This document shows positions 1 through 64,000 of a stretch of DNA of 64,000 nt, in pieces. The notes below the pieces were generated by a model, which made no database searches, was not told the origin of the DNA, and was given only the letters and a program-made list of their open reading frames with translations. How positions within the stretch are numbered: position 1 is the stretch's first letter; every line of letters starts with the position of its first letter. The translations under genes were made by a program, and so were the position numbers. The stretch comes from Styela clava (taxonomy: Eukaryota), in assembly GCF_964204865.1 (NCBI RefSeq), contig NC_135250.1, positions 27,714,001 through 27,778,000 of the forward strand, written 5' to 3'.

Positions 1-1380
1 ACAATAAATTGCTCCTCCAATTAATTTTTTCATTGAGTTTCTGGGGATTATTGAACATTGTGTGATAGTCTTATGGTCCGTATTATTGATTTGAAAACCC
101 CAAAGTGGCTTACAAAGTAAATCCCATAGTTTATTAACGATATGCGGAGGCCACACAAATAGCGATGTCATATGCGATTCATATTCCTAATTATTGTAAA
201 CCAAGGTCATGATTATTACAAAGATGACCAAAGAAAACAACAATCTGTTATTTACTGGAGTCAAATTGCCTTAAAGTCAAATTGCCTTAAATAAAAGCAT
301 GAAGATGCCAGTAATGCAACAAATTCTACCAGACGATTATTTTACTGTAGTGGAAAAAATTCATAATGCCTTGATAAAAGTATGAAGGTATATACGACAA
401 TAAAAGTGAATGATAAACAATAACTGGGATGGATTTTCACACATAAAATAAGCAATTATAACTGCAGATAGCAATGGTACCTATATAATGTCACAGTACA
501 TATATAAATTAGAAAAATATTATTCAATAAAGGCACCAATTTGCTAGTACAAATACCTTACAGAATGCAAAAAATAGCACCGTCTCAAAAATACAGAAAT
601 TGAAAATGACAAATTGCCAGCACTCAGGAAATACAATAAACATTGGAAAAAATAACAAATAAATTGATATTAATAATAGTTTAATTATTAATAATAATTT
701 TATTTAACTTAAGATACCTTACATTGTTGGTATATCATACACATGGGCAAATACTCTGAATTGGTTAATAATATTATTTATAACAATTAAATCCTGACAT
801 AATTTAACTTCAACTAAATTTCTTAAACATTGCTAATTATAGTAGGTACACATACAACAAACTTCAAAATAATTCATGCCACAAAATATTTGAGAGCAAT
901 GAAAGTATTTTTAAAAATTTAAAATTATGAATTGCCTAATCAAAATATAATATGAAGGTATTCGAAAAGACAAAAAATAACAGTTATAGAAACATATCAA
1001 TTCATGAAGAGCATTCATGATGATATGATGAATACCAGAATTTGGTTCTAGATATTTTTATGAAATTTACACAACCAATGCACAATGGGTTACATTCAAT
1101 AACAAATCAATAAACTGTTTCCTTTCCCAACATCTTGGAATTTCTTATCAGATAAATGACATTCCAGGAATCAGACAATAAAATGTCTGCATTCTGCAAT
1201 GCTTCAACCACAATAGGGATGTTATCTGACTTGAATAGACAGTAGCAATGACATCAGACATTACACAGGAAATCAATCTTATGTTATACAGACAAAAACA
1301 CTTCAGTAAAAGATTAGCAGAAGATTAAAAGTGAGCTGAATGGTCACAGATTCTCCTGGTTTAATTTGTAATAGCTATAA

Positions 1381-2030
1381 GAGTCCATATTTTTTCATGC
1401 TTAATTGAACCAACTAGTGTCTACAGAAAATGATGGCCAACAAATTTAATAAAAAATGAAATCAATAAATTTTATGTAATTAAGGCAATGCCCACCACAT
1501 CACTAAGGGTATAATTACGGTAATACATGTTTAGGCAATGCCAAAACTGAGAATGTTTTTCCGCTTTCAAAAATAGTTGCTCGTTGCATATCTGCGCTGT
1601 TTGTGATTTGGAATAGCTACGAGAGTCCATGTTTTTCATGCTTAATTGAACCAACTAGGGTCTACAGAAATTGATGGCCAGAGATGAAATCTGTGAATTT
1701 TATGGAATTAGGACAATGCCCACCTCCTCACTAAGGATATACAGAGTGCCCCTAAAGTCTCGTAACAATTTTAATTTTGTTATGAAGTCAGTTCTCAATA
1801 TATCTTTAATAACCGGGTTTGTTGTTTTTTAATCAGTGATTGTTCAAGAATTTTTACTTCATTTAATACATCTGTGAGGGCCAATACAATATATGGTATC
1901 GATAAATTTCCTTTGCAATTTTGAAAAAAAAGACTTCATGGACGCCCTATAATACATGTTTAGGTAATGCTGAACAGGAAAGATTCTTGCTCCTTCAAAA
2001 ATATGCCTGTTGCATATCAGTGCTGCTTAT
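1381..2030 (+). repeat. Local tandem duplication of ~240 bp; second copy interrupted by a MITE
   Basis: gagtccat..ttcatgcttaattgaaccaactag..ctacagaaa..gatggcca begins at 1381 and again at 1623. Homology resumes after 1951 (aatacatgtttagg). Confidence 0.7.
1742..1949. mobile_element. Tc1/mariner-type MITE
   Basis: TA-flanked; left end CAGAGTGCCCCTAAAGTC versus reverse-complement right end TAGGGCGTCCATGAAGTC. Absent from the first copy of the tandem duplication. Confidence 0.55.
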
Positions 2031-2482
2031 ATACAGCATAAACTAAATAATAATTCCCTATTAACCAAGAGATGAGTATTATGTCAAATAATCTATCAAA
2101 TTAGTAGAGCGATAATTGTAAGACTTCAACATGACTGATATTTTGAAATACAGTATTGATAACACCCCAAACTCAACCACATGAATTTAAAAATCAGCAA
2201 AAATAAAAGAAACTATCCAAGTTCGAGGACTTTTATGAGTAAGCTGCCTACTTTTCTATCCCAAGTAAATATGGAACAATCTAACACACAACTCAAAGGC
2301 ATAAAACTGAAAAAAAAGCTGTGTTGAGAAAATGGAGAAAAAGCATATTTTGAATTATTAAATTTCTGCGACATTTTATTGAAATACTGTGGCGAATATA
2401 GCTCCAAATTAAAGTTAGGACCAGCTTAGGGCACTTATTTTATTTGTAATATTTTCAAGTAATTATTTACAGCATGAATTTC

Positions 2483-2691
2483 GGTACTGCAGAAGTGTGT
2501 GTACAAGTATGGAGGTAACTAATTTTGTTCGCCGACTTTACATCAAGTTGTGTAAAGGGACTGAAACCTATGGGCAGGGAGTATATTCACTTGGCTATCA
2601 CAGATAGTCCCAGAACTTGCGTAAATAGAACCCTAAATTGGAATAAAATTTTGGCTTAACCCTAACCTGGTACACACACTACGGGCGTACC
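2483..2691 (+). repeat. Interspersed ~200-bp repeat family R1 (unclassified non-autonomous element)
   Basis: Core gtgtgtac..atggaggtaact..ttacatcaagttgtgtaaagggactgaaacctatgggcag..attcacttggcta..taaccctaacctggtacac. Other copies at about 3010-3220(+), 16185-16290(-), 19161-19365(-, in intron 2 of copy A), 34185-34343(+), 37260-37425 and 57735-57965. Confidence 0.75.
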
Positions 2692-5600
2692 TGAATTTCA
2701 GCATTTACCAGTTTATCTTGAAAAGTATTCATTATTCAGGGCGATACATCAATCTATTTCCAATTACAACCTAACTACTATAATGGGACCTCTAACAACA
2801 GCCTAAACCACTTATTATTATAGATTAGACACACCTTAGTACAACAAGGTATTACAATGTCTAGTGTGTTTTGAAAATTCTCCGAATTCCTTACCGCAGG
2901 TCAACCATAAATATTGTAAACAGTTCAATTCAAATCAAAAATAGCTGGCAAATTTGCCTCAAAATAATTAAACCGCGAGGTTGGGATTTGATAGAATATT
3001 AAGGATAGTGCACTTCGGAAGTGTGTGTACCAATATGAATGGAGGTAACTGATTTTGTTCGCCTACTTTACAACAAGTTGTGTGACTAAAACTTATGGGC
3101 AGGGGGAATATTCACTTGGCTAACACAGACAGTCCCTGAACTCCTAATATAACTGAAATAAGGAAAATCGGAATAAAATTATGGCCCAACTCTAACATGA
3201 CTCACATACTACGCAAGTACCAAGGATAGGACTACAACTAATATTTAGATTTGACTTGTCTTATTTGGTGTTCATACTGGCCTGTTATCTGATATAATTT
3301 TATTTTGAATATTCCAATGTCTAACAGACTCACAGAAAATGGATGTGGTAAAAATTTCAAGACGAATGTGTTGAGAAGGAATGCAACTAATATCCACTTT
3401 TGATTAGTTTTATTGGTCAGAGAGCTATATATCCAATATAATGTCTGAAAGGCTCATGCTGAATGCATGTCATTTCTTTTTCGGGATACCTTATTATGTT
3501 TGTTTGAGGAAGTCTAACTTTGGTCAAATGTAACGTTACAGAAATATATTTGTGTTAGTGTTCTGCAAGACTCTTATTAAATCCTTCAAAATAGCAAATT
3601 TTGGTTTTTGAAATAATATATAAATATTGTTGTGGTGTAAGTTTAAAAGTATAGTTCTTGGCATGGAACAAATCAGTTTCTGTAGTATAGTTTTATTCTT
3701 AATCTCCAAACTGCAAAAATCCTCTAATTTAGATTTTAATCAATTGATAATTTTACAAACATGGAATGAGCATCGCTTATTAACCATCTTTGCCACACAA
3801 CAATAGGTCAAATGGCAATTCCTAAGAGTTTTCTAACGTTCCTTGGGGAGAGAAGATTTCATGGTGCAAACTGTGAATATGAGAGCTTTAAAGGTCTGCC
3901 CATGGAGACCATATGTTATTAGATTACAGTGCCAGATATCTCACAAAAACCAGGTCAAATCAGTTCAAATATTTGCAGTCACACCTTTAAATCTAACACA
4001 TTTACCTTAGAAATCAAAATCCAAAGCTTTGGGAATTTTCTGGTATTAAAGTGATTTCAATCAAATCCAAATCGAGAACTGTTTCGCACAAATATATTAC
4101 ATTCAACAGAAGGCATTTAAACTATTCCAAATACTTGACAAATTATTCTAAAATTGTTTTTTTTGAGTTGATATTAGCACATTATTTTAATTTTTTCATA
4201 GGCTTATCATGCCATTTGCTCCAAACAAGGCCATGTACGATATCTGACATCTACCGAATATGTGGAGAGCTACTATTTATTGAAAGGATCCAAAGCTATT
4301 TGGTTCGGCATTACTTCAATTTTTGACAAAAGTTGGCCAAGCCCAATTTATTTTCTGACCAATCGACCATTATGATTACGCAATATTTATAAACTATCCA
4401 AACCCCTCAAGGCATAATTTCATAAAGGTCATTGGAGTATTAAGCTTGTAAAACTATTTTAAAAATAAAAGTCACATAAATTTGTTGGACATGTAGAATA
4501 TTCAAGTGAGGTTGGATTTGTTGGGACACTCTGTGTTTAATGTCAAAATTATTATTTTGGAATGTATTCAAAACAGTAAAATGTTCAGTTTTGAACATCC
4601 ATGCTACTACATAAAGTCAAATTTAATGATAATATACTTAAATAAAATTCGACTAAATGTTATTTTCTCATATCCATGACTTACATCAGATAGGGGAGAT
4701 TTATCAAAATTAGAATGTCATCCGACACCAATCTATAAAGAAACATTAGCAGTTTAAACCTCAAATATGTAAAGCATTGCCGGTACTTAATCTTGCAAGA
4801 AGCCTTTCAAGCAAACAAAACCTAATGAAGCTCATCATTCAAAATCCTTAAAATCAAAGCCTAGCGAATATCGTGGTTGAATCACAATGCAATTCATCAT
4901 AAGCAATTGCGAGTCGATTTTGGGTTCAGCTCATTTATAGAGCAGTTATTTTACGCCCATAAAAAGCTCTGAAACTCTTTAATAATATTTGTATATTTAA
5001 TATTGAAATTTAAATAAATCTTGTCGAAACTGAGCTTTAAAATGACGGAAAGAAATAGGCCTATCCGAAATACTTATTAAGAAATTGAAATAAATTTAGA
5101 TTGTTGAAATATTTAGATTAAAATAGATTCAAATGGGAATTTAAAATTTTAATTTGTGAAAATTATTATTTTAGTGGGGAAATGCATGAATTTTGAATAG
5201 GGCAGTTATATCAATTTGTAAAATCATATGGAGTAAATTTTATGATCTTATGCTTCGAAAGTAATCTAACATCGAAATTCTACAATAGAGTATAGTATTA
5301 CCATAATTTAATATGTCACTACAATGTAACAGAACTTATTTACATAAGCAATGTATATCACCACCACACCATATGCTATCAAAATAGAATTCAGACATAT
5401 AGGCTGCCTCTCCTTAACCACAATTGCCAATACCAAGAGAGTTTGAATTTATAAAAACTGATAAGAAACTGATGCCATATGTTGCTTCTAAGAAATTGTA
5501 AGAGATGACATGATACAAAACCTTCGAAAGCAGGCTAAATTTTAATAACATAGAAATTGTTTAAAAACCAATAAAATCAGGGATAAAATTATCAAATTAG

Positions 5601-7501
5601 TAAACCAGGCCTCGAAAAAGCTTACATGTAGAATGTACCAATGTAAATTTTAAATGATTTTTTTTTTATAAATACAAAGACCTTAGTAAGCCCATACTCA
5701 TCAAAAATGAAACCAGAAATATCAGGCTCATAGAAATGCTAGCTGAATTGAATAATGAAATACATTTAAAATAGTTGAATTCACTGTAAGTACTTGATTT
5801 TGAACAATAGTGCATCTCACAGCCAGATAAAACTTGACTTGGAATTTACAAAATAATGAACTATCCAAACATAGCCTACTATGTCCTTTACTATGCAATG
5901 AGTTGTGAAAATTACTCAGGTATTAAACTTAATCTAAAATAAAACATTAACATATTTCAGACTCAAAAAGACTCTTGGAATGTTCTAAATTAGATTATGT
6001 TCAACTTCTTCTCATATATCAATATTGCAAATACCAGTACATTTCTTGTCTTCACTTTTAAACAGTTATATATATAGCGGATTAGCTTGGCCTGAATTGA
6101 GTAAATTGACAGATTCTTATAGTATAGCCACCAAGTTCGGGGTACGGTGGTGTGCTTAGGTTCAAAATAATTTGATTTTAAATTAAAATGCCCATAAGAA
6201 AAAATCACAACATTGGAAAGTGCTTACCGTATGTGAAGTACCAGTATCTAAATGAATATCAAAAGCTTGCAACGAAAATAATAAACAAATAACTTGAAAT
6301 ATACCTATAATATGATTTCATTATATCTCATATAATTATGGTAAAAAATCATGGTATTATGTATGACTCAGTGGGAAGCCTATAGTAATGAGATGAACTC
6401 AAATTCCTTCCGGGAAGAAAATGTATCTAATGTATCGTACAAAGAAAATTACAAAGCTCATGACAAATAGAAAGATCTTTTCATTCCAATAGTGTTAATA
6501 AAATGGACTGAATGTGAAATATTTCCAGTATTGGATGAGTCACCTATTTACAGTTTGAACAACTGTTTTAAAATTTCATGAAGTCTTATTTGCGGCGATG
6601 GTCTAGCGCTGAAACGACAACTGCGATGATCTAATGCAATTTAATAAATAAATAATGTGTTTGACAATTCTAAGGGTTGGGTTTCTTTGTCCGTTGGATT
6701 GTTGTAATTTAGATTGATTTCACAAGGCCCAATGAATGAGATGCTGAAAGAGAACTATATTGCTGCAGTAAAATCAAAACAGCTTGTCACATTTTTCCGA
6801 AATTAGAACCAAAGTATTAAAAAAGTGCTATTTTATTAAAATGTTGAAATGTAACATACGTAAGCTGATTTAGTTGTATTGATATTGAATGAACCATAAA
6901 AGGAATTGAATTAATTTTAATACCTATTTGTAGACATGATGTGACTCTAAAAAATGTTATTTCATTGCTTTCCTCAACTAGGGAGAATATAGACACGACA
7001 GAAAAAAACCATGCACCGAATGTAAATTGACAAAAATATTCTTGATAAATCATTCAATTATGTTTGAAATAAAAAATATAAAACTGAAATGAAGGTTTTA
7101 AATTAGCACCACATGTTCCATAAAAATAAGACAAGTGATAGGTGCTAGACTTGTTGCGCAACGGTTTTGAGAATGGCACATATTTGACCTTGATTTACGG
7201 TAAGTCAAGTATAGGTATGCTACCAAGGGAAACGTACTCACATGACAGCTGTGAAGTCGGGGTTATACATTCAAATTAAATGACAAGTCGAAATTTCCCG
7301 GAGTTGGATATTTAGAAAGCATCAAGTTTACTAAGATGTCTCAATGCAAGTCTATTACGGTAATTGAAGTACCTTGCATATGCGATAGTTTGATATCAAA
7401 ATTTGATTTTTTGAGCCGAAGTTGGAGTCAAGATTTTACAATCGCGAGTCCACAGCACTGATTTATACATAAAAAGTTTTAATTGCCACAATGATTTTTG
7501 C

Positions 7502-9913
7502 TCACCTTACAGAACACTGACTGAGTAAAATTCTAAATTGATGTGCTGATGCAGAAATGTCTGTGACTCTGTCAATCATTTCCTGCACTGCATTTACAGA
7601 AGGCCATTGCTGGGCTGCATTTTTAGTTGCCGCAACAGTTCGTTTTAATGAAGTACATATTTCTGTGCAATGTCCTTTAACTATATCTTGCATTTGTTGA
7701 TGGTGTAACCGTCGATATAAAGTATCTCCAAAAAAGACAAGTTCGTGGGCGCAAAGAATAACTTGCTTGCTAAGTGCGACAAATGTTTTCGGCGGGTCGT
7801 TATTATCCAAACACGAGTAAAATCCTTTTATTGCTGATACAAGGCTTTCAACAAGAATTGGTAAATCTTCAACCATGTCTTGGAGAGTAAATTGGTCATT
7901 AGTTATTGAGTTATTCTCGTTTGTTTTACCGTTGATAATCTTGGGGACGCCATGTTGTTTATTACTCATTTCCAAAACTTGTAACACTTCGATATGTCGC
8001 GTTTTCACCTTTATTGAAACCTCGTTGATCACGCTTGAATTGCTGTTATTGAATGTACCATCTTGTATGGCTTGACCCTGGTCGTCCAATGCAACATAAT
8101 CATAATCCTCAAGCCAGGAGTCTTCATCTGGTCTTGTGATAATAGTAGTGGGAGACCGTAGCTTTTGGGGAGGTAGATCTGGTAAAGGCCTTGTTTGAAT
8201 AATCTGTTGTGCTTTGTAATTCTCAAAAGCAGTTGGAGGCCGTGTCTCCACTTTCTTGAAAAGGTATTGCGAGTGTGTGTGAATGAACGCAGCTATCTGG
8301 CGAGCATCGTCTGACACAGCACGGGATGTCATAACGAAGCTATCAATCTCATCAGGGACCCCGAAGTCTGGATCATTTGATACTACTTTACCAAGACTCC
8401 AATATGCTTGATCTAATGCAGTAAACGCTTGCTGTAACATTAAATTATCTTCTTCCAGAGGTTGCAAAAGTTTATGCATCCCTGTTATAAGAGCTCGGGG
8501 TAAAGTTACAGATAGACCTCGCTGCTGGGCTGCATTAGCATTAGCCATTGCTCCTCTTGCGAATTCAACATATTGCCCAACTGCTGATAGAACGACCTCG
8601 AAAACTCCTTTTATCACACCAATTTTGCCAGAAATGTTTTCTTTTAACCTCCAGCCTTCATAGACGTGGGTTAACAGCACCGAAACACTGTCTTCCAGAG
8701 ACTGTTTCAATTTTATAAGTTGGTCAATGGCTGATGATAACTCCAGATTCAACTCCGTATAGTTGGCGTTCGCTGCAATAATACTAGAAAGAGAATCACT
8801 TGATGAAGTTGATTTACGATCATTTTTATATTCCGCTGAACCGACAAGAGATAGACGTTTGATGACGAGATCTAGTGACTCGTTTTCAGTCTGTTGTGAA
8901 GTTGATAACGGTTCTCGTGTGATTCGTGGCGGCACATCGTAAACATAGTCTTCAGATTCTTGTTTCAACAAGCTACGATTTCCAGGATGAAATTTTGAGT
9001 TTGTGCTAACGCTGCTCAAATTCAAACTCCCATCTGTGACATCACCAGCTGAACGATTAGATGATGGGACATCGTAAATTAAATCCGGTGAATCAAGACG
9101 ATCGGAGCTAACCACTTTCGATGAAGGAGTTGAAGCTTGATACATTGGAATCAAACCGCTATCGACCGTATCTTGGCCAAACGGACGTGACGGAGGAATA
9201 TCATATTCTTCTTCGTCTTCCTCTTGTTGTACGAGCATTGCACTGACATCTAGTGGTTCAGGCCCTGACATTTTATTAGACACGGGTACGTCGTATACTT
9301 CCTCGGGCTCTAAAGACCGATTTGGTGGCACATCATAAATTTCCGATGGATCATACTCACTGGTTATGTTGCTTATATTCGCAGGAGCGATTAGATTAGA
9401 AGGAACATCATAGACTTCTTGTTCAATTGTAACCGTCCGATGTTGAGGTGAAGACGTTAGTAAATTTTCATTGCTCAATTGAATGTTTGATGTATGCAAT
9501 GTAGCATGAACTGGTGGGACATCATATACCTCATCAGGGTCAAGATCGAGTTCCGGTCGTGACCCGAAATGCCTCGAAACCGGGACATCATAAACATCAT
9601 TAGGGTCATTATTATTGTTATTCTGATTATAATACTGGTGAGTTGGGATATCGTATTCTTCATCTTCCACATTTATCAAAGGTTTTTCCAAAACAGTTTG
9701 TTGCGAAATACCTTGCATTAAGGGCATCAAGCGTAAGCGATTCCCCGGTGCAATGCCTTTCCGGCCATTCAAAGAACAAAGCCACCATCCATCAATTCCT
9801 GCAGTATTTTGCTCGATAACTGTAACAATATCTCCGCGATGGAAATTAAGTTCATCCTCTGTCTCTGCCAAATTATCATACAATGCTTTTGCAAGAATGT
9901 TGCCAGCAGTCAT
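7502..9913 (-). CDS. BCAR1: Cas-family scaffold (BCAR1/p130Cas/NEDD9-like), 803 aa, single coding exon
   Basis: N-terminal SH3 (AKALYDNLAETEDELNFHRGDI...GWWLCSL.GRKGIAPGNRL), nine YD[VI]P substrate-domain motifs, helical-bundle region, RPLPDLPP and EDYDYV Src-binding motifs, C-terminal FAT/CCH-like region (PPKTFVALSKQVILCAHELVFFGDTL). First ATG is at 9913; the ORF-track start at 9925 is a TTG. Orthology is to the Cas family as a whole. Confidence 0.93.
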   Translation of the reverse strand: MTAGNILAKALYDNLAETEDELNFHRGDIVTVIEQNTAGIDGWWLCSLNGRKGIAPGNRLRLMPLMQGISQQTVLEKPLINVEDEEYDIPTHQYYNQNNNNNDPNDVYDVPVSRHFGSRPELDLDPDEVYDVPPVHATLHTSNIQLSNENLLTSSPQHRTVTIEQEVYDVPSNLIAPANISNITSEYDPSEIYDVPPNRSLEPEEVYDVPVSNKMSGPEPLDVSAMLVQQEEDEEEYDIPPSRPFGQDTVDSGLIPMYQASTPSSKVVSSDRLDSPDLIYDVPSSNRSAGDVTDGSLNLSSVSTNSKFHPGNRSLLKQESEDYVYDVPPRITREPLSTSQQTENESLDLVIKRLSLVGSAEYKNDRKSTSSSDSLSSIIAANANYTELNLELSSAIDQLIKLKQSLEDSVSVLLTHVYEGWRLKENISGKIGVIKGVFEVVLSAVGQYVEFARGAMANANAAQQRGLSVTLPRALITGMHKLLQPLEEDNLMLQQAFTALDQAYWSLGKVVSNDPDFGVPDEIDSFVMTSRAVSDDARQIAAFIHTHSQYLFKKVETRPPTAFENYKAQQIIQTRPLPDLPPQKLRSPTTIITRPDEDSWLEDYDYVALDDQGQAIQDGTFNNSNSSVINEVSIKVKTRHIEVLQVLEMSNKQHGVPKIINGKTNENNSITNDQFTLQDMVEDLPILVESLVSAIKGFYSCLDNNDPPKTFVALSKQVILCAHELVFFGDTLYRRLHHQQMQDIVKGHCTEICTSLKRTVAATKNAAQQWPSVNAVQEMIDRVTDISASAHQFRILLSQCSVR

Positions 9914-10279
9914 TTTGCAATTCAAATTTTAAAATGGATAGGATATTAAAACCTATATAATTTACATTTTAGCCAAACTATACAGAAAAAATAAGTTTTG
10001 AATCAAGTGTAAACATTTTTTTCTTAGTCCTGTAGACAGGAGTCAAAAATACGGTAACGAAGAGGACAATGAAACACAGCGGTTTTTATTGGTCTATGTT
10101 CAGTTTAAAATATGTTTGCCATCCGTAATTTTGAACTAGAATTTAGCATAGACAGTAAGCCACAGTTCTCTGATTCCAAGATGTCCCGGCATTTAGTTTA
10201 CTAAAACAATCACGGAGAAACAATCATCTCAGGAGATACCGTACCGGTACATGACTTGTGTCGTACCAGTAACATAAGG

Positions 10280-11366
10280 GGGTGGAGGCTAACTCGCCAT
10301 GAGGGCTAACTCGCCATGGACCACTCGCCATGCGACGGCGGTTAACGGGTTAGCCTGCAACTGTGTGGAGGCTCTTCTTGTAATGGGAGATGGAAAGGTG
10401 GCTGTTTATACTAACAACTTCAATAGTAAGGATAAATATATTAAATTAAATGTGTTTGGTTACAATACCTACTGTGCAAATGGTAACAAAGTGACAAGAA
10501 AACGTGCTTATATGTCGGAAGGCATACCGGTACCGTACGGTACTCGACGCGCAAAGGATGTCTCAACTTATCATTTTCATCTAAGCATGCTAAATATATC
10601 ATCATATTAATTGATTGTATGAGCTCTGAATAACCAACAACGCTAAATATATCAAAAGTTCTATTTTGCTACCGGCAGTCTCATTTTATTCTAACAGCCG
10701 TTGATTGCGAGCAGAGAGGGAGAGAGAGAGCTAACTCGCCATGTCTATTTTCTTTATAATTGACGATCGACATCGCGAGTTCGAGAGAGAGAGAGGGCTA
10801 ACTCGCCATGTCTTTATTCTTTATAATTGACGATCGACATCGCGAGTTCGAGAGGGCTAACTCGCCATGTCTTTATTCTTTATAATTGACCATCGACATC
10901 GCCATTTCGAGAGAGAGAGAGAGAGCTAACTCGCCATGTCTTTATTCTTTATAATTGACGATCGACATCGCGAGTTCGAGAGAGAGGGCTAACTCGCCAT
11001 GTCTTTATTCTTTATAATTGACCATCGACATCGCCATTTCGAGAGAGAGAGAGAGAGGGCTAACTCGCCATGTCTTTATTCTTTATAATTGACGATCGAC
11101 ATCGCGAGTTCGAGAGAGGGCTAACTCGCCATGTCTTTATTCTTTATAATTGACCATTGTTACCATTTGCACAGTAGGTATTGTAACCAAACACATTTAA
11201 TTTAATATATTTATCCTTACTATTGAAGTTGTTAGTATAAACAGCCACCTTTCCATCTCCCATTACAAGAAGAGCCTCCGCACAGTTGCAGGCTAACCCG
11301 TTAACCGCCGTCGCATGGCGAGTGGTCCATGGCGAGTTAGCCCTCATGGCGAGTTAGCCGTCAGCC
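10280..11366. mobile_element. Non-autonomous DNA transposon with ~210-bp TIRs (MULE/Foldback- or Merlin-like) and 8-bp TSD
   Basis: 10280 to ~10490 is a near-perfect inverted repeat of ~11156 to 11366, which explains the twin ORFs 10299+ and 11144-. Both ends start with GG. TSD ACATAAGG at 10272-10279 and 11367-11374. Confidence 0.85.
10715..11155 (+). repeat. Internal tandem array of 7 units of ~58-70 bp
   Basis: Unit (GA)n-GGCTAACTCGCCATGTCTTTATTCTTTATAATTGAC[G/C]ATCGACATCGC[GAG/CAT]TTC. The length variation comes from the (GA)n tract. Confidence 0.9.
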
Positions 11367-14300
11367 ACATAAGGTACCGTACCGGTACTGGTGGTGAGCG
11401 TATTCCTGACACCTAGCACAGTCAGACAGTAGCATGATCCGCCACACCCTGATACTGCTGAGCTTGTACCGTACCGTAAATTATCTCCGACTCAATAGCC
11501 CTGGTTTGGAGGGAATATTCATTTTCACGAGGAGGAAGTCTTTACTATATAATCAAACTGTTCACAATCTTTCCACTACTTCCTTTTTTCTCTGGGCAGC
11601 TAGGAGGAAGAAGATGAAAAGCCAAATTGACAGCCACCGCCCACCAGACCGGTACCGGTACCGTCAGACCGTACTGGCAGTCTATAAAGAAAAAGTATAA
11701 GAACCGATCGGCTGATAGACTAGTGCAGTAAAACAGACAACTAATTCACTTTCTACGGCATTTACATTACGGTACATACTTATATTCAGGCTACCGGTGT
11801 CTACTAACAGACTAACACACCAAAGGCGTGAATCTGTCCTAGACTGCTAAAAAGTGCACGAAAGTAGGAGGAAAAGCAGGCGGCCAGCGTTACTGAAATC
11901 AGCGTACAAAATCAGACTTTTAAGACTGCTCTTTAGCGAAGCCTAACGGCGACTACCTTTAATTCACTCTGGGAAAGAGAGGTCAAATCTTGTGACGGGT
12001 ACGGTAACTTTTATTTACAAGGATGTTATTTTTTCTATGGCATAAATATCGCACTCAAGATTAACAACATGTTCAATTTTGGTTTTACTACAAAGACTTT
12101 CAACCAAGTAGCACTACTCAGTAAACCTCGGTGACAGCAATCTAAGTTTGGTCCACACAATCTGTGAACCATTCTAGTAAAGTGTTGTTGCTAACCAAAA
12201 AAATGTTGCTTAGCGCTTCAACCTTTCAAACTTTTTATATATGATAAAAAGTGTTTATAACTGTGAAAAAACTATTGCAACTAGAAAATGTAAATTGTCG
12301 AACCACTTAAAGAGGTGGCAAGTTATCATAAACTCATATTTTTAAGTGCAATTGGATTTATGTGTTATCGTGTGTGAAAAAGTGATGTTTTTATTAAAAA
12401 AAAACTCAAACTATATATAGAGTATACTACAATTCAGCTACTGAACAGTGTTAGCATACAACATTAAAATTGTGGAGAAGTGGAAATGAATGATTTACTT
12501 ATTTGGCACGGTTGACAATTACCGACTTTCATACGACTCATCAGGGCATGACGACTGCTGCCAGGACCACTTTTTGGGGGGATGCTGCGATTTTGCAGTG
12601 TATTCTCATGTGGTTGGGCGGTAGATGATCCAAGAGATGCTGTACTAGAGATGCTGTAGGTTTTTTGTAATATGTCAGTGTTTTAAGGTACACGATAGAC
12701 TAGTTTGACACGATATCCGTCCTCTGACGATACTGCAGTACCGGTATGAGTGCACCACTAGCAGGTACGGTACCGGTACTCAACCCAAACGACAAATAGA
12801 CCGTGGTACTGTGCATGCAACTTAACATAAGTTAAGTAAGTATTAGATTTATAATAATAAAAAGACTGTTGAAGCAACATTTACGCACAGCGAACTTTTC
12901 GAAGCAGGTACAATGGTTGAGACTACGGGAAATCCCGGGATTTGGACTGTTTTTTTCAATCCGCATTCCGCAATCATTTCCAAAAAATCCCGGGATTATA
13001 AGATTTTGTTATCCACATATAGATATTCTCACAAATGGTTGGGTATACCATTTTATTTAATACTTATTTTGAAAAATAACCATTCACGCTTACAGTTTGA
13101 GTGGAAGTGGAATTATTGTGCGAAATTTTTCGCAAATTGTACAAAGAAATTATTATTTGACTAGTAGAATTGCCATTATTGCCGACTTATTTAATCATAA
13201 TTTGAACTCAAAATAGCATTCAGTATTCACGCAATGACTTTGCTGGGCTTTTATTCTTTATTTAATACGTAAATAAAGCAATCACACTTTAGAAAAGTAA
13301 AATCAAAAAGGTGAACTATCGTCTTCATAAATATCCGCATTCCGCCGTCAGAAATGATAATATATTTAGCTTAAAATTGGGAAGGTTAATTTACAAACGA
13401 TGACAAGAAAGATCAAAGGCGACTCAGAAGTTAAAAATCGGAATAAAACCCCCAATTCAACCCGATTTTCGACAATTATTCGATTTCGACAAATTATTCG
13501 ATTCAATGAAAATATACTATTTTGACCACCCTTGTGATCTGTAATCATGCCAGTAATCTGGCGAAACGCGAGGTAATCCAAACACTGATGCAATGAAACT
13601 TAATAAAACCTTCATAAATGTAGTAAATTGCACTACTTCACGAAAGCGTGGTGGAATGGACAATTATTTCATATATCGAACACAAAAATGGTTATCTTTT
13701 TCGGATAGTTTTTGCGGTCTGTAAAGTCGAAAAAGCGTTTCGACATAGTAAATGATATGATCTTTGCCATCAAATTATGCTTGGGCCTTGCACACGAAAT
13801 TCATAACGTGAAATGATACGTATAGCTGTGAAAATTGTTTATAACAACTTTAAACCTATTTAGTATTTTAAGGCTTTAAGCGATAATAATTAATTGTTGT
13901 AATGAAATACAGTTTGTTTGCCACTTTCATTTCTCTCGCGACTGCCGACAATAACACGAAAATAATTTTGGCAATGGGAGAAACATTGAATTGTAACAAA
14001 AATGAATTAGGTTGTGAAAAAGTGAGAACACATGCGATAATAATAAGGGCGTAACGTTGAAGGGCGTGCAAAACCGAAGCGCGTGGTTAGCGGTGCGTTA
14101 GAAGAGACCGTATTATAAGTACGGCCGCGCAACTTTTACAATAATGTGAGGTGCTCCGAAGACGCTCTCGTTTACATTAATGTAAGAAAACAGTTCTAAT
14201 ATCGGTAACTATTAACCATTTTTCGCGTTCGACTATCGCACTCTTAATGGCTAGTAAATATTCGAGTTTTGTGATAGGTGTGCCGCTAATGTTCAAAGAG

Positions 14301-15554
14301 CTAAATAGTGTGCCACGATAAGAAAAAAGGGTTGGGAACTGTCCTAGATGCTCTAATACTTCTGCTTCGATATTACATGAAATAAATACCGGTACGTGAT
14401 TTTATTGTCATGCAAGTTGTTTAAATTTTGATTGCGGTAATTGCCAACATTGTCTCCGAAATGAAGATTTCCATCATAAAATTACGACGTAGAAGAATAC
14501 GTCACAGATATACCATTTTGAACACTTACAATTCAAACACACAGAAAAACTGACAAAGTAAAACACCACCGATTTTGTGGATGTAGGATATATTTGTACC
14601 AATTCAAGCATTTAAAAGAGGCACAAGTAAAACATCTACTTTCACGAAAAACTGAAATTGTTTTGTTGCTCATCCCAGTCGTCGTCATCTTCGTTTCCCT
14701 CCATATTGTCTGCAAAAGTATAGTTAAAACAAACATATAAGTAGCCTACTTAGTCATGTGTGGCGTGACCTAATGTTAACATTTGTATTGCTTTTTCGTG
14801 TTATGTAGGATTAAAGGTAACGTGCACTGGAGTGGGCGGCATAAAAACCTTGAATGCACATAAATATATTTCAATTCGATAAGTTCCAATTCTTTGAATT
14901 GACTCCCAGCACCACTGCGTAATAGACCACGATGCAGGTCACTTTACTGCTGTTCCGCTGCGGAGTTTGATTGCACTATTTTTTACCGGCTTTAATCCGT
15001 TTCTCATAGCCATGGTATGGAAATATTCACAGTAGTTATTTAACTTAAACCTCATGTATGGCATAGCAGCATATGGAATCTTCTGAAAGTGGTATTAACT
15101 TGGATATCATCAAACGGTTTCGATGTGTATGGCCGTGCCCGTACCACTCATGTTACTGAGCGACACTGGAGTCAGAACAAAACTCTTCCAAATAAGACGA
15201 ATAGAATACTCTTTTCGCGCGAGTTGAAAATATTCTTACTTCGACTGTCGACTCAGCGTTGGCGAAATTTACCACATGTCTATTTATTGATGTTATCGCG
15301 TTTAAATATTTTGTACGATGCACAGTCAACACATTTAAAAAAAGTTTCTTTAATAAATTTATTTTTATAACCCTCAACTAATTCGTGATTATGATATTGC
15401 CCTTGACATATTTTACACACTTGTTTACAAAATCTTGAGATGTCACATGATCACATTGTGCATTTTGGGAATTTCGTTTCGTCGTTTCGAATTTCTGTGC
15501 AAAAAACTTCATGCTTCAAAATTCAATATATATATTATATATATATAATCATAG

Positions 15555-17352
15555 ACAAGCATCCAAATTGGCTATTGCCGTACATACAAATTATATTTTA
15601 CCACCAATACGACGGCGAAGCCAAGCTTTTAGCTCCTTCTCAGGTACATTTCTAATCCTCGCTAGCCATTTCAGCCACGATCCGCTATTCTTGTCCTTTG
15701 CTCGGGATCTGGAATGAATTAAATAATATGCAATTGAACAATGTTAAAATTCATTTGTACTGTTTGATCAGTTTGAAATAAGATAGCATGATATGGCGAC
15801 ATTTCCCATATTCAACTCTAAGAACTCGACGGTTCGTTGACTCATTTCAGGTAAACGTAGATGTCCAACTGGATAATTTCAATACAATTCCTTATATTTA
15901 GAACCTTTCCAATAGATATAAGATTGGAACTAGTGAATGGACTAAAAAGCTATGGTTCGCCATGTATTTGAGCCGCTCAGTGAATTCCCTTCTTTGTGAT
16001 GAAAAATGGAATATCCGTCTCTCTCCCTACCTGTCCTATCAATACCTCAATGGGTCCCTAACATACCAAATCGTGTCATCAGCTCAATAATAACAACTAA
16101 AAATGTGGGCAATGATTTATCGACGAAGTTTGTTCAGCATTCGAGAGTCAATTAAACATGTCTACCATCAGTGTCCAGAGAAGATACTTAGGCCATAATT
16201 TTATTCCATTTTTTTTTTTCTTATTTTATTTCTATTACGAGTTCGGGGACCGCCATCTTGGTTCACGTACTACGGGAATACCCCCAGGAAAACCTGTAAC
16301 AACTGGTGTTAGATGTTCACGATTCGTATACATGGTTAACCATGGACAAACTAGGATATCATCTTCTATTATATTTTAAAGCAAAGTCACTTGCCCTTGC
16401 ATAGGAGCAATGGAGTATAGGAACAAGACCCCTGTGTTTCTATTTATTTTGCTGTCTTGTTTTTATCGAACTTATTCTGTATCACTGTTATTGTAGCATA
16501 TATATATTACAATGCACTTACCGCCACAGGGAAGTCGTCGGAGTCACGACGTATAGAAGGATGAAAAGCAACAAGGTCAGCTTAAACATAACGAAAGCTG
16601 AGGAGTTACAATCTGCAAGTGAAACGTAAGTTAAATTTCAACCAACTGATCTACCGTGAGGTTTGGCTGTTTGTAAATATCTATTATTTTATTTAATAAT
16701 CTCATCGAACTAGACTAGACTATAGATATAGTACGTTACATTCCTGATCATATATGTAATTGACATTCTAATACTATTTTCGATGTTGCATTTTGTTTTT
16801 ATATGCTTGCTTGAAAGTTGCTGGATTTGGGCTCAAGCCTGTTAGCCACATCACCACTAATTTTCCGGTTTGTTTTCTTTTTTAGGGGTTTGAATAATCT
16901 TGCTAATCCAAAGGTAAGATGAACAGATCAGAAAATTAGTGTTAGATAATTAATCATAGGTTCTAGTAGGGATAGTGCTATTTGTTTTTTATATACCGTC
17001 ACTACCGTTTCTCAAAATTCGATCAATAATTTGGCCCTTCATTATCGACAACTCTGAGAGCAATACATTTTCAAGCGAAGTGCCCCGATTTAAGTAACCA
17101 TACATACAAGTTAAGCAAGGCTTACAATACTTAACTCCCACGCTGCTTAAAGCTTACCGCGATTAACTCCAACCAAAAGACTTCACGTAATACCTGTTGG
17201 CGAAATCAATTTGAGCGATACATTATGATAGCAGTATGCTATTACTCAATGCTTTTACCTGCTCTGTTATGTCACGCATATTCTATAACAACAACATTTT
17301 GCAGGTCTGGGAACTAGGTGCAAAGTGTTATATCAAGTTATTCATGTACTGA
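15555..17352 (+). other. Possible decayed or poorly conserved multi-exon gene
   Basis: Several canonical AG/GT-bounded segments; those at about 16497-16625, 16886-16912 and 17305-17352 are phase-compatible (...MKSNKVSLNITKAEELQSASETGLNNLANPKVWELGAKCYIKLFMY*). No recognisable domain. Confidence 0.22.
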
Positions 17353-17842
17353 CTTTCTGATCGGTTTTATTCCAGCTCTGTTGAGAATAAAAGCCGACGA
17401 AAATGGGATTAAAAGATGTGTCTTTTCTGTAGCCTTGTTTAGGGTGAAATCGTAAAAATAAATGAAATTGATAATGAGCCAGAATTGAATATAAAGTATA
17501 TTTATTCACAGAACGCTTAAATTCAGTTGCAGCTTGCAAGCAATTAATATTTAGTATATATATCAAGCCCACCTTCTGAAAGATATTCGGGCTATTTCCT
17601 CAACGTTTGTGAGTAGCCCACTGGAAGTAAAAACAAGACTAATGGTTGTAATTTATACATTTGGCTGATTAGTGGCAATATTTAGGCAACTTTGATAAAT
17701 GCATTAGAATATTTCAAAACCTATTTGTATGCCGGTTTTAACTCGAGCCTGAAGCTAGTGCGAGTATTATCTTAACTAAGTATGGATCGACGCGCTACTG
17801 TGGTTGACGATTTGAGTGTCTTCCATTGCATTCTCTCTTGGC

Positions 17843-18759
17843 CAGGCCTGCCCAACCTTCTCAGTGGCGGGGACACTTTCACATGAAGAAATTCATTGCG
17901 GTCACAACGATTTACCAAACTCGAATACCAGCTGATTCACATCGGTTGCGCGTCCCTGAATTAAACGCTTGGATTGCACAACGCACTGGCTGATTTCAGA
18001 CGAGCACACGAGAACACACTTCCGTCAACTAAGACGTCAAAATTGAGTGTTATTTTTGCGTCATGATATTTTTTTTATCTAAATACTTCCAGGGACAATG
18101 ATACTGTTTCAACTTTTAATGAACGTGACGTGCGCTAATATCGCGTGAGTTTTGACAACTTTTTAGTTTTGTAAATTTCGAAACAATAATACAAGCACCT
18201 AATTAAGTAACTATGATTTCGTAGTGGATATATTAATTTGAATAAGTAGAAATGTTATTAGTCAATGCGGAATTTAACAGATACGCTGTGACGACATTTA
18301 AGAAGTTTTATATAACGAAAAAAAATAACATAGACACGATGGAAAAATACAAACAGAAAAAGAGACGGCGAATCCCAGATCCAGTAGCAAAGACTTTTTA
18401 TTTTACAGGGGCGATCAAATCGGACACGATGGATATTAATCAGAATAAATTAATTCGGCTGCTTTCGTCAGCCACTCGCCGCCAACTATCGTGAAATAGC
18501 TTTAGAATTTGCGGGCCTGCAAGAAATGAAACGAACTTTATCATCAATGTTCACCAGAACGCAAGACTTGATACGTGATAATAATAAGAAGACCCAACAA
18601 TTGGATGTAGATGGCCCGAACAGTAACACCAAAATCGCAAAACATATTTTAGATTGTAAAAAATACTAATAATTTAAAGTCTGCTTATAAACTCATTATA
18701 TAGCGGTCCGCAATAGACAGCTTGGCGTACCACATGCTGCCGACGGTTGGACAGCCTTG
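17843..18759. mobile_element. hAT-like MITE (old)
   Basis: Ends CAGGCCTGCCCAACC and GGTTGGACAGCCTTG. The 8-bp flanks ctcttggc and ctttaggt match only 5 of 8. Confidence 0.5.
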
Positions 18760-19034
18760 CTTTAGGTATTGTAAAGCAGCAAATACTCTCTTATTTGATC
18801 TATATCGTATAATAGAGGCTGACATTAAGAAACAGCATTTTTGAAGTATTTGTATGTATATTGCAGTAATGAATATATTTCTAAATGTAAACGTTAGAGA
18901 AGAGACTATAAGTATGCACACTTGATATAACACACTTTTGCAGTCATTTTAATTTAATAGCAGTAGGCTACTTTAATAATTGGCTACACTGTTTACATTT
19001 CTTTCAAAGTGGCGTCAACTGATGTTTCAGTCTC

Positions 19035-20274
19035 TTATTCGAAAGAAAACTCTTCCAAATCTTCGTCTGTAAAACCACTTTGTGGGTGCCATTGAGGTTG
19101 AAATCCTAAAAGAACAAGTTCAATCGTGAGATACATGTTCCACATTGATTGAGTTTATCAGTACTCCCGTAGTATGTGTACCAGGTTAGGGTTGGGCCTT
19201 AATTTTATTCCAATTTTCCCTATTTTAGTTCTATTACTAGTTCGGTGACTGTCTTGTGTTAGCCAAGTGAATATACCCCCTGCCCATAGGCTTCCGTCCC
19301 TTTACACAACTTGTGTGAAGTAGTCGAAAAAAATAAGTTACCTCCATATTGGTACACACACTCCTTGAGCGCCAGTTTAGCTAACTCAGGCATAAAATAC
19401 TTTACCGGTATAAGAAAGGATATATTTCATTCATGTGTATATATATTTATTCACAACAGCAATATTCCTCGTTTAGTTTTCATTTTCAATATTATGAATG
19501 CTTAATATCTTTTGTACGAGTATTTTTAAAAGAACAAGATGGGCACTCGCTACTCCGAGTTTTCCAATTGCAGACTCACAGTTATATAAAGTTCCTCTAT
19601 TAAAATAACTTACTAGTAAAATGTAGCAGTGGCTAAAACATGGTTCCAATTTAATTTGACTTAACAGTTTTGAAGTCTGACTAAATTACCGATACCTTGG
19701 AGTTCAAAATGATGTTTTCGGGGGTATAAATAATGTCTTCAACACCAGCTTGCAACAACAGATTTCAAATCTATATTTCTGGTCTAAATACCATTTAAAA
19801 CTTTTTTTAGCGAATGTTTTAAATTTCAATAAAAACGAAATATTCTCACTTTTTGTGCCCCATTTCATTGGACGAAAGAAAGTTGTGCGAACTATTCCGC
19901 CACGAATTGTTTCACGAGGTCTTTGAAATGTGTGTCTAAATGGTCGATAAGTTTCTGTTCTTTTGCTGAAAAATTAGAGAAATATAAAATACAGATACGG
20001 CAGAATGAATTAAATTAGCTCATTATTAGAAACCTCATTCTTTTCATCTTCAAAACGAAATGTGCTATTTTAAATTCACAGTTTTCACCGTGATTACGCC
20101 TTTGTTTTTTGAAAACATTAGAAAATAACTAAAATTTCGTATTTCGTGCAAATTAAAAATATATATGAAACCAATAGATATAAAAACTTAAGAGATGTCG
20201 ACCTACCTCCACCACGAAGTTGATGTTTGGATTAGAAGTCCAACAATGCAAATGAATAAAATCATTCCATGCAT
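19035..20274 (-). CDS. Secreted host-defence-like prepropeptide, copy A (84 aa, 3 exons)
   Basis: Exons 20207-20274, 19850-19965, 19035-19105; GT-AG introns in phase 2 and 1. Protein MHGMILFICIVGLLIQTSTS-WWSKRTETYRPFRHTFQRPRETIRGGIVRTTFFRPMKWGTKRFQPQWHPQSGFTDEDLEEFSFE*. TATAAAA about 40 nt upstream of the ATG. Confidence 0.82.
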
Positions 20275-20310
20275 TATTTGGGTTATAATCTAGTTAACAA
20301 AAGAAACCAC

Positions 20311-20317
20311 TTTTATA
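20311..20317 (-). promoter_or_regulatory. Putative TATA box of peptide gene A
   Basis: GCTTATAAAAG on the minus strand. Conserved at 23991-23997 (B), 43968-43974 (E) and 62596-62602 (F); altered in C and D. Confidence 0.6.
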
Positions 20318-21884
20318 AGCTAGTCGTACGGTGCTAAACAATAACATGAAAAATGCATTAGTTTTACCATTGTTTTAACTTCTCAATAATCACTTCTCAA
20401 TTCGCCATAATACTTCATTACTCGTCAACTTTCTCATTTTAAAGTATAAGAAACTAAATATTACTGACCACAACATATTGAATGCGTGCAACACCTCCGA
20501 ATGTCGATGTTTATTAAACATACTCGAACTTTGGGGGCAGGATGACCAAACTTTTTTTTTCCATGTTTTGGTTTCATCGCCTAATATCACGAAGTCTGCG
20601 ATACTTTTGTCTCAGTTTCGTTTGTTATGGAACGTTCTTCATCAATCATGTTGTGAATCGATACAAGCTCATCTCTGTCTTATGTTAGTTGAGAATAATA
20701 TTGAGTCATTTCACGCGCCGTCATTTTACAATATGAACTACATGAAAATTCTGATGTTTTTGTATTCATAAGCAAAGAGTATGACAGAGTCTATTTTTCT
20801 TTGTCGATATCAAAAGCAATGCAATAGTCATAAAACATTACACTTACATCGGCATGGCTTTGGTATCTTTCAAAAAACATCTAAAAACTTTAAAACCTAT
20901 CTTGTGCAAAAAAATATAAAAGACAGTATTCATATACTCCTTCAATCAACGATAGTTACAATCTATTATTCGTGATTGACATTATTTATAGTTTTTAAAG
21001 GGTGAAATGATTCTTTAGAACAGTTTTCAAACGTGCTCTATTTTTAGAACTTTTCAAGTCTCGCGCCCTACCTCGAAAATAACTAGATATTACTAGAATA
21101 ACAGCTGGTATGTCGAAAGTGTGGTTTATTCCAGAAAATACGTTGAAAATGCGTGGGTGGAACGTAAATATATATAAAATATCCAAAATAAGGTGGAAGA
21201 TCAAATCTAACAAATATTTTAATAATTTCACGCCCTTTCAAAAAATTGTTCACGCCCCTTTTTGGTTGGACGCGCCTCACCGTTTGAGAACCACTGCTTT
21301 AGAATGTCGGATTGTCATGTTGGAGAGGTGTTGAGGGAGTACTATGTACCAAGAAGCCATTGAGAGTGTTATATCAACCTTGTGTGACACTTGATTTATC
21401 TGGCGCTAACAGCGACATTTTAGGGTAAATATCGAATGATAATCTAGTCTTGTGGAACTATTTTTGTACAAAAATAAAAGCAATACTTCATGATGTTTGG
21501 AATATTTCATTGAATAATATTGACTATTGCATATGCTGAACAAACTATTCCGGTATTTTAGAAACACGTATGCGTATTTCAAGCAAGGTGTGAAATACCA
21601 ACGGTAATTCAGGTGTTCACAGAATCCAGTACTTTGAGATATCACATGATTGCATTGTGCCCGTTGCGGTGTAAGAGGGTCCGACGTTCCCAATTCCGGT
21701 GCAAAAAAAAACTCGTTTGATAACGAATTTCTATACAGAGACAAACTTCAGCGGATGAAGTCGGCAAATTACATTGTTTTGTTAACATGGTTGAGGTCCC
21801 TATCCTCGAAACGAATTTGCCCAGCTTTAGCTAAAATGAGATCTTCATGTGGCGGAGTCTTCATGTGTATTCAGTTTATTATAT

Positions 21885-22168
21885 TGTTACTTATCGATCT
21901 TTAGATCGGTAAGTATGTTGATAGGTGTTTGTTTGTCTGTTAGATGCACGCGATATCTCACGAACGCGTGGTTGATTCTGCTCCAAATTTTGCATGTGCA
22001 TTCATCATATCTCGGACCAGAAGCCTATTAATTTTGGATTTATTAATTATGTCGTATAATTAGCGAGTTATTAATTAATTAGTGATGGGACACGCGGTGT
22101 CACTATAGAGTCATGAATCGAAACCGCAGTTTCGATCGATAAGTCTTCAGTCTCCGACCGATATTCTT
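21885..22168 (+). mobile_element. Helentron-associated (DINE-1/HINE-like) element
   Basis: Subterminal inverted repeat ACTTATCGATC (21889) and GATCGATAAGT (22134), GTTT/GTCT microsatellite near the 5' end, T-rich flanks. It interrupts a block that is contiguous in the paralog near 25590. Confidence 0.6.
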
Positions 22169-22468
22169 TTCTAAGTATTATCAAGTTACCGTATTTGATC
22201 AGTTTTTGGTGACCTGACTAATTTTCATTCCATTCCTTGGCATTGTAATTAAGTAACTTCTCTTCTGATTTGGTATTTATGCAATTTGCATTTGAATAAC
22301 GAATGTTTCAGTAATGAATGTAATTCCATATTAAACGTTACACAGAGAAGAGACTAAGAATACACAAATGCATAAGAAACACGCACTAGCATTTTGTGTG
22401 TCAACAAAAATCTACTTCAATTTGGATACCAGGTCATTTTGAGTGGCTGCAATTAGTGTTTTAGCTTC

Positions 22469-23932
22469 TTATTCGAATAAAAAATCTTCCAAATCTTCGT
22501 CTGCAGAATCACCTTGGACGTCCCACCTAGATAGGAATCCTGTGTATACAAACGTCAATCGTGAGATACATGTTCTACATTGACTGTCTTTTGCCAACTA
22601 GCTCCGGCCCGAAACACTTTGACAATATGAACATAACATTCCATAGGGGTATATAAATAATGACTATATTAATATTTCTAAGTTCGTTTCTCTATGGGTT
22701 TTCGACTTTATAAATAATGTTTTCCATGAGTATTTTCAAAAGCACAAGATCTATCGAGATGTGCACTCGCTACTTCGACTCCAGATTACTAGGTGATATA
22801 TATGTAACACTGCCTCAATCTCGTAGCTAAAATTATTTATCACTGCACATTAATCCCGTGAAAAGCATTGTTTCAATTTGATTCAACTTCGAAGTTAAAC
22901 ATCTGACTAAACAAATCTGTTCCGCCCCGCACCCTACATCAGGGGAATAAAATTGATACTTTATGAAAATATAAATAAAGACTTTAACACCAGCTAGCAA
23001 CAGACTCTAAATCCAATGTCTGTTAAGAATAGAAAATTGGAATTTTTTTGAGCGACTGTTGTCAATTATCACATTTAACGGATTGTTCTTACCCTTTACA
23101 TCCCATTTCCATGAATGGTAATTGGTTGTCTTTACCCCCCATTTACTTGGACGGAAATAGGTTGTTCTGGAAAAAAAAAAACGGTATGAAATACAGATAT
23201 GGTTCGTTTGTAGAATACATAATTAAGTCTGTCGTGGACAGTGTCGTCTTTACCATTGACCTAGAGGCATCTAGCTCTCTCAATTGTAAAGGTTTCTTCC
23301 AGAATGAAGCCGGTATAAAATGTTACAAAACTGATATTTGTTTAATGTTTTGGGCGGGTTATTATATTTTGTCCCAAATTTTTTAGCGTCCAAAAGATTA
23401 AAACAGAATACGACCGAATCAATAAATTTGTCCAGTTTTAAAAATCGCTACCTCTTCAATCTTGATAACGTAATATGCTATTTTAAAATACCAGTTTACC
23501 GTAATAATGCCATTACGTTTTTGAAAAAAAGAGAAAATATCTCAGCAACAACGAATCTAATACTTGATATATTTATTACTAGTTCGTATCGGTAGACGTA
23601 TTTCATGCAAGTTAAAATAAATTCAATACGTCATATGCAAGAAATGTATATGATGAAGTCACAAGGGTTTCATGACGTCAATATTACTCGAGTTACAAAG
23701 ACTGATTTCTCTGACTGATTTGCGTTTTCATTGTAAGCCACAGTTGAATAATTACAAAAGCTTTCAACCGTTACTAACAAAAATTAGGAAATACATGGAT
23801 TCGACAAAAATATTAAAACTTTAAATACTGTCCTCATAACCCCGATAAGATATCGACCTACCTATACCATGCCGAAGTTGATGTTTGGATTAGAAGTTCA
23901 ACAATGCAAATGAGTAAAATCATTCTATTCAT
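22469..23932 (-). CDS. Secreted host-defence-like prepropeptide, copy B (71 aa, 3 exons)
   Basis: Exons 23862-23932, 23093-23166, 22469-22539; phases conserved. Protein MNRMILLICIVELLIQTSTSA-WYRTTYFRPSKWGVKTTNYHSWKWDVKGFLSRWDVQGDSADEDLEDFLFE*. A Glu in the signal h-region may weaken secretion. Confidence 0.8.
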
Positions 23933-25922
23933 TATGTAGCTTTGGATCTATAAGTTCCTGCAAAATAATCCACTACTTATTTATCTCAACTTTTATAAGC
24001 TAGTCGAATGTAGCTGGACAATTACATAAAAAAATACACTGGTTTTACCACTGATTCTACTGCTTATTAATCAACTCCCAATTTGCCATATATTTTTTTT
24101 AATTCAGTTATCTACTTAGAAGTATACGCATACGAAACAAAATATTACTGGCTACAACATATCTGATGCCTGCAACGCCTCCGAATGTGGATGTTTATTA
24201 AACATAATCGAACTTTAAATCGGGGGCAGAATGATGGAATCGTGTTATTTTTCATGTTTTTGTTTCATTGCGTAATATCCCGAAGTTTACGATACTATCA
24301 TGTCAGTTTCGTTTGTTATGGCAATTACTTCATTAAGCATGTTGTGTATCGATACAAGTTCATCTCTGTCTTATGTTAGTTGGAAGTAATAATGGCGAGT
24401 CATTCCACGCACCGTTATTTTACAATACGAGCGATGGGAAAATCCTGATATTTATGTCTCATTAAGAAAACAGTAGGACAAAAAGTCTATTTATTGTGCT
24501 TTGCCGATATCAAAGGCAATGCAATAGCAATAAAACGTTACGCTTACTTGGGGGAAATATTTCTTTAGAACAGTTCTGAAACTTTTGAAGCCGTGCTCTC
24601 TTTTTTAGAATTTGTCAATTCTAAATAAATATAAATATTTAAAATAAAGAGGTTAAGATAAAATCTAACAAATAATTTAAGTTTATTTTGCTTAACGTCC
24701 CCTCAAAAACGCCAATTTGTATGGCGTGCCCACCGTTTGAGAACCAAAACTGCTTTAGAATGTCAACATAAATAAGTGCCTTTAACGAATGAATAGTAAG
24801 CAATTGCGTAGTCATGCGAAGACGATTTTGCTGATGAGCTGGTTTGGATCTACACAAAAACGTTGGAGAAATATTGGTAGAGTACCATGCACGAAGCAGC
24901 TATTGAGAGTGCTTTATATCATCTTCACTGGACTCACCTATCTACCCATTGTGAAACTTATCCGGCGTTATCAACGACATTTTAAGTTTAATATCGTATA
25001 CCAAACTGATCTCGTAGAGTCAATGATTTTTAAATTAAAATATACTTCATGAATGTTGATGTTTAAAATAAAATAATTATATGGAACAATTGGTATGCAT
25101 ATATTTGTTCGTAAGTACTTGGTATGTTGGCAAGCTTGCTTGGCCTAACGTGCAGCTGAGAAATCACAGACATCGTCACATCCCATCCCCCATGTTGTAA
25201 AATATTGACTAGCATATTATGCTCAACCATCGATTCCGGTATTTCGGAAACACGTATGCGTACTTAGAGCAAGGTGAGAAATCTCAACGGTAAGTAAGGC
25301 GTTCACAAAAGCCAGTACTTCGAGATGTCACATGATTACATTGTGCCTGTTGCAGTGTAACTTGCAGACGTTTCAAATCTTTGCCAAAAAAAAAATTTGT
25401 TTGTTGTCGGATTTCTAAACGGGATTTGACTTTAGCTGATGAAGTCGGCAATTACATTATTTTGGTCACACCGGTTGTGGTCTATATCCTCGACACGAAT
25501 ATACTCAGTGGCAATCGTGCGCCATGTGTTTAGCTTAAATGGAATCTTCATGTGGCAGAGATACTTCATGTGTGTTCATTATATTATATTGTCTAATTAT
25601 TATCAAGTCAACTCATAAAGCCTGCACCGACATGTATCCTATCGCGGTTGGTGACCTGACTAATTTTCATTCCATTCCTTGGCATTGTAATGAAGTAACT
25701 TCTCTTCTGATTTGGTATCTATGCAATTTGCATTTGAATATCGGATGTTTCAGTAATGAATGTATTTCCATATTAAAACATTACACTGAGAAGAGGCTAA
25801 GAATTCACATTGATATAAAAATCCTCCATCAGTATATTCCAGGTCAATGTATTGTCCATACTTTTAATTAGACACAAATTTTTCAGTTCTCTTGGAATGG
25901 CTGCAATTGGTGCTTTAGCTTC

Positions 25923-28476
25923 TTATTTGAAAGCGAACTTTTCCAAATCTTCGGCTGCAGAATCACCTTGGCTTCCTGTGTAATAAAATGTCAATTATGA
26001 GTTACTTGTTCGACGATTACTGTGTTTGGCCAGTTCCTACCCTAAAACACATTCCCAGTAGGAGAAATAATTTCTTTTATTGATATATATATATAAATAT
26101 TCACACTATACGTTCATTTCGCCATTTGTTTTCGACATTGTAAATGCTAAGAATTTTTTAATTAAAGGAGTATTCCCAAAAGTTCGGGATCAAATGAGAT
26201 GGGCACTCGCTTCTTGGAGTTTTTAACTGCATATTGCAGGTGATATATATACCCCTATCTCTTAGCTAAAATTATTCATCCCTGCAAATTAGTGGTATAA
26301 AAAGCATTGTTTTATTTCAATTTAACGTGAAAAAACAGAGTATAATAAAATGAATCTATTCCTACATATACATCAGTTAGACCCCGACATACATCAGTTA
26401 TAATTGATAATTGGTGCCTCAAGGGCGTATAAATAATGTCTTAAATACCAGCTAGTAACAATAGATTTAATTCCCAGTGTTTCTAGTCAATATTCGTGAG
26501 CGCAGGTTGTTGTTTATCAAATTCAGCGGAATGTTCTTACCTTTCCCAACCCATTTCATCGAACGGGCGGGGGCTTTACGGGTAGAAAGTGTTCTTATGA
26601 TGAACTTATCATTCTCATGTGTTTGAAATATGCGCCTGCATGGACGATAAAACTTTGTTCTTGTTCTTTTGCTGAAAAGAAAAACGCTATGAAATACAAA
26701 TATTGTTCAGTGTAGAAAACATAATGTAATCTGTCGTACAAAGTGCCGAATTCACGCTTAGCCTAGGGCAGGGGTCACTAAATTTTTTTGACCACGGCCG
26801 GGGTATGACTCAAAACTGTATTTAAACGGGATGGATGAATATTTTTGTCAGTGCAGTACAATAAAGTCACAAAAGTTGGGAAATCCGTTCAATTTATTCA
26901 ACAATATATATTCTACATTTCTGAAGACTCGAATATTAAATTCTATCTAATTCGCGGAATATAGATCGAGAACATCCTAGGAAACAAATATATATACAAG
27001 ATTTCTATATCTAGACAAATATCCTGAGTTTAGCTGTTATCAAAACGTTGCTGTCATGAATTAGGAATGTTACAAAATCCGCTTTTTTGCGCAAAAAAAT
27101 GTTCGCATCACGTCTGCTGAGTACCGTTACGCCGTGTTGGAATACCGCTCCTAAAAAACGACTACGCACTGCCTGCTGTAGCTTGGAATTCCATGAAATT
27201 TTAACACAATTTAGATAAATTAAACAACTATTATCTATCTATTTAATTTTTTGCATTAGCGCATAAATTTCCCAACATTCGGAGCTTTTAAAAAGTACGC
27301 TCCAGTTATACGTAGTGCAAATTAATTATATTGTCCATGGACACCAATAAAATATTTATTTGCGACGTTCTTTCAGTGGTGTCAATGACCGTTGTCAGAA
27401 TAAAATCCTGAAATAGTCTCAATATTCTATAGATGTGACGCACATGGAAAGATTAGTGATTGATATGTGTTCTTTTTTCTTATTTATTACAGTTCTTATC
27501 AAATAAGTAATACAATCCTTATGGAAAAAATTGACCTGTCGGGCGGTTCTAAAATTCCGATATCTCCGTTGGTAACTTGGTATGAAGTTTAATTTTATTG
27601 TAACATACCTTACGCTTTCAGATTACAGTACTGTTAGCGCAAAATGCACATTCCGCGTTCATTTTAGCCCAATGAACGTAAACAGTTTCGTCGAAAGTGT
27701 CTGAGCGGATGCGAAAATGCCCATTATTACGTCACTTTTGTTGCAGTAGTTTGGTGATCCCTGGCCTAGGGAATCCACGCCTTCTAACTTGTAAAAGTTA
27801 GTTCCAGAATAGAGCCGTTTCAAAATGTCACAAATCTGATATTTGTTCAATGGCCCAGTCAAATTAAAAATTCTTGTTTCAAGTTATTTACCGTTTGAGA
27901 GATTAAAACAAAAAACGTCCAATAAATAAATTTGTCTAATTTGGAGAAATTCTCTTCTCAATCATAAAATCGGAATATTCCATTATAAATCTACAGTTTT
28001 TGGACACCCCGATCGTTTTGCATTTTTGGACACCTTGTTGAAAAGTCGCTTTTCTCTTTGATTACTGAGCCAAAAATTTTAAAATTTCATTTTTAAAATT
28101 TTCAGTTGTTAAAGATGAATTTTCTCTCTAGAAGGCTATTTACTTTTATTCTTTTCAAATATTTCCGTTAGCTCTGTGAGATTCGCCGCCGTAGGACGAC
28201 TTCACCAATAAGTCAATGCACGTGAAACAAATAACTGGCTAATTAATCCAATACCCGACATGGACTTATGGCAGGACGAGTGGCCTTGGTTCGCCATATG
28301 ATTAAGTGACCTTATCGACTTTCCTCGACTTATGTAAAAACTTAACCTATCCTATTTCTAATAACTCAATAAACATTTTTAGTATTAGTAATTTTGTCAA
28401 ATATATCGACCTACCTCCACCACCATGAAGTTGGTGTTTTGATTAGAAGTCCAACAATGCAAATGAGTAAAATCAT
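25923..28476 (-). CDS. Secreted host-defence-like prepropeptide, copy C (81 aa from second Met)
   Basis: Exons 28415-28476, 26541-26671, 25923-25975. Protein MILLICIVGLLIKTPTS-WWWSKRTRTKFYRPCRRIFQTHENDKFIIRTLSTRKAPARSMKWVGKGSQGDSAAEDLEKFAFK*. The ancestral ATG is now TTG and the TATA box is altered. Intron 1 carries a 1-kb hAT MITE. Confidence 0.68.
26769..27763. mobile_element. hAT (Charlie-like) MITE in intron 1 of copy C
   Basis: TIRs CAGGGGTCACTAAA and TTTGGTGATCCCTG. Perfect 8-bp TSD GCCTAGGG at 26761-26768 and 27764-27771. Paralogous introns lack it. Confidence 0.88.
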
Positions 28477-30007
28477 TCTGTGCAATATGAATTATATCCA
28501 CCTGTATAAGCTAGTTGTATGGTGCTAAACAAGGACATGAAAAAATATTATAGTTTTATCACTGCCCTACCTCAGTAATATTTATTAAACCTAATCGAAT
28601 TATAATCGGGACCAAATGGCCGAATCGCGTTATTTTTTTTCATCTGTTTTGGTTTCCTTGCCTAAAGTTGGTATTGTGACCACAAGGTTTGGCTCAATTT
28701 GCTTCTAAGAAATCACAGGCGCCGTCTCGCCAAGGTTGTAATATATTCACTAGCATATGCTTGACAAAAAATTCCGGTATTTTCAAAACATAGCATTGGT
28801 TAATTTAATAAGTCATTTTCCAATGACATATGGCGCTGTTTGAGCGCGTCTCCGTCCTATTTGCAGGATATTTGTAGGCATGTTTACTCTATTTTTAATA
28901 GAATATCTTTAAAAGAATAAAAATTGCTATCATTGCGGGCAATGCTATCGATATATGCTTGTCGCTATTTAGCAACAAGGGTAGCATGCAGCATAATGAA
29001 GGGGAACAACAACAACAACGGATTTTCCAATTTATAGCGCTCACTGCACCAATGGTAATAATTTAGGTGTCTTGATGATGATAAACCATTTTACACGGAC
29101 ATATGGGGGCTGGTTGATCGGCCATTCAAAGCAAGGTGGGAAATATCAATGGTATTTTTGGATGTCTTGATGTCTGATAAAGCCTTTTCCACTGACATAT
29201 GGGCGCTGATTCGAAGCAAGGTGGGAAATACCAATGGTATTTTGGATGTCTTGATGATGATAAAACATTTTCAACTGACATATGGGCGCCTGTTGATCGC
29301 GTCATTGTCGTATTTGTAGGCATTTTTACTTCATTTTTTATTAGAATATTTTTGATAGAATATAATTTGGATGGAATATTCTACGGGCAATGCTTACAAC
29401 ATGTTTTTTTCTCTATTTAACAACAAGGGCGGCATGCACTATAATGAAGGGTTACAACAACACATATTCTTCAATAAAATACGATAATCACAAAAGAGCT
29501 TCATCCACAAACTGTTCAAATTCGAATATTTGTTAACCAGCCATTACATGATTAATCAGTCACTGGAGCAAATATGATGAATCATGCTGTTTATTCACTT
29601 TGTGATTATAACATATTTCTGCGTCCCAGTTTGCGTTAATAAGTGATTGTACAAGAATTATTCAGAAAATTGGAATTATTCCCAGAATAAGTTTCATATG
29701 GAAACCGATCCTTGAGCAAAAGAAAACTCATTCATACGTCCCTTACATGCAAATATAATATACAAATATAAGTACAAATATTAAACAAATATAAGTACAA
29801 ATTGAAGCCTAACTATGTATAAAAATATCTAGGAAAAAAATAGTGTTACATTCAAAAGTTTTTGAAAATTTAGTTCGAAAAGATTTTGTGAAATATAAAA
29901 AACGCGTATACATCGGTTGGGCTAAATATTAAGATGCACGCTCCTCGTTTTCCGTAGTTTTATTGTTAAATTAAAGTGTTTTTGAGATAGGATGAATGCT
30001 ATTGAAT

Positions 30008-30125
30008 CTGCGCTTCGCTTCGTTCTCTTACCCCATTTCGTCCTCTTGCTGCGGTTCATGTTGCGGACAAATTTTCGAGCTTGTCGATACTAACTGACGA
30101 TGATATGCCAGTTTATGGAGAAATC
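30008..30125 (-). pseudogene. Orphan remnant of the X1-type cytoplasmic-tail exon
   Basis: After a tgttttAG acceptor it reads (R)FLHKLAYHRQLVSTSSKICPQHEPQQEDEMG*, homologous to X1 RFYHKLANYRQLLSTTSKMSLDSEPRQEKE. Its flank 29290-30005 matches the X1 3' flank 44730-45465. Confidence 0.7.
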
Positions 30126-30289
30126 TAAAACACAAGAGCCAGAGATAAAGGCCAGCTAAACGAAATCCGAACGATTAGTAGTCTACAGCAGGGCTCTCCA
30201 AACTAGGGGCCGCGGCCCCGCACGGGGCCGCGAAACGAATTTCAGGGGCCGCAAGGAGAACCCCTATTTTACACACAAAGTACTACGGG

Positions 30290-31368
30290 CTGTTGGTATT
30301 CTGGGTAAAGTTCGCAAGCTTCTTCCCACACAAGTTCTGCGCATGATATACTTTTCCCTCTTTCAAACTCACATTCAGTATGGTCTTGTTGCATAGGGAT
30401 ACTCAAGTACCAGCAAATAGTCTAGAAGAATAGAAGTTTTGCAAAATAAAGCTTTAGGAATATTATCCAATTCTACACCTCGTACTAGTTGTACCCCTCT
30501 ATTTGCCACAAAGTTCAAAGACTTATGCTTTTTTGAAGTTGCAAAAATAATGCACCAATTCTCATCAAATTTATTACCAAGGGCTTTTGATAACTTTTTC
30601 ACAGCTCAGTATTTTATACATAGCCATCGCACTCGATCATTATCTCAAGGGTCCCTTTTTGTCCCCAGATGTCAATCGAAGCGGGCCCAAGACACTCTCA
30701 GATTCACTGGTGTAAAAAGTTGGAATGATCTACCTTCCAGCCTTAAAGACTTGACATATCCCAATTTTAAAAAACAGTTACGCAATCACTTATTCTCATT
30801 GTACTCTTTATAAACATGTATTACTTTACCCCTATTTCATGCTTCAGTACATTTATGACTTCAGTGTCTCATGGACATGATTGTGATCCTATTTTGTTTG
30901 ATATATCGTTACACTTATGAAATGTGTTTCCTACTCAGATATCAGTATGAGTATTCCTCTACTGATCTACAGGTAAATCTAGTATAAGTATATTTTATAT
31001 TACTCAACTTCCTCCATGAATTCTCCTTCAAAAACTTTTAACTGCTAGAACAGCATTGCGTCAAAATAATAATATATAGGGGAAATCCCTAATTCGGAAA
31101 AAAAACATGGCAACCTATTGCCTTGTAGCGCCATCTCGAGGCAATGCTGTCTTCGTATAAAAGCGTTTACCTGTGTCCGTTTCTTAAATTTTAATTAATA
31201 CAGCTATTGCAAGGTAGCCGCTGACAAGTAGACCGAATGGTCATTTTGCGGCCATCCTGTTCGTTCTGGGCAAAGGCATGTATATTTTTTTCAATTTTGC
31301 TTCAATTTTTTTTTGTGCCCGTTTGCCTGGACGGCTAATAAAAAAACGACTTGATTGATTTGATTGAT
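30290..31368 (+). mobile_element. 5'-truncated non-LTR retrotransposon (CR1/L2/Crack-like), ORF2 C-terminus plus 3' UTR
   Basis: Degenerate frame GILGKVRKLLP..LRMIYFSLFQTHIQYG...LQNKAL...HSHRTR...GVKSWNDLP..LK....FKKQLR ends at 30813, typical of the post-RT region of CR1-group ORF2. It ends with AATAAA and (TTGA)n at 31337-31368. A hAT-like end (CAGGGCTCTCCAAAC) lies just before it at 30189. Confidence 0.8.
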
Positions 31369-31467
31369 CTATTGCACATTTTTGGACTCTTGATTCGAAA
31401 TATAATTATATAGCAAAACTGGTGTAAAACAAAAAATCACGATTACTAGTGAATACATCATCATATT

Positions 31468-31815
31468 GTGTTTCCCAGAAAATAAGACAGTGTCTTCAAT
31501 TAAAATATAAATATGTATGGCTTATTTTGGGGGATGTCTTTTATTTTCATTTTTCAAGAAGACAATTACGAGACTTTTAAATATACAAAATAAGAGAACC
31601 AAATTCTATTTACTTTTAAAAAACACGTTTTTATTTAAAATAACTACCAGTCATAGATTATTAATTATTTAAACGATTTCTTGATATCGACTAGGTAGAA
31701 AAAAGATTTGCAAATAGGTCATATTTTAAAGAAAAGGGCTTATATTAGGATAATTTTTAAACTTCAGGCTAGACCGCATTTTCAGGCTAGGTCTTATTTT
31801 CGGGGAAACACGGTA
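31468..31815. mobile_element. Tc1/pogo-like MITE
   Basis: GTGTTTCCCAGAAAATAAGAC ... GTCTTATTTTCGGGGAAACACGGTA inverted ends. A related end fragment lies at about 41705. Confidence 0.6.
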
Positions 31816-32174
31816 GAAACACCACGCTTGCATATAACAAATAATGAGGGCTTAAATTGTTTTGTCTCAGTCTCGTTTGTTATGAAACGTGCTTCATCAA
31901 GCATGTTGTGTATCGATACAAGGTCATCTCTGTCTTATCTTAGTTGGAAATAATAATGGCGAGTGACTCCACGCGCCGTCATTTTACAATACGAACGATG
32001 GGAAAATGGGAAGTTATAATTGATAAGTTATGATTGGTGCCTCAAGGGGGTATAAATAATGTCTTCAACACCAGCTAGTAAAAATAGATTCGGATTCCCA
32101 ATTTCTGGTCAAAATGAAATGTAATTATCGTGAGAGTAAGTTGTTATTTACCAAATTGAGCAGATTTTTCTTAC

Positions 32175-33113
32175 CTGTTGAAACCCATGTCATTGATTGG
32201 GAGGAGGAGGCTGTTCTGGTAAATCCATACCCCTATTCCCGGGATGTGTTTGAAATCTGTACCGGCATGCACGATAAAACGTTTTGAACTTTTTGCTGAA
32301 GAATAAAAACGTTATGATATACAGATATTGTTCATTGTAGAACACATTATGAAGTCTGTCGTGAACAGTGCCTGATTTACCCTTAGGCTGGGGGAATCCA
32401 CGCCCTCTAAATTGTAAAGGTTCGTTCCAGAGTATCGCCGGTTTAAAATGTAAAATGTAAATAAAACTAATATTCGTTTTATGTTTTAGTCAGGTTAGGA
32501 ATTCTTGTCATGAAATACTCAACGCTCAAAAAATTAAAACAAAAATACGATCAAATAAATAATTTTGTGAAACGATACTTTTTGAATCTTGATAACCTAA
32601 TCTGCTATTTTAAATTGACAGTTTTTACCGTTATATTGTTATTTTTTATTTTGCCTTAATTTTTTTTTTTAAATATGGAAAAATATATCGGCGATAGAGT
32701 ATCTAAAAATTAGTATATTCATTGCTATATCTGATCTATAAATCCGTTTATTTCTAATAATGCAAAGAACGGGTAATATTGACATCAGGTTTTCTGGTGA
32801 TGTTTTTTTTACATTTTCGATTTTTGGCGGTTTTTAAATTCAACTTGCTATCAAATCTTCTTGTGTGATAATGGTATTATCATGCTTGTAAAATTCCGCG
32901 AGTTAAAATTAAATTTATGACGCCATATAAAGATGTAATTTTTCTGACGTCATTTTCAACCAAGCTATTCGTAAATATAGCGACGGGTTCGACACCAATA
33001 TGAAATTTTTATTACTGGCTTCATAACCCCGATAAGATATCGACCTACCTCCATCATGAAGTTGATGTTTGGATTAGAAGTCCAATGTAAATGAATAAAA
33101 TTATTCTATGCAT
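32175..33113 (-). pseudogene. Prepropeptide family copy D (pseudogene)
   Basis: Exon 1 at 33049-33113 reads MHRIILFIYIGLLIQTSTS*W (TGG changed to TGA). Exon 2 at 32175-32295 is 121 nt and frameshifted (KKFKTFYRACRYRFQTHP.../..TRTASSSQSMTWVST). Exon 3 is absent: intron 2 joins upstream-type sequence near 32010. Confidence 0.8.
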
Positions 33114-33678
33114 TATGTATACTATGATCCAATCTTGTTCGTGCAAGATAATTCACAACTAATTTATATCCACTCTAATAAGCTAATGAAATAGTGCTAA
33201 AAGAAAAATACACTAGTTTCACCATTTCTTCGAGTTAATATTAACATTTCAATTTGCCGTAATATTTTGAAATTAGATTTAAAATTCGCCTATAGTTTGA
33301 GCTTCACTATATTTTTATATTCTGGCTTTCGTTATGAACAACTCTGATATCAAGGCATATGAATGCAAGAAGTGTTCCCAAATTTGAGTAATCATATAAA
33401 CTAGTTAGGCGAGGCTCATACAATGCTTAACGCCAACACGGTTCAAACTTTACTGCGATAAACACCAACCCAAAGACTTACACGTTATACCTGACTATCT
33501 TACACTTGAGCGATACATTAAGCTATAGTCGTGTGATATTACTCATTTCCCTGCATTGTTGTCAGGTAAAGTGAATAACATCGTGAGTTTCTATAACATT
33601 TTAAAATTAGGGGCAAAGTCGGGGAACGAAATGCAAGGTAAAAAAAACACCTAATATTGATCCAAAATTGAATAAAAT

Positions 33679-33712
<34 letters not shown>

Positions 33713-36700
33713 CCGTATATATACATACACGGAACGCTCAAATTCAGCTGTTTCAATACTTACGTTTTTATTTTTAAAAAGAAAAAATTTTTCTTGTACG
33801 AAACACGTTAGTCTGCCAGTAACAAGTTTTTAAGTTCCAAAGTTCATCACATTGAACCATGAATGATGATGAATGCGATTATACTGCGTAACATACTAAT
33901 TTACAAATTTCAAGCAATTATTATTCGGTACATCAAGCCCAACTAGGTTCTGGAACGTTTTCGGTCTCTTCGCTAACGTCGACGAATTTTGGTAGAAATA
34001 AACAGGATTAATAGCATAATAGTCGTAATTTAGAACTGTGCCGAGCTCGAATGAGTACGTCGTGACCTGAACATGACGCGAAAATTGGTAAATGACATAT
34101 ATAAATGTATTGTATATTGTATTTCTAAATGTAAACGTTACAGAGAAGAGATTGTGCACACGAACATAACACACACTTGCATTTTTTTTGCCTACTTTAC
34201 TGTTTACATCAAGTTGTGTAAAGGGACTGAAACCTATGGGTAAGGGGTATATTCACTTGGCTAACACAGATAGTCCCAAACTCGTAATAGAACTAAAATA
34301 AGGAAAATCAGAATGAAATTATGGCCTAACTTTAGCCTGGTACATATCCTACGGAAATGCCTGAAACGTCTCTGACTGTCTGCGATCGTAATCCGAGACT
34401 GAATTATAGGAGTATAGATTTGGAATAGAATATAACAGATAGTGTGCCTGATCGGAGCACAGTTGACTTTCTCTCGGTTAGGATGTTATGCCTATGACTA
34501 AATAGGTTTCTTTTTTGATGATGTCTTTGGCAATAAATGACTTGTGAAAGAAGAACGTCAATGTGATATCATAATGCAGGGTCTCCTAACCTGGAAGATA
34601 TTCCTCTCCGCAGAAAAAAATATTTTCTTTGGAGGAGAAAATATTCTCTTCGGAGGAGAAAACATTACTTGGTATTTTGAGTAGTTACACCAATATTGTT
34701 TATTTATTTAGTATCATTGTAATACATATATTTAAACAGGTTATGAAACATCCAAACTGTGCAGAAACCAGGGTGTGAAGATACTTCAAAGTTTGAAAAA
34801 TAACTGAAACACATTTTTTTATGTATAATGAGGGAGGAATAATAATGTCTGAATAGCTAAAGGGAGCTCAGCGGCTCGCGCATTGTGCTTAGTGTTATAG
34901 GAATACGCCTGCCATCGCGCCTCTAATCACACTGTGTATGTTCGCTTGTTTGAATCCTGTGGAAAATTACTATATGCGCCAGGATCCCTGGACTCATACC
35001 CGCCGTATGGTGACAGCCTGTTTCGCCATTAAGTCCAAGTATCTGAAACAAATAACTAACTAGCATAACTAAAAATAGGTCGATTTGGCATTCTTGCATA
35101 TTTTGTGTATTGCTAGTATCCAACCATGGATCCTGCACTGTCCGGACTCAATAACCGCAATGATCAAGATCAACCAAAAACAAACTATTCTTTTCACCAA
35201 TTACGGAAACTGTGAATCAAAAGAACAAAACTACTACATCATGAAAAGAACTTGGCACAATACACAAAATTGGGGATCATACCAAAAGGACTATCGATCA
35301 CGGAGAAAACTTGTGCAATATCAATCTATAGGAAGGAAAAATGGGAAAACATTCACATTGAATTTTCCAAACAACTCACACAACAGTCACTCAGAGAAGC
35401 AACACCTACTCTCCTCGGGGGTCTCTCATAAATGTCGTGTCCCACTGTTTTTACGTGTCACACTTGACCCACTTGTCCCGGAAAATGGGAGAAGTAGGAC
35501 ACGTGGTACAGGAGGGCAAGTGGAACACGACATTTCTGAGATACCGATCCCTGGGGAAAATATGAAATTTTATCCTAAGTAACGAAAACGTTTGGAAACC
35601 CGTATCTCATTGCAAAACAATGGCAAAAACGTAATAAACATTTAATTTATTTACAACTTAAAATTAACTCGTTCGTCAATAATGTATTTCTGCAATCAAA
35701 TATAAGAAATATTTAACAAAAATTTCGAGCAATCTAACTCTCTGAAGATCCGAAAGCAAGTTTGATTTTTATATCAACGAAAGCAGCCATGTCTGCAAGC
35801 TGGCGAGTCCCAGTTCATGGTTGAAACTGAAAAAGAGTGAACATAGATTAAAGTTACTGTAAGGAAAATATGATCAAAATTTTGGGGTTCTGATGAAAAT
35901 ATTAACTCATATGTGATGAATATGAACAGATGTTCCGAAAGTGTTATTGGCGCCAAAAATACTCTATTGCAATATTATGCAATGCAAAAAGGTATTGTAG
36001 TTGTTTTAGTTGTCTTTATATAATTGTATATTGTAAGGTGCGATACCCCACTAGCTTTTCTGTTGAACATACCAGGTTGATGCTGTAGGATGTAATGTGA
36101 ATGTCTCAAAAGATCTTTTTTATTAAATACATACAGGTGCCAACGAAACTCTTTACAATATCACGCAACACAAAACTGTGACGTTACTTATAGAGTCCTA
36201 TTTGGCGCAGAGTTTGAAACGTTTAGATCGGGAGTATGTAACGTTTATTACACTCGGTCCAGATAAAAATGATTATGTGAAACCGCAGGCGCCACCTTTA
36301 TTTGACATAAGCGTTCTAGTTGTTGCAGGCACAAAAGCGTTTTAACATTATATGCATAGATAATAAATTTAAATTGGGTTTATGCTCTGCAACGCAAAGG
36401 AATTGAAAGTACTCGCGAGATTAAACTAAATCCAAAACTTGTTACTGCCAGGCGAAATTGGCATTACCCGCGGGCCGCACTATTTTTCCTGCGGGCCGCA
36501 GGTTGCACACCCCTGGTTTAGATGGTATTATTTAAGCAACGTTTATAAGTGATCAATGTCAATGATACCTTCATGGAAATTAGCATACCCGCCTTGGGCC
36601 TGTAAACGGACAATCCGTTATGAGCAATTGTCTCATTTTGAATATACATGGAATCTTATTCCAAATCATAAGTATAGTTTTAGTCAAATATACGCAATTC

Positions 36701-37634
36701 GGAAGCATATTACCTTTGTAAAGATTGAACTTGGTTGCATAGTCCAGATCTGAAAGCAGAAACGAGATGTTTAAAAAACTATCTCACGTAAAGCCATGTG
36801 TAATAGATACATACTTTCGACATGAAATGAACTTATAAATCGTTTTTTTATTATTCCGCTGTTATAAAAATCGCTTTTTTCTTGAATTACTGGACCAGTT
36901 GCTTGGTAAATATCAGTGGTTAAAGCTTGTTGTTTTTAACAACAAAGGCTATAACTCTGGGTTCCGTGCGATCGCATTTTCTCTTCGAAGTTTTGTGTGA
37001 TGACGTCATCAAGATTAAAAAAAATGCGTTCATGGTTTACTGATTATATCACAGTGATCGGGTGGTTAGACTACTGGTACTGTAAAAGATTTGTTGCTAC
37101 CACGGTTTGGCTTTCGTGTTCATTTTAAGTATTTATGTATTGCTTTCTTGTTTTGATCTATCTATAAGTCAGTAGCCTTTCATCGTTTGTTTGCTTTATT
37201 TTGATGCAACGGCCAAGATTTGTTCCATTTTGCTTTACGACTGTAGAACACAACTAAATTAGGGTTAGGCCATAATTTCGGGAATACTGCGGAAGTCACT
37301 TGGCTGGTCCCCGAACTCGTAATAGAATTAAAATAAAGAAAATTGGAATAAACTTAGGGCCTAACTATAACCTGGAACACATACTACGTGTCCGTCATCT
37401 TGGTCCGCATACTACAGGAGTACCCTAAATTTTTAGGAATTCAACACTATTCTGAGTAAACTGATTAGAAAGTCTAAAATCACTGACTCGACTCCCCGTC
37501 CGTCAAACACTCGAAGTGACTCGAGTCATCCAAACAAAATGATTCGGACTCGTCACCAATTAACCGCCATTTAGACTTAACCCGATCATTGTCCAACTTT
37601 AAACTTTGGACTCGAGACTCGGAGGACTTATGAC

Positions 37635-38007
37635 TAGGGCTGGGCATTTTCGAATACTTGATGATTTCAGAATCGAATCTCGAATACCTGGAAGGTATGA
37701 AATTGTATGTAACTTTCTTATTATTTTAGGTCCTCCAGACACATAAATTACTGGAAACATAGAATACATCACTGACAATAAAAAATAAAAAAACGTTTTC
37801 ATCAATACCTCAATACAGAAAAGAGTCATATGTCAGAATTGTGTTGAAAATATATGGCTTCAATGATAAAAAATTGAGAAATTTACCTCGACCATTGGCG
37901 GAAAGAGTAAAACAAGATGGCGGCGATTCGAAAATTTGCTCTCAACCGATTCGAATAATTTACTATTCGATTCGATTCGAATATTCTATTCGAAATGCCC
38001 AGCCCTA
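37635..38007. mobile_element. hAT (Ac-like) MITE
   Basis: TIRs TAGGGCTGGGCATTT and AAATGCCCAGCCCTA. Perfect 8-bp TSD CTTATGAC at 37627-37634 and 38008-38015. Subterminal TTCGAAT motifs. Nested in an older GACTCG-rich element. Confidence 0.88.
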
Positions 38008-39098
38008 CTTATGACTCGCTAATCGCGGTTTAAGGAATTCTACCCAACATTATTAACATTATGTTTCACGTTTTCTGATATCATGGCGGTTTATTACCCC
38101 TTTAAGCTTCTCAATTTCCTTTTAAATTCGAGTTACTAAATTTACTCGCGTTATTAGCGTATGCATTTATTATAAATGTGCAAATTTGTATTTTGGATGC
38201 AAAAGTAAACATTTATTATGAGGTCATATACTTACAATTATTAATCGCCCCTCCCAACTTAATCCAGATAACGCCACTGGTGACATTTATACATCAAATA
38301 AGAAGTGTGATTCTTAATTTCTTTGAAGCACCCTTTCATTTATAAAATGATTTAAATCATTGTTAAAAATTTTAAATAATAGAAACAATTTTGAATATTA
38401 TAAAATTATTCTCACCATTCGTACTTTTTTCCCAATTGCCAGTTTTCATTGCTGGGAAAATCACAAAAAAAAAAATTTAGGTCATAATGATTTTGTTTTT
38501 ACATGTATATATATATGTGTGCTGATCAACGAACAGTATAAATGTTCGGTTGTGAGTTCGAGAAAAATTTACAATCGACAATCACTCTCGACTCTAAATA
38601 AAACGTTGATTCTAGAAACATCCAATAGAAACATATATCAGACTTTAGAATAATTACCTGCCTTGCCCGCTATAGCGTAGGCAACAGTAACTGTGTACGC
38701 TGAAGCTACCTGCTAAAATATATAAATGTACAGTAATTTAACTATATTTTATAATGTATATTATAGCTAATCTTGGTAAGTATAACTAGAATTCTAACTC
38801 ATGTTTTAGTTCTGGGTATACATACTAAATGTATAAACCATGTTATTGAAAGCCTTCACGAAACAGCTTTTCTCTATTGTGTTTTTGGTCATTCATGAAA
38901 TGATGTTACTTGATTTTCTATTACTTGATTGATATTAGATTTTATTTAACATGGCCTTTGTCCAAACAAGAAGCGTATTATCTTCATGGAAAGGCACAAT
39001 GCACCAACCCGTATTTATCCAATATCTATACTTGAATAATTTTTCTTAATTGTGTGTACTTATTGTCAAGCTTTACTAGGCACATTACATTTGTCGAA

Positions 39099-39529
39099 CA
39101 GTGTGTGCAAACTAAGGCCCACGGGCCAAATTCGGCACGTAAGAAAAATTGTGCGGCCCGCGAGAAGTGCCAATTTTGAATGGTGTGTCCGCGAAACGAG
39201 TTTTTAGTTTAGTTAGTACGTGCGAGCAATTCCAATCTCTATGCGTCGCAAAGCTTATGCCAGTACTTGAGTGCCACTGTCATATTAGCATAAATATTAG
39301 CTAGCAAAAATCTGTTGCAGAATACATAGCAGTTTTCTTTAGACAATTTATGCGTTTTAACTCACCATTTCCGCAAGAACCCCTAACAATTCCGTGAAAT
39401 CAATAACAAAAAAAAACAATTTGTTGTGCTAGCAACTACTAAAAATGCTATCCTAAATAAAGGGGCGGCCGGCGGCTTCACCCACTTACTTGTATCTGGC
39501 CCTACTGTAATAAAGGTTGCACACCCCTG
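39099..39529. mobile_element. hAT-like MITE
   Basis: CAGTGTGTGCAAAC...GGCCCACGGGCC left end and GGTTGCACACCCCTG right end. A related copy lies in opposite orientation at about 36255-36515. No clean TSD. Confidence 0.55.
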
Positions 39530-42500
39530 TATTATACTGAACAGTACAAGAATAATGTACCTGTGTCACCACGACTCTGTAACCTCCCCATGCATCAGCA
39601 GGTAGTATACAAACAGACATAAATGTGAGCAACAGTATAATGTGAGCAAATACCGCCATTCCTAATTATTGCTCTGCGCTTGTATGCAACGCATAGAGCA
39701 TTTAACAATTACATACTTCCTTTCTACTAATCAACGCATGGGATTCTGTGACGATATTCCGCTCGTTAATTTGCAGATAGGTGAAGAAATATTTCGGATT
39801 TGCGGAAATGCGAGACAAACATACACGCTAACTCAGAAATATGAACACGAACAGAGAATATACTTTTAAACCTATTAGAAATTAGATTAGGTATCTATCG
39901 TAGTGATTTTTATATTTTGACTGATGCATCTGATTAAAATATTCAATAAACTAAACTAGCAAAGCGTTTGTTCTCAACTATTAGTTCTGCTTTGTCAGAT
40001 TTGTAATAATAATACGTTTGTTTTGTTTATTTATCCAAATTAAGATACAATCAGTTTAAAACAGTTTAACACCAAAGACACACTGACTAAAATAAGGACA
40101 ACAAGATTCAAGAACTAACAGCTTCTTTATGACTATCAATGTGTGGTGTGATCGGCCTAAACATGAATAAGTCACACACAATATGTGGACTTACAAAGAA
40201 GCCAATCAAAATGTTGTTTGCTTGACACGTTATAAAAGTCACAACGCATGACAAGATTTATTGGACGTGAGGTGTACATATGGATCGTTCTGTTACTATG
40301 TTGTTTTCAAAATACTTTTCTTATTTTTTTCTTGTTATGATAAATCGCCTTTTTCTTCAATTACTAGACCAATTGCTTTAAAATTTCAAATACCTGCAGA
40401 TTTTATTTTTGCTAACAATAAAAGAGCGTTGAAGTAAATATATAATTTGTGAATGTAAAAAGCGCTTTTCCGACGAAAGTTTGGCAACAAAAATCACGAA
40501 TGGCTGCGCCATGTCAATAAAATTAAAAAGCTTACGTTTTAGCATTATCGTTTTATAATTTCATAAACTTTCTCTTAAATATCATAAGGTCGTAATCAGG
40601 TAAATTTCGATAATTTTGATTCCTGCAAACGAATGTTACATTCAGCATTAAACGTGTGCAATTATTTTTCGTGATTAAGCAACATTATGGAGTCAATTCG
40701 ACATCTCGACCTGATTGTCTGAAGACACTTCCAGAACAGCCAGGTATCTGTTACAATCCCCAATATACCATATTTACCAATTATTCATCGCCGTTAAAGG
40801 TACATTTGGACTTCATACACTGGTGTGATATTTATTCATACGCAATCACGTATGAATAATTGCATTGTAGATATTTTATTATTTCTAATGCCAAGTGAAT
40901 ACGTCATGAAAAATTCGCGATGAATCTACATTTAAATTCGACTCGTTCATACTCAAGTTTCCAATTCCCATTTGAGTTCGAGGTATTCATGATTTAAAAA
41001 TGTGATCTACAGCAACTCGTAGGGTTATCAAGAGGTTAACGATATAAGTCTATCGACTCGAAAATATATAAAACTTTTCAAGCAGGTTTTGATATAGGAT
41101 ACAAAATTCTATGATCAGAATAGTCTTTGTCAGTGATAATGTACTAGAAAGACAATACCCATAAAAATGAACAAATCGGAAAGACCAGAGGTCTTCAGGT
41201 CATGCGCTACGTCCTACGACATGGAATTGATTGGTAACAGGTTCATATTTCAAGCTCAATTACTCAAAAATGATGCAAATATTAAAAACTTTCATGTGTT
41301 ACTTAATGAATGTTGATGTTCAAAACATTTAATTGGCTTTAAAATAATTTTAATGGAATATTTATTGAATAATTTTATTGGAAAAATGAAACATATAATA
41401 GAACAAATAGTAAACCTACATTTGTTTAGTAATAGTTGGTATAGTGGTGAGATCGTTTGGCTCAACGTACACCTTAGAATTCACAGGCACCGTCAAAACT
41501 TGGTTGTAAAATATACAGCAGGCTTCAGTATGTTTTCAGCATATTATTCTTAAGCAAGTTTCCGGTATAGCACAAACATAGCAGCTCGCTGTGTATAAGC
41601 AAGGTTGGAAATGCCAACGGTAATTTAGGCGTTTGCAAAATTACAGGTTTCGAGATGCCGCATGATGTCGTTGGGAATATATCATGGCACGGTCTCTTCT
41701 ACTTTATTTCCCCGAAAATAAGACCTAGCCCGAATTATAAAATCGATTTTAATATAAGCCCCCCGACGACAAATGTGCAAAAAAATTTCATCATTTGACG
41801 TCGAATTTTTAAGCAAACAAACTTCAGCCCAAATGCCTCATGTGTATTTATTATATCTGTATTCGTATTAAACCCCTCATCTCAGGCAATGTTCAAACAA
41901 TTTCCTACATTTGGGACAAATAACTTATGAACTTTCCCAATATCTGACTTGGACCGGTCTTGAGAGGCTTGAGAGGCCGTGGTTAGTTATATATTCATTC
42001 TGGCTTGGTGACTTCCTATTCTTGTGATACGTTTGAGTTAGTCTTAGGTCTTATGATTAAAGATTATAATTTGCCCGATGTTTTTTTGCTGGCTGATTTT
42101 ATAATCAAGCCTGGGCTTTGTCTGATTGTTATCAAGTCAATTCAGAAAGCCTGGACCGGCTTGCTACTGTAGTTGGTGACGTGAATGTCTTCCATTACAT
42201 TCCTTCTAGACATTGTATGATGTAAATTTTCTTCTTATTTGATATCTATGGAATGTGCGTTTGAATAGCGAATGTTGCAGTAATTTTCAAGATGTTTTAC
42301 TGGTTGGTTTTAAAATCGAGCCTGGGCTGTAGCTGTATATTTATTATCAAGTCAACTCGTAAAGCCTGGACGGACATGCATGCTATTGGATTTGATGAGC
42401 TGATTGTCTTCCCTTACATTTCTTCTAGGCATTATCTATGCAATTTGCGTTCAAATGCCGAACGTTTCAGTAATGAATGTATTTCCAAATTTAAACGTTA

Positions 42501-42642
42501 CACAGAGGAGAGGCTAAGAATTCACATTGGTATAAAGATCATCCATCAGTGTATTGAATGTCACTGTATTGTCCATATTTTTATTAATCAGCCACAAAAT
42601 TTTATGTTCTCTTGGAGTGACTGTAATTGGTGTCTCGGCTTC

Positions 42643-43909
42643 TTATTCAAAAGAAAAATCTTTCCAATCTTCGTCTGCAGTATCACTTTGGACATCCCAC
42701 CAAGATAGGCCGAGACCGTCGTCACCTGTGTAAATAAACGTCAATCATTGGGACTCGCTACTTCGTACTTCGACTCCGAAGTGATATATAAGTAACACTG
42801 CTTCAATCTCTCAGCTAAAATTATTTATCACTGTTCATTATTCATGTGACTTTTCATTGTTTTAATTTAACTAAACAAATCTGTTCCGCCCCGGACCCGA
42901 CATCCCGGGAGTAAAATTGATACTTTATATAAATATAAACAATGTCATCAACACCAGCTAGCAACAACAGACTTTAAATCGAATCTAAATGTCTGGTAAA
43001 AATAAAATATGGCATTTTCTGAGCGACTGTTGTCAATTATTAAATTTAGCCGTTTGTTATTACCTTTTACATCCCATCCCATTAAACGGGTATAGGTTGT
43101 CACGGGGGGTCCGCTGAAAAATAAAAACATTTTGAAATACAGATATATAATGCTCGTTTTTAGAACACATAATGAAGTCTGTCGTGGACAGTGTCGGATT
43201 TAAAACATAACAACCTGGTGGCCCACACCTTCTAAATTGTAAAGGTTCCTTCCAGAATGAAGCCGGTTTAAAATGTTACAAAATGATATTTGTTTAATGT
43301 TTTAGTCAAGTTTTTAATTCTTGTCCCAAATTATTGAGCGTTCAGAAAATTGAAACAAAAATATGGCCAAATGAATAAATTTGTCTAATTTTGAGAACGC
43401 CCCTTCTTTGATCTTATTAACGTTACTTGCTATTATAAAATCACAGTTCACCGTCATTTTTTTGAAAAGATAAGAGAATATCTCAGCAACAACCAATCTA
43501 GGAATTAGTATATTTAAATTTAATACTATTTCTATTGCACCACTGATTACCCTGCTCGGGATCGCACGTTCAATTCCCTCGGGGAATAAATTTGTACAAG
43601 TGGATTGCTGGATTTCTCGCCGTCATAGCGTCGTGCGGTTCATCAACAAGTCCATATTCATAAAACAAATAAATGCCTGGCTGATTAAATAATACCCGAC
43701 ATGGACAGGTAACCAGACGAGTGGCGTGGTTCGTCATATGCCTGAGCCGCCTTTAGGAAATACAGCAATGGAATCAACAAAAATATCAATACTTCAAATA
43801 ATGGTCTCATTAATGGTCACCCCGATGAGATATCGACCTACCTAAACCATAAATTTGATGTTCGGATTAGAAGTCCAACAATGCAAATGAGTAAAATCCT
43901 TCCATGCAT
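42643..43909 (-). CDS. Secreted prepropeptide, copy E (66 aa, 3 exons; near-neutral core)
   Basis: Exons 43842-43909, 43064-43113, 42643-42725. Protein MHGRILLICIVGLLIRTSNL-WFSGPPVTTYTRLMGWDVKGDDGLGLSWWDVQSDTADEDWKDFSFE*. Confidence 0.75.
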
Positions 43910-45757
43910 TATGTAGATTATGATCTATAAGTTCTTGCAAAAGAATCCACAACTGATTTATCTATACTTTTATAAGCTAGACGTAAGTCGCTAAACAAGA
44001 ACATGAAAAATTACAATAGTTTTACTACTGCTTTTACCAATTTAATTATTTATTTAATATTTTATAAATATTCATTTATTATTATTATTATTTGTTTATT
44101 TAATTTATCAATTTTTTGGTAATGATAATTTAGGTGACTTGATGATGATAAACTATCTTCCACTGATATATGGGCGCTGTTTGAGCGATGATTCAAAGCA
44201 AGGTGGAAATTTTAAAGGCAATTAAGAGGTCTTGATGATGATAAACCATTTTCCACTGACATATGGGCGCTGGTGGATCGCGCCTTCGTCGTATTTGTAC
44301 GTAATTTGTAGGCATTTATACTCAATTTTTATTAGATGATAGTAATTGATGGATCAAAATTTGGTGTGTATTGGATATGCTATCGTCATATAATTTTTTC
44401 GCTATTTAATAGCAACAATGATGCAGTTTAATAAAGGGGAACAACAACATCGTATTTTCATATCATAGCAGCTCGCTGCGTATTCCAAGCAAGATGGGAA
44501 ATACCAATGATTATTAAGTTGACTTAATGGTGATAAATCATTTTCCACTGACATATGGTGCCTGATTCGAAGCAATGAGGGAAATATCAATGGTATTTTG
44601 GGTGACTTAATGACGATAAAACATTTTCAACTGACATATGGACGCTGATTCGAAGCAAGGTGGGAAATATCAATGGTATTTTGGGTGACTTAATGATGAT
44701 AAAACATTTTCAACTGACATATGGGCGCCTGTTGATCGCGTCATCGTCGTATTTGTAGGCATTTTTACTTCATTTTTTATTAGAATATTTTCGATAGAAT
44801 ATAATTTGGATTGAATATTCTACGGGCAATGCTTACAATATGTTTTTTTCTCTATTTAACAACAAGGGTGGCATGCAATATAATGAAGAGTTACAACAGC
44901 ACATATTCTTCAATAAAATACGATAATCACAAAAGAGCTTCACCCAAAAACAGTTCAAATTTGAATATTTGTTATGGCCATAACCAGCCATTATATGATT
45001 AATCAGTCACTTGAGCAAATATGATGAATCATGCTGTTCATTCACTTTGTGATTATGACATATTTCTGCGTCACAATTTGCGTTAATAAGTGATTGTACA
45101 AGAATTACTCTGAAAATTGGAATCATTCCCAGAATAAGTTTCTTTAAAGGTTCATATGGAAACCGATCCTTGAACAAAAGAAAACTCATTTATACGTCAC
45201 TTACATGCAAATATAATATACAAATATAAGTACAAATAATAAGCAAATATAAGTACAAATTAAAGTCTAACTATGTATAAAAAATATTTAGGAAAAAAAT
45301 AGTGTTACATTCAAAAGTTTTTGAAAATTTAGTTTGAAAAGATTTTGTGAAATATGAAAAACGCGTATACATCGGTTGGGCTAAATATTAAGATGCACGC
45401 TTCTCGTTTTCCGTAGTTGTATTGGTAAATTAAAGTGTTTTTGAGATAGGATGAATGCTATTGAATGATAAAATACAGTATATATAAGTCACTTATATAA
45501 CACGCGAAAAGAAAACCTAGATATATGTACAATAGTGTTCAAAGAATAAAATAATAATTTGATAAAAGAAAACAGTGTAACAGATCAAAGTCTTCAGCAT
45601 TCTGTAAATTGATAAAATTTGCTGTTACGCTAGGAACACTATATATTATAAGCCCGTTTTGTGTTGTCCGAAGTAATAATCAAACCTGAGGGTTTTGAGA
45701 CAAAATGAATGTATCTACATATTATAAAGCACGTTGTCTATCATTTCTCTTTCCGAC

Positions 45758-48509
45758 TCAGCGTTTTTTTGAAGTTTTTTCGTTTTTGTTTACCACGCTA
45801 TACATATCTTCAATGTTTTCGGAGTTGTTTGATTCCTGGGCCTCGTCGTTCTCTTGCTGCAATTCGTTTTCTTGCTGCACTTCGTTCTCTTGCTGCGCTT
45901 CCTTCTCTTGCCGCGGTTCAGAATCCAGAGACATTTTTGAGGTTGTAGACAATAATTGACGATAGTTTGCCAGTTTGTGATAAAATCTGAAACACATATG
46001 ACAGAGATAACAAAGAGCTTAGATAAGAACGAGTTGTACTACTGTTTGGACTTCAATATTTGGCTTGAAAGGGGTTCAAAAGTGGGAACTGAACTATACT
46101 TTCTACCATTTATAAAAGGGTCATTTACCAAGTTACTACAATTTCCTTAAAAGAATTCAGCCCTACATGTAAAAACTTGAGACTGAAACCATGCAGAATT
46201 GATAAAAAATCAAGAATTGCAGATTACCTCAATGTTAGGGTGATTATGAGAAGTACTGCTAAACCAAGCAAGACTGCCGGAACAATTATCAAAATTGATT
46301 TATCCTTTGTATTACAGTTTCCATCATAACCATTGGAATCCCTCATTGTTGCCGTAATCGGAATTGAGGTTATATCACTCTGTGTATTGTTTATCAAATA
46401 ACCAGATTGAGTTGCCGTCGGTTCATTCTCTGAATATGTTTTGTGATAGTTAGATGTGGTGGGAACGCTATTCCTTTCCGTAGTTTGTTGAAGTTCTACA
46501 AATAGGTACAGTTCACTTATTATTGGCGGGAACCCTCTTTAAATTCAAGCGTATATATCAAAAATCGCCCCTCAATTAAAGATTTTTATAAGAAATTATG
46601 GTATCAAATATTTGAAAATTTTCATTTGAAAAGTGCGTTTGTTTCGTTAAAACTAAAATTACATTCCCTAATGTATAAGAGATTATTGACTAGTTGAGTA
46701 CAGTGTGCTAATGTACTGTATATTTAAAATAATGTATATACTGTACTATTCTACAGAATTAGCCTATTATAATATCGTTGCAGCTCAGCAAGCATACAAA
46801 TTACTTCATTAAGTAATATTAGGTTTACACTTTTTGCAGTTATAATATTTTCTCCTTAAGATTACTGCAGAATATAATACGAAGAATTTAAGTTGAAGAG
46901 ACTTATTAAATTCGCTTATACTTAATTTGTTGCTTTTACCTGTGTTGTTTAATATCCGGTGTATTAACAGGATTTTGAATTCTTGAAGTTCATGAGAGTA
47001 ACCATCCCCTGTCTTATATGTCAAACTAATTGGAAAAACATTATCTTCAATATTATGCTGGTATATTCCATTACATCCGTCAGTAATAGATTTATCAGAT
47101 ACAGCTTTTGAGGCGAAAAGGAAACAGTCGTTGAGTTTGGAATCACACAGTTCTGTATCCACTAATCCAGCTAAAACATAGTGATCAATTGATGCCTTTA
47201 CCTGATAGTACATGTAATACCCACTATAATTTACCATATACGGCACTAATGTGAGTATCGGGTCCTAATTTCAAATATTATATCCGATATATTGGTTACC
47301 TACGTAGAGATCTCGGCAAAAAACAGCACAACTGAGACATTTGTAATTCTTAATTAACGCAACAGGAAATCATAAAGACAACTATCAAACTACTAAAAAC
47401 TAGATAATATGCAACGTATAACACATAAACATGTTTCGAGTGAAATAACCCCATGGTGGAATAAAAAAACTAGAACACAAATTAATCGAAACAAGCCTTG
47501 AAGGTGGATACAAAACTATATTTTTATAATTAATAGAAGTTTTTTAATTGTTACAAATTAACACGAAAAATGTATTCACTTTGATTGCCAGTAATTTTCA
47601 GAGATCCAATGCACTGACTGTTTTGATAGAGTTTATTTTCAGTAATATTAACTAACAAGGCGGTGTTAACAGATATGCAACTATCGGCTTTTAATTCCCA
47701 AATAGTGTGAATATCCCCTGTTCTTCTGAAAAATACAAATTGAAAATAACTATTTAAACTATATTTTCATGTTCATATACGGCTGGTTGATCATGAAATT
47801 TCATTTCATCATTTTTAAAAGTTTATCAAAAAAAAATTTTCCTATATTTTACATCGTTCTGTTAATTATTATTCATGTTAAAATTATTTTTTATTGGATT
47901 ATATATATGCTTTATTTGTATCAATTTTCATTAAAACCTAATAAAAAATAGAGAAATGTTTTACCTTACACTTGAGCCTTGTTCAGGTTTAGAACATAAA
48001 TCAAGGTTAAACTGACTCAGAACGATAGATTGGCAAAATGTTGCTGACACTATAAGTGAACAAAAAAGAATATTTGTTGCGTTGAATATTTTTCATAAAG
48101 TCATAAATCCGCTCTAGGGGTGAGTTTCAAATACTCGATAATATTATTGTAGATAACTTCGTTAAGTATACGTACCGTACATTTATTTGCAGTGCAAGTG
48201 TCAATTATCTCACTTATTACTAATTAGTTACGTACTTGTTAATAAAAGTCAAGTTATGAAACGTTGAAGTCCTGAATTTCTAAAAGACTCAAACCCTCGA
48301 TGGATTTCTAGAATTCATATGACTCACTCTAAAAAGTTTCGGAAATATTCAAATTTGAATGAGGCATTTTAACTCAACAAATTCATTCCCTATACGTAGT
48401 GAAGTAAACAACACATATCCACTTATATACAGTTTGAGAGTCACTGATGAAAAATGATACGAACAAATTACTCACCTATAAGTAACAATACCCGCGCAAG
48501 TAAATACAT
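45758..48509 (-). CDS. Type I membrane protein X1 (330 aa): signal peptide, CUB-like ectodomain, Ser/Thr-rich stalk, TM, acidic tail with Tyr motifs
   Basis: Exons 48476-48509, 47965-48049, 47580-47725, 46940-47170, 46228-46495, 45758-45986 total 993 nt in frame with GT-AG sites. Starts MYLLARVLLLIVSATFC-QSIV; TM ILIIVPAVLLGLAVLLIITLTL; tail has QQENE repeats, NYRQL and IEDMYSVVNK. The CUB call is pattern-based only. Confidence 0.8.
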
Positions 48510-48527
48510 GTTTTTCAAATATTTCAG

Positions 48528-48588
48528 CTCGTCTCTTGCAACTACGTCTCTTGCAACCCGTCTCTTGCAGCCCGTCTCTTGCAACTAC
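48528..48588 (+). repeat. Four ~14-bp tandem repeats (CGTCTCTTGCAAC) just upstream of the X1 ATG
   Basis: Four copies in X1 versus a single copy at the equivalent X2 position near 55224. Confidence 0.8.
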
Positions 48589-48957
48589 ACCGAAGAACTT
48601 ATATGGTAATCCCAAGGTATCAATTTGAAAACGTAAATGTCGGGCAAGGCAACAGTTGTTACGTTGCATTCATCAGAGTACCCATGTATCTATACTCTTT
48701 ATTACGTGTACTAAAGCGATGAATTTTACTTGCCAAATGCAGATTAGTAATTGTAAAGTACGCTCTATGTTGATTGGTAATATGTCGAATCACTTCCTCG
48801 TGCACAAACGATCACCTTCAACAGTTTACTAAGGTTCGTTATTTGAAATCATGATCTGACTAATGTAATTCAATGATTGAGATCGAATCTTCCAACAAAA
48901 TTTTGAATTGGAAGTATTGCTCATTTAGTTCCTGAACGCTTTGGATATTTTTAATTT

Positions 48958-49160
48958 GGTTCCATTACACTTGAACCCACGTAAATTTGAACCCATGACA
49001 ATTGCACCTGTATGCTATTGCACCTATGGAATTTTTTTTGTTTCACGGATAGTTAAACCCATACTAACCCTAACCCATGGGTTTTAGCACCCGCATATAG
49101 ATTGAACCCGTGGATATACGCATGGGTTCAAATGTACATGGGTTCAAATGTACGGTCACC
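48958..49160. mobile_element. MULE-like MITE upstream of X1
   Basis: GG...CC ends with repeated TTGAACCCA motifs. 9-bp TSD TTTTAATTT at 48949-48957 and 49161-49169. The empty site is visible upstream of X2 near 55600. Confidence 0.85.
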
Positions 49161-51410
49161 TTTTAATTTACTTAGATTACTCTCCACGAATTATGTACTT
49201 TAAAAGTGAAGTGGTCAAATCATGAACAATTCTATGTATATATAATGAGAGAGCGATCCAATATATGGATACGCAGTGATATTGGTCAGAGCTGCCATAC
49301 CGGCACTATATCGCAGCTGAGCACAATATTTTAATTGCAAAAGCGGAACCACCACAAGTAGGTCAATTTTTAATTTTTATGACGTCATCGCACAAAAAAG
49401 GAATCTCATAAAGGCATACACATATTTTTGATATAAAAAAATATAATCGACTTCTAGATAAAAACACAATCTCTAACCACTGAAAATCTCAAAGCTATTG
49501 GTCTAGTAATTAAAGGGAAAGACGTTTTTTCACAAAAAGAAGAAGAAAAGAAAACCTAACATGATGATTATCAAGTACAACAATACAATGATAAAACGAT
49601 CCCTATGTACACTTTAACCAGGACCAACCAATCAACAAGAGAGAGCAATGATCAAATATATGGACGCAAAGGTCATGCATCGGCACCAGTACGGTTAGTC
49701 TTGAGTTAAGCAGCACATTTACAGCAACGAATGTAGAGTTCCAGTAAATAACTGGAGTAATCCTCTCCTGAAAAATATTTCCACTTTCATGTCCCCAAGA
49801 TTTGAAATCGATTGGTGTATTAGTTTTGTTCACAACAATTTCAGGTGTAAATATTTCTTACAATTTGTTTCAGTCTTGATTCTGCATTTTAATTTGGGTG
49901 CGTATCGACCGACGCATATATTTGATAATTATTTTTTTATCTTATTCAATGTTTTCAAACGCAAGTATTTCGGAGTTTTCTGTATTGAACTATTTTCAAT
50001 GCTATACGAATTCCTTTTCCATTTGCAGATTTTTCCATTTCTTAAAAAAGGAACATTGGTAAACTTGTGTTTGCTTAATAAGAATATGACCATTGGTTTA
50101 ACGTCTAGGACAAAATCCCGAGGTAAAAATCGTTAGCAAACGATCTTTCTCTGCAGGTGTGATCTTGTTTCAACTTTGGAAGCCTAATCATTCACGCCGA
50201 CAAAAATTATAGTTGTACATCTAAGAACATACCTACAGATACATTAGTTAAATGATAATGATTTTTGCCATAAACTAACACTAATATATTTTAACATTTT
50301 TTTTGATCCGTACAGTTATACCTTGTCTCGTTTTTTAATTAAATTCTATCTAAAAGAATAGCATATTTAAGCAGAATTTCACAAATGACATATTATTGAA
50401 TGTTCACGGAGATCACTAAATAGCCGTTTTAATTGTACTGCATGCGTGTGATACCTAAAGATATAAATATCCTTTTTATAACCTGAAATTTTGCACCTCA
50501 ATTTCCTCGTCAAATTTATCAGAAACCGAAACCATGATAACAAAATACTTTAACGTAAATTGAGAAGTCACGCGAGAATATTAAACGATCCATTGCATCC
50601 TGTTTGTTGCACTCTTGAATTTCTCATCACAAATTTCTATTGATACAATTTATCCCTTAATAAATTATGTCCATGCTTTCTAATAATTGTTTGTTATAAA
50701 GTTGTTCTTTAGATTTCCATAAATTTTATTTCAGATCTGGAAGAAAAAGGACGTTATGCCACACTATTATTCCAGGTTGAATATAAATATCGCTTTGCAA
50801 CTTGAATGTTTTCCACATTTATAATTGAGTCAGTATTCGATCCTGCAAACCCACAAGATTCCAGATCGCTAATACATATTTTCAATAGTTGTCGCATACA
50901 AGCATTTAATTAATATGCGATTAGCAATAATCTAAATGTTATAGTTTGATATTACATCTAAGATTAGAATTTATATTTTATTTTTTCAATATCTACTTCA
51001 TATAGATGAATTTATTTATAAAAAAAAAAAAATTTAAATTAAATTGAAAATGTATACAGTTTTTTTGTAACTTATTTAAAAAAGAAATTATTTAAGCCAA
51101 AACTCGTTTTTTCTACAGATATATCAAATATATATTGATAAAATACACGAAAGAGTACATGGAACATCTAAATAGTGTTTGAAATACGTCTTGAGAAAAA
51201 AAAAAAAATAAGAAGTCTTAACCCAGGTCGCTAAAGTTATCTGTTAAATATATGTATGATTATTTTGTATTTCTATATATACTCTATTATAGCAAGATCT
51301 GATTTTTTAATCAGGAGTGACTATACCCAATCATGTCTAGTTACAACCAGTCAATAACATGAAGAAGAATTGAAATTAATGTTTAACAAATAAACAGGAA
51401 TAAGGTAAAG

Positions 51411-54400
51411 TCAATATTCAATATCATGATACGGGTGAAAATTTGTCGGTTCGTATCCAGATGATTCGTCAGGTTGTTGCAATGAATCACTCGTCAAGAA
51501 TTTAATCTGATGTCTTGGATCGGGATGAGAGGTCATTGCAGAATGCTCGTGACAAATAGGCAATTCGTATCCACAAGTTTCAGTAGAGCTGGTTGTCTTT
51601 GATTGTTTAATAGTGTTGTTTTCGTAGATTTCGTGTTCACATCCAAACTGAGCTTTTGATATATTTTTCATACTTGGTTTCTCATTATTCCGGATAGCAG
51701 TTGTATTTCTGTTGTTTTTCAACCTAAAATAAAAATAAAGTGTAGATTTTCAAACTTTGGTAGTATCTCAAATTCTTGCAGGTCTAACTATTTTGGCGCC
51801 TAAGCCAGGGTCGGCCAACCTTTTTAGCCGACGGGCCACATTTAGTTTACTAATAATTGCGCGGGCCACTTAACATGGTAATTATTTTCCAGTTTTGCTA
51901 CACTGACTAAAAGTTAATGAAAGAGCATAGAAAACCCTCGCATCAAACTTTCTCAATAATAAGAACAATAAAAAAAACGAAGATACTGTAAAGTCAACAA
52001 AGGTATTTCTACGCGTAGATATTTTGGTGTGAAGTTTGAAAAAATTTCAATATTCGCTGAAATGAACGATGTAGCAATGTGAAGCCAATTTTTCCTATGA
52101 CTGTCAGAAATTAGTGATTTCACAGGGGATTCAAAGCGTAAAGGCAATCCAAAGTTGTCAACTCATCAATATTTTGCTTCATTGCCAAAACATCAAGGAT
52201 TTTATGCATGCACATACCACGCCTAAACACACAGCATTGGCAATTATCATTTATGCCCCCAGCAGGTTTGACCAAGTAATATTTGGTTGGTGCTACATTT
52301 GAACGAGAGACCACGTGATAAAATAAAAGAAGATTGTCTCACAGATGAGATAACGTTAAAGAAGTAGTAGAAGACCCAAGTGTGTAAGCGACTATTTAAG
52401 TATCGATATCTTCCAGTTGGTTTCGATTCCAAATGGTACTCATCGCTCGTTTGAAAGGGCTAGCAGAGCGCATTTCAGGATCATGAACAAATTTTTTGTA
52501 TCAAATCTTTATATTAACTACATCACTTGAAAATTAGAAATTTTTCCCATTTTTTTTTATTTATTTTCGAAAATACAGCGCAGGCCACTCGAAACTCCCC
52601 GGTGGGCCACATGTGGCCCGCGGGCTAAGGTTTGGACGATCCTGGACGAAGCCTTGTAGATACAACAGTGATGACAACATTTCGACAATGCTAACGAAAG
52701 CAAATTCGACAATTAATGAATTTAATGTTTCTTGATTATGATTTTGACCTACTTCTACCGATCCCCGATGTCGTACTAACGACTCAACCACTTTTGAATC
52801 AGCTAAAAATAATACCTCTCTAACACAGTTTATATTATTCAAAATAGAAAATCCATTTTTTTAAAACTGCTTTGTTGATATGTGATACGAATACCCATAT
52901 GGACATCTGAAAGCCGGCAGATTCCGAGAGTTTCCAGATTTGAAAACAATAGATAATAAATTGGATGCTAGCTCTTTTAAATCAATGCCCTTGTCTATGC
53001 AATGTTTATTCAACATCCAATAGTTATTTTAATCTTACCTGGTAACAAGGACAATAATGATGATCACTGCAATAACGAGAAGAATGCCAAGTACAATAGT
53101 GGAGATGACGATGATTTTCCCAGTTTCTTTGCCAAAGTCGTCACTACTTGTACTTGATTTTGTTATTTTCTTAACTCCAGTTTGTTCAAACGACGAAGTT
53201 GTTGCTTTATTTGTGAGCAGGTCCCAGTTGCCTTCAGTAGTTGCATTTTTATCATTTTTAAAATCTGCAAAGTTTATATAATTCACCATATTTGAACAAT
53301 AACATTCATTACAACATTCTCAATTCTGATATTGACGGCATTAAAGTTTAGGAGATAAAATTCACACGAATTTTAATTTTGTTCTATTTAATTTTTTTCT
53401 TAAAATATTTCGTCGATTTTAGTAAAGCCTAAAAATTTGTTTGTCATTTTGTTTATATTATACAAAAGCAATAACTAAGTCGTGCTAATGAATGATGGCT
53501 CAAAAGGCCATAACTATTCAGTTCGGTCTAAATTAGAATAAATTCCTTGTTTATCATTGGCTCATTCGTTTTACCTTTGCTGCTTGTTTTTACATAAATT
53601 GAGGGAATGCGAAAATCTTGGAAATGATCATAGAAACCATCCTCTGTCTTATAAGTAATATTTATTGTAAATATATTGCCTTCAATGATGATATAAGGAA
53701 ATATTCTTGCACATCCGTCAGTAATAGAATCATTAGATACATTTTTGAAGTAAAAATGAAACAGTCGTTTGGTTGGGAATCACGAAGTTCTGTGCTAATT
53801 TGATAAAAAAATTGCTATTTGCTGTACGGAGCATTTTATATAGATAGATTGATAAAAATTGAATACAATAGGGAGAACTTAAGTTGAAAGAGACTAATTA
53901 TATCTGCTTTTACCCGTGTTGTTTAATATCCGGTGTATTAACTGGATTTTGAATTTTTGAAATTCATGAGTGTAACCATCTCCTGTCTTATATGTCAAAT
54001 TAATTGGAAAAACATTATCTCCAATGATATGCTGGTGTATCCTATTACATCCGTCAGTAATAGATTCATCCGATACGGTTTTTGAGGCGAAAAGGAAACA
54101 GTCGTTGAGATTGGAATCACACAGTTCTGTATCCACTAATCCGGCTGAAACATATTGAAATTGGTTCTTTTACATGATAATGCATGATATTACCTCCCAT
54201 AAATTACCATATACGGTATTGTATATTAAATAAAAGTTGTTTAATTGTTACAAATAAACACAAAAAATGTATTCACTTTGATTACCAGTAATTTTCAGAG
54301 ATCCAATGCACTGAGTGTTTTGATTGAGATTATTTTCAATAATTTTAACTATCAAGACGCTGTTAACAGATGTGCAACTATCGGTATTTAATTCCCAAAT

Positions 54401-55200
54401 AGTGTGAATATCCGCTGCTCTTCTGAAAAATACAATTTAAAAATGACTATTTAAACTATATTTTCATGTTCATATACGGCTGGATGATCATGAAACTTCA
54501 TTTCATCATTTTTAAAAAGTTTATCAAAATCAGAATTTTCTTATATTTTACATCATTCTGTTGATTATTATTCATGTTGAAATTATTTTTCATTGTATTG
54601 GATGCTTTATTTGTATCAATTTTTTTTTAATTTAATCAAAGGATATAGAAATGTTTACCTTACACTTGCTCGAAGTTCGGGTTTGGAACAAGAATCAACA
54701 TTAAACTGACCCAGACCGATAGCTTGGTGAAGTATTGCTGTCACTATCGGTGAACAAAAATGAAGATTAGTTACGTTGAAAATTTTTCCCGGAACTGACA
54801 AGCCGTAAATCCGTTTTGAGGGGTTTGAGTTTCGAATACGCGATATATAATATTAAAGATGACTTCGTTAAGTATATGTACAATTATATGCATTTCAAAA
54901 GTCAACTATCTCACTTAGTACTAATTAGTTAGATCCTCGTTAAAAAAAGGCAAGTTATAAAACGTTGAAGTCCCGAATTTCTAAAAGACTAAACCCTCGA
55001 TGAATTTCTATAATTCATATCACTCACTCGTAAAAGTTTTGGAATTATATAAATTTGAAAGAACTCAACGAATTTATTCCTTGTACGTAGTGAAGTAAAC
55101 AACATCTATCCACTGATATACATTATTGAAAATCCCTAATAAAAACGATATGAACAAATTACTCACCGATAAGTGACAATAACCGCGCGAAGAGATGCAT
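51411..55200 (-). CDS. Type I membrane protein X2 (344 aa): same CUB-like ectodomain, different stalk/TM/tail
   Basis: Exons 55167-55200, 54659-54743, 54277-54422, 53914-54144, 53039-53264, 51411-51723 total 1035 nt in frame. Exons 1-4 have the same lengths as in X1 (34/85/146/231). TM IIVISTIVLGILLVIAVIIIIVLV; tail has IYEN, GYELP, GYEPT, PYHDI and a terminal Y. Confidence 0.8.
51806..52644. mobile_element. hAT-like MITE in the last intron of X2
   Basis: Ends CAGGGTCGGCCAA and TTGGACGATCCTG. TSD gcctaagc/gacgaagc (6 of 8). The empty site gcctgagc is in X3 near 58818. Confidence 0.75.
53575..53800 (-). pseudogene. Diverged tandem duplicate of receptor exon 4 (exon 4') inside X2 intron 4
   Basis: Reads TELRDSQPNDCFIFTSK / VSNDSITDGCARIFPYIIIEGNIFTINITYKTEDGFYDHFQDFRIPSIYVKTSSK with a phase-1 GT donor and a 1-nt frameshift in an A-run. 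The counterpart in X3 is at about 59705-59905. Confidence 0.65.
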
Positions 55201-55875
55201 GTTTTCTCAAATATGTCAGCTCCCGTCCTTTGCAACTACACCGAAGAACTATATGGTTATCCCAAGGTATAAAATTTGAAAACGTGAAACTTTGCCAAGC
55301 CAACAGTTGTTAACGCATGCGTTCATCAGAGTATTTATGTATCTACTCTTTTATTACGTGTACTGAAGCGATGAATATGTCTTGCCAAATGCAGATACGT
55401 AATTGTAAAGTACGCTTTTTGTTAATCGGCAATGTGTGATATCATTTCCTTGTGCACAGACGATCACCTGCAACAGTTTACTAAGGTTGTTAATTTGTAA
55501 TCAGGATCTGACTAATGTAATTCAATGATTGAGATCGAATCTTCCGAACAAAATTTTGAATTGGAAATATTGCTAATTTAGTTCCTGAACACTTAGGATA
55601 TTTTTAATTTACTCAGATTACTCTTCACCCATTATGTATTTTGAAAGTGAATTGGCCAAATTATGAACAATGCTATGAAACAAGAGAGCGATGGTCAAAT
55701 ATATGGTCACGAAATTGTACGGGTATGCAATTTGTCACATTTCGGCACGGTATTGCAGTTGAGCACAAATTTTAACTTACGCAAAGGTGAAACCACCACA
55801 ACGAGCGCAATTTTTAATTTCGATGACGTCATTGCACACAAAAAAACAAATCTCTTAGAGGCCACACATATTTTT
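54230..55875 (+). repeat. Segmental duplication of ~47535-49430 (exons 1-3 and upstream region of X1 and X2)
   Basis: Collinear introns, exons and 5' flank. Confidence 0.85.
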
Positions 55876-58018
55876 GAGAAAGAGCATAGCCCAAATATGT
55901 GGACGCAAAGGTCGGGCATTGGTACTGGTACTGAAAGGCTCAAGCTTAGCAGGGTATTGACTGGAAGATCGCCGGACAAGCGTGGCGGAATGAAGTCTCA
56001 CTAGCACAACCATCTGTTCGATGTTTGGGCATATCCACTTGGTATATCACCTTCATAAAACGAATATATAGATACAATTACTAACTGCAGTACCTATGCA
56101 AACTAAACTAAAATTAGCATTCAGCTGAACAGTGAACATCAGCGGTGTCAAATGCCACGTGGTCGCGCAATATTTGTGATAATAAAGAGACATTGGATGA
56201 AATGTGGAACCTAACAAGGCTCGAAGGATATTTGAAAAAATGTAAAAGTAATTCTCTCCTGGAAACTACTACCACCTTTATGTCATCAAGATTTGAAATT
56301 GATTGGTCCATTGGTTTTGTTCATAATAATTTCAGGTGTAAATATTTCTTACGATTTGTTTTAGTCTTGTTGCTGCATTTTGATTTGTGTCTGTATCAGG
56401 CAACGCATTTTCTGATGAGACTCGGTAGTGTTTTAATTTTGATTATTTGTTTAATATTTACTCATCTTATTGATATTCAAACAAAAGAATTCCGAAGTTT
56501 TTTTGGGTTTATTGGTATTGAATTATTTTTCAATCCTATACGATATTTCTTTTCCAACCGCAGACTTTCCCATTTTATAAAAATTAAACGTTGGTGAACT
56601 TGTGTTTGCGATGTTACACCATAGATTTAGACGTCTAGGACCACATGCCGTATGCCAAATCGTTAGCAAACGATCTTTCTCTGGTGGTGTAATCTTGTTT
56701 AAACTTTGGAAGCCTAATCAATCAAGCCAACAAAAATTATAATTCTATATCTAAGAACATACCTACAGACACATTAGTTAATTGATAATGATTTTGCCAT
56801 GAACCCACACTAATATGTTTCAATATTTTTTTTTAATTTATACATTTATAACTTGTCTCAGAAATTCTATCAGAAAGAATAGCACATTTAAGCAGAATTT
56901 TACAAATAACATGCTAATAAGATAAAAAGATAAAAAACCTGTCTTTATAACCTGTAATTTTGTCATTATGTTCTGAGCAATAAGCACCTCAATTGTCTCG
57001 TCAACGTAATCAGAAATTGAAACCATGACAACAAAAAACTTTATCGTAAATTGAGAAGTCACGCAGGAAAAATAAACGATCTATTACATCCTGTTTGCTG
57101 TACTCTTGTATTTCTCATCCTCAATTTCTATTAATAAAATTAATTCCTTAATAAATTATGTCCATGCTTTCCAATAATTGTTTATTATAAAGTTGCTCTT
57201 TAAGTATCTATAAATTTTAATTCAGATCCGGGAAAGAAAGGACGATATGCCGCACTATTATTTCATATCAAATATAAAAATCGCTTTGCAACTAGAACTC
57301 CACAATTGTAGTTAAGTCAGCATTGCAGACAAGCATTTAATATGCGATTGAAATAATCTTAATCTGAACGTTATAGTTTGGTCTTACAATAGCGATTACA
57401 AGTTATATTTCATTCTTTCAGTATCTATTTCATATAGATGAATCTATATAAAAAAAAATAAAAAAGTTTGAATTAAATTGAAAATGTATACAGCAATTTA
57501 CTTAAAAAATTGTTTAGGCCTAAACCCGTTTTTTCTTGATGTATATCAAATATATATTGATAACCCACTATACTTTCCTAAAATCTCTCTATGTCTACTT
57601 TAGACATTTAACTTGGCTCATTTAAATTTCATGTTGAATGAGAACAAATATTGAATAAAAAGGCCAAATAAAATACACGAAATAGTAAATGAACATCAAA
57701 TAGACTCTAAAATTCGTATTAAGAAAAAAGGGGGTACTACCGTAGTATGTGCATCAATATGGCGTACACCGGAACGTAGTATGTGTATAAAGTTAGGGTC
57801 AGTTCATAATTTCAGGTACAAATACTACGGGAGTCACTTGGCTAGTCCCCGAACTCATAATAGAACTGAAATAAGAGAAATCGGAATAAAATTATGGCCT
57901 AACCCTAACCTGTTACACATACTATGTTCAGGTGTCCACCATATTGTTGCACATACCACAGGAAAGCCAAAAATGGAGTCTTAACTCAGGTTGCTAAAGT
58001 TATCTGTTAAATATATGT

Positions 58019-58272
58019 GCTGGTATCAGTGGGCCACCCTCTATTGTCGTTAAATATAACGTCACTTAAGCGTGCAAATACCGCGTCATTGGAGCCTGTA
58101 GTGTCAACCTTAATTAAATCGACTGAACAGATGATGCGAGTGCGACAACATCAAGAGTGGTAACGATTTGACACTTATGAAGCACCATCTGTTCTGTCGA
58201 ATATATAAGTCCATAAACCGAAAAAGTGACGTTATATTAAACGACAATAGAGGGTGGCCCACTGATACCAGC
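58019..58272. mobile_element. Small MITE with ~50-bp TIRs
   Basis: GCTGGTATCAGTGGGCCACCCTCTATTGTCGTT.AATATAACGTCACTT and its reverse complement. Flanked by ATATGT on both sides. The empty site is in the paralog near 51250. Confidence 0.85.
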
Positions 58273-58427
58273 ATATGTATGCTCATTTTTTTGTTATACT
58301 CTATTATAGCAAGGTATGACCACTTAATCAGGAATGACTATACTCTATCCTGTTTAGTCACGAGTAGTCAGTGACATGAAGAGGAACTGAAATTAATGTT
58401 CAACAAATAAACAGGAATAAGGTGAAG

Positions 58428-60030
58428 TCAATATTCAATATCATGATACGGGTGAAAATTTGTCGGTTCTTATCCAGATGATCCATCTAGTTGTTGCAAT
58501 GAATCGCTCGTCAAGTATTTAATCTGATCTCTTGGATCGGGATGAGAAGTCATTGCAGAATGCTCGAGACGAATAGGCAATTCGTATCCAGAGGTTGCGG
58601 TTTGTATTGCTATTTGTATTTCACCGTTCACGACGTTGTTCTCATATATTCCGAGATCACATTCAAACTGAGCTTTTGGCATATTTTTCATACTCGGTTT
58701 CATATTCTTCGGGGTAGTAGTTGTATTCCTGTTGTTTTTCATTCTAAAATTAAAAAAAAATGTATGCATTTTCAAGCTTCGGTAGTATCTCAATTTCTTG
58801 CAGGTAGCTATTACGGCGCCTGAGCCTTGGAGATACAACGCTGATGCAAATATTTAAAATATGCACACGGAAGCAAAATAGACAAGAAAGGAATTTGATG
58901 TCTTTTGATACTTGGAATGATTTTGACCCACTGCTACCGATCCCTGTCGTCGTACTAACAACTCAACTATTTTCAAATCAGCCTAAGATAATTAGTCTTC
59001 AACACAGTTGATATTGATCAAAACAGAAAATACAATTTTTAAAACTGCTATGCCGATATGTAATACCAATCATCATATGGGCATCAGAAAGCGGGCAGAG
59101 TCCGAGAAATGTCCATGTTTGTGCAATGTTTATTCAGCATCCAATAGGTATTTGAATCTTACCTGGTAACAAGGACAATAATGATGATCACTGCAACAAC
59201 GAGAAAAATGCCAAGTACAATAGTGGAGATGAAGAAGAATTTCTCATTTTCTTTGCAAAAGTCGTCACTACTTGTAGTTGGTTTTGTTATTTTCTCAACT
59301 CCAGTTTGTTCAAACGACGCAGTTGTGGCTTCATTTGTGAGCAGGTGCCTGTTGCCTTCAGTAGTTGTATTTTTATCATCTTGATGAGCTTAAAATTTCT
59401 ATAATTCACTATATTTAAATAACAACAATCATTACAACATTCACAATTCCAATATTGACAGCATTAACGTTTATGAAATAAAAACCACACGACATTCAAT
59501 TTTAATTTTGTTCTAATTAATTGTTTTTCTAAAATATGTCGGAATTTAATATAGCTCAAAAATGTGCCAAGTTATTTTGTTTATATTGTATAAAAGCAAT
59601 AACTAGGTCTTGCTAATGAATGACCGCTCATAAGATCATAACTATGCAGTTCGATCCAAATTACAATAAATTCCAAATTTATCATTGGCGTATTTGTTTT
59701 AACTTTGTTGCTTGTTTTCGCATAAATTGAGCAAATGCAAAATGATCATAGAAACCATCCGCTGTCCCATAAGTTATATTTATTGTAAATATATTGCCTT
59801 CGATGATATCCTAGCACGTCCATTGGTAATAGAATCATTACATTTATTTTTTGAAGTAAAAAGGAAACAGTTGTTTGTTTGGGAATCACAAAATTCTGTG
59901 CTGATTGAATAAGCATTTTGTACAAATAAATTGATAAACATTGAATACAATACGAAGAACTTAAGTCGAACGAGACTAATTTCTTTTGCATATACCTAAT
60001 TTGTTGCTTTTACCCGTGTTGTTAAATATC
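58428..60030 (-). pseudogene. Receptor X3, 5'-truncated paralog of X2
   Basis: Retains only the last ~18 nt of exon 4 (60014-60030), the stalk/TM exon (about 59163-59389) and the tail exon (58428-58743). The GYEPT Tyr codon has become TAA at 58470-58472. Exons 1-3 are absent. Confidence 0.72.
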
Positions 60031-61240
60031 TCGTATAACTGTTTCAATATCTGACTAGGACCGGTGATGGGACTACGAGGCCGTGGTTAGTCATATAGTC
60101 AAAAACTGGCTCCGTGCCTTCTTATTTTTGAGACATAAATATGAAATACCTTGTCTCTTTCATGTCGTATCCATGCCTCCAATGAATCCAAGCCAAATAG
60201 GCTATTTGAATAGTAAACTGCAGATATTTGAATATTTTGCTAGCACTAATCAGTAACCAGTAAATAATTATTAACTTGATTAATTTTATGTTACCGAAAT
60301 AATATTGCGTTTTAGGTAATATGTAAATTCTTTTGAAATCAGCTTGGCTGGTATTAAAGTTTGGTACAAACGTTTCCGACCCGTAATGAATTTCATCATG
60401 TGGAAGTGGCCCGTGAGACGAAAAAGGTTGGGCAGGCCTGTTGTGAGGAGTTGCTAGAAGGGTATTTTCTGAAATTTTGTTGAGCTCTGTGGTTGGGCTC
60501 GAATTTGTTATGCTTTGAATATGAAACCTCCGTGTCATCTGAGCATTGAATTTTAGTTTTTATAGAATCTTATTGTTGATGCAAAAAATATTACAATACA
60601 CGTACTAAGGTAACTAAGCCATATTGCTAAGTACTGTAATGGCAAAACAATAGTGATGAGGCTGTATATGGAGTTTGTCGGCTTGGCTGATGGCGACATT
60701 TAGGTAACCGTGATAAAAATGTTATGAAATTAAATGAATTAAGATGATCAATTTAGAAAGCTTGGACCGACTTGCTAATGTAGGTGACGACGTGAATGTC
60801 TTCCATTACATTCCTTCTAGGCATTGTATGATGTAAATTCTCTTCTTATTTGATATCTATGAAATGTGCGTTTGAATAGCGAATGTTGCAGTAATTTGCA
60901 AGATGTTTTACAGGTTGGTTTTAAAATCTAGCCTGGGCTGTAGCTGTATAATTATTATCAAGTCAACTCATAGAGCCTGCACGGACATGTATGCTATTTC
61001 AATTGATGAGCTGATTGTCTTCCCTTACATTCCCTCTAGGCATCATCTATGCAATTTGCGTTCGAATACCAATTGTTTCAGTAATGAATGTATTTCCAAA
61101 TTTAAACGTTACACAGAAAAGAGGCTAAGAATTCGCATTTCCATCAGTATATCAAATGTCAATGTATTGTACATATTTTTATTAATTAGACACAAAATTT
61201 TCAGTTCTTTTGGAGTGGCTGCAATTGGTGTCTCAGCTTC

Positions 61241-62537
61241 TTATTCAAAAGAAAAATCTTTCAAATCTTCGTCTGCAGTATCACCTTGGACGTTCCACCG
61301 AGATAGGCCGAGACCGTCCACACCTGTGTATATAAACGTCAATCATGTGGACTCGCTATCTCGTACTTCGACTCCAGATTATTAGGTGATATATATGTAA
61401 CACTGCCTCAATCTCGTAGCTAAAATTATTTATCACTGCACATTAATCACGTGAAAAGCATTGTTTCAATTTGATTCAACTTCGAAGTTAAACATCTGAC
61501 TAAACAAATCTGTTCCGCCCCGCACCCCACATCAGGGGAATAAAATTGATACTTTATGGAAATACAAATAAATAATTTAACACCAGCTAGCAACAGCAAC
61601 AGACTCTAAATCCAATCTAAATGTCTGTTAAGAATAAAACAATTGGAATTTCACTGAGCGACTGTTGTCAATTATCACATTTTGCGGATTTTTCTTACCC
61701 TTTACACCCCATTTCCATGGATGGTCTTTGGTTGTCTTTACCCCCCATTTACTTGGACGGTAATAGGTTGTTCTGAAAAATAAAAACGCTATGAAATACA
61801 GATATGGCTCGTTTGTAGAACGCATAATGAAGTCTGTCGTGGACAGTGGCGGATTTAACATTAGCCTGGTGGCCCACACCTTCTAAATTGTAAAGGTTTC
61901 TTCCAGAATGAAGCCGGTAATTAAAATGTTACAAAAATGTTATTTGTTTAATGTTTTAGTCAGGTTTTTAATTCTTGTCCCAAATTATAGAGCGTTCAAA
62001 AAATTGAAACAAAAATATGGCCAAATGGATAAATTTGTCTAATTTTGAGAACGTTCCCTCTTTGATCTTAATAACGTAACTTGCCATATTAAAATCACAG
62101 TTCACAGTTCACCGTAGAATATCTCAGCAACAACGAATCTAGGAATTAGTATATTTATCACTATTACTATCGCGCCACTGATTACCCTGCTTGGGATCGC
62201 AGGTTCGATTCCGTCGGGGAATAAATTTGTACAAGTGGATTGCTGGATTTCTCGCCGTCGTAGCGTCGTACGGTTCATCAACAAGTCCATACCGATAAAA
62301 CAAATAAATGCCTGGCTGATTGAATAATACCCGACATGGACAGGTAACCAGACGAGTGGCGTGGTTCGCCATATGCTTGAGCCTCATTAGGGAAATACAG
62401 CAAGCGAATCAACAAAAATATCAAAACTTTAAATAATGGTCTCATACCCCCGATGAGATATCGACCTACCTATACCATGAAGTTGATGTTCGGATTAGAA
62501 GTCCAACGATGCAAATGAGTAAAATCCTTCCTTGCAT
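61241..62537 (-). CDS. Secreted host-defence-like prepropeptide, copy F (74 aa, 3 exons)
   Basis: Exons 62470-62537, 61699-61772, 61241-61323. Protein MQGRILLICIVGLLIRTSTS-WYRTTYYRPSKWGVKTTKDHPWKWGVKGVDGLGLSRWNVQGDTADEDLKDFSFE*. Exon 2 is visible inside ORF 61628..61879. Confidence 0.82.
62165..62385 (+). mobile_element. Truncated SINE-like repeat in intron 1 of peptide genes
   Basis: Contains a B-box-like GGTTCGATTCC followed by ggattgctgga..tcgccg..taatacccgacatggac..gacgag..ggttcgccatatg. Related copies at about 43535-43752, 28175-28330 and 34872-35150. Confidence 0.5.
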
Positions 62538-62914
62538 TATGTAGATTATGATATATAAGTTCTTGCAAAAGAATCCACAACTGATTTATCTATACTTTTA
62601 TAAGCTAGACGTAAGTCGCTAAACAAGAACATAAAAAATACAAAAGTTTTACTACTGCTTTTACCAAATTAATTATTTATTTATTATTTTATTAATATTT
62701 ATTTATTATTATTATTTATTTATTTAATTTATCAATTTTTGAGTATTTATGTCTAATTTGCCTTACGTTGGAATGATAGCCTGCTTGTTTGGCCTAACGT
62801 GCAACTAAGAAATCACAGGCGCCGTCTCACCAAGGTTGTAATATATATTCATTAGCATATGCTTGACAAAAAATTCCGGAATTTTTAAAACATAGCAGAT
62901 CGCTGCGTATTACA

Positions 62915-63770
62915 AGCAAGATGGAAAATACCAATGGTAATTTAGGTGTCTTGATGATGATAGTCATTTTTCATCGACATATGGGCGCTGTTTTAGCGCT
63001 GATTTAAAGCAACGTGCGAAATATCAATGATATTTTTGGGGTGACTTGATGATGATAAACCATTCTCCACTGACATATGGGCACTGGTTAATCGCTGATT
63101 CAAAGCAAGGTGGGAAATACTGGTGCTAAATCAGGTGTCTTGATAATGATAAGTCATTTTCCACTGACATATGGGCGCTGGTTGATCGCGCCTCCGTCGT
63201 ATTTGTACGTAATTTGTAGGCATTTTCACTAGAACACAAATTTTATTAGAACAATTTTTACAATTTTTATTAGAACATTTATTAATAAATCAAAATTTGG
63301 TGTGGATTGAACATGATACGGCAATGCTATCGTCATATGATTTTTTCGCTATTTAATAGCAACAAGGATGCAGTTTAATAAAGGGGAACAACAACATCGT
63401 ATTTTTATATCACAGCAGCTCGCTGCGTATTCTAAGCAAGATGGGAAATACCAATGATAATTAGGTTGACTTAATGGTGATAAATCATTTTCCACTGACA
63501 TATGGGGGCTGATTCGAAGCGAGGTTGGAAATATCAAAGGTATTTTGGGTGACTTAATGACGATAAAACATTTAAAACTGTCATATGGACGCTGATTCGA
63601 AGCAAGGTGGAAAATATCTATGGTATTTTTGGGTGTCTTGATGTCTGATAAAGCATTTTCCACTGACATATGGGCGTTGATTCGAAGCAAGGTGGAAAAT
63701 AACAATGGTATTTTTGTGTGACTTATTGATGATAAAACATTTTCAACTGACATATGGGCGCCTGTTGATC
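62915..63770 (+). repeat. Minisatellite of ~83-95-bp units upstream of copy F
   Basis: Unit gcaaggtgggaaata.caatggta.tttgggtg.cttgatgatgataaa.cattttccactgacatatgggcgctgattcgaa. Paralogous arrays at about 28810-29300 (upstream of C) and 44115-44740 (upstream of E). Confidence 0.85.
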
Positions 63771-64000
63771 GCTTCATCGCCGTATTTGTAGGCATTTTTA
63801 CTTCATTTTTTACTTTCAGTTTTCATTTTCATCACATCACATATTCTTCAATAAAATACGATAATCACAAAAGAGCTTCACCCACAAACAGTTCAAATTC
63901 GAATATTTGTTAACCAGCCATTATATGATTAATCACTCACTGGAGCAAATATGATGAATCATGATGTTTATTCACTTTGTGATTATAACATATTTCTGCG

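What the first reader, a model, noticed from the sequence alone, without database searches (positions are those of the whole stretch)
19850..61772. Exon 2 is a hypervariable cassette built from a 12-residue TT-x-x-R-P-x-K-W-G-x-K module
Seen: exon 2 is 116, 74, 131, 50 and 74 nt in intact copies A, B, C, E and F (all 3n+2), and 121 nt only in pseudogene D. A ends in one module (TTFFRPMKWGTK) after a long Arg-rich extension. B and F consist of two tandem modules (TTYFRPSKWGVK/TTNYHSWKWDVK and TTYYRPSKWGVK/TTKDHPWKWGVK). E has one module (TTYTRLMGWDVK). Signal exons and introns remain alignable. Inference: frame-preserving indels show selection for a product, and diversification is concentrated on the effector exon, as in pathogen-driven peptide families.
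Basis: partly seen in the sequence, partly recalled or inferred. Interest (0 to 1): 0.72.

Follow-up and report, generated by a model that had tools for sequence, protein, structure and literature searches.

The report
Modular sea-squirt defence-peptide gene cluster
A sea squirt carries 15 neighbouring copies of a small secreted-peptide gene, likely for an antimicrobial peptide, whose middle exon gains or loses a 12-residue unit and has been copied from one gene into another, but this exon changes no faster than its introns, so an arms race with microbes is not shown.

Summary
The exon lengths and modules are exactly as reported. The locus is a 15-copy tandem cluster in Styela clava (6 copies in the window, 9 in the next 170 kb). 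Each gene has three exons: signal, cationic Trp/Tyr-rich core, acidic tail. Eleven copies have open frames and four are broken. Contigs from runs guessed to be RNA join the exons at the predicted splice points. Exon 2 holds one to three 36-nt modules. It is a cassette in a literal sense: copy F carries a B-like exon 2 and intron 2 inside an E-like gene (0 of 500 permutations reach this). Exon 2 is 2-3 times more divergent than exons 1 and 3, but no more than the introns; dN/dS is about 1, with no positively selected class. The layout matches ascidian antimicrobial precursors, but there is no amphipathic helix signal and no homologue was found. The scan noted other S. clava peptide families of this layout on other DNA, not this one. 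Verdict: a new, non-helical, modular variant of a known kind; activity untested.

The parts
20207..20274 (-). Copy A exon 1 (signal-type, 68 nt)
19850..19965 (-). Copy A exon 2 (116 nt): degenerate half-module, Arg-rich linker, one full module
19035..19105 (-). Copy A exon 3, acidic tail to stop (71 nt)
23862..23932 (-). Copy B exon 1 (71 nt; Glu in hydrophobic stretch)
23093..23166 (-). Copy B exon 2 (74 nt, two 36-nt modules)
   Evidence: RNA-type contig covers 23092-23168 with 2 other letters
22469..22539 (-). Copy B exon 3 (71 nt)
   Evidence: contig joint skips 553 nt with CT..AC ends, equal to predicted intron 2
28415..28485 (-). Copy C exon 1 (71 nt; TTG in place of ATG, ATG at codon 4)
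26541..26671 (-). Copy C exon 2 (131 nt): degenerate half-module, linker, module with internal insertion
25923..25975 (-). Copy C exon 3 (53 nt)
33049..33113 (-). Copy D exon 1 (65 nt, in-frame stop in this assembly)
32175..32295 (-). Copy D exon 2 (121 nt, out of frame; no exon 3 found downstream in this assembly)
43842..43909 (-). Copy E exon 1 (68 nt)
43064..43113 (-). Copy E exon 2 (50 nt, one module)
   Evidence: RNA-type contig with 79 letters between exon 1 and exon 3 pieces = 13+50+16 predicted for E
42643..42725 (-). Copy E exon 3 (83 nt)
62470..62537 (-). Copy F exon 1 (68 nt)
61699..61772 (-). Copy F exon 2 (74 nt, two modules, B-like)
61241..61323 (-). Copy F exon 3 (83 nt)
61350..61806 (-). 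B-like tract (exon 2 plus most of intron 2) inside the otherwise E-like copy F; inferred gene conversion; best-fit lower edge 61285
   Evidence: informative sites 65 B:9 E inside, 41:219 outside, 0 of 500 permutations; B-F distance 0.058 inside vs 0.263 outside
45700..60600 (-). Three single-pass receptor-like genes between E and F, part of the larger unit that duplicated with the peptide gene (approximate span)

Best explanation
This is a 15-copy tandem family of three-exon Styela clava genes (signal exon, cationic Trp/Tyr-rich exon 2 with one to three 36-nt modules, acidic-tail exon) that likely encode antimicrobial peptide precursors, with exon 2 diversified by module gain and loss, in-frame indels and inferred gene conversion rather than by detectable positive selection. 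Shown: gene structure, copy number, splicing of three transcript types, frame keeping, the F mosaic, intron-like substitution rate of exon 2 and slower exons 1 and 3. Inferred: the signal is cut after the Thr/Ser run so that the peptide starts with Trp; the acidic tail (net -2 to -8) masks the cationic core (net +1 to +12) in a secretory granule and is cut off near the exon 2/3 junction (Lys|Arg in 5 of 11 copies, Lys|Gly or Asn|Gly in 6 of 11); the released 19-47-residue peptide binds anionic microbial surfaces through Lys/Arg and Trp/Tyr in an extended, non-helical form, possibly after styelin-type modification of Tyr, Trp, Lys and Arg. Modules have no spacers, so they are probably parts of one longer peptide and not separate products; the Lys-Lys pair between modules 2 and 3 of most three-module copies is the only internal dibasic site.
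For: Organism: the neighbouring Cas-family gene clusters with two S. clava proteins. 15 copies, all at one locus, none found elsewhere in the genome by DNA, exon 1, exon 2 or exon 3 queries. Charge polarity in 11 of 11 open copies. Spliced contigs in 3 of 3 RNA-type runs laid on copy B, none of this kind among the listed joints of the DNA-type run. Same signal/cationic/anionic order as 17 of 22 Ciona LCAMP candidates, with mature peptides that can start with Trp (PMC7387483, Tables 1 and 3) and as mussel myticalins (PMC5577615 passages). Birth-and-death: 4 of 15 copies broken (D, I, L, N). Module history: same-position modules differ by 0-5 nt between three-module genes but mostly 7-13 nt within a gene, and N keeps modules 1 and 3 only; the N-terminal 'extension' of A, C, D, O starts with an in-frame half-module (ranks 986, 29, 36, 259 of 527,966 windows, about 27 being true modules).
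Against: No activity, tissue or peptide-level data. No amphipathic helix signal: 10 of 11 predicted mature peptides are matched or exceeded by 125-345 of 500 shuffles, only C is borderline (15 of 500). E is nearly neutral (+1) and the three-module copies carry several Glu/Asp (+4 to +5 over 39 residues), weak for membrane killing in seawater. Omega is not below 1 in any exon (1.33, 1.01, 2.39; all n.s.), so purifying selection on amino acids is not shown; the young clade lacks frameshifts, but only 2.3 were expected (P=0.10). No cleavage site was predicted by a dedicated tool. The runs are 'RNA?' by the tool's guess and are contigs, which can be chimeric among paralogs.
Confidence: 0.62

Rival explanations
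1. Pathogen-driven diversifying selection on exon 2: same peptides, but exon 2 variation is adaptive and fixed by positive or balancing selection.
For: Exon 2 is 2-3 times more divergent than exons 1 and 3; 12 of 15 distinct exon 2 changes in the young clade are nonsynonymous; the conversion tract moves the effector exon; an RNA-type contig has a B-like exon 2 between exons 1 and 3 that match no assembled copy at the listed sites.
Against: Exon 2 is not faster than introns; 12 of 15 is the neutral expectation (p=0.47-0.54); omega 1.01 and no site class above 1.
Confidence: 0.25
2. The peptides are Tyr(DOPA)/Lys/Arg catechol-cation precursors for wound plugging, tunic hardening or adhesion, and the tandem module is a structural repeat whose number tunes cross-linking.
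For: Tyr-Tyr next to Arg/His/Pro and Lys in most modules; non-helical; ascidian blood-cell peptides carry DOPA and can be phenoloxidase substrates (PMC9966394 passages). The likeness to mussel adhesive repeats is recalled, not tested.
Against: Only 1-3 repeats, an acidic tail typical of defence precursors, and long Arg-rich non-repeat cores in A, C, O.
Confidence: 0.12
3. The peptides are ligands of the single-pass, Tyr-tailed receptor-like genes interleaved with them, and the unit that duplicates is a ligand-receptor cassette.
For: A receptor-like gene of one tail type lies directly upstream, same strand, of 10 of 10 copies E-N, with a remnant upstream of C; ectodomain has a weak CUB-like lead (best score 0.87).
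Against: A, B, D and O have no such neighbour; several receptor exons contain stops; segmental duplication carries neighbours regardless of function; earlier scan notes report passengers in other S. clava clusters (unchecked). No binding test was run.
Confidence: 0.08
4. Most copies are near-neutral duplicates swept along by expansion of the receptor array; only one or two make a useful product.
For: Omega about 1 in all exons; 4 of 15 broken; no contig of the three-module clade was identified among the pieces listed (a call aimed at copy B).
Against: Six exon 2 length classes all in frame (chance 0.004 at one in three); exons 1 and 3 much slower than introns (p<0.0001); three different spliced types seen.
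Confidence: 0.1

Closest known systems
Ciona linear cationic alpha-helical AMP precursors (Ci-MAM, Ci-PAP, Ci-META4, KH.C1.640 group; PMC7387483, text parts 1-2 of 5 read)
   Same: Short secreted precursor, signal then cationic core then anionic C-terminus; conserved signal; mature part can start with Trp; a Trp-Asn/Asp pair near the core-tail boundary is seen in several Table 1 rows and in exon 3 of B, E, F.
   Different: No amphipathic helix signal; central Pro in the module; internal 12-residue tandem module; signal does not follow either published Ciona consensus; C and O contain Cys.
Styelins and clavanins of Styela clava; botryllin (PMC9966394, PMC10608444, PMC2866484, passages)
   Same: Same animal or family; precursor with acidic tail; rich in the residues (Tyr, Trp, Lys, Arg) that styelin D modifies.
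   Different: No Pfam Clavanin match and no significant similarity to the two clavanin loci of this genome, where mature peptide and tail share one exon; no KHK motif; not Phe- or His-rich helices.
Myticalins of Mytilus (PMC5577615, PMC12294457, passages)
   Same: Conserved signal and anionic tail around a length-variable, Arg/Tyr/Pro-containing linear core with variable repeat number; pseudogenes; Lys-Arg at the boundary (here in 5 of 11).
   Different: No sequence link; in myticalins signal and mature peptide share one exon, here the core has its own exon that can be exchanged.
Multipeptide AMP precursors (apidaecin, ant hymenoptaecin; PMC3415428, passages)
   Same: Tandem coding modules of variable number.
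   Different: Those repeats are flanked by spacers and dibasic sites that release separate peptides; here modules abut without spacers and number only 1-3.

Membership tests
Ascidian linear cationic alpha-helical AMP (LCAMP) precursors | Short (50-100 aa) precursor with N-terminal signal peptide | tested here: met
   66-84 aa in 11 of 11 open copies, hydrophobic exon 1; cleavage site inferred by eye, no SignalP available
Ascidian linear cationic alpha-helical AMP (LCAMP) precursors | Cationic core followed by anionic C-terminal region | tested here: met
   core +1 to +12, tail -2 to -8 in 11 of 11
Ascidian linear cationic alpha-helical AMP (LCAMP) precursors | Amphipathic alpha-helix in the mature peptide | tested here: not met
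   helical moment not above shuffles in 10 of 11; C borderline 15 of 500; 1-3 Pro in every peptide
Ascidian linear cationic alpha-helical AMP (LCAMP) precursors | No cysteine in the mature peptide | tested here: inconclusive
   none in 9 of 11; one in C, two in O
Ascidian linear cationic alpha-helical AMP (LCAMP) precursors | Antimicrobial activity and haemocyte expression | not testable with these tools
   contigs show splicing only; tissue not on record
Clavanins (PF05452) | Match to the Clavanin profile; His-rich 23-mer behind an N-terminal pro-segment | tested here: not met
   0 families for 6 of 6 exon translations; genome's two clavanin loci lie elsewhere on C1 and give no significant match
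Styelins / botryllin | KHK motif, Phe-rich 31-37-residue helix | tested here: not met
   motif absent from 11 of 11 translations; feature taken from PMC9966394 passages
Multipeptide AMP precursors (apidaecin type) | Spacer and dibasic processing site around each repeat | tested here: not met
   modules abut; Lys-Thr between modules 1 and 2 in most, Lys-Lys only before module 3
Positively selected immune effector family | dN/dS above 1 or faster-than-intron change in the effector exon | tested here: not met
   low power noted

The most novel reading that the evidence does not exclude
An invertebrate chordate builds a combinatorial peptide repertoire: the effector exon is a mobile cassette of 12-residue units that is multiplied, trimmed and swapped between fixed signal and tail exons, differs between individuals, and is co-inherited with an interleaved array of about 30 orphan Tyr-tailed receptors for which the peptides serve as matched ligands.
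Probability: 0.07. Interest if true: 0.8.

Novelty: new variant of a known kind. Interest (0 to 1): 0.4.

Why it matters
It adds an apparently unannotated 15-gene family of short, non-helical, Trp/Tyr-rich cationic peptides from an animal known for salt-tolerant, heavily modified antibiotics. The copies form a natural series (one, two, three modules; same exon 2 in different backbones) in which the effect of module number on activity can be tested with 12-39-residue synthetic peptides. It is also a caution: a 'hypervariable' effector exon here is an exon changing at intron rate between two slow exons, plus gene conversion, and needs no arms race.

Tried and rejected
Homologue searches for exon 2: none at E<=0.1 among 2 candidates of 13-86 residues (longer and shorter classes not searched); one hit at E=9e-4 among 1.84 billion representatives, a 209-aa repetitive protein without signal, judged chance; no PDB match; no Pfam family; no usable ESM Atlas hit. 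Queries were single exons of 22-49 residues, so these blanks are weak. No RNA holder was listed for copy F; this is no evidence on expression. The first lay of contigs (15 kb over A-D) was swamped by high-copy repeats and gave nothing on exons. Allelic variation in module number could not be read: DNA contigs laid at 80% likeness mix paralogs. IQ-TREE codon output could not be parsed; an own MG94-type fit with kappa fixed at 2 was used. B-F and B-E whole-intron distances include unalignable stretches and were not used. F was left out of the independent-pair tests because it is a mosaic; C, D, O modules (internal insertions) and broken L, N modules were left out of the codon fits. The promoter/NF-kB/polyA scan found no NF-kB-like site in 400 nt upstream of 15 of 15 copies with one simple pattern; not informative. 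No structure or complex was predicted: the peptides are too short and have no alignment depth. Literature: eight searches listed no paper on this family; subscription papers (original styelin and clavanin cDNA papers) and supplements were not seen.
Full report
OBSERVATION. Exon 2 lengths are 116, 74, 131, 121, 50 and 74 nt for A-F. The consensus is too narrow: it fits 3 of 6 window modules and 3 of 21 modules in intact genes. The steadier positions are T1, T2, Y3, [YF]4, P6, W9, V11, K12 (14-19 of 21).

WHAT IT IS. The intronless gene at 7502-9928 is a Cas-family adaptor whose 90% cluster holds two Styela clava proteins, so the animal is the ascidian S. clava. A DNA search of the own genome found further copies downstream; in the window plus the next 200 kb there are 15 copies, A-O, all on the minus strand, over about 212 kb. 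Exon 1, exon 2 and exon 3 protein queries hit only this locus (scored candidates only, so a lower bound). Each gene has three coding exons: a 68- or 71-nt signal exon ending in Trp plus an aromatic or His, exon 2, and a 53-, 71- or 83-nt exon with an acidic tail. Eleven copies give open frames of 66-84 residues. Four are broken in this assembly: D (stop, frameshifted exon 2, no exon 3), I (exon 2 cut short, donor lost), L (deletion in exon 1, both exon 2 splice sites dead) and N (exon 2 inverted).

EXPRESSION. Three runs guessed to be RNA and one other run were laid on copy B at 80% likeness. X5 has a 333-nt contig in three pieces, one joint skipping exactly the 553-nt intron 2 with CT..AC ends. 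X10 has a contig with 79 letters between its exon 1 and exon 3 pieces, which is the number predicted for E (13+50+16) and not for F (103). X5 and X9, from two studies, each have a contig with a D-type exon 1 end and a C-type exon 3 (six diagnostic sites) with 132 letters between; that length keeps the frame, while the assembled D exon 2 would give 134. So D may be a broken allele and not a dead locus; the 132 letters were not shown, so the stop could still be present. Tissue and level are unknown, and contigs can be chimeric.

HOW EXON 2 VARIES. (1) Module number: one (A, E), two (B, F), three (G, H, J, K, M, broken L). Same-position modules of the three-module genes differ by 0-5 nt, modules within a gene mostly by 7-13 nt, so the triplication happened once before that expansion; N retains modules 1 and 3 only. 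(2) The long exons of A, C, D and O start with an in-frame degenerate half-module (ranks 986, 29, 36 and 259 among 527,966 windows for an 18-nt profile), so the 'Arg-rich extension' is probably an older module plus linker; C and O also carry short internal insertions. (3) Exchange: F follows E along most of its length but B across exon 2 and intron 2 (65 B:9 E informative sites inside, 41:219 outside; 0 of 500 permutations). Inside the tract B-F is 0.058 and E-F 0.198; outside B-F is 0.263 and E-F 0.090, which points to B-to-F conversion. The X5 contig has a B-like exon 2 (2 other letters in 77) between exon 1 and exon 3 pieces with 11 in 87 and 13 in 153, and its listed site pattern matches none of the 15 copies: a hint of more such mosaics.

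SELECTION TESTS. Frame: six length classes, all 3n+2, need at least five changes; chance is 0.004 at one in three, and only 1 of 18 intron indels in the young clade is a multiple of three. This is partly circular because open frames define 'intact', and the young clade alone is not significant (2.3 frameshifts expected, P=0.10). Rate: in G, H, J, K, M exon 2 has 15 of 110 variable columns against 203 of 1679 in introns (p=0.65). In three independent pairings of A, B, E, G the last module differs at 0.28-0.38, exons 1 plus 3 at 0.12-0.13 and the first 110 nt of intron 2 at 0.28-0.29: module versus exons p<=0.005, module versus intron p=0.24-1.0, exons versus intron p<0.0001 (module orthology is assumed). 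dN/dS: 12 of 15 young-clade changes are nonsynonymous, as neutrality predicts (p=0.47-0.54); one-ratio omega is 1.33, 1.01 and 2.39 for exon 1, modules and tail, none different from 1; a site model gains nothing (p=0.996). The better description is slow flanking exons around an exon that changes at intron rate. Why exons 1 and 3 are slow without omega below 1 is unexplained; conversion among copies or constraint at the nucleotide level are candidates.

MECHANISM (inferred). Predicted cores carry +1 to +12, tails -2 to -8; the exon 2/3 junction reads Lys|Arg in 5 of 11 and Lys|Gly or Asn|Gly in 6 of 11. This is the signal/cationic/anionic layout of Ciona LCAMP precursors (PMC7387483, parts 1-2 of 5) and of myticalins (PMC5577615 passages). 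I infer storage with the tail masking the core, cleavage near the junction, and action on microbial surfaces by an extended Trp/Tyr/Lys/Arg peptide, perhaps modified as styelin D is (PMC10608444 passages). The helix test fails for 10 of 11, so it is not filed as an LCAMP. It is not a clavanin: the genome's two clavanin loci have mature peptide and tail in one exon and show no significant match. Modules lack the spacers of apidaecin-type precursors (PMC3415428 passages).

CONTEXT. From E onward the peptide genes alternate with single-pass receptor-like genes annotated only as uncharacterised S. clava proteins; 10 of 10 copies E-N have the same tail type directly upstream, and about 23 further tail exons of a second type lie between them. 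The ectodomain has a weak CUB-like lead (0.87). Shared segmental duplication explains this; a ligand-receptor link is possible but has no direct support.

NOVELTY AND VERDICT. No homologue (short single-exon queries, weak blanks) and no paper in eight searches (listings, with passages or sections read for seven papers; no supplements). Earlier scan notes describe other S. clava peptide families of this layout elsewhere in the genome and nothing like this sequence. Real, transcribed, apparently unannotated family; new non-helical modular variant of a known precursor type; adaptive claim not shown. Interest 0.4.

Noticed in passing
window 45700-60600 and on to G000:C1 about 27,950,000: Array of about 30 single-pass receptor-like genes or remnants (signal, Cys-containing ectodomain with weak CUB-like lead, Thr-rich stalk, TM, Tyr-motif tails of two types) interleaved with the peptide genes; RefSeq names them uncharacterised.
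   Followed up: partly
window 7502-9928 (-): Intronless Cas-family (NEDD9/BCAR1-like) gene, 803 aa, bordering the cluster.
   Followed up: yes
L016:2770-2843 region, G000:C1:27932770-27932843: Copy N has exon 2 with flanking intron inverted and an insertion at one breakpoint; the inverted exon has lost the middle module.
   Followed up: partly
window 10269-11377: Element with 221-nt, 96% inverted arms around a 63-nt tandem array, MITE-like.
   Followed up: no
window 29050-29470, 44120-44780, 62880-63810: 83-96-nt minisatellite upstream of peptide genes C, E and F, also seen upstream of later copies and longer in some.
   Followed up: no
window 26541-26600: In copy C the start of the module differs from other modules by a one-base loss and a one-base gain a few codons apart, a local frame shift that returns to frame (read by eye).
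   Followed up: partly
window 30421-30813 (+): Open frame resembling the end of a LINE reverse-transcriptase region between C and D (recalled resemblance).
   Followed up: no
exons 1 and 3 of all copies: Much slower than introns yet omega not below 1; unexplained.
   Followed up: partly

What the first reader, a model, noticed from the sequence alone, without database searches (positions are those of the whole stretch)
19035..62537. Hidden tandem family of six 3-exon genes encoding styelin-like host-defence prepropeptides with unfamiliar Trp/Arg/Lys/Tyr-rich cores
Seen: six paralogs (A 19035-20274, B 22469-23932, C 25923-28476, D pseudogene 32175-33113, E 42643-43909, F 61241-62537). Each exon is 50-131 nt, so ORF finding misses them. 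All share intron phases 2 and 1, an AG|GTAGGT donor, and the layout signal peptide, Trp-starting core, acidic tail. Hand-counted core charge is about +10 (A), +12 (C) and +6 (F), against -6 in the last 10 residues of A. Established: ascidian antimicrobial peptides (styelins, clavanins, Ciona MAM/PAP) are made as signal + cationic peptide + anionic C-terminal extension. Inference: this is a probably unannotated antimicrobial or haemocyte peptide family whose cores match no peptide I recognise.
Basis: partly seen in the sequence, partly recalled or inferred. Interest (0 to 1): 0.92.

Follow-up and report, generated by a model that had tools for sequence, protein, structure and literature searches.

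The report
New secreted cationic peptide gene family
The sea squirt Styela clava carries an apparently unannotated cluster of 15 tiny three-exon genes for secreted, Trp/Tyr/Arg/Lys-rich peptides with an acidic tail; at least one is spliced as predicted, and they look like new host-defence peptides, though that role is untested.

Summary
Six minus-strand paralogs lie at the stated coordinates. Each has three short coding exons, intron phases 2 and 1, and an AG|GTAGGT first donor. The layout is a signal-like exon 1, a variable basic and aromatic exon 2, and a conserved acidic exon 3. The hand-counted charges are right: +10 (A), +12 (C), +6 (F), and -6 for A's tail.

The organism is Styela clava. 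The family has 15 loci, 11 intact and 4 broken. All lie on one strand within 211 kb of chromosome piece C1, and 9 are beyond the window.

Gene A is transcribed. Assembled contigs from two independent studies lie on it as three pieces joined at the predicted junctions.

No exon matches Pfam. Searches of billions of predicted proteins, PDB sequences and the literature found no relative.

"Styelin-like" applies only to the precursor layout. The cores lack the styelin KHK motif and show no amphipathic helix signal. Clavanin genes in this genome have two coding exons, not three.

Exon 2 is built from a 36-nt (12-codon) unit present in one to three copies.

From gene E onward the peptide genes alternate with a receptor-like gene family.

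A host-defence role is plausible but untested. Other first readers of this scan noted "styelin-like" clusters elsewhere in this genome; my searches found no shared exons with this family.

The parts
20207..20274 (-). Gene A exon 1 (CDS): 22 codons plus 2 nt. Signal-like peptide ending TSTS followed by WW. Donor AG|GTAGGT, phase 2.
   Evidence: The junction at 20207 to 19965 is present in contigs X2 rec17 and X7 rec23.
20275..20333 (-). Gene A 5' UTR, with no upstream ATG. It ends directly after a tgtttAG acceptor at 20335-20334, a possible spliced-leader trans-splice site (inferred).
   Evidence: Contig ends at 20333 (X2) and 20335 plus 20 unaligned letters (X7). Sequence.
19850..19965 (-). 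Gene A exon 2, 116 nt: the Arg/Thr/Phe/Pro-rich basic core (core as a whole: net +10).
   Evidence: Covered with 0 mismatches by X2 and X7 contigs and by X10 rec10. Single copy in the genome.
19035..19105 (-). Gene A exon 3 (CDS): acidic tail, net -6, ending at stop TAA.
18981..19034 (-). Gene A 3' UTR. The contig ends at a CA about 15 nt after AATGTAAA. The poly(A) site is inferred.
23862..23932 (-). Gene B exon 1 (signal-like).
   Evidence: Only faint depth in run X2.
23093..23166 (-). Gene B exon 2, 74 nt: two 12-codon repeat units.
   Evidence: (period 36, 23094-23165).
22469..22539 (-). Gene B exon 3, acidic tail (-7).
28415..28476 (-). Gene C exon 1. The usual first ATG is lost, so translation starts at the second Met.
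26541..26671 (-). Gene C exon 2, 131 nt: the most basic core (+12). The only core with an amphipathic-helix signal (z = 2.6).
25923..25975 (-). Gene C exon 3, short tail (-2).
33049..33113 (-). Pseudogene D exon 1, with an in-frame TGA at the first Trp codon.
   Evidence: 1 TGA.
32175..32295 (-). Pseudogene D exon 2 relic, frameshifted. No exon 3 follows.
43842..43909 (-). Gene E exon 1 (signal-like, with Leu at the expected -1 position).
43064..43113 (-). Gene E exon 2, 50 nt: one repeat unit. Core net charge only +1.
42643..42725 (-). Gene E exon 3, long acidic tail (-8).
62470..62537 (-). Gene F exon 1 (signal-like).
61699..61772 (-). Gene F exon 2, 74 nt: two 12-codon repeat units. Core +6, contains a WKW motif.
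   Evidence: (period 36, 61700-61771).
61241..61323 (-). Gene F exon 3, acidic tail (-5).

Best explanation
This is a lineage-restricted, tandemly amplified family of small secreted-peptide precursor genes in Styela clava. There are 15 loci, 11 of them intact, encoding products of 66-84 aa.

Each coding exon encodes one module:
- Exon 1 gives a cleavable signal peptide.
- Exon 2 gives a variable peptide rich in Trp, Tyr, Phe, Arg and Lys. It is built around a 12-residue unit of the type TTYYRPSKWGVK, present one to three times or preceded by a unique basic stretch.
- Exon 3 gives a conserved acidic tail with the ADEDL..F.FE motif.

Shown here: the genes, their structure, their confinement to one cluster, the splicing of gene A, and the absence of any detectable relative.

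Inferred: the product enters the secretory pathway and the signal is removed before the N-terminal Trp. The acidic tail neutralises the basic core during storage. The tail is then cut off at the exon 2/3 junction, where the split codon is Gly or Arg directly after a Lys (K-G or K-R). The released basic aromatic peptide acts as a host-defence effector. It is probably an extended, non-helical membrane- or surface-active peptide. Its Trp, Tyr and Lys residues may be modified as in styelin D.
For: Structure and copy number.

Transcription and exact splicing of A: contigs X2 rec17 (360 nt) and X7 rec23 (410 nt), from two studies, lie as 18989/18981-19104, 19849-19965 and 20207-20333/20335. Depth over the non-repeat intron bins is near zero. 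Exon 2 of A is single copy, so no retrocopy explains the contigs.

Organism: Styela clava, from a 100% match of the neighbouring CAS-family gene.

Signal-like exon 1: a hydrophobic run with a 9-residue Kyte-Doolittle mean of 3.1-3.8, followed by a polar T-S-T-S stretch.

Charges: cores +4 to +12 in 10 of 11 genes, tails -2 to -8.

Evolution resembles that of an immune-effector family:
- In distant pairs exon 1 is 88-95% identical, introns about 60% and exon 2 45-59%.
- E and F are 91-93% identical in the 5' flank, exon 1 and intron 1 but 56% in exon 2.
- pN/pS is about 1.2 in the core of the five youngest copies. B and F differ by 5 non-synonymous and 0 synonymous changes in exon 2.
- Four pseudogenes indicate birth and death.
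- Exon 2 length changes in 36-nt steps.

Context from papers: S. clava haemocytes make other linear peptide antibiotics, the styelins and clavanins. Styelin D carries bromo-Trp, DOPA and hydroxylated Lys and Arg (PMC10608444, PMC9966394). That both are made as signal + cationic peptide + acidic extension is my reading of the clavanin gene ORFs in this genome and my own recollection for styelins.
Against: - No functional, tissue or induction data exist.
- Only A has clear transcript support. B has faint depth only. The other genes were not tested.
- Several cores are only mildly basic and contain acidic residues. E is +1.
- There is no amphipathic moment above shuffled controls, except in C. 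No structure is predicted for A's core. The classic helical pore-forming mechanism is therefore unlikely.
- pN/pS near or above 1 in young copies could equally mean relaxed constraint.
- The signal peptide was judged by heuristics, not by SignalP.
- Cleavage of the tail is inferred from the junction residues only.
Confidence: 0.55

Rival explanations
1. The genes encode precursors of post-translationally modified aromatic peptides (DOPA or TOPA, halogenated Tyr or Trp). These would be used for tunic cross-linking, wound plugging, adhesion or metal binding rather than for killing microbes. The 12-residue Tyr/Lys/Pro/Thr repeat would act like the short repeats of marine adhesive proteins.
For: - Cores are 17-28% aromatic, with YY pairs, Lys, Pro and Thr, in tandem 12-residue units.
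- The propeptide is nearly neutral overall in the repeat-type copies.
- Tunicate holdfasts contain 1.5-2 kDa DOPA-rich peptides, and tunicate blood cells hold polyphenolic peptides (PMC13079984).
- Styelin D shows that S. clava has the modifying enzymes (PMC10608444).
Against: - The reported holdfast peptides are about 50 mol% catecholic residues plus Glu/Gln, Ser and Gly. That is unlike these Lys/Arg/Thr/Trp-rich units.
- Subfamily A/C/O has long non-repeat Arg-rich cores (+8 to +12) that look more like antimicrobial peptides.
- There is no data on modification or tissue.
Confidence: 0.15
2. The peptides are secreted ligands, or decoys, for the receptor-like membrane proteins whose genes alternate with them. 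The two families would have been co-amplified as ligand-receptor modules for immune or self/non-self recognition.
For: - From gene E onward every peptide gene is followed by 1-4 copies of a receptor-like ectodomain exon on the same strand.
- Of 43 matches to that exon, 40 lie at C1:27.585-27.950 Mb.
- ORFs of those genes show a transmembrane segment and Tyr-containing cytoplasmic motifs.
- Tandem units containing both gene types are duplicated.
Against: - Interleaving follows automatically from segmental duplication of a unit that holds both genes, so it shows no functional link.
- Genes A-D form a peptide-only sub-array.
- No binding test was run and no co-variation was analysed.
- A further group of receptor-like copies at 27.585-27.618 Mb has no peptide genes among it.
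Confidence: 0.08
3. The locus is transcribed but most copies make no functional peptide. On this view they are young, decaying duplicates, and the conserved exons reflect recent duplication and gene conversion rather than selection.
For: - Four of 15 copies are broken.
- pN/pS is about 1 or higher in the core and tail of the youngest copies.
- E has an atypical signal end and a core charge of +1.
- Transcript evidence exists for A only.
Against: - Distant paralogs with introns saturated at about 60% identity still keep exon 1 at 88-95% and exon 3 at 72-82%. They also keep intact frames, phases and splice sites.
- Eleven open frames are retained.
- In A's mRNA the first AUG opens the 84-codon frame.
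Confidence: 0.12

Closest known systems
Styelins A-E (Styela clava haemocyte antimicrobial peptides, cecropin-like)
   Same: Same species. The overall precursor plan is the same: signal peptide directly followed by a basic aromatic peptide, then an acidic C-terminal extension. The residues that are modified in styelin D (Trp, Tyr, Lys, Arg) are abundant here.
   Different: There is no KHK motif and the cores do not start with Gly-Trp. Ten of eleven cores show no amphipathic helix. The cores are Thr/Pro/Gly-containing 12-residue repeats or Arg-rich stretches. The tail and signal profiles detect no other locus in the genome. I could not locate the styelin genes themselves, so their exon structure was not compared.
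Clavanins and clavaspirin (Pfam PF05452)
   Same: Same species. Small secreted precursors with a C-terminal acidic extension after a Gly.
   Different: No exon scores against PF05452. The clavanin genes at C1:10.54 and 10.57 Mb have two coding exons, with the peptide and extension in one exon. The family here has three coding exons. BLASTP of the tails gives E = 3.3. The cores are not His-rich.
Amphibian preprodermaseptin-type and similar antimicrobial peptide gene families (from general knowledge)
   Same: A strongly conserved signal and acidic pro-region flank a hypervariable mature peptide. Tandem multigene family with rapid diversification.
   Different: Unrelated sequences. Here the acidic region is C-terminal to the peptide. 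Each module is a separate exon. The variable exon changes by gain and loss of a 36-nt unit.
Trp/Arg-rich and Pro/Arg-rich extended antimicrobial peptides such as indolicidin, tritrpticin and PR-39 (from general knowledge)
   Same: Non-helical, aromatic and basic composition. A WKW motif occurs in B and F. Recurrent Arg-Pro occurs in A.
   Different: The resemblance is in composition only, with no sequence homology. The cores here are two to four times longer, rich in Thr and less basic per residue.

Membership tests
Styelins | Mature peptide similar in sequence to styelins, including the conserved KHK motif (PMC9966394). | tested here: not met
   None of the 11 intact products contains KHK. 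The profile and protein searches return nothing named styelin.
Styelins | Linear amphipathic alpha-helical cationic core (PMC10608444). | tested here: not met
   The maximum hydrophobic moment at 100 degrees is within shuffled controls for 10 of 11 cores; only C reaches z = 2.6. AlphaFold2 gives no secondary structure for A's core, pLDDT 58 (single sequence, weak evidence).
Styelins | Precursor made of signal peptide, then basic peptide, then acidic C-terminal extension. | tested here: met
   signal-like 17-20 residues, cores +1 to +12, tails -2 to -8.
Styelins | Detectable homology of the signal or pro-region, or shared gene structure, with styelin genes. | tested here: inconclusive
   Signal and tail profiles hit only the 15 or 14 loci of this cluster in the whole genome. 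A degenerate pattern for the styelin core did not locate the styelin genes, so no direct comparison was possible.
Styelins | Made in haemocytes and microbicidal. | not testable with these tools
   The tissue of the RNA runs is coded and no activity assay is available.
Clavanins (PF05452) | Match to the Pfam clavanin model. | tested here: not met
   There were no Pfam matches for any exon at E <= 10. The same model finds the true clavanin genes in this genome at 118-120 bits.
Clavanins (PF05452) | Two coding exons, with peptide plus extension in one exon (as seen in this genome). | tested here: not met
   compared with the three-exon, phase 2 / phase 1 structure here.
Gene-encoded cationic host-defence peptide precursors (general class) | N-terminal signal peptide. 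| tested here: inconclusive
   The heuristics fit: a hydrophobic run with Kyte-Doolittle mean 3.1-3.8 and small residues at -1 and -3 in 10 of 11 genes. No SignalP-type predictor was available.
Gene-encoded cationic host-defence peptide precursors (general class) | Net positive mature region paired with an anionic pro-region. | tested here: met
   E is the exception, with a core charge of +1.
Gene-encoded cationic host-defence peptide precursors (general class) | Multigene family with conserved signal and pro-region and a fast-evolving mature region. | tested here: met
Gene-encoded cationic host-defence peptide precursors (general class) | Antimicrobial activity of the released peptide. | not testable with these tools
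   This needs synthesis or purification and MIC assays.

The most novel reading that the evidence does not exclude
The peptide genes and the interleaved receptor-like genes form co-amplified, co-diversifying ligand-receptor modules. That would be a previously unseen recognition system, for immunity or self/non-self, in a tunicate. The hypervariable exon-2 peptide would be the ligand and the paired activating/inhibitory-type membrane proteins its receptors.
Probability: 0.08. Interest if true: 0.85.

Novelty: new variant of a known kind. Interest (0 to 1): 0.55.

Why it matters
Styela clava is the species in which tunicate peptide antibiotics were first found. Reviews up to 2026 still list only clavanins, clavaspirin and styelins for it.

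A third, sequence-unrelated family of 15 genes has apparently been missed by annotation because every exon is 50-131 nt. If confirmed, it would enlarge the known effector repertoire of the closest invertebrate relatives of vertebrates. It would also offer new non-helical Trp/Tyr/Arg/Lys scaffolds to test, possibly heavily modified ones.

The one-module-per-exon design is a clean example of how a peptide family diversifies. The variable exon grows and shrinks by a 36-nt unit, and exons are exchanged between paralogs.

The strict alternation with a receptor-like gene family is unexplained and worth a direct test.

Tried and rejected
- **Pfam:** eight exon translations gave nothing at E <= 10.
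- **5.8-billion-protein search:** I queried A's and C's exon 2, given as stop-free genomic frames by reference. No candidate was found.
- **HMM of B/F/G-type exon 2 against 1.84 billion representatives:** 0 hits.
- **PDB sequences:** 0 hits.
- **ESM Atlas:** no usable hit.
- **AlphaFold2 of A's core alone:** no structure.
- **Weak exon-1 profile hits on C5 (E 0.25-0.66, seven copies):** these are a 10-12-residue match inside a repeated element, directly preceded by a stop codon. Rejected.
- **Degenerate DNA pattern for the styelin KHK region:** it found only unrelated frames, and the control counts were as high as the real ones. The styelin genes were therefore not located.
- **Rfam and tRNA scans of the window:** nothing.
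- **Halogenated-DOPA holdfast peptides of tunicates:** their composition does not fit this family.
- **Left out:** I did not search with, look up or fold any joined (spliced) protein. All searches were exon by exon, by reference. An exact look-up of the full products in public annotation was therefore not done.


Full report
**What is there**

Reading the six stated intervals on the minus strand shows the same start in each. An ATG opens a hydrophobic 20-23-codon frame that ends in AG|GTAGGT. Each interval ends in an acidic frame that stops at TAA.

A BLASTN search of genes A and F against the window finds exon 1 six times (82-89% identity) and exon 3 five times. All copies are in the same orientation.

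I enumerated acceptor-donor pairs compatible with a phase-2 then a phase-1 intron. In each gene this gives one candidate exon 2 with a long polypyrimidine tract and a GTAAG/GTGAG/GTAAT donor: A 19965-19850, B 23166-23093, C 26671-26541, E 43113-43064 and F 61772-61699.

D has TGA in place of the first Trp codon, a frameshifted exon 2, and no exon 3.

The products are 84, 71, 81, 66 and 74 aa. Core charges are +10, +5, +12, +1 and +6. Tail charges are -6, -7, -2, -8 and -5.

**Is it expressed?**

Only one run search and one read-laying run were allowed, so I laid four runs guessed to be RNA on 18700-24300, which covers genes A and B.

Two assembled contigs from different studies each lie on gene A as three abutting pieces:
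- X2 record 17, 360 nt: 18989-19104, 19849-19965, 20207-20333.
- X7 record 23, 410 nt: 18981-19104, 19849-19965, 20207-20335.

These are the predicted exons. The 1-nt offset at intron 2 is an alignment ambiguity, because the same G stands on both sides. A third run (X10) has a contig over exon 2.

Depth over the non-repeat intron bins is zero or under 1. Exon 2 of A occurs once in the genome. The contigs therefore come from spliced RNA, not from DNA or a retrocopy.

The 5' UTR has no upstream ATG. The contigs stop right after a tgtttAG at 20335-20334, which looks like a trans-splice acceptor. At the 3' end they stop at a CA at 18981. Both of these readings are inferences.

B shows only faint depth of 1-5. 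C, E, F and the copies outside the window were not tested.

**Organism and extent**

The 807-aa single-exon ORF at 7505-9925 is a CAS-family scaffold protein. It is 100% identical to the Styela clava entry "enhancer of filamentation 1-like".

The window is C1:27,714,001-27,778,000 of a 377-Mb assembly. Exon-1 DNA finds 15 copies, all on the minus strand, between 27.734 and 27.945 Mb. A protein profile of exon 1 finds the same 15. Exon-3 DNA and an exon-3 profile find 14, all in the cluster.

I fetched the nine copies outside the window and modelled them:
- Five are near-identical 76-aa genes whose exon 2 (110 nt) holds three 12-codon units.
- One (L024) is an 80-aa gene of the A/C type with two Cys.
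- Three are broken. L018 has a stop in exon 2 and has lost its tail stop. L021 has a 7-nt deletion in exon 1 and mutated splice sites. In L023 no exon 2 was found.

Together with D this makes 11 intact and 4 broken genes.

**Anatomy of the variable exon**

Tandem Repeats Finder reports a 36-nt period inside exon 2 of B, F and the three-unit copies.

The unit encodes about TTYYRPSKWGVK. E has one unit, B and F have two, and the 76-aa genes have three. A, C and L024 keep only the last unit, which ends in KWG.K or KWDVK. In those three it is preceded by a unique Arg/Lys-rich stretch.

The codon split by intron 2 is Gly or Arg directly after Lys, giving K-G or K-R exactly at the boundary between core and tail. 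This is my basis for inferring that the tail is removed there.

**Evolution**

- In distant pairs (A-F, A-C, A-L024) exon 1 is 88-95% identical. Introns and flanks are about 50-68%, exon 2 is 45-59% and exon 3 is 72-82%.
- E and F are 91-93% identical in the 5' flank, exon 1 and intron 1, and 92% in exon 3, but only 56% in exon 2.
- B and F are 93% and 90% identical in exon 2 and intron 2, but 68-73% upstream. The genes are therefore mosaics made by recombination or conversion.
- Among the five youngest copies pS is about 0.05, like their introns. pN/pS is 0.65 in the signal, 1.19 in the core and 2.44 in the tail.
- B and F differ by five non-synonymous and no synonymous changes in exon 2.

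The counts are small. They fit diversifying selection on the core but do not exclude relaxed constraint.

**Comparison with what is known**

- No exon hits Pfam.
- A's and C's cores have no candidate among 5.8 billion proteins. The collection does hold the neighbouring S. clava CAS protein, so part of the species' annotated proteome is there.
- A profile of the repeat-type cores finds nothing among 1.84 billion representatives.
- PDB sequences and the ESM Atlas give nothing.
- The Pfam clavanin model finds the true clavanin genes at C1:10.54 and 10.57 Mb. They have two coding exons, with peptide and acidic extension in one exon. The structure is different and the tails are not similar.
- Styelins are described as 31-32-residue, Phe-rich, linear helical peptides with a conserved KHK motif (PMC9966394, PMC10608444).
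- None of the 11 cores has KHK. Ten show no helical or beta hydrophobic moment above shuffles. AlphaFold2 predicts no structure for A's core.
- I could not locate the styelin genes. The tail profile finds no other locus in the genome even at E <= 10, which gives no support to a shared tail.
- Reviews to 2026 list only clavanins, clavaspirin and styelins for this species.

**Surroundings**

From gene E onward each peptide gene is followed by one to four copies of a receptor-like gene on the same strand. Of 43 matches to its ectodomain exon, 40 lie at C1:27.585-27.950 Mb. ORFs show a transmembrane segment and Tyr-containing tails. Units with both gene types are duplicated. A-D form a peptide-only sub-array.

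Interleaving follows from segmental duplication and proves no functional link. I keep the ligand-receptor reading as a low-probability novel case.

**Verdict**

The genes are real and appear unannotated, and at least gene A is expressed. The precursor plan is the one used by known S. clava peptide antibiotics, but the family is unrelated in sequence and gene structure. Its cores are not helical amphipaths.

The most likely role is host defence by an extended basic aromatic peptide released from an acid-neutralised precursor (about 0.55). Rivals are a modified structural or adhesive peptide (0.15), mostly non-functional young duplicates (0.12), and ligands for the neighbouring receptors (0.08).

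**Limits**

I searched exon by exon, by reference. 

Noticed in passing
window 45700-60100 (minus strand) and C1:27.585-27.950 Mb: A receptor-like gene family alternates with the peptide genes. It has an ectodomain exon (for example 46812-47246), a transmembrane exon (53035-53289) and a Tyr-motif tail exon (51411-51722). Of 43 genome matches to the ectodomain exon, 40 lie in this region of C1 and 3 weak ones on C6. Two tandem copies lie between E and F.
   Followed up: partly
window 19160-19380 and 21880-22250; also 2491-2690, 3020-3220, 16188-16250, 34181-34354, 37307-37388, 57844-57924: A short interspersed repeat lies in intron 2 of gene A and between A and B. In the RNA-type runs about a hundred contigs at 90-95% identity pile up on it, with summed depth in the tens of thousands. 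It has no Rfam or tRNA match.
   Followed up: partly
window 20333-20340: Gene A transcripts end at 20333 directly after tgtttAG. One contig carries 20 further unaligned letters. This looks like a spliced-leader trans-splice acceptor. The loose letters could not be read.
   Followed up: no
window 7502-9925 (minus): A single-exon 807-aa CAS-family scaffold gene (SH3, Ser-rich and CAS_C domains). It is 100% identical to the S. clava protein 'enhancer of filamentation 1-like', which identifies the organism.
   Followed up: yes
window 19040-19041: The contig of run X7 carries two adjacent changes that turn the last residue of gene A's tail from Glu to Lys, as in gene C. This is an allele or strain difference.
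   Followed up: no
window 10720-11157; 44482-44724; 62914-63189; 63429-63761: Minisatellites are present. One has a 63/132-nt period near 11 kb. Others have 83-96-nt periods just upstream of genes E and F, and those two arrays are related to each other.
   Followed up: no
L025 and L026 (G000:C1:10,574,701-10,574,874 and 10,538,311-10,538,484): Two clavanin genes lie 36 kb apart, each with a signal exon about 1.1 kb upstream of the exon that holds the peptide, a Gly and the acidic extension.
   Followed up: partly
G000:C5:10.575-10.834 Mb (L043-L045): A repeated element with at least seven copies contains a 30-36-nt stretch reading VGLLIQTSNS, flanked by AG and GT. It resembles the end of the family's signal peptide. 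I judged it a chance match.
   Followed up: partly

What the first reader, a model, noticed from the sequence alone, without database searches (positions are those of the whole stretch)
22469..22539. Anionic tail aligns with the styelin C-terminal extension and suggests Gly-dependent amidation
Seen: exon 3 encodes Q-G-D-S-A-D-E-D-L-E-D-F-L-F-E in B, QGDTADEDLKDFSFE in F and QGDSAAEDLEKFAFK in C. A second Gly forms at the exon 2/3 junction (K-G) in B, C, E and F. From memory (needs verification), styelin precursors continue after the mature peptide with G-D-M-T-D-E-E-F-Q-D/E-F, the same G-D-x-x-D-E-acidic-hydrophobic-x-acidic-F spacing, and their signal peptides end similarly (..IQQSEA versus ..IQTSTS). 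Inference: a shared processing module (cleavage before Asp, amidation from Gly) has been joined to a new core. The Trp, Tyr, Lys and Arg residues could carry styelin-D-type modifications (bromo-Trp, DOPA, hydroxylated Lys/Arg).
Basis: partly seen in the sequence, partly recalled or inferred. Interest (0 to 1): 0.75.

Follow-up and report, generated by a model that had tools for sequence, protein, structure and literature searches.

The report
Sea-squirt peptide genes' acidic tail
This stretch is the last coding exon of one of at least fifteen neighbouring sea-squirt genes for small secreted peptides; its acidic tail does resemble that of the known styelin antimicrobial peptides, but the two gene families are built differently and the glycine needed for amidation sits in only a few copies.

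Summary
I found three styelin genes in this genome, reading ..IQQSEA|GW.. and ..L-G-D-M | T-D-E-E-F-Q-[ED]-F...

- For it: B and F align to styelins, without gaps and in one register, better than block-wise shuffles (1-30 of 4000). A and C are marginal (47-334 of 4000). A clavanin control shows nothing.
- Against it: a phase-0 intron splits G-D-M|T-D-E-E in the styelin genes, and their intron phases are 2/0/0 against 2/1 here.
- Against it: Pfam Styelin and exon-wise profile searches in both directions do not link the two families.
- Against it: the signal exon matches clavanin at least as well as styelin.
- Against it: a Gly directly before the tail occurs in only 4 of 14 copies.

Most likely this is an apparently unannotated tandem family of secreted, aromatic-rich, mostly cationic propeptides with a charge-masking acidic tail. 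Amidation is plausible for B, C and F only.

The parts
22469..22539 (-). Gene B, exon 3 coding part (the finding). It holds 2 nt of the split Gly codon, then F-L-S-R-W-D-V-Q, Gly (GGT, 22511-22513), the 13-residue acidic tail D-S-A-D-E-D-L-E-D-F-L-F-E (22472-22510) and the TAA stop (22469-22471).
23093..23166 (-). Gene B, exon 2 (74 nt, entered in phase 2, left in phase 1). It encodes two 12-residue modules, T-T-Y-F-R-P-S-K-W-G-V-K and T-T-N-Y-H-S-W-K-W-D-V-K.
   Evidence: low RNA-like contig depth in run X2 on this bin and none in the flanking intron bins
23862..23932 (-). Gene B, exon 1 coding part. ATG lies at 23932-23930. It encodes the signal peptide M-N-R-M-I-L-L-I-C-I-V-E-L-L-I-Q-T-S-T-S, then A-W-Y and 2 nt of a split Arg codon, followed by the donor GTAGGT.
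23991..23997 (-). TATAAAA, 59-65 nt upstream of B's ATG. Candidate TATA box, found by eye only.
   Evidence: sequence only; not tested
19035..19105 (-). Gene A, exon 3: split Arg codon, then F-Q-P-Q-W-H-P-Q-S-G-F-T-D-E-D-L-E-E-F-S-F-E and stop.
   Evidence: the boundary is seen in spliced contigs of X1, X2 and X8
19850..19965 (-). Gene A, exon 2 (116 nt, 38 whole codons).
   Evidence: contig pieces 19849-19965 in X2 and X8, and 19849-19929 in X1 (its contig ends inside the exon)
20207..20274 (-). Gene A, exon 1 coding part. The transcript contig reaches at least 20335.
   Evidence: contig pieces 20207-20317 and 20207-20335
25923..25975 (-). Gene C, exon 3: split Gly codon, then S-Q-G-D-S-A-A-E-D-L-E-K-F-A-F-K and stop.
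26541..26671 (-). Gene C, exon 2 (43 whole codons).
28415..28476 (-). Gene C, exon 1 coding part.
33051..33113 (-). Copy D, exon 1 with an in-frame TGA. No exon 3 was found, so it is a likely pseudogene.
42643..42725 (-). Gene E, exon 3. It reads ..W-D-V-Q-S-D-T-A-D-E-D-W-K-D-F-S-F-E and stop, with Ser where B, C and F have Gly.
43064..43113 (-). Gene E, exon 2 (one module).
43842..43909 (-). Gene E, exon 1 coding part.
61241..61323 (-). Gene F, exon 3: V-D-G-L-G-L-S-R-W-N-V-Q-G-D-T-A-D-E-D-L-K-D-F-S-F-E and stop.
61699..61772 (-). Gene F, exon 2 (two modules).
62470..62537 (-). Gene F, exon 1 coding part.

Best explanation
The stretch is the last coding exon of gene B. B belongs to a tandem, single-locus family with at least 15 exon-1 copies and 14 exon-3 copies on contig C1, 27.734-27.945 Mb, of a genome that carries the styelin and clavanin genes of Styela clava. 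The genes are small, three-exon and apparently unannotated, and they encode secreted prepropeptides.

Shown:
- Each precursor has a hydrophobic signal ending I-Q-T-S-T-S.
- A Trp-led core follows, rich in Tyr, Trp, Phe, Thr, Lys, Arg and Pro. It is built from one to three 12-residue modules ending W-[GD]-V-[KQ].
- A 13-residue acidic tail ends the protein: D-[ST]-A-D-E-D-L-x-[DE]-F-x-F-E.
- The core carries +5 to +12 in 8 of 9 models, and the tail -5 to -7 in 8 of 9.
- Gene A is spliced and transcribed.

Inferred:
- The tail is a charge-masking or sorting propiece that is removed during maturation, as in styelin and clavanin precursors.
- Where Gly directly precedes it (Q-G-D in B, C and F; Q-G-Y in copy O), cleavage between Gly and the next residue, followed by peptidylglycine amidation, would leave ..V-Q-NH2. 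This follows the L-G-D (styelin) and F-G-D (clavanin) precedents encoded in the same genome.
- Because the Gly is missing in 10 of 14 copies, amidation is optional for some paralogues and is not the family's defining step.
- In 5 of the 11 copies with a readable junction, the exon 2/3 junction reads K-R, a classical dibasic site. That may be the general cut site.

The likeness to the styelin C-terminus (G-L-S .. G-D-x-x-D-E-[DE]-x-x-[DE]-F) is real but short. I read it as either very distant kinship or convergence on the same processing machinery, and not as a shuffled exon module.
For: Gene models: 9 of 9 are in frame with GT-AG introns. Spliced contigs of gene A appear in 3 of 3 RNA-like runs from 3 studies, while the listed pieces of the DNA-like run X10 are colinear with the genome. 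Family size and single locus. The weak hits elsewhere are not genes. Charges and aromatic content. Modules. Styelin and clavanin genes with Gly-Asp after the mature peptide. Both peptide families are described as C-amidated in passages of PMC10608444, and clavanin A is written with -NH2 in PMC4904370. Alignment to styelin pieces in one register, counted as shuffles reaching the observed score against the three styelin genes: B 6, 18 and 1 of 4000; F 1, 30 and 3 of 4000; E 17, 152 and 38; A 103, 106 and 47; C 122, 103 and 334. Clavanin control: p 0.43-0.90. The contiguous motif occurs only at B and F genome-wide, against 0 in the control.
Against: No peptide, processing or activity data exist. 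B's own transcript is supported only by low contig depth on its exon bins, which could be cross-mapping from F because exon 2 is 91% identical. Gene E's core is not cationic (-2) and C's tail is only -2. Between close paralogues, the tail and core change about as fast as introns. For B against F, the tail has 3.5 nonsynonymous changes per 34.5 sites while the intron is 95% identical, so purifying selection on the tail is not shown. The 3' UTR just after the stop is conserved to a similar degree. Signal-peptide cleavage was judged by eye; no predictor was available.
Confidence: 0.55

Rival explanations
1. The family and the styelins share, by descent or exon shuffling, one processing module (signal end plus Gly-Asp acidic tail) that was joined to a new core. 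Cleavage before Asp with Gly-dependent amidation would then be the family's normal maturation.
For: An ungapped, same-register alignment of 22-26 residues at about 31% identity, beating block-wise shuffles for B and F. No such likeness to the clavanin tail. The contiguous motif is otherwise absent from the genome. The order of parts is the same and the first intron is phase 2 in both. hhalign on exon 1 gives P 4.5e-4 with 22 columns aligned.
Against: Exon structures differ, 2/0/0 with an intron inside G-D-M|T-D-E-E against 2/1 with none there. The aligned block is not bounded by introns in either gene. Pfam Styelin gives no match to any of the six family exon peptides tested at E<=1, and genome-wide it hits only the three styelin genes. 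Exon-wise HMM and protein searches fail in both directions at E<=10. hhalign on the tail gives probability 2.5%. The signal exon matches clavanin better, at probability 63% and P 7e-5. Gly directly before the tail is present in only 4 of 14 copies.
Confidence: 0.2
2. The likeness to styelins comes from convergence or chance in short acidic sequences, and the real maturation site is the exon 2/3 junction. Cleavage after the invariant-like Lys plus Arg/Gly would release a longer C-terminal piece, or the tail would stay on the secreted product. In this case the Q-G-D Gly has no role.
For: The junction reads K-R in A, J, K, M and O, and K-G in B, C, E, F and G (N-G in H). In seven copies the tail follows the junction after only F-[LT]-S. 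The Gly before the tail has been lost repeatedly, by point changes in E and I and by a 6-codon gap in the G-type copies. The exon-wise tail-only test against styelin exon 3 is weak, with p from 0.008 to 0.5.
Against: The same-register alignment including G-L-S and G-D is rarely reached by shuffles for B and F. K-G is not a known convertase site (general knowledge). Styelin and clavanin precedents in the same animal cut at Gly|Asp.
Confidence: 0.2
3. The products are not host-defence peptides at all. They could be Tyr/Trp-rich substrates for oxidative cross-linking (DOPA-type tunic or wound-repair material), signalling peptides, or fast-evolving orphan genes of little function.
For: Aromatic residues make up 6-11 of 33-51 core residues, with Tyr-Tyr and Pro in a repeated module. 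Gene E has a non-cationic core. There are no homologues in protein libraries. Evolution between paralogues looks near-neutral. Pseudogene D and a lost stop codon in copy I point the same way.
Against: A cationic core paired with a neutralising acidic tail is the typical antimicrobial-precursor layout. The frame is kept in 9 of 9 complete models. Gene A is transcribed and spliced.
Confidence: 0.15

Closest known systems
Styelins of Styela clava (Pfam PF17562). Three genes were found here on contig C10 at about 16.31-16.34 Mb.
   Same: A secreted precursor in the order signal, cationic aromatic peptide beginning with or next to Trp, then Gly-Asp and an acidic tail. The spacing G-D-x-x-D-E-[DE]-hydrophobic-x-[DE]-F is shared. 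An extra G-L-S match lies 8 residues upstream in F and B. The first intron is phase 2.
   Different: There is no Pfam match. The core is unrelated: 12-residue T-T-Y-Y-x-P-x-x-W-G-V-K modules instead of a 31-32-residue Phe-rich peptide with K-H-K. The tail is 13 residues against 27. There are 3 coding exons with phases 2/1 against 4 with phases 2/0/0, and styelin has an intron inside G-D-M|T-D-E-E. Gly is invariant in 3 of 3 styelin genes but directly precedes the tail in only 4 of 14 copies here.
Clavanins of Styela clava (Pfam PF05452). Two genes were found on contig C1 at about 10.54 and 10.57 Mb.
   Same: Three coding exons with intron phases 2/1. The last exon carries the end of the peptide, a Gly-Asp junction, the acidic tail and the stop. 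The signal exon gives the best hhalign score to this family, at probability 63% over 14 columns.
   Different: There is no Pfam match. The tails are not alike (p 0.43-0.90). Intron 1 lies 7-8 codons earlier in clavanin. The clavanin mature peptide is His-rich and 23 residues long, and it has an extra N-terminal propiece.
Botryllin (Botryllus schlosseri) and the other styelin-like gene clusters that earlier notes of this scan report in this genome.
   Same: Styelid, hemocyte-type prepropeptides with a cationic peptide and a long propiece (passages of PMC9966394; scan notes).
   Different: Botryllin is 158 residues long and 30-37.5% identical to styelins in the mature part. This family shows no such match. 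Two styelin-like C4 genes that I looked at start G-W-F like styelins, and their exon 1 does not match this family.
Trp-rich cationic peptides such as indolicidin or tritrpticin, and amphibian precursors with conserved prepro parts and hypervariable cores (recalled, not tested).
   Same: Trp/Arg/Lys-rich short cores. Signal and propiece are conserved more than the core.
   Different: No sequence relation was examined. Those peptides are not built of 12-residue modules and carry no such C-terminal tail.

Membership tests
Styelin (Pfam PF17562) | Match to the family profile at or above the curated cut-off (27 bits) | tested here: not met
   0 families at E<=1 for 6 of 6 family exon peptides tested: A, C and G exon 2; B exon 2; B and F exon 3. 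As a positive control, styelin exon 1 gave 24.7 bits on 15 columns. Genome-wide, 9 of 9 PF17562 matches lie in the three C10 styelin genes and none in the C1 cluster. The test was exon by exon; the joined model was not searched.
Styelin (Pfam PF17562) | Mature peptide of 31-32 residues starting G-W-[FL], Phe-rich, with a K-H-K motif | tested here: not met
   The family cores start W/A-W and consist of T-T-Y-Y-type modules without K-H-K.
Styelin (Pfam PF17562) | C-terminal extension L-G-D-M-T-D-E-E-F-Q-x-F.. after the mature peptide | tested here: inconclusive
   The same-register ungapped alignment beats block-wise shuffles for B (1-18 of 4000) and F (1-30 of 4000). It is marginal for A (47-106) and C (103-334). 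hhalign on the tail exon aligns 7 columns, with P 0.019 and probability 2.5%. Neither the family exon-3 profile nor the styelin exon-3 profile finds the other family at E<=10.
Styelin (Pfam PF17562) | Gene structure of the styelin genes in this genome: four coding exons, intron phases 2/0/0 | tested here: not met
   3 of 3 styelin genes share that structure. 9 of 9 family models have three coding exons with phases 2/1.
Styelin (Pfam PF17562) | C-terminal amide and modified residues (6-bromo-Trp, DOPA, dihydroxy-Lys/Arg) in the natural peptide | not testable with these tools
   The properties are taken from passages of PMC10608444. Testing needs mass spectrometry.
Clavanin (Pfam PF05452) | Match to the family profile at or above the curated cut-off (21 bits) | tested here: not met
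   0 families for the six family exon peptides. As a positive control, the clavanin last exon scored 119 bits. None of the 7 genome-wide matches lies in the C1 27.7-27.9 Mb cluster.
Clavanin (Pfam PF05452) | Three coding exons with phases 2/1, and a last exon holding the peptide end, Gly-Asp, the acidic tail and the stop | tested here: met
   Clavanin genes L028 and L029 were read by eye. This is a resemblance in layout, not a sufficient criterion, because intron 1 is not at the same codon.
Cationic host-defence prepropeptide with anionic propiece (a kind, not a homology family) | N-terminal signal peptide | tested here: inconclusive
   There is a hydrophobic stretch I-L-L-I-C-I-V-x-L-L-I followed by small residues T-S-T-S. 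It was judged by eye because no signal-peptide predictor was available.
Cationic host-defence prepropeptide with anionic propiece (a kind, not a homology family) | Net cationic core balanced by an acidic pro-region | tested here: met
   The core carries +5 to +12 in 8 of 9 models (E is -2). The tail carries -5 to -7 in 8 of 9 (C is -2).
Cationic host-defence prepropeptide with anionic propiece (a kind, not a homology family) | Gly as amide donor at the core/tail boundary | tested here: not met
   As a family feature it fails. Gly directly before the tail occurs in 4 of 14 exon-3 copies: G-D in B, C and F, and G-Y in O. Copy A has S-G-F. The other 9 lack it.
Cationic host-defence prepropeptide with anionic propiece (a kind, not a homology family) | Antimicrobial activity of the released peptide | not testable with these tools
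   Needs synthesis and assay.

The most novel reading that the evidence does not exclude
The C1 cluster encodes a previously undescribed class of modular sea-squirt peptides. One to three 12-residue Tyr/Trp modules ending W-[GD]-V-[KQ] would be released at Gly or Arg boundary residues, amidated where Gly is present, and possibly brominated or hydroxylated like styelin D. The family would be a far-diverged offshoot of the styelin lineage that kept only the Gly-Asp acidic tail while its core was replaced by a repeat and its introns were reshuffled. That would give a natural example of how a processing cassette outlives the peptide it serves.
Probability: 0.2. Interest if true: 0.65.

Novelty: new variant of a known kind. 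Interest (0 to 1): 0.42.

Why it matters
Styela clava is a classic source of modified, salt-tolerant antimicrobial peptides, yet only styelins, clavanins and clavaspirin are characterised. Here is a 15-copy, transcribed gene family that three library searches did not find in public protein sets. It has the same overall precursor logic and a tail with styelin-like spacing. It gives concrete candidates for peptidomics, namely the predicted ..VQ-amide products of B, C and F. It also offers a natural experiment on whether Gly|Asp cleavage with amidation is a general rule in this animal, because paralogues with and without the Gly sit side by side. In addition, the work records the exon structures of the styelin and clavanin genes, which are needed for any claim about shared modules. 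The specific claim of a shared styelin module is weakened, so the value lies in the family and in the testable processing prediction, not in a proven evolutionary link.

Tried and rejected
- **Styelin patterns that failed.** Patterns for S-V-S-N-F-x-K-K-H-K, and a looser version, found no styelin gene. The one promising hit was noise. The motif turned out to be split by styelin intron 1.
- **Papers not held.** Zhao 1997 and Taylor 2000 are not held. The reviews I read in passages printed no precursor sequences.
- **Weak C5 hits.** The weak C5 hits of the exon-1 profile (E 0.16-0.7) are short open frames without a gene context. I rejected them as relatives.
- **Selection tests.** Nei-Gojobori counts between close paralogues are too small to show selection either way.
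- **Tail-only test.** The shuffle test of the tail alone against styelin exon 3 is weak (p 0.008-0.5). Only the in-register test that includes the end of styelin exon 2 is clearly above shuffles.
- **Signal-peptide likeness.** I first counted it as support and then discounted it after the clavanin control.
- **Two styelin-like C4 genes.** I glanced at them but did not resolve their tails, so they say nothing on intron turnover within the styelin lineage.
- **Protein searches.** phmmer with A exon 2 gave 0 hits at E<=0.001. Two word-index searches gave no candidates. A blank there does not prove absence, because A's exon 2 is short and biased and the index needs three shared 5-residue words.
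- **Literature.** Two full-text searches, seen as listings only, showed no paper on such a family. Supplements are closed. Supplementary Figure S1 of PMC9966394 (botryllin gene organisation) could bear on exon structure in styelin-like genes and was not seen.
- **Not done.** I did not search the joined spliced model, did not look up B's exact protein, did not use a signal-peptide predictor, made no structure prediction, and searched no other tunicate genomes (none are in reach).
Full report
**What lies at the coordinates.** The feature is on the minus strand. From 22537 down to 22469 the frame reads F-L-S-R-W-D-V-Q-G-D-S-A-D-E-D-L-E-D-F-L-F-E-stop. The exon begins at 22539, directly behind an acacag acceptor. 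It is the third and last coding exon of a small gene (B).
- Exon 1 runs 23932->23862 and encodes M-N-R-M-I-L-L-I-C-I-V-E-L-L-I-Q-T-S-T-S-A-W-Y plus 2 nt. Its donor is GTAGGT.
- Exon 2 runs 23166->23093 and encodes T-T-Y-F-R-P-S-K-W-G-V-K-T-T-N-Y-H-S-W-K-W-D-V-K plus 1 nt. Its donor is GTAAGA.
- A TATAAAA lies 59-65 nt upstream of the ATG (seen by eye only).

**The family.**
- blastn of the B region against the window finds six minus-strand paralogues, A to F.
- An HMM of the five intact exon-1 peptides finds 15 copies in the whole 377-Mb assembly. All lie on contig C1 between 27,734,209 and 27,945,111, and one of them (D) has an in-frame TGA.
- The ten weaker hits elsewhere (E 0.16-5.2) were checked at two places and are not genes.
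- An exon-3 HMM finds 12 copies in the same interval. A script found two more, H and J, giving 14.
- Nine copies could be modelled completely. 9 of 9 have GT..AG introns, are in frame, and have intron phases 2 and 1. For copies I, L and N no clean exon 2 was resolved. H and J were read only around exon 2 and exon 3.

**Transcription.**
- Logan contigs of three RNA-like runs from three studies (X1, X2, X8) and of one DNA-like holder (X10) were laid on window 18800-24100.
- In 3 of 3 RNA-like runs a contig skips gene A's introns at the predicted sites: X2 and X8 span all three exons (18962/18981-19104 | 19849-19965 | 20207-20317/20335), while the 185-nt X1 contig shows only the exon 2/3 joint (19001-19104 | 19849-19929).
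- The listed X10 pieces are colinear with the genome. Gene A is therefore spliced and transcribed.
- That result corrected my first guess for A's exon 2.
- For B there is only low contig depth on the bins holding its exons. For X1, X2 and X8 the values are 1.63, 6.26 and 1.34 on 22340-22516. X2 shows 3.05 on 23048-23224, and X1 shows 5.57 on 23756-23932.
- All three runs show zero depth on the intron bins.
- No B joint was listed, and contigs from F could cross-map. B's model therefore rests on consensus sites and paralogue conservation.

**The organism and the reference genes.**
- Earlier notes of this scan name the genome Styela clava (treated as leads only).
- I tested this indirectly. A pattern back-translated from the partial styelin A/B sequence printed in PMC8719109 (passages) hits one place exactly. 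This led to three styelin genes on contig C10.
- A pattern from clavanin A as printed in PMC4904370 (passage) hits two clavanin genes on C1 at about 10.5 Mb.
- Pfam confirms both assignments: PF17562 Styelin and PF05452 Clavanin.
- The genome therefore carries the peptide genes that define S. clava.

**The recalled styelin features.** Exon by exon, the styelin C-type gene reads:
- M-Q-M-K-A-T-I-L-I-V-L-V-A-L-F-M-I-Q-Q-S-E-A-G-W-F-G-K-A-F-R-S-V-S-N-F-Y-K (+2 nt)
- H-K-T-Y-I-H-A-G-L-S-A-A-T-M-L-G-D-M
- T-D-E-E-F-Q-E-F-M-Q-D-I-E-Q-A-R-E-E-E
- L-L-S-R-Q-stop

**Test 1: is the alignment better than shuffled acidic sequences?**
- Against styelin exon 3 alone, the family tails all align best in one register ([AT]-D-E-D-L-x-D-F on T-D-E-E-F-Q-E-F). 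The scores are only weakly unusual: p 0.045-0.063 for B, 0.09-0.10 for F, 0.06 for E, 0.008-0.012 for A, and 0.34-0.50 for C.
- I then scored whole exon-3 peptides against the two styelin pieces (end of exon 2, then exon 3) at a common register. The alignment then also covers G-D on G-D and, in F and B, (G)-L-S on G-L-S eight residues upstream.
- That gives 8 identities in 26 positions for F and 7 in 22 for B.
- Block-wise shuffles on both sides, keeping acidic residues in the tail blocks, reach the observed score as follows against the three styelin genes: B in 6, 18 and 1 of 4000; F in 1, 30 and 3; E in 17, 152 and 38; A in 103, 106 and 47; C in 122, 103 and 334 (a first version is).
- The same test against a real acidic tail of the same animal, the clavanin last exon, gives nothing (p 0.43-0.90).
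- The contiguous DNA motif for G-D-x-x-D-E-[DE]-x-x-[DE]-F occurs only at B and F in the whole genome, against 0 for the reversed control.

**Profile methods do not connect the families.**
- The family exon-1 and exon-3 HMMs do not hit the styelin locus at E<=10.
- Styelin exon 1 as a protein query, and the styelin exon-3 HMM, do not hit the C1 cluster.
- Pfam Styelin and Pfam Clavanin give no match to 6 of 6 family exon peptides at E<=1. Genome-wide, they hit only their own genes.
- hhalign of family exon 3 against styelin exon 3 aligns 7 columns (P 0.019, probability 2.5%). Against styelin exon 2 it aligns nothing.
- The signal exon aligns to styelin exon 1 over 22 columns (32% identity, P 4.5e-4, probability 33%).
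- The control against the clavanin signal exon scores higher (14 columns, 36% identity, P 7.2e-5, probability 63%).
- Two styelin-like C4 genes score nothing.
- The ..I-Q-T-S-T-S / ..I-Q-Q-S-E-A likeness therefore does not discriminate between families.

**Test 2: exon structure.**
- 3 of 3 styelin genes have four coding exons with intron phases 2, 0 and 0.
- Intron 1 lies inside the mature peptide, 15 codons after the signal. Intron 2 lies between G-D-M and T-D-E-E. Intron 3 lies before L-[LQ]-S-R-Q.
- The family has three coding exons with phases 2 and 1. Intron 1 lies 2-3 codons after the signal and intron 2 lies in the K-[GR] codon. The tail has no intron.
- In the alignment above, the family's intron 2 and styelin's intron 1 are 8 nt apart for F and differ in phase.
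- The similar block is not bounded by introns in either gene.
- The clavanin genes do share the 2/1 pattern and a last exon holding peptide end, G-D, acidic tail and stop. Their intron 1 lies 7-8 codons earlier, however, and their tail is unlike this one.

**Test 3: is the Gly a family feature?**

| What precedes the tail | Copies | Count of 14 |
|---|---|---|
| Q-G-D | B, C, F | 3 |
| Q-G-Y | O | 1 |
| Q-S-G-F | A | 1 |
| Q-S-D | E | 1 |
| E-I-D | I | 1 |
| (junction residue)-F-[LT]-S then D-S-A-D.. | G, H, J, K, L, M, N | 7 |

- The last group lacks the R-W-D-V-Q-G segment.
- In the styelin genes Gly is kept in 3 of 3, and in the clavanin genes in 2 of 2.
- Amidation from Gly can therefore hold at most for some paralogues.

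**How it most likely works.**
- The precursor layout is shown. The core carries +5 to +12 in 8 of 9 models and is 18-26% aromatic. It is made of 12-residue modules: one in E, two in B and F, three in the G-type copies, and other N-terminal extensions in A, C and O. The 13-residue tail carries -5 to -7 in 8 of 9.
- I infer that the tail masks the core's charge or guides sorting, and that it is removed.
- Styelins and clavanins are described as C-amidated (PMC10608444 passages; PMC4904370 passage), and their genes here put G-D right after the mature end. By that precedent, B, C and F would end ..V-Q-amide.
- The K-R junctions suggest an additional or alternative convertase-type cut.
- None of this is shown experimentally.

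**Evolutionary signal.**
- Close paralogues have introns 94-95% identical (B/F and the G-type copies).
- B against F shows 5 nonsynonymous and 0 synonymous changes in exon 2.
- In the 14 tail codons it shows 3.5 nonsynonymous and 1.5 synonymous changes.
- The counts are too small to conclude anything, but they give no sign of strong constraint on individual tail residues.
- The first 30 nt of the 3' UTR are conserved to a similar degree.

**Known or new.**
- phmmer of A's exon 2 against 1.84 billion representatives gave 0 hits at E<=0.001.
- Word-index searches with open frames spanning exon 2 of a G-type copy and of B gave no candidate.
- Two full-text searches, seen as listings only, showed no paper on such peptides.
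- Within these limits the family looks unannotated and undescribed. The limits are that queries were exon-level, the joined model was not searched, and supplements are closed.
- Other notes report several further styelin-like clusters in this genome on other DNA. I did not test those.

**Verdict.** There is a specific, short, statistically above-shuffle likeness to the styelin C-terminus, and Q-G-D in B, C and F is a plausible Gly|Asp amidation site. There is no shared exon module, no profile-level membership in the styelins, no styelin-specific signal peptide, and no conserved Gly across the family.

Noticed in passing
G000 C1:27,778,001-27,945,111 (loci L010-L026), beyond the window's end: The family continues for another 170 kb or so, with nine more exon-1 copies and nine more exon-3 copies. 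Seven of them form a young G-type subgroup with three modules in exon 2 and a tail that follows the junction after only F-[LT]-S. Copy I has lost its stop codon (TAA to TTA). Copy L seems to lack the exon-2 donor.
   Followed up: partly
window exon 2 of A-F (e.g. 23093-23166, 61699-61772, 43064-43113) and L011:3118-3225: The cores are built of 12-residue modules (T-T-Y-[YF]-[RS]-P-x-[KE]-W-[GD]-V-K) with copy number 1 to 3. The exon-3 segment ..S-R-W-D-V-Q looks like a further half module, so each module end is followed by Gly, Arg or Thr.
   Followed up: partly
window 23093/22539, 19850/19105 and the equivalent junctions of the other copies: The codon split by intron 2 is GGA/GGT (Gly) in B, C, E, F, G and H, and AGA (Arg) in A, J, K, M and O. 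It differs by the last base of exon 2, so the junction reads K-G or the dibasic K-R.
   Followed up: partly
window 19154-19507 and 21809-22162: Very high contig depth in all four runs (up to about 1.4 million summed word depth in X10), with many variants and loose ends. These are high-copy interspersed repeats between genes A and B. A copy of the second repeat also lies about 1.3 kb downstream of the styelin C-type gene (C10 at about 16,338,700-16,338,900).
   Followed up: no
G000 C10:16,312,433-16,341,875 (L030, L007, L009): There are three styelin genes, two on the minus strand and one on the plus strand. All have four coding exons with phases 2/0/0, and apparently also a non-coding first exon. 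One is close to the printed styelin A/B N-terminus and one has a G-W-L-R-K-type N-terminus.
   Followed up: partly
G000 C1:10,536,859-10,576,278 (L028, L029): Two nearly identical clavanin genes lie 36 kb apart, each with three coding exons and phases 2/1. A 20-nt middle exon encodes only A-K-S-L-E-E.
   Followed up: partly
window 42643-43909 (gene E): Gene E has a single module and a net negative core (-2). It also has Ser in place of the Gly before the tail. It may be a non-cationic or decaying member.
   Followed up: no
I did not examine it.
   Followed up: no

What the first reader, a model, noticed from the sequence alone, without database searches (positions are those of the whole stretch)
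28415..64000. Peptide gene and receptor gene were duplicated together as a linked head-to-tail unit
Seen: the block [peptide exon 1, minisatellite, X1 3' flank] occurs three times, at about 28400-30125 (C, ending in an orphan X1 tail exon), 43840-45990 (E, followed by intact X1) and 62470-64000 (F, running off the window). All are on the minus strand, with the receptor immediately upstream of the peptide gene. Inference: another X1-type receptor probably lies just beyond 64000. The receptor and peptide may form a co-regulated sensor-effector or ligand-receptor module, or the linkage may be passive.
Basis: partly seen in the sequence, partly recalled or inferred. Interest (0 to 1): 0.7.

Follow-up and report, generated by a model that had tools for sequence, protein, structure and literature searches.

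The report
Shuffled peptide-receptor tandem gene array
In a sea squirt genome, genes for a small secreted peptide (likely antimicrobial) alternate with genes for a membrane receptor along a 220-kb tandem array; neighbouring peptide and receptor genes have different family trees, so the pairing is likely a by-product of duplication rather than a ligand-receptor match.

Summary
The repeated block is real and the prediction holds: a whole X1 receptor lies just past base 64000. The window is the left end of a ~220-kb array (NCBI proteins of this contig are named Styela clava) with 15 three-exon peptide genes (signal-like, cationic aromatic, acidic tail: ascidian antimicrobial-precursor layout; one copy shown spliced) and about 25 single-pass receptor genes whose ectodomain is predicted to be a divergent CUB fold, with two alternative tyrosine-motif tails. 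Eleven of 15 peptide genes have X1 tail plus 3' flank upstream. The minisatellite grew from an element of the X1 3' flank, also kept upstream of receptor-less peptides A and B, so the junction is older than the peptide family. But pairs are not inherited intact: distances correlate on each side of the minisatellite and not across it, each side's tree rejects the other's clades (AU p<=1.3e-6), and dead peptides sit beside whole receptors and vice versa. Best reading: co-amplification by unequal crossing-over, RCCX-like, with no pair-specific coupling. Shared regulation or an SL-resolved operon stays open; cognate ligand-receptor pairing is unlikely. The two undescribed, fast-evolving families are the more interesting result.

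The parts
19035..20274 (-). Peptide gene A (exons 20274-20207, 19965-19850, 19105-19035), predicted 84-aa precursor; no X1 gene upstream
   Evidence: splicing predicted by homology
21508..21640 (-). Single copy of the X1-3'-flank element (source of the minisatellite) upstream of A
   Evidence: weak (E 1.3e-3) with a profile of peptide-free X1 flanks
22469..23932 (-). Peptide gene B (23932-23862, 23166-23093, 22539-22469), predicted 71 aa; no X1 gene upstream
25122..25326 (-). Single copy of the X1-3'-flank element upstream of B
   Evidence: E 2.1e-5
25923..28485 (-). Peptide gene C (28485-28415, 26671-26541, 25975-25923); family start codon reads TTG, in-frame ATG three codons on
28673..29330 (-). 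Element plus short 83-bp minisatellite of unit C
29457..30148 (-). X1 3' flank (29457-30007) and orphan, internally deleted X1 tail exon (30012-30148) of unit C; rest of the receptor absent
32175..33113 (-). Peptide pseudogene D (stop in exon 1, exon 3 missing)
41440..41656 (-). Third single copy of the X1-3'-flank element, between E and D
   Evidence: E 1.6e-19
42643..43909 (-). Peptide gene E (43909-43842, 43113-43064, 42725-42643), 66 aa; both introns spliced in RNA contigs
43991..44030 (-). Pyrimidine tract and AG 81 nt upstream of the ATG of E; acceptor-like site present in 15 of 15 peptide copies
   Evidence: function inferred
44121..44770 (-). 83-bp minisatellite of unit E; the seam across which genealogies decouple
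44900..45757 (-). X1 3' flank of unit E
45758..48509 (-). X1 receptor, six exons (48509-48476, 48049-47965, 47725-47589, 47170-46940, 46495-46228, 45986-45758): signal, CUB-fold domain, S/T stalk, TM, tail with YSVV; an extra base ends the frame before the family's second tyrosine motif; equals NCBI LOC144425764 but for three residues at one junction
51411..55200 (-). X2 receptor (55200-55167, 54743-54659, 54422-54286, 54144-53914, 53264-53039, 51723-51411): same ectodomain, other stalk/TM/tail with 5-7 tyrosines; decayed duplicate exon at 53821-53575
   Evidence: NCBI model P0002 of another X2 copy also joins ectodomain to this TM and tail
58428..60030 (-). 5'-truncated X2 remnant
61241..62537 (-). 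Peptide gene F (62537-62470, 61772-61699, 61323-61241), predicted 74 aa
62772..64000 (-). Element, minisatellite and X1 3' flank of unit F; continues past the window into a whole X1 gene (G000:C1:27778617-27781546)

Best explanation
Two unrelated gene families, a secreted peptide (likely antimicrobial) and a single-pass receptor with a predicted CUB fold, are interleaved in one tandem array, likely because a founder peptide gene sat in the 3' flank of an X1 receptor gene and the whole stretch was then amplified by unequal crossing-over. Shown: the array, the gene models, splicing of one peptide, the origin of the minisatellite from the X1 flank, discordant trees on the two sides of the minisatellite, uncoupled gene loss. 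Inferred steps: (1) founder peptide gene downstream of X1; (2) local duplications gave A, B, D, which kept at most the last ~200 nt of the flank; (3) a duplication joined a peptide 3' spacer to the last intron of the end-copy X2 and set the large unit; (4) repeated crossover or conversion, notably in the minisatellite and among ectodomain exons, swapped partners; (5) each family then went through birth and death on its own. Both families likely serve innate defence, but no peptide is tied to its neighbouring receptor.
For: Array: 15 peptide exon-1 copies, all on C1 27.734-27.945 Mb; minisatellite only there; 10 X1, 15 X2, 2 fragments, 9 X2-tail remnants. Founding breakpoint: spacer 3' of peptide O matches the end copy from 235273 on, 83% over 1599 nt; same joint in G. 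Flank origin: a profile built only from the two peptide-free X1 flanks hits the minisatellite units and the elements at B, A and 41.4 kb (alignment). Decoupling, 10 units: Mantel rho between neighbouring segments 0.75, 0.68 (peptide side), -0.17 across the minisatellite (p 0.72), 0.67, 0.38, 0.64 (receptor side); peptide vs X1 ectodomain rho -0.16 to 0.29, none significant, n=9; peptide vs downstream receptor 0.13-0.48, none significant, n=9. AU tests reject E+J and H+I+N on the peptide side, E+F and the seven-copy G clade on the receptor side (p 1.3e-6 to 1e-67). Loss, 11 units: both whole 4, X1 whole/peptide broken 3, X1 broken/peptide whole 4, both broken 0 (my classes; Fisher p 0.24). Receptors without peptides: about six genes 91-130 kb to the left and relatives on three other large contigs.
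Against: The order X1-flank-minisatellite-peptide is kept in 11 of 15 peptide genes and the flank element in 14 of 15 (D lies 8 kb from the nearest copy), which selection on a regulatory link would also give. The distal flank is as alike among units as any coding segment (mean 0.876 vs 0.79-0.87). A conserved acceptor-like site precedes every peptide ATG. n is only 9-11 units. Ectodomain exons are also decoupled from their own tails (rho -0.21), so the minisatellite is not the only seam. Some frameshifts lie in homopolymers and could be assembly errors. Antimicrobial function rests on layout only; amphipathic excess was seen in 1 of 11 mature regions.
Confidence: 0.65

Rival explanations
1. 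Shared regulation without pair specificity: the X1 3' flank element and its minisatellite expansion act as the peptide's promoter or enhancer, or X1 and the peptide form an SL trans-spliced operon, so that any X1 drives any downstream peptide as a sensor-effector cassette.
For: Element kept upstream of A and B although the receptor is gone; acceptor-like AG 39-83 nt before the ATG in 15 of 15 copies, background 0.06 per 150 nt, its region 0.64-0.70 alike among 8 divergent copies vs 0.31-0.47 in intron 1; RNA contigs begin at 43986 and 43960, close to that AG; Ciona has SL-resolved operons (PMC1488885 passages).
Against: The copies are homologous, not independent. X1 stop to peptide ATG is 1.6-5.0 kb whereas Ciona operons lack intercistronic DNA, so X1 would need a 3' UTR through the minisatellite. 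Whole peptides lie behind broken or absent receptors (A, B, C, H, K, M, O). About half of Ciona genes are trans-spliced without being in operons, so an acceptor alone is ordinary.
Confidence: 0.25
2. Cognate ligand-receptor pairs: each peptide binds the CUB ectodomain of its neighbour, as Botryllus FF and FcoR genes travel in pairs.
For: Secreted-type peptide beside a receptor with a protein-binding fold; both families diverge fast; precedent for pair-wise copy number change in an ascidian (PMC12582321).
Against: Trees of the two sides reject each other's clades; ectodomains of X1 mix with those of X2; 2 of the 3 X1 copies with both tyrosine motifs lie beside broken peptides (I, L); most receptors have no peptide neighbour.
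Confidence: 0.06
3. The array is inflated by mis-assembly of haplotypes.
For: Long repeats of 91-96% identity inside the array.
Against: No repeat of 2 kb or more exceeds 95.6% among those listed; the copies carry private exon repeats, insertions and breaks; four runs of one other study hold 62-71% of the words of 41.7-49.3 kb.
Confidence: 0.03

Closest known systems
Human RCCX modules (RP-C4-CYP21-TNX)
   Same: Unrelated neighbouring genes duplicated together in tandem by non-allelic recombination, with gene conversion, chimeras and pseudogenes (PMC2193198, PMC3595039: search listing and start of abstracts only).
   Different: Far more units here (12), a minisatellite as seam, other gene families; copy-number variation between individuals not tested.
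Botryllus Fester family / Fester co-receptor pairs
   Same: Ascidian multigene cluster in which two families are interleaved and type I receptors carry tyrosine motifs; the FcoR core-2 motif [A/D]VYxxV resembles X1's [A/D]MYSVV (PMC12582321 abstract and passages).
   Different: FF/FcoR are both Ig-superfamily membrane proteins, head-to-head, co-expressed and inherited as pairs; here CUB fold plus a secreted peptide, head-to-tail, partners shuffled.
Ascidian linear antimicrobial peptide precursors (Ci-MAM, styelins, clavanins, botryllin)
   Same: 50-100 aa; conserved signal, cationic middle, anionic C-terminal piece that starts at Asp (PMC7387483 passages).
   Different: No sequence match found, no KHK motif, middle made of 12-residue Thr/Tyr/Trp/Lys repeats with Pro and Gly, not an amphipathic helix in 10 of 11.
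CUB-domain membrane proteins (Kremen1, neuropilin, Neto2, TSG-6 CUB)
   Same: Fold: Z 11.3, rmsd 2.4 A over 104 residues to Kremen1; the first 18 rows are CUB-containing chains.
   Different: 6-13% identity, no Pfam CUB hit in 12 of 12 members; one domain only, on an S/T stalk, in a lineage-limited family.
Paired immune receptors (KIR, LILR, Siglec, PILR; recalled, no call)
   Same: Near-identical ectodomains on two different cytoplasmic tails, tandem cluster, exchange of ectodomain exons, frequent pseudogenes.
   Different: No canonical ITIM and no charged TM residue in the array receptors; opposite signalling not shown.

Membership tests
Ascidian cationic AMP precursor | 50-100 aa with N-terminal signal peptide | tested here: met
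   66-84 aa in 11 of 11 whole models; hydrophobic 20-21 aa leader judged by eye, no signal-peptide predictor run
Ascidian cationic AMP precursor | Cationic mature region | tested here: met
   Net +4 to +12 in 10 of 11; E is -2
Ascidian cationic AMP precursor | Anionic C-terminal propiece | tested here: met
   Last 13 residues -5 to -7 in 9 of 10, -2 in C
Ascidian cationic AMP precursor (alpha-helical class) | Amphipathic alpha-helix | tested here: not met
   Helical moment above shuffles only in C (99th percentile); 16th-67th in the other 10
Ascidian cationic AMP precursor | Antimicrobial activity, haemocyte expression | not testable with these tools
   Needs assay
Styelin/botryllin | KHK motif and >30% identity (PMC9966394) | tested here: not met
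   KHK in 0 of 11; no direct alignment to styelin sequences was run
CUB domain | CUB beta-sandwich fold | tested here: met
   Model pLDDT 79-95 over residues 21-160; VIA Z 9.2-11.3 to 18 CUB chains; Foldseek TSG-6 CUB E 2.6e-4
CUB domain | Pfam CUB profile match | tested here: not met
   No CUB family among the 25 of 37 families shown for 12 members, none for P0001; Atlas CUB rows 0.80-0.83, lead only
CUB domain | Calcium-binding acidic triad | not tested
   Not examined
Paired ITIM/ITAM receptors | Same ectodomain on two tail types | tested here: met
Paired ITIM/ITAM receptors | Canonical ITIM, or charged TM residue for an adaptor | tested here: not met
   No [SIVL]xYxx[ILV] in the tails of 13 of 13 array models; TM windows uncharged
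Paired ITIM/ITAM receptors | Opposite signalling | not testable with these tools
   Needs phosphopeptide pull-down or reporter cells
Botryllus FF/FcoR cognate pairs | Head-to-head Ig-superfamily genes | tested here: not met
   Head-to-tail; CUB fold and peptide
Botryllus FF/FcoR cognate pairs | Partners inherited as fixed pairs | tested here: not met
RCCX-type co-duplicated module | Unrelated neighbours repeated in tandem with independent pseudogenes and chimeras | tested here: met
RCCX-type co-duplicated module | Module number varies between individuals | not tested
   One assembly only
Ciona-type SL operon | Same strand, acceptor site before the downstream ATG | tested here: met
   15 of 15 copies by sequence; use not shown
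Ciona-type SL operon | Upstream poly(A) end abuts the acceptor; SL on the downstream mRNA | tested here: inconclusive
   No poly(A) hexamer at one place in all X1 flanks; contigs cannot show ends

The most novel reading that the evidence does not exclude
A modular defence cassette: each X1 CUB-fold receptor and the peptide gene behind it form one transcription unit resolved by SL trans-splicing, and the variable minisatellite (1 to about 30 units) is both dosage control and the joint at which receptors and effector peptides are recombined into new combinations.
Probability: 0.1. Interest if true: 0.8.

Novelty: new variant of a known kind. Interest (0 to 1): 0.42.

Why it matters
The linkage itself is likely mechanical, and co-duplicated neighbours are known. 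What the locus adds is (a) a peptide family with the ascidian antimicrobial-precursor layout but a new repeat-built middle, with no match in the protein collections searched, in the species that yielded styelins and clavanins; (b) a family of single-CUB receptors with two tyrosine-motif tails that looks like a paired-receptor system built on a fold other than Ig or lectin; (c) a clear case in which a minisatellite born from one gene's 3' flank marks the place where neighbours are swapped. All three are directly testable.

Tried and rejected
Pfam on single exons and ORFs: only BCAR1/p130Cas domains, nothing for peptide or ectodomain. Peptide homologue search: 1 candidate, none scored, lengths 8-84 only; Atlas no usable hit; neither shows novelty. 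Receptor searches: 12 of 1.84 billion representatives; 11 carry the name Styela clava, one unnamed. No RNA holder listed for 41.7-49.3 kb. Reading of X2 as a two-domain receptor rejected: the second exon-4 copy is frameshifted or stopped in most copies. Minisatellite as coding rejected: 83-bp period. In-frame X1-peptide fusion protein rejected: stops lie before the ATG in all three frames in the copies translated. dN/dS: peptide parts 1.2-1.6 with intervals spanning 1, uninformative; ectodomain 0.69 (0.51-0.96). Dispersed-repeat origin of the element: genome searches found none elsewhere for the core, though these searches miss weak copies; the DNA just beyond it is a dispersed repeat. Complex prediction not sent: the report does not claim binding. 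Synteny in other ascidians not possible: no relatives held. Earlier findings of the scan: none. Paper searches listed no study of this locus (listings only; subscription papers and supplements unseen).
Full report
Observation. The window is G000:C1:27714001-27778000. I read 170 kb to the left and 230 kb to the right and mapped modules over 464 kb; coordinates outside 1-64000 below are extended window coordinates. A whole X1 receptor follows at 64.6-67.5 kb, as predicted. The pattern continues to 237 kb. NCBI proteins from this contig are named Styela clava; P0001 matches my exon model of the window's X1 but for three residues at one junction.

Peptide family. There are 15 exon-1 and 14 exon-3 copies in the 504 kb scanned; a genome search found exon 1 only here. 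Each gene has three coding exons: a hydrophobic leader, a middle built from 12-residue repeats rich in Thr, Tyr, Trp and Lys, and an acidic end. Eleven models are whole (A, B, C, E, F, G, H, J, K, M, O; C starts three codons late) and four broken (D, I, L, N). In 2 of 4 runs laid, both of one study, contigs join exactly the predicted exons of E with canonical ends; they differ from E at several places, so they are an allele or a close paralogue. The layout signal-cationic-anionic is that of Ciona, styelin and clavanin precursors (PMC7387483, passages). Net charge of the middle is +4 to +12 in 10 of 11, but only 1 of 11 has a helical moment above shuffles and none has the styelin KHK motif (PMC9966394, passages). 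No relative was found. So it is laid out like an antimicrobial precursor, is not a styelin, and its activity is inferred.

Receptor family. X1 and X2 share four exons (signal and a ~145-residue ectodomain) and differ in stalk, TM and tail. The array holds 10 X1, 15 X2, 2 ectodomain fragments and 9 X2-tail remnants, plus the orphan tail at 30 kb. The ectodomain model is confident and the first 18 rows of a search of 48,161 chains are CUB-containing, best Z 11.3, rmsd 2.4 A, 104 residues (Foldseek agrees more weakly); Pfam does not see it. X1 tails carry YSVV and NVLYNM 25 residues apart, X2 tails five to seven tyrosines including YELP; none is a canonical ITIM. This resembles paired receptors (recalled), untested. 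About six older genes of both tail types lie 91-130 kb to the left without peptides and distant members lie on three other large contigs.

How the link arose. Twelve of 15 peptide genes have the minisatellite upstream, 11 also the X1 flank and tail. The 83-bp unit aligns to a single element in the 3' flank of the two peptide-free X1 genes. A profile built from those two flanks alone finds the minisatellite units and single copies upstream of B (E 2.1e-5), A (E 1.3e-3, weak) and at 41.4 kb (E 1.6e-19); the extra DNA between element and gene in A and B includes a dispersed repeat. Inference: the founder peptide gene already sat behind an X1, and A, B and D lost the receptor. The large unit has a visible breakpoint: the spacer 3' of peptide O runs into the last intron of the end-copy X2 (83% over 1599 nt), and G shows the same joint, which explains the nine tail remnants.

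Are pairs kept? No. Over 10 units, distances in neighbouring segments correlate on the peptide side (rho 0.75, 0.68) and on the receptor side (0.67, 0.38, 0.64) but not across the minisatellite (-0.17, p 0.72). Peptides do not track the X1 ectodomain nor, significantly, the receptor downstream. Trees: E pairs with F on the peptide side but its X1 pairs with J's; H, I, N group on the receptor side but not on the peptide side; all four cross-tests are rejected (AU p 1.3e-6 or lower; groups were taken from the other side's tree). Against a special role of the minisatellite: ectodomain exons are also decoupled from their tails and from each other (-0.21, -0.16) and mix between X1 and X2. Loss is uncoupled: of 11 units, both whole 4, receptor whole and peptide broken 3, the reverse 4, both broken 0 (Fisher p 0.24; 'whole' for X1 means ectodomain and TM in frame; only unit F has both genes complete with both tyrosine motifs). 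Unit K was left out of ectodomain comparisons because exons 1-3 are missing; C, O, A, B, D were left out of the upstream tests for want of an X1 gene.

What stays open. All 15 peptide copies have a pyrimidine tract and AG 39-83 nt before the ATG, more conserved than intron DNA, and RNA contigs begin near it. That points to SL trans-splicing or an upstream non-coding exon. Ciona operons are resolved this way but lack intercistronic DNA, and about half of Ciona genes are trans-spliced (PMC1488885, passages); here 1.6-5.0 kb separate the coding ends and no poly(A) signal is shared by all flanks. Read-through and co-expression are untested. Retention of the element by A and B fits a promoter or enhancer role.

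Comparison. Closest in behaviour: human RCCX modules (PMC2193198, PMC3595039; listing and start of abstract only). Closest in lineage: Botryllus FF/FcoR pairs (PMC12582321; abstract and passages), which are head-to-head, Ig-type and kept as pairs, all unlike this locus. A review of marine invertebrate peptides (PMC10608444, passages) names no such family among tunicate peptides in the passages seen. Searches listed no paper on the locus; unseen papers and supplements may.

Verdict. Observation confirmed and extended; interpretation partly supported. Passive co-amplification with partner shuffling 0.65, shared regulation or operon 0.25, cognate ligand-receptor 0.06, assembly artefact 0.03. New variant of a known kind; interest 0.42, mostly for the two undescribed families.

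Noticed in passing
window 7502-9928 (-): Intronless BCAR1/p130Cas-family gene (SH3, serine-rich, CAS_C), about 9 kb from the array.
   Followed up: partly
window 10269-11377: 221-bp inverted repeats at 96% identity around a 63/132-bp tandem array: foldback-like element.
   Followed up: no
L022-L026 (91-130 kb left of the window): Older, peptide-free cluster of about six receptors of both tail types, two X1 genes facing each other.
   Followed up: partly
G000:C6:18.26-18.49 Mb and two other large contigs: Distant family members (22-26% identity to P0001) that keep YSV[VI] and N[EQ]LY tail motifs about 21-25 residues apart.
   Followed up: partly
window 45758-45800 and L009: The window's X1 and its sister copy at 146 kb share the same extra base that removes the last tyrosine motif; another X1 ends at a stop after YSVV: repeated tail shortening.
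   Followed up: partly
window 47589: Exon 3 donor reads GC in the window's X1 and GT in the other copies; NCBI's model joins three residues later.
   Followed up: no
L002 (unit G) and units H, M: Minisatellite length ranges from about 1-4 units to about 30 between units; its core resembles a Su(H)/RBP-J or kappaB-like site (recalled, untested).
   Followed up: no
window 30160-30813: Two frames that look by eye like the end of a LINE reverse transcriptase, at the point where the X1 of unit C is cut off; no Pfam hit.
   Followed up: partly
peptide exon 1, e.g. window 43842-43909: Signal exon 0.82-0.90 alike at DNA level among 8 divergent copies vs 0.31-0.47 for intron 1, while exon 2 changes by 36-bp repeats.
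   Followed up: partly

What the first reader, a model, noticed from the sequence alone, without database searches (positions are those of the whole stretch)
45758..55200. Paired-receptor-like gene pair: shared CUB-like ectodomain, unrelated stalk, TM and signalling tails
Seen: X1 and X2 have exons 1-4 of identical length with six conserved ectodomain Cys, but exons 5-6 do not align. The X1 tail is acidic with NYRQL and MYSVV. The X2 tail has IYEN, GYELP, GYEPT and PYHDI. In exon 4, a hand count gives 12 amino-acid-changing versus 4 silent-only codon differences. Established: pYxN binds the Grb2 SH2 domain, pYxxP binds Crk/Nck/Abl-type SH2 domains, and immune paired receptors couple similar ectodomains to opposing tails. 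Inference: an undescribed invertebrate-chordate paired recognition receptor system (immunity or allorecognition) created by exon shuffling.
Basis: partly seen in the sequence, partly recalled or inferred. Interest (0 to 1): 0.8.

Follow-up and report, generated by a model that had tools for sequence, protein, structure and literature searches.

The report
Sea-squirt CUB-like receptors, two tails
The two genes are neighbouring members of a tandem array of about 25 unstudied surface-receptor genes in the sea squirt Styela clava, which join one CUB-like outer domain to either of two unrelated tyrosine-bearing tails; the layout recalls paired immune receptors, but no such function is shown.

Summary
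X1 (45758-48509) and X2 (51411-55200) are six-exon minus-strand genes. Exons 1-4 have equal lengths and about 82% DNA identity, introns and promoter included. Their stalk, membrane and tail exons are unrelated.

They are not a pair. They are two of at least 21 copies in a 190-kb array in Styela clava, with about 10 tail-A and 11-13 tail-B genes. X1's nearest relative is another A gene, not X2.

Two AlphaFold models of family members match CUB domains best (Z 8.3-9.8 and 7.1-8.7), but Pfam CUB does not match.

RNA contigs confirm three X1-type junctions.

Every B gene carries a decayed second exon 4, a recombination scar. One old event joined the shared 5' module to the B 3' module.

The hallmarks of paired receptors are absent: neither tail has an ITIM, ITSM or ITAM, and neither membrane helix has a charged residue. 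X1's tail is cut short by a frameshift. X2's expression is unproven. Selection looks relaxed or mixed (dN/dS 0.5-1.25).

The function is unknown; my best guess is recognition receptors with phosphotyrosine scaffold tails. Earlier follow-ups of this scan found the same family on adjacent DNA and on other chromosomes.

The parts
45758..48509 (-). X1, a class-A gene (LOC144425764). Exons: 48476-48509, 47965-48049, 47580 or 47589-47725, 46940-47170, 46228-46495, 45758-45986. Layout: signal peptide, CUB-like domain (exons 2-4), Ser/Thr-rich stalk and membrane helix (exon 5), acidic Gln/Glu-repeat tail with YRQL and MYSVV (exon 6).
   Evidence: Splice sites and frames. Identical to database protein P0001 = XP_077971537.1. 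RNA-contig joints at 45986|46228, 46495|46940 and 47170|47589.
45715..45759 (-). Out-of-frame relic of the ancestral A-tail end (ESEREMIDNVLYNM, then stop). It overlaps X1's stop codon (45758-45760). One extra A in an A7 run truncates X1 before this tyrosine motif.
   Evidence: The intact form is seen in g03, g10, g14 and in P0002, P0008 and P0017.
51411..55200 (-). X2, a class-B gene. Exons: 55167-55200, 54659-54743, 54277 or 54286-54422, 53914-54144, 53039-53264, 51411-51723. Same head module as X1, but a different stalk, membrane helix and 103-aa tail with IYENN, GYELP, (F)LTS, GYEPT, PYHDI and a C-terminal EY.
   Evidence: The reading frame is intact. Only one 100-nt RNA contig lies on exon 6. 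No protein for it is in the collections searched.
53580..53806 (-). Exon 4b: a decayed second copy of exon 4 inside X2's intron 4. It has a frameshift and no AG acceptor, and marks the recombination that joined the head module to the B tail module.
   Evidence: The 12 exon-4b copies in the tree form their own clade, nearest the native exon 4 of the divergent B gene P0014.
46870..48957 (-). Shared 5' module in X1: about 450 nt of promoter, exons 1-4, introns 1-3 and the first 70 nt of intron 4. Its counterpart in X2 is 53861-55610.
   Evidence: BLASTN 82-84% identity. Intron identity 0.83-0.89.
53861..55610 (-). Shared 5' module in X2, the counterpart of 46870-48957.
58431..60030 (-). X3: a class-B pseudogene truncated at its 5' end. 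It keeps a tail exon with TAA at a tyrosine codon, exon 5, broken exon-4b pieces and the last bases of exon 4a; exons 1-3 are missing.
30010..30123 (-). Isolated relic of a class-A tail exon (53% identity, with a stop) beyond the low-coordinate edge of the array.

Best explanation
X1 and X2 are adjacent members of a tandem multigene array in Styela clava (C1:27.76-27.95 Mb). The array has at least 21 copies with a full exon 4, plus broken copies. A divergent sub-cluster lies at 27.585-27.62 Mb and a distant one on another chromosome. A relative also exists in at least one other organism.

Shown:
- Each gene encodes a type I membrane protein: signal peptide, one very divergent CUB-like beta-sandwich with six Cys, a Ser/Thr/Asn-rich stalk, one membrane helix, and one of two unrelated cytoplasmic tails.
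- Tail A has a juxtamembrane YRQL, a variable (QQENE)n acidic repeat and MYSVV. Its ancestral form also ends in VLYNM.
- Tail B has six conserved Tyr: IYENN, GYELP, KYLTS, EYEPT, PYHDI and a terminal EY.
- The B genes of this array are chimeras. One old unequal recombination joined the head module (promoter to exon 4, plus about 55-70 nt of intron 4) to a B-type gene just upstream of its own exon 4. That exon survives in every B gene as a decaying exon without a splice acceptor.
- The array then grew by duplication, including a large segmental duplication. Head modules were exchanged between classes, and many copies decayed.

Inferred mechanism:
- The CUB-like domain binds an extracellular protein or glycan ligand.
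- B-type receptors act as phosphotyrosine scaffolds. Src-type kinases would phosphorylate the conserved Tyr, and SH2 adaptors would dock there, for example Grb2-type at YENN and Crk/Nck/RasGAP/PLC-gamma-type at YELP.
- A-type receptors see the same class of ligand but route differently. Their YxxPhi motifs suit AP-2 endocytosis, or they recruit another partner set.

The structural and evolutionary part is well supported. The signalling part is inference from motifs.
For: - Gene models. X1 equals XP_077971537.1.
- Splicing: RNA contigs 94-96% identical to X1 join 45986|46228, 46495|46940 and 47170|47589.
- Array size and the two tail classes.
- CUB-like fold: the AF2 model of X1 has pLDDT 65-88 in the ectodomain. 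In an all-against-representatives structure search, 21 of its 22 best hits are CUB domains (the other is a SID1-family ectodomain), at Z 8.3-9.8 and rmsd 2.4-3.8 A over 102-115 residues. A second model, of the divergent B member P0014, gives CUB domains as its top 21 hits at Z 7.1-8.7. Foldseek and language-model leads agree weakly.
- Chimera origin: homology between X1 and X2 stops 53-70 nt into intron 4. Exon-4b copies lack an AG acceptor and carry frameshifts or stops. Exon 4a of A and B genes forms one clade (100/100). Exon 4b forms a separate clade (100/99), nearest the native exon 4 of P0014.
- Tail constraint: all six B-tail Tyr are kept in a 45%-identical member, and the C-terminal four in a 46%-identical one. 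B-tail dN/dS is 0.47, the lowest of all exons.
- The A-tail motifs YSV[VI] and LYN[ML] are kept in about 25%-identical paralogs on chromosome C6.
Against: - No Pfam, PDB-sequence or other sequence-level match to CUB or to any family.
- The models rest on 11-12 sequences, and Z 8-10 is only modestly above the stated background of 7-8.
- dN/dS is about 0.9-1.05 in exons 2-3 and 1.25 in the B stalk exon. Together with many pseudogenes, this fits relaxed constraint as well as diversifying selection.
- The high B-tail identity partly reflects youth: dS is 0.12, against 0.36 for A tails.
- Only three of nine A tails keep both Tyr motifs, and X1 is truncated.
- X2 has Phe at the third Tyr site, and its expression is unproven.
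- Expression is low: depth 1-7 in two of the four RNA runs and none in the other two.
- There is no evidence on cell type, ligand or phosphorylation.
Confidence: 0.7

Rival explanations
1. This is a true paired activating/inhibitory recognition system. A-type and B-type receptors bind the same polymorphic or pathogen ligand and give opposing signals in blood cells, serving immunity or allorecognition.
For: - Clustered genes share one ectodomain and have two conserved alternative tails.
- Variable positions are concentrated at a few ectodomain sites, including alternating residues 154 and 156 of the last strand.
- 13 of 15 differences between RNA contigs from other animals and X1 change the amino acid.
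- From my own knowledge: Styela species reject allografts, so an unknown recognition system exists.
Against: - Neither tail has an ITIM, ITSM or ITAM, and neither membrane helix has a charged residue.
- A and B neighbours are not ectodomain-matched pairs.
- dN/dS does not exceed 1 overall.
- Many copies are broken.
- The expression site is unknown.
- The RNA-contig differences often equal paralog states, so they may come from paralogs rather than alleles.
Confidence: 0.15
2. This is a mostly decaying birth-and-death array. A few members may work, but X1 (truncated tail) and X2 (unannotated, Tyr-to-Phe change) are drifting copies, and the two-tail pattern is only inherited history without paired function.
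For: - Frameshifts or stops occur in many exon 4, A-tail and B-tail copies.
- dN/dS is near 1 in exons 2-3 and in the B stalk.
- Only 2 of about 21 main-array genes have proteins in the collections.
- RNA depth is very low.
Against: - X1 and X2 keep complete open frames and splice sites across six exons.
- Spliced A-type transcripts exist.
- Tail tyrosines are conserved across 45%-identical and about 25%-identical relatives.
Confidence: 0.2
3. These are gamete or cell-adhesion recognition molecules rather than immune receptors, by analogy with the single-CUB spermadhesins.
For: - Spermadhesin is among the best structural matches (Z 8.6 and 8.4).
- Rapid evolution and tandem expansion are typical of reproductive proteins.
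Against: - There is no expression data.
- Spermadhesins are secreted and have no signalling tails.
- The structural match is to CUB domains in general, not to spermadhesins in particular.
Confidence: 0.08
4. Exons 4a and 4b are mutually exclusive alternative exons that give each B gene two ectodomain variants.
For: - Exon 4 is symmetric (231 nt, phase 1-1), and all B genes carry two copies.
- An earlier scan note proposed this reading.
Against: - None of the 12 main-array exon-4b copies listed has an AG acceptor.
- Most have frameshifts or stops, X2's among them.
- The RefSeq B model P0006 skips exon 4b.
Confidence: 0.04

Closest known systems
CUB domains (Pfam PF00431; e.g. Kremen1, cubilin, neuropilin a1/a2, TSG-6 CUB_C, MASP/C1s CUB2, spermadhesins)
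   Same: The predicted beta-sandwich superposes on solved CUB domains (Z up to 9.8, rmsd 2.4-3.0 A over 102-113 residues). The Cys spacings of 26 and 20 residues resemble the two CUB disulfides.
   Different: There is no sequence-profile match and only 5-19% identity. The domain is about 140 residues rather than about 110, and it has a third Cys pair. The Ca2+ site was not assessed.
Vertebrate paired immune receptor clusters (KIR, LILR, Ly49, SIRP, NITR)
   Same: They are tandem arrays with near-identical ectodomains joined to alternative cytoplasmic ends. They evolve by birth and death with recombination between members, and include many pseudogenes.
   Different: The fold is different (CUB-like, not Ig or C-type lectin). 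There is no ITIM, ITSM or ITAM and no charged membrane-helix residue. Both classes have long tails. Opposing signalling is not shown.
DCBLD1/DCBLD2 and CDCP1 scaffold receptors
   Same: These are single-pass receptors with CUB-type ectodomains whose tails carry several Tyr. Src/Abl kinases phosphorylate them so that SH2 adaptors such as CRKL can dock at YxxP (PMC6029619).
   Different: There is no LCCL or discoidin domain and only one CUB-like domain. X2 has one YxxP, against seven or more in the DCBLD proteins. There is no detectable homology, and these genes form a multigene array rather than single genes.
Transmembrane adaptor proteins (LAT, SIT, NTAL)
   Same: The tail is disordered, with spaced Tyr motifs including YxN. 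One family member gives a sub-threshold Pfam SIT hit (E 0.009).
   Different: Those adaptors have almost no ectodomain. The hit is far below the family cut-off.

Membership tests
CUB domain (PF00431) | Significant match to the Pfam CUB profile | tested here: not met
   No CUB hit at E <= 10, either for each exon translation or for 12 full-length family proteins. A profile search of PDB sequences found no CUB protein.
CUB domain (PF00431) | Ten-stranded jelly-roll beta-sandwich that superposes on solved CUB domains | tested here: met
   Tested on predicted models only. In model 1, 21 of the top 22 hits are CUB domains, at Z 8.3-9.8. In model 2, the top 21 hits are all CUB domains, at Z 7.1-8.7.
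CUB domain (PF00431) | Four conserved Cys forming the C1-C2 and C3-C4 disulfides | tested here: inconclusive
   Six conserved Cys at P0001 positions 30, 56, 78, 98, 105 and 123. The spacings 30-56 and 78-98 fit the CUB pairs, and 105-123 would be an extra pair. Bonding could not be read from the model output.
CUB domain (PF00431) | Ca2+-binding acidic cluster (present in many CUB domains, not all) | not tested
   No residue-level structural alignment was available.
Paired activating/inhibitory immune receptors | Clustered genes with closely similar ectodomains | tested here: met
   X1 and X2 share 84% amino-acid identity in exon 4 and 73% in exon 3. Across the array, exon 4 is 70-84% identical to X1's.
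Paired activating/inhibitory immune receptors | Inhibitory member carries an ITIM ([ILVS]xYxx[ILV]) or ITSM | tested here: not met
   A pattern scan of both tails found none.
Paired activating/inhibitory immune receptors | Activating member has a short tail and a charged membrane-helix residue for an ITAM adaptor, or its own ITAM | tested here: not met
   Both membrane helices are uncharged. The tails are 75 and 103 aa and contain no ITAM.
Paired activating/inhibitory immune receptors | Opposing signals, and expression in immune cells | not testable with these tools
   This needs cell-type expression data and biochemistry.
DCBLD/CDCP1-type scaffold receptors | Multiple YxxP or Src-site tyrosines in the tail, with CUB plus LCCL/discoidin ectodomains | tested here: not met
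   X2 has one YxxP and X1 has none. No further ectodomain domains were found. There is no sequence similarity.

The most novel reading that the evidence does not exclude
The array is the polymorphic recognition locus of a solitary ascidian, the long-sought receptor basis of Styela allograft rejection or of blood-cell non-self reactions. In this reading, A and B tails give different outputs, so it would be a paired-receptor system that evolved independently on a CUB-like fold in the sister group of the vertebrates.
Probability: 0.15. Interest if true: 0.85.

Novelty: new variant of a known kind. Interest (0 to 1): 0.55.

Why it matters

This large, fast-turning-over array of surface receptors is built on a different fold. 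Two alternative conserved tyrosine tails are swapped by recombination, much as in the KIR, LILR and Ly49 clusters. If it works in recognition, it would be a case of convergent evolution. It would also give concrete candidate genes for allograft rejection and non-self reactions in solitary ascidians, whose receptors are unknown.

Even without that role, the exon-4b scar is a clean, datable example of a new receptor class being made by exon shuffling.

Tried and rejected
- Pfam scans found nothing beyond noise from membrane helices and low-complexity sequence, both on the ten exon translations and on 12 full-length proteins.
- A profile search of PDB sequences matched only membrane-helix segments.
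- The ESM Atlas gave CUB clusters at only 0.81-0.85, which are leads and not evidence.
- Exons were searched one by one. The full-length protein I folded was the database entry P0001, returned by the exon-4 profile search and identical to the X1 model. X2 could therefore not be folded or looked up as a whole protein.
- The single read-laying run covered 45740-51739. X2's exons 1-5 and its junctions were therefore not tested against RNA.
- I rejected the 'matched pair' reading because of the tree.
- I rejected mutually exclusive exon 4a/4b splicing because exon 4b has no acceptor site and carries frameshifts.
- I rejected ITIM and ITAM readings of the tails.
- A claim of positive selection on exon 3 from X1 against X2 alone (13 replacement to 1 silent) is not significant by my hand estimate (one-sided binomial p about 0.18, given the site counts). 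Across the family, exon 3 has pN/pS 1.05.
- Literature searches found no paper on these genes.
Full report
**1. What is in the sequence**

The window is AT-rich eukaryotic DNA. Database look-ups place it in Styela clava, chromosome-scale contig C1:27,714,001-27,778,000. Both genes lie on the minus strand.

I rebuilt the models by hand from splice sites and reading frames:
- X1: 48476-48509, 47965-48049, 47580-47725, 46940-47170, 46228-46495, 45758-45986.
- X2: 55167-55200, 54659-54743, 54277-54422, 53914-54144, 53039-53264, 51411-51723.

All borders are AG/GT. Exons 1-4 are 34, 85, 146 and 231 nt in both genes. The frames close at 330 and 344 codons.

BLASTN shows 82-84% identity over 46870-48957 against 53861-55610. 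That stretch covers about 450 nt upstream of the ATG, exons 1-4, introns 1-3 and the first 53-70 nt of intron 4. Nothing further downstream aligns. The six ectodomain Cys and all quoted tail motifs are present. Exon 4 has 12 replacement and 3 silent-only codon differences.

**2. Transcript evidence**

The X1 model is identical to RefSeq XP_077971537.1, 'uncharacterized protein LOC144425764'.

I laid contigs from four probable RNA runs of the species on 45740-51739. Two runs from one study gave joints at exactly 45986|46228 and 46495|46940, and a further joint at 47170|47589. These contigs are 94-96% identical to X1.

Of their 15 coding differences, 13 change the amino acid, and several equal the state found in paralogs. 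They may therefore be alleles or very close paralogs. Either way they prove that class-A transcripts are spliced as modelled.

- 20 of 21 array members have GT at that upstream site.
- The downstream GT is lost in five members.
- In two members, reading on to the downstream site would meet an in-frame TAA.
- X1 alone has GC at the upstream site.

The family's exon 3 is therefore 137 nt. X1 uses either a GC-AG intron or the downstream GT.

For X2, only one 100-nt contig (94% identical) lies on exon 6. No X2 protein is in the collections searched. Its expression remains open. Depth was 1-7 in two runs and zero in the other two, so expression is low or tissue-restricted.

**3. Not a pair but an array**

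I searched the species' genome exon by exon.
- Exon 4 has at least 21 full copies (70-84% amino-acid identity), all on the minus strand, at C1:27.76-27.95 Mb.
- There are also five or six divergent copies (42-55%), most of them at 27.585-27.62 Mb, and weak matches on C6.
- X1-type exons 5 and 6 (class A) occur about 10-12 times. X2-type exons (class B) occur about 14 times. The two classes are interleaved.

Mapping all exons on 244 kb gave 9-10 A genes, 11-13 B genes and several broken ones. The broken set includes a third, 5'-truncated B pseudogene in this window at 58431-60030.

In a tree of the contiguous exon 3-intron 3-exon 4 DNA, A and B genes are interspersed, with at least four changes of class. 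X1's nearest relative is g20, another A gene (93% identity). X2 is not its sister. Three near-identical gene pairs about 111-114 kb apart point to a large segmental duplication.

A second cluster of a distant subfamily lies on C6:18.19-18.51 Mb.

A profile of exon 4 searched against 1.84 billion representative proteins found 12 hits (E up to 0.001). Of the seven I looked up, six are S. clava proteins and one, the 211-aa P0004, comes from a public read assembly. An eighth, P0008, is named as S. clava. I did not examine the other four, which are weak hits to long proteins. P0004 is not encoded in this genome (best match 42% identity). The family therefore exists in at least one other organism.

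**4. How the two classes arose**

Every B gene of the main array carries a second, degenerate exon-4 copy (exon 4b) between exon 4 and exon 5. No A gene has one. None of these copies has an AG acceptor, and most have frameshifts or stops. X2's copy, at about 53580-53806, is frameshifted.

In an exon-4 tree:
- All exon-4a copies, from A and B genes alike, form one clade (support 100/100).
- The 12 exon-4b copies in the tree form another clade (100/99).
- The nearest relative of exon 4b is the native exon 4 of P0014 (LOC120326597), the divergent B gene at the far end of the array.

The X1/X2 homology ends a few tens of bases upstream of exon 4b. Together these facts indicate one unequal recombination. 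It joined a head module (promoter to exon 4a, plus the start of intron 4) to a B-type gene just 5' of that gene's own exon 4. The old exon lost its acceptor and has been decaying since.

The event predates the expansion of B genes in this array. It did not create the X1/X2 pair specifically. Both tail classes also occur in the divergent sub-cluster, and A-like tails occur on C6, so the two tails are old.

Synonymous divergence differs strongly between exons: exon 3 is 0.11, exon 4 is 0.23, exon 2 is 0.28, the A 3' exons are 0.35-0.37 and the B 3' exons are 0.09-0.12. That is the signature of a mosaic history with exchange between copies.

**5. The protein**

No exon or full-length protein matches any Pfam family or PDB sequence, apart from noise from the membrane helix.

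AlphaFold2 on P0001, with a 12-sequence family alignment, gave:
- a signal helix;
- a ten-strand all-beta domain at residues 22-163, with pLDDT 65-88;
- a disordered stalk;
- a membrane helix at about residues 232-256;
- a low-confidence tail.

In an exhaustive structural comparison with 48,161 PDB representatives, 21 of the 22 best matches are CUB domains: Kremen1, cubilin, Gpr126, TSG-6 CUB_C, neuropilins, MASP-1, C1s, MAP-1, TMPRSS6, enteropeptidase, spermadhesin and meteorin. The other is a SID1-family ectodomain. Z is 8.3-9.8 and rmsd 2.4-3.8 A over 102-115 residues.

Foldseek gave only weak hits (E about 4e-4), to PliG, TSG-6 CUB_C and the C-terminal domain of Clostridium perfringens enterotoxin.

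A second, weaker model (pLDDT 50-77), of the 27%-identical B member P0014, again put CUB domains in ranks 1-21, at Z 7.1-8.7. Other folds scored 7.0 or less. The two models share most of their alignment, so they are not independent.

The Cys spacings 30-56 and 78-98 fit the two CUB disulfides, and 105-123 would be an extra pair. I call the domain CUB-like by predicted fold. Membership by sequence was tested and not met.

**6. Tails**

Neither tail contains an ITIM, ITSM, ITAM, YxxM or NPxY motif, and neither membrane helix has a charged residue.

Tail B:
- X2 has IYENN (YxN), GYELP (YxxP), GYEPT, PYHDI (YxxI) and a terminal EY.
- The third family tyrosine (KYLTS) is Phe in X2.
- All six Tyr are kept in the 45%-identical P0014-type tail. 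The C-terminal block QYL(T/M)..SLQQPD.SS.YEPTNF..Y.DIEY is kept in a 46%-identical tail.
- B-tail dN/dS is 0.47, the lowest of all exons.

Tail A:
- It has a conserved juxtamembrane YRQL, an 18-nt-period Gln/Glu repeat of variable length, and MYSVV.
- The ancestral form continues to ...VDNVLYNM. This end is kept in the sub-cluster proteins, and as VYSVI...ELYNL in the about 25%-identical C6 paralogs.
- In X1, one extra A in an A7 run stops the frame 16 codons early. The lost end can still be read out of frame at 45715-45759.
- Only three of nine A genes keep both motifs.

**7. Selection**

X1 against X2:
- Exon 3: 13 replacement and 1 silent difference (ratio 3.6, not significant).
- Exon 4: 12 replacement and 6 silent substitutions (ratio 0.50).
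- Exons 1-4 together: ratio 0.79.

Family-wide pooled pN/pS:

| Exon | pN/pS |
|---|---|
| Exon 2 | 0.89 |
| Exon 3 | 1.05 |
| Exon 4 | 0.64 |
| A exon 5 | 0.68 |
| A exon 6 | 0.65 |
| B exon 5 | 1.25 |
| B exon 6 | 0.47 |

Variable positions cluster at residues 34-37, 42, 47, 125-126, 130, 150, 154 and 156. This pattern fits a mixture of constraint and diversification, but it fits relaxed constraint in a birth-and-death array equally well. Positive selection is not shown.

**8. Reading**

Shown:
- The genes form a lineage-restricted, tandemly expanded family of type I membrane proteins.
- They have a CUB-like ectodomain and two alternative tail modules joined by recombination.
- Class-A transcripts are spliced as modelled.

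Inferred:
- B-type members act as phosphotyrosine scaffold receptors. In working principle they are closest to DCBLD1/2, whose tail tyrosines are phosphorylated by Src/Abl-family kinases and then bound by CRKL at YxxP (PMC6029619), and, from my own knowledge, to CDCP1.
- A-type members couple the same kind of ectodomain to YxxPhi-type sorting or to another partner set.

The resemblance to vertebrate paired-receptor clusters lies in genomic architecture: shared ectodomain, alternative tails, birth and death, and recombination. The defining signalling marks were tested and are absent. An immune, allorecognition or gamete role is a guess.

**9. Earlier notes of this scan**

Follow-up reports on adjacent DNA and on other chromosomes of this genome describe the same family and reach similar conclusions.

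This report adds:
- the RNA-contig junctions;
- the corrected exon-3 donor;
- the phylogenetic proof that exon 4b is a recombination scar rather than an alternative exon;
- the frameshift truncation of X1's tail;
- the heterogeneous dS between exons;
- a relative outside this genome.

**10. Limits**

- Only one reads call was available, so X2's junctions are untested.

Noticed in passing
window 48958-49160: A repeat of about 200 bp with inverted 'GGGTTCAAATGTA'-type ends is inserted in X1's upstream region. It is absent from the matching place in X2. RNA-run contigs cover it at summed depths of 5,000-23,000, so it is a very abundant, transcribed MITE- or SINE-like element.
   Followed up: partly
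window 48530-48585: Four tandem copies of a 14-nt unit (CGTCTCTTGCAACC) lie 21-76 nt upstream of X1's ATG. X2 has a single copy at the matching place. This may be a variable promoter or 5'UTR element.
   Followed up: partly
window 51824-52628: An insertion of about 800 bp in X2's intron 5 is bounded by 18-nt inverted repeats (TTAGCCGACGGGCCACAT / ATGTGGCCCGCGGGCTAA). It looks like a MITE or small DNA transposon.
   Followed up: partly
window 58431-60030: A third family member: a class-B pseudogene without exons 1-3, with TAA replacing the Tyr codon of the GYEPT motif.
   Followed up: yes
window 30010-30123: A lone relic of a class-A tail exon (53% identity, with a stop) lies 15 kb beyond X1. 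It suggests the array once extended further.
   Followed up: partly
window 45846-45911: An 18-nt tandem repeat (3.7 copies) encodes the (QQENEx)n acidic repeat of the A tail. Copy number differs between paralogs, giving tails of 60-101 aa.
   Followed up: yes
G000:C1:27.798-27.813 Mb and 27.909-27.927 Mb (loci L033-L034 and L044-L045): Three consecutive genes (g04, g05, g07) have near-identical counterparts (g16, g17, g19) about 111-114 kb away. This indicates a recent segmental duplication of a multi-gene block within the array.
   Followed up: partly
window 22469-22539: An earlier first-stage note places a styelin-like antimicrobial-peptide feature here. I did not examine it, but it gave the first hint of the organism.
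   Followed up: no
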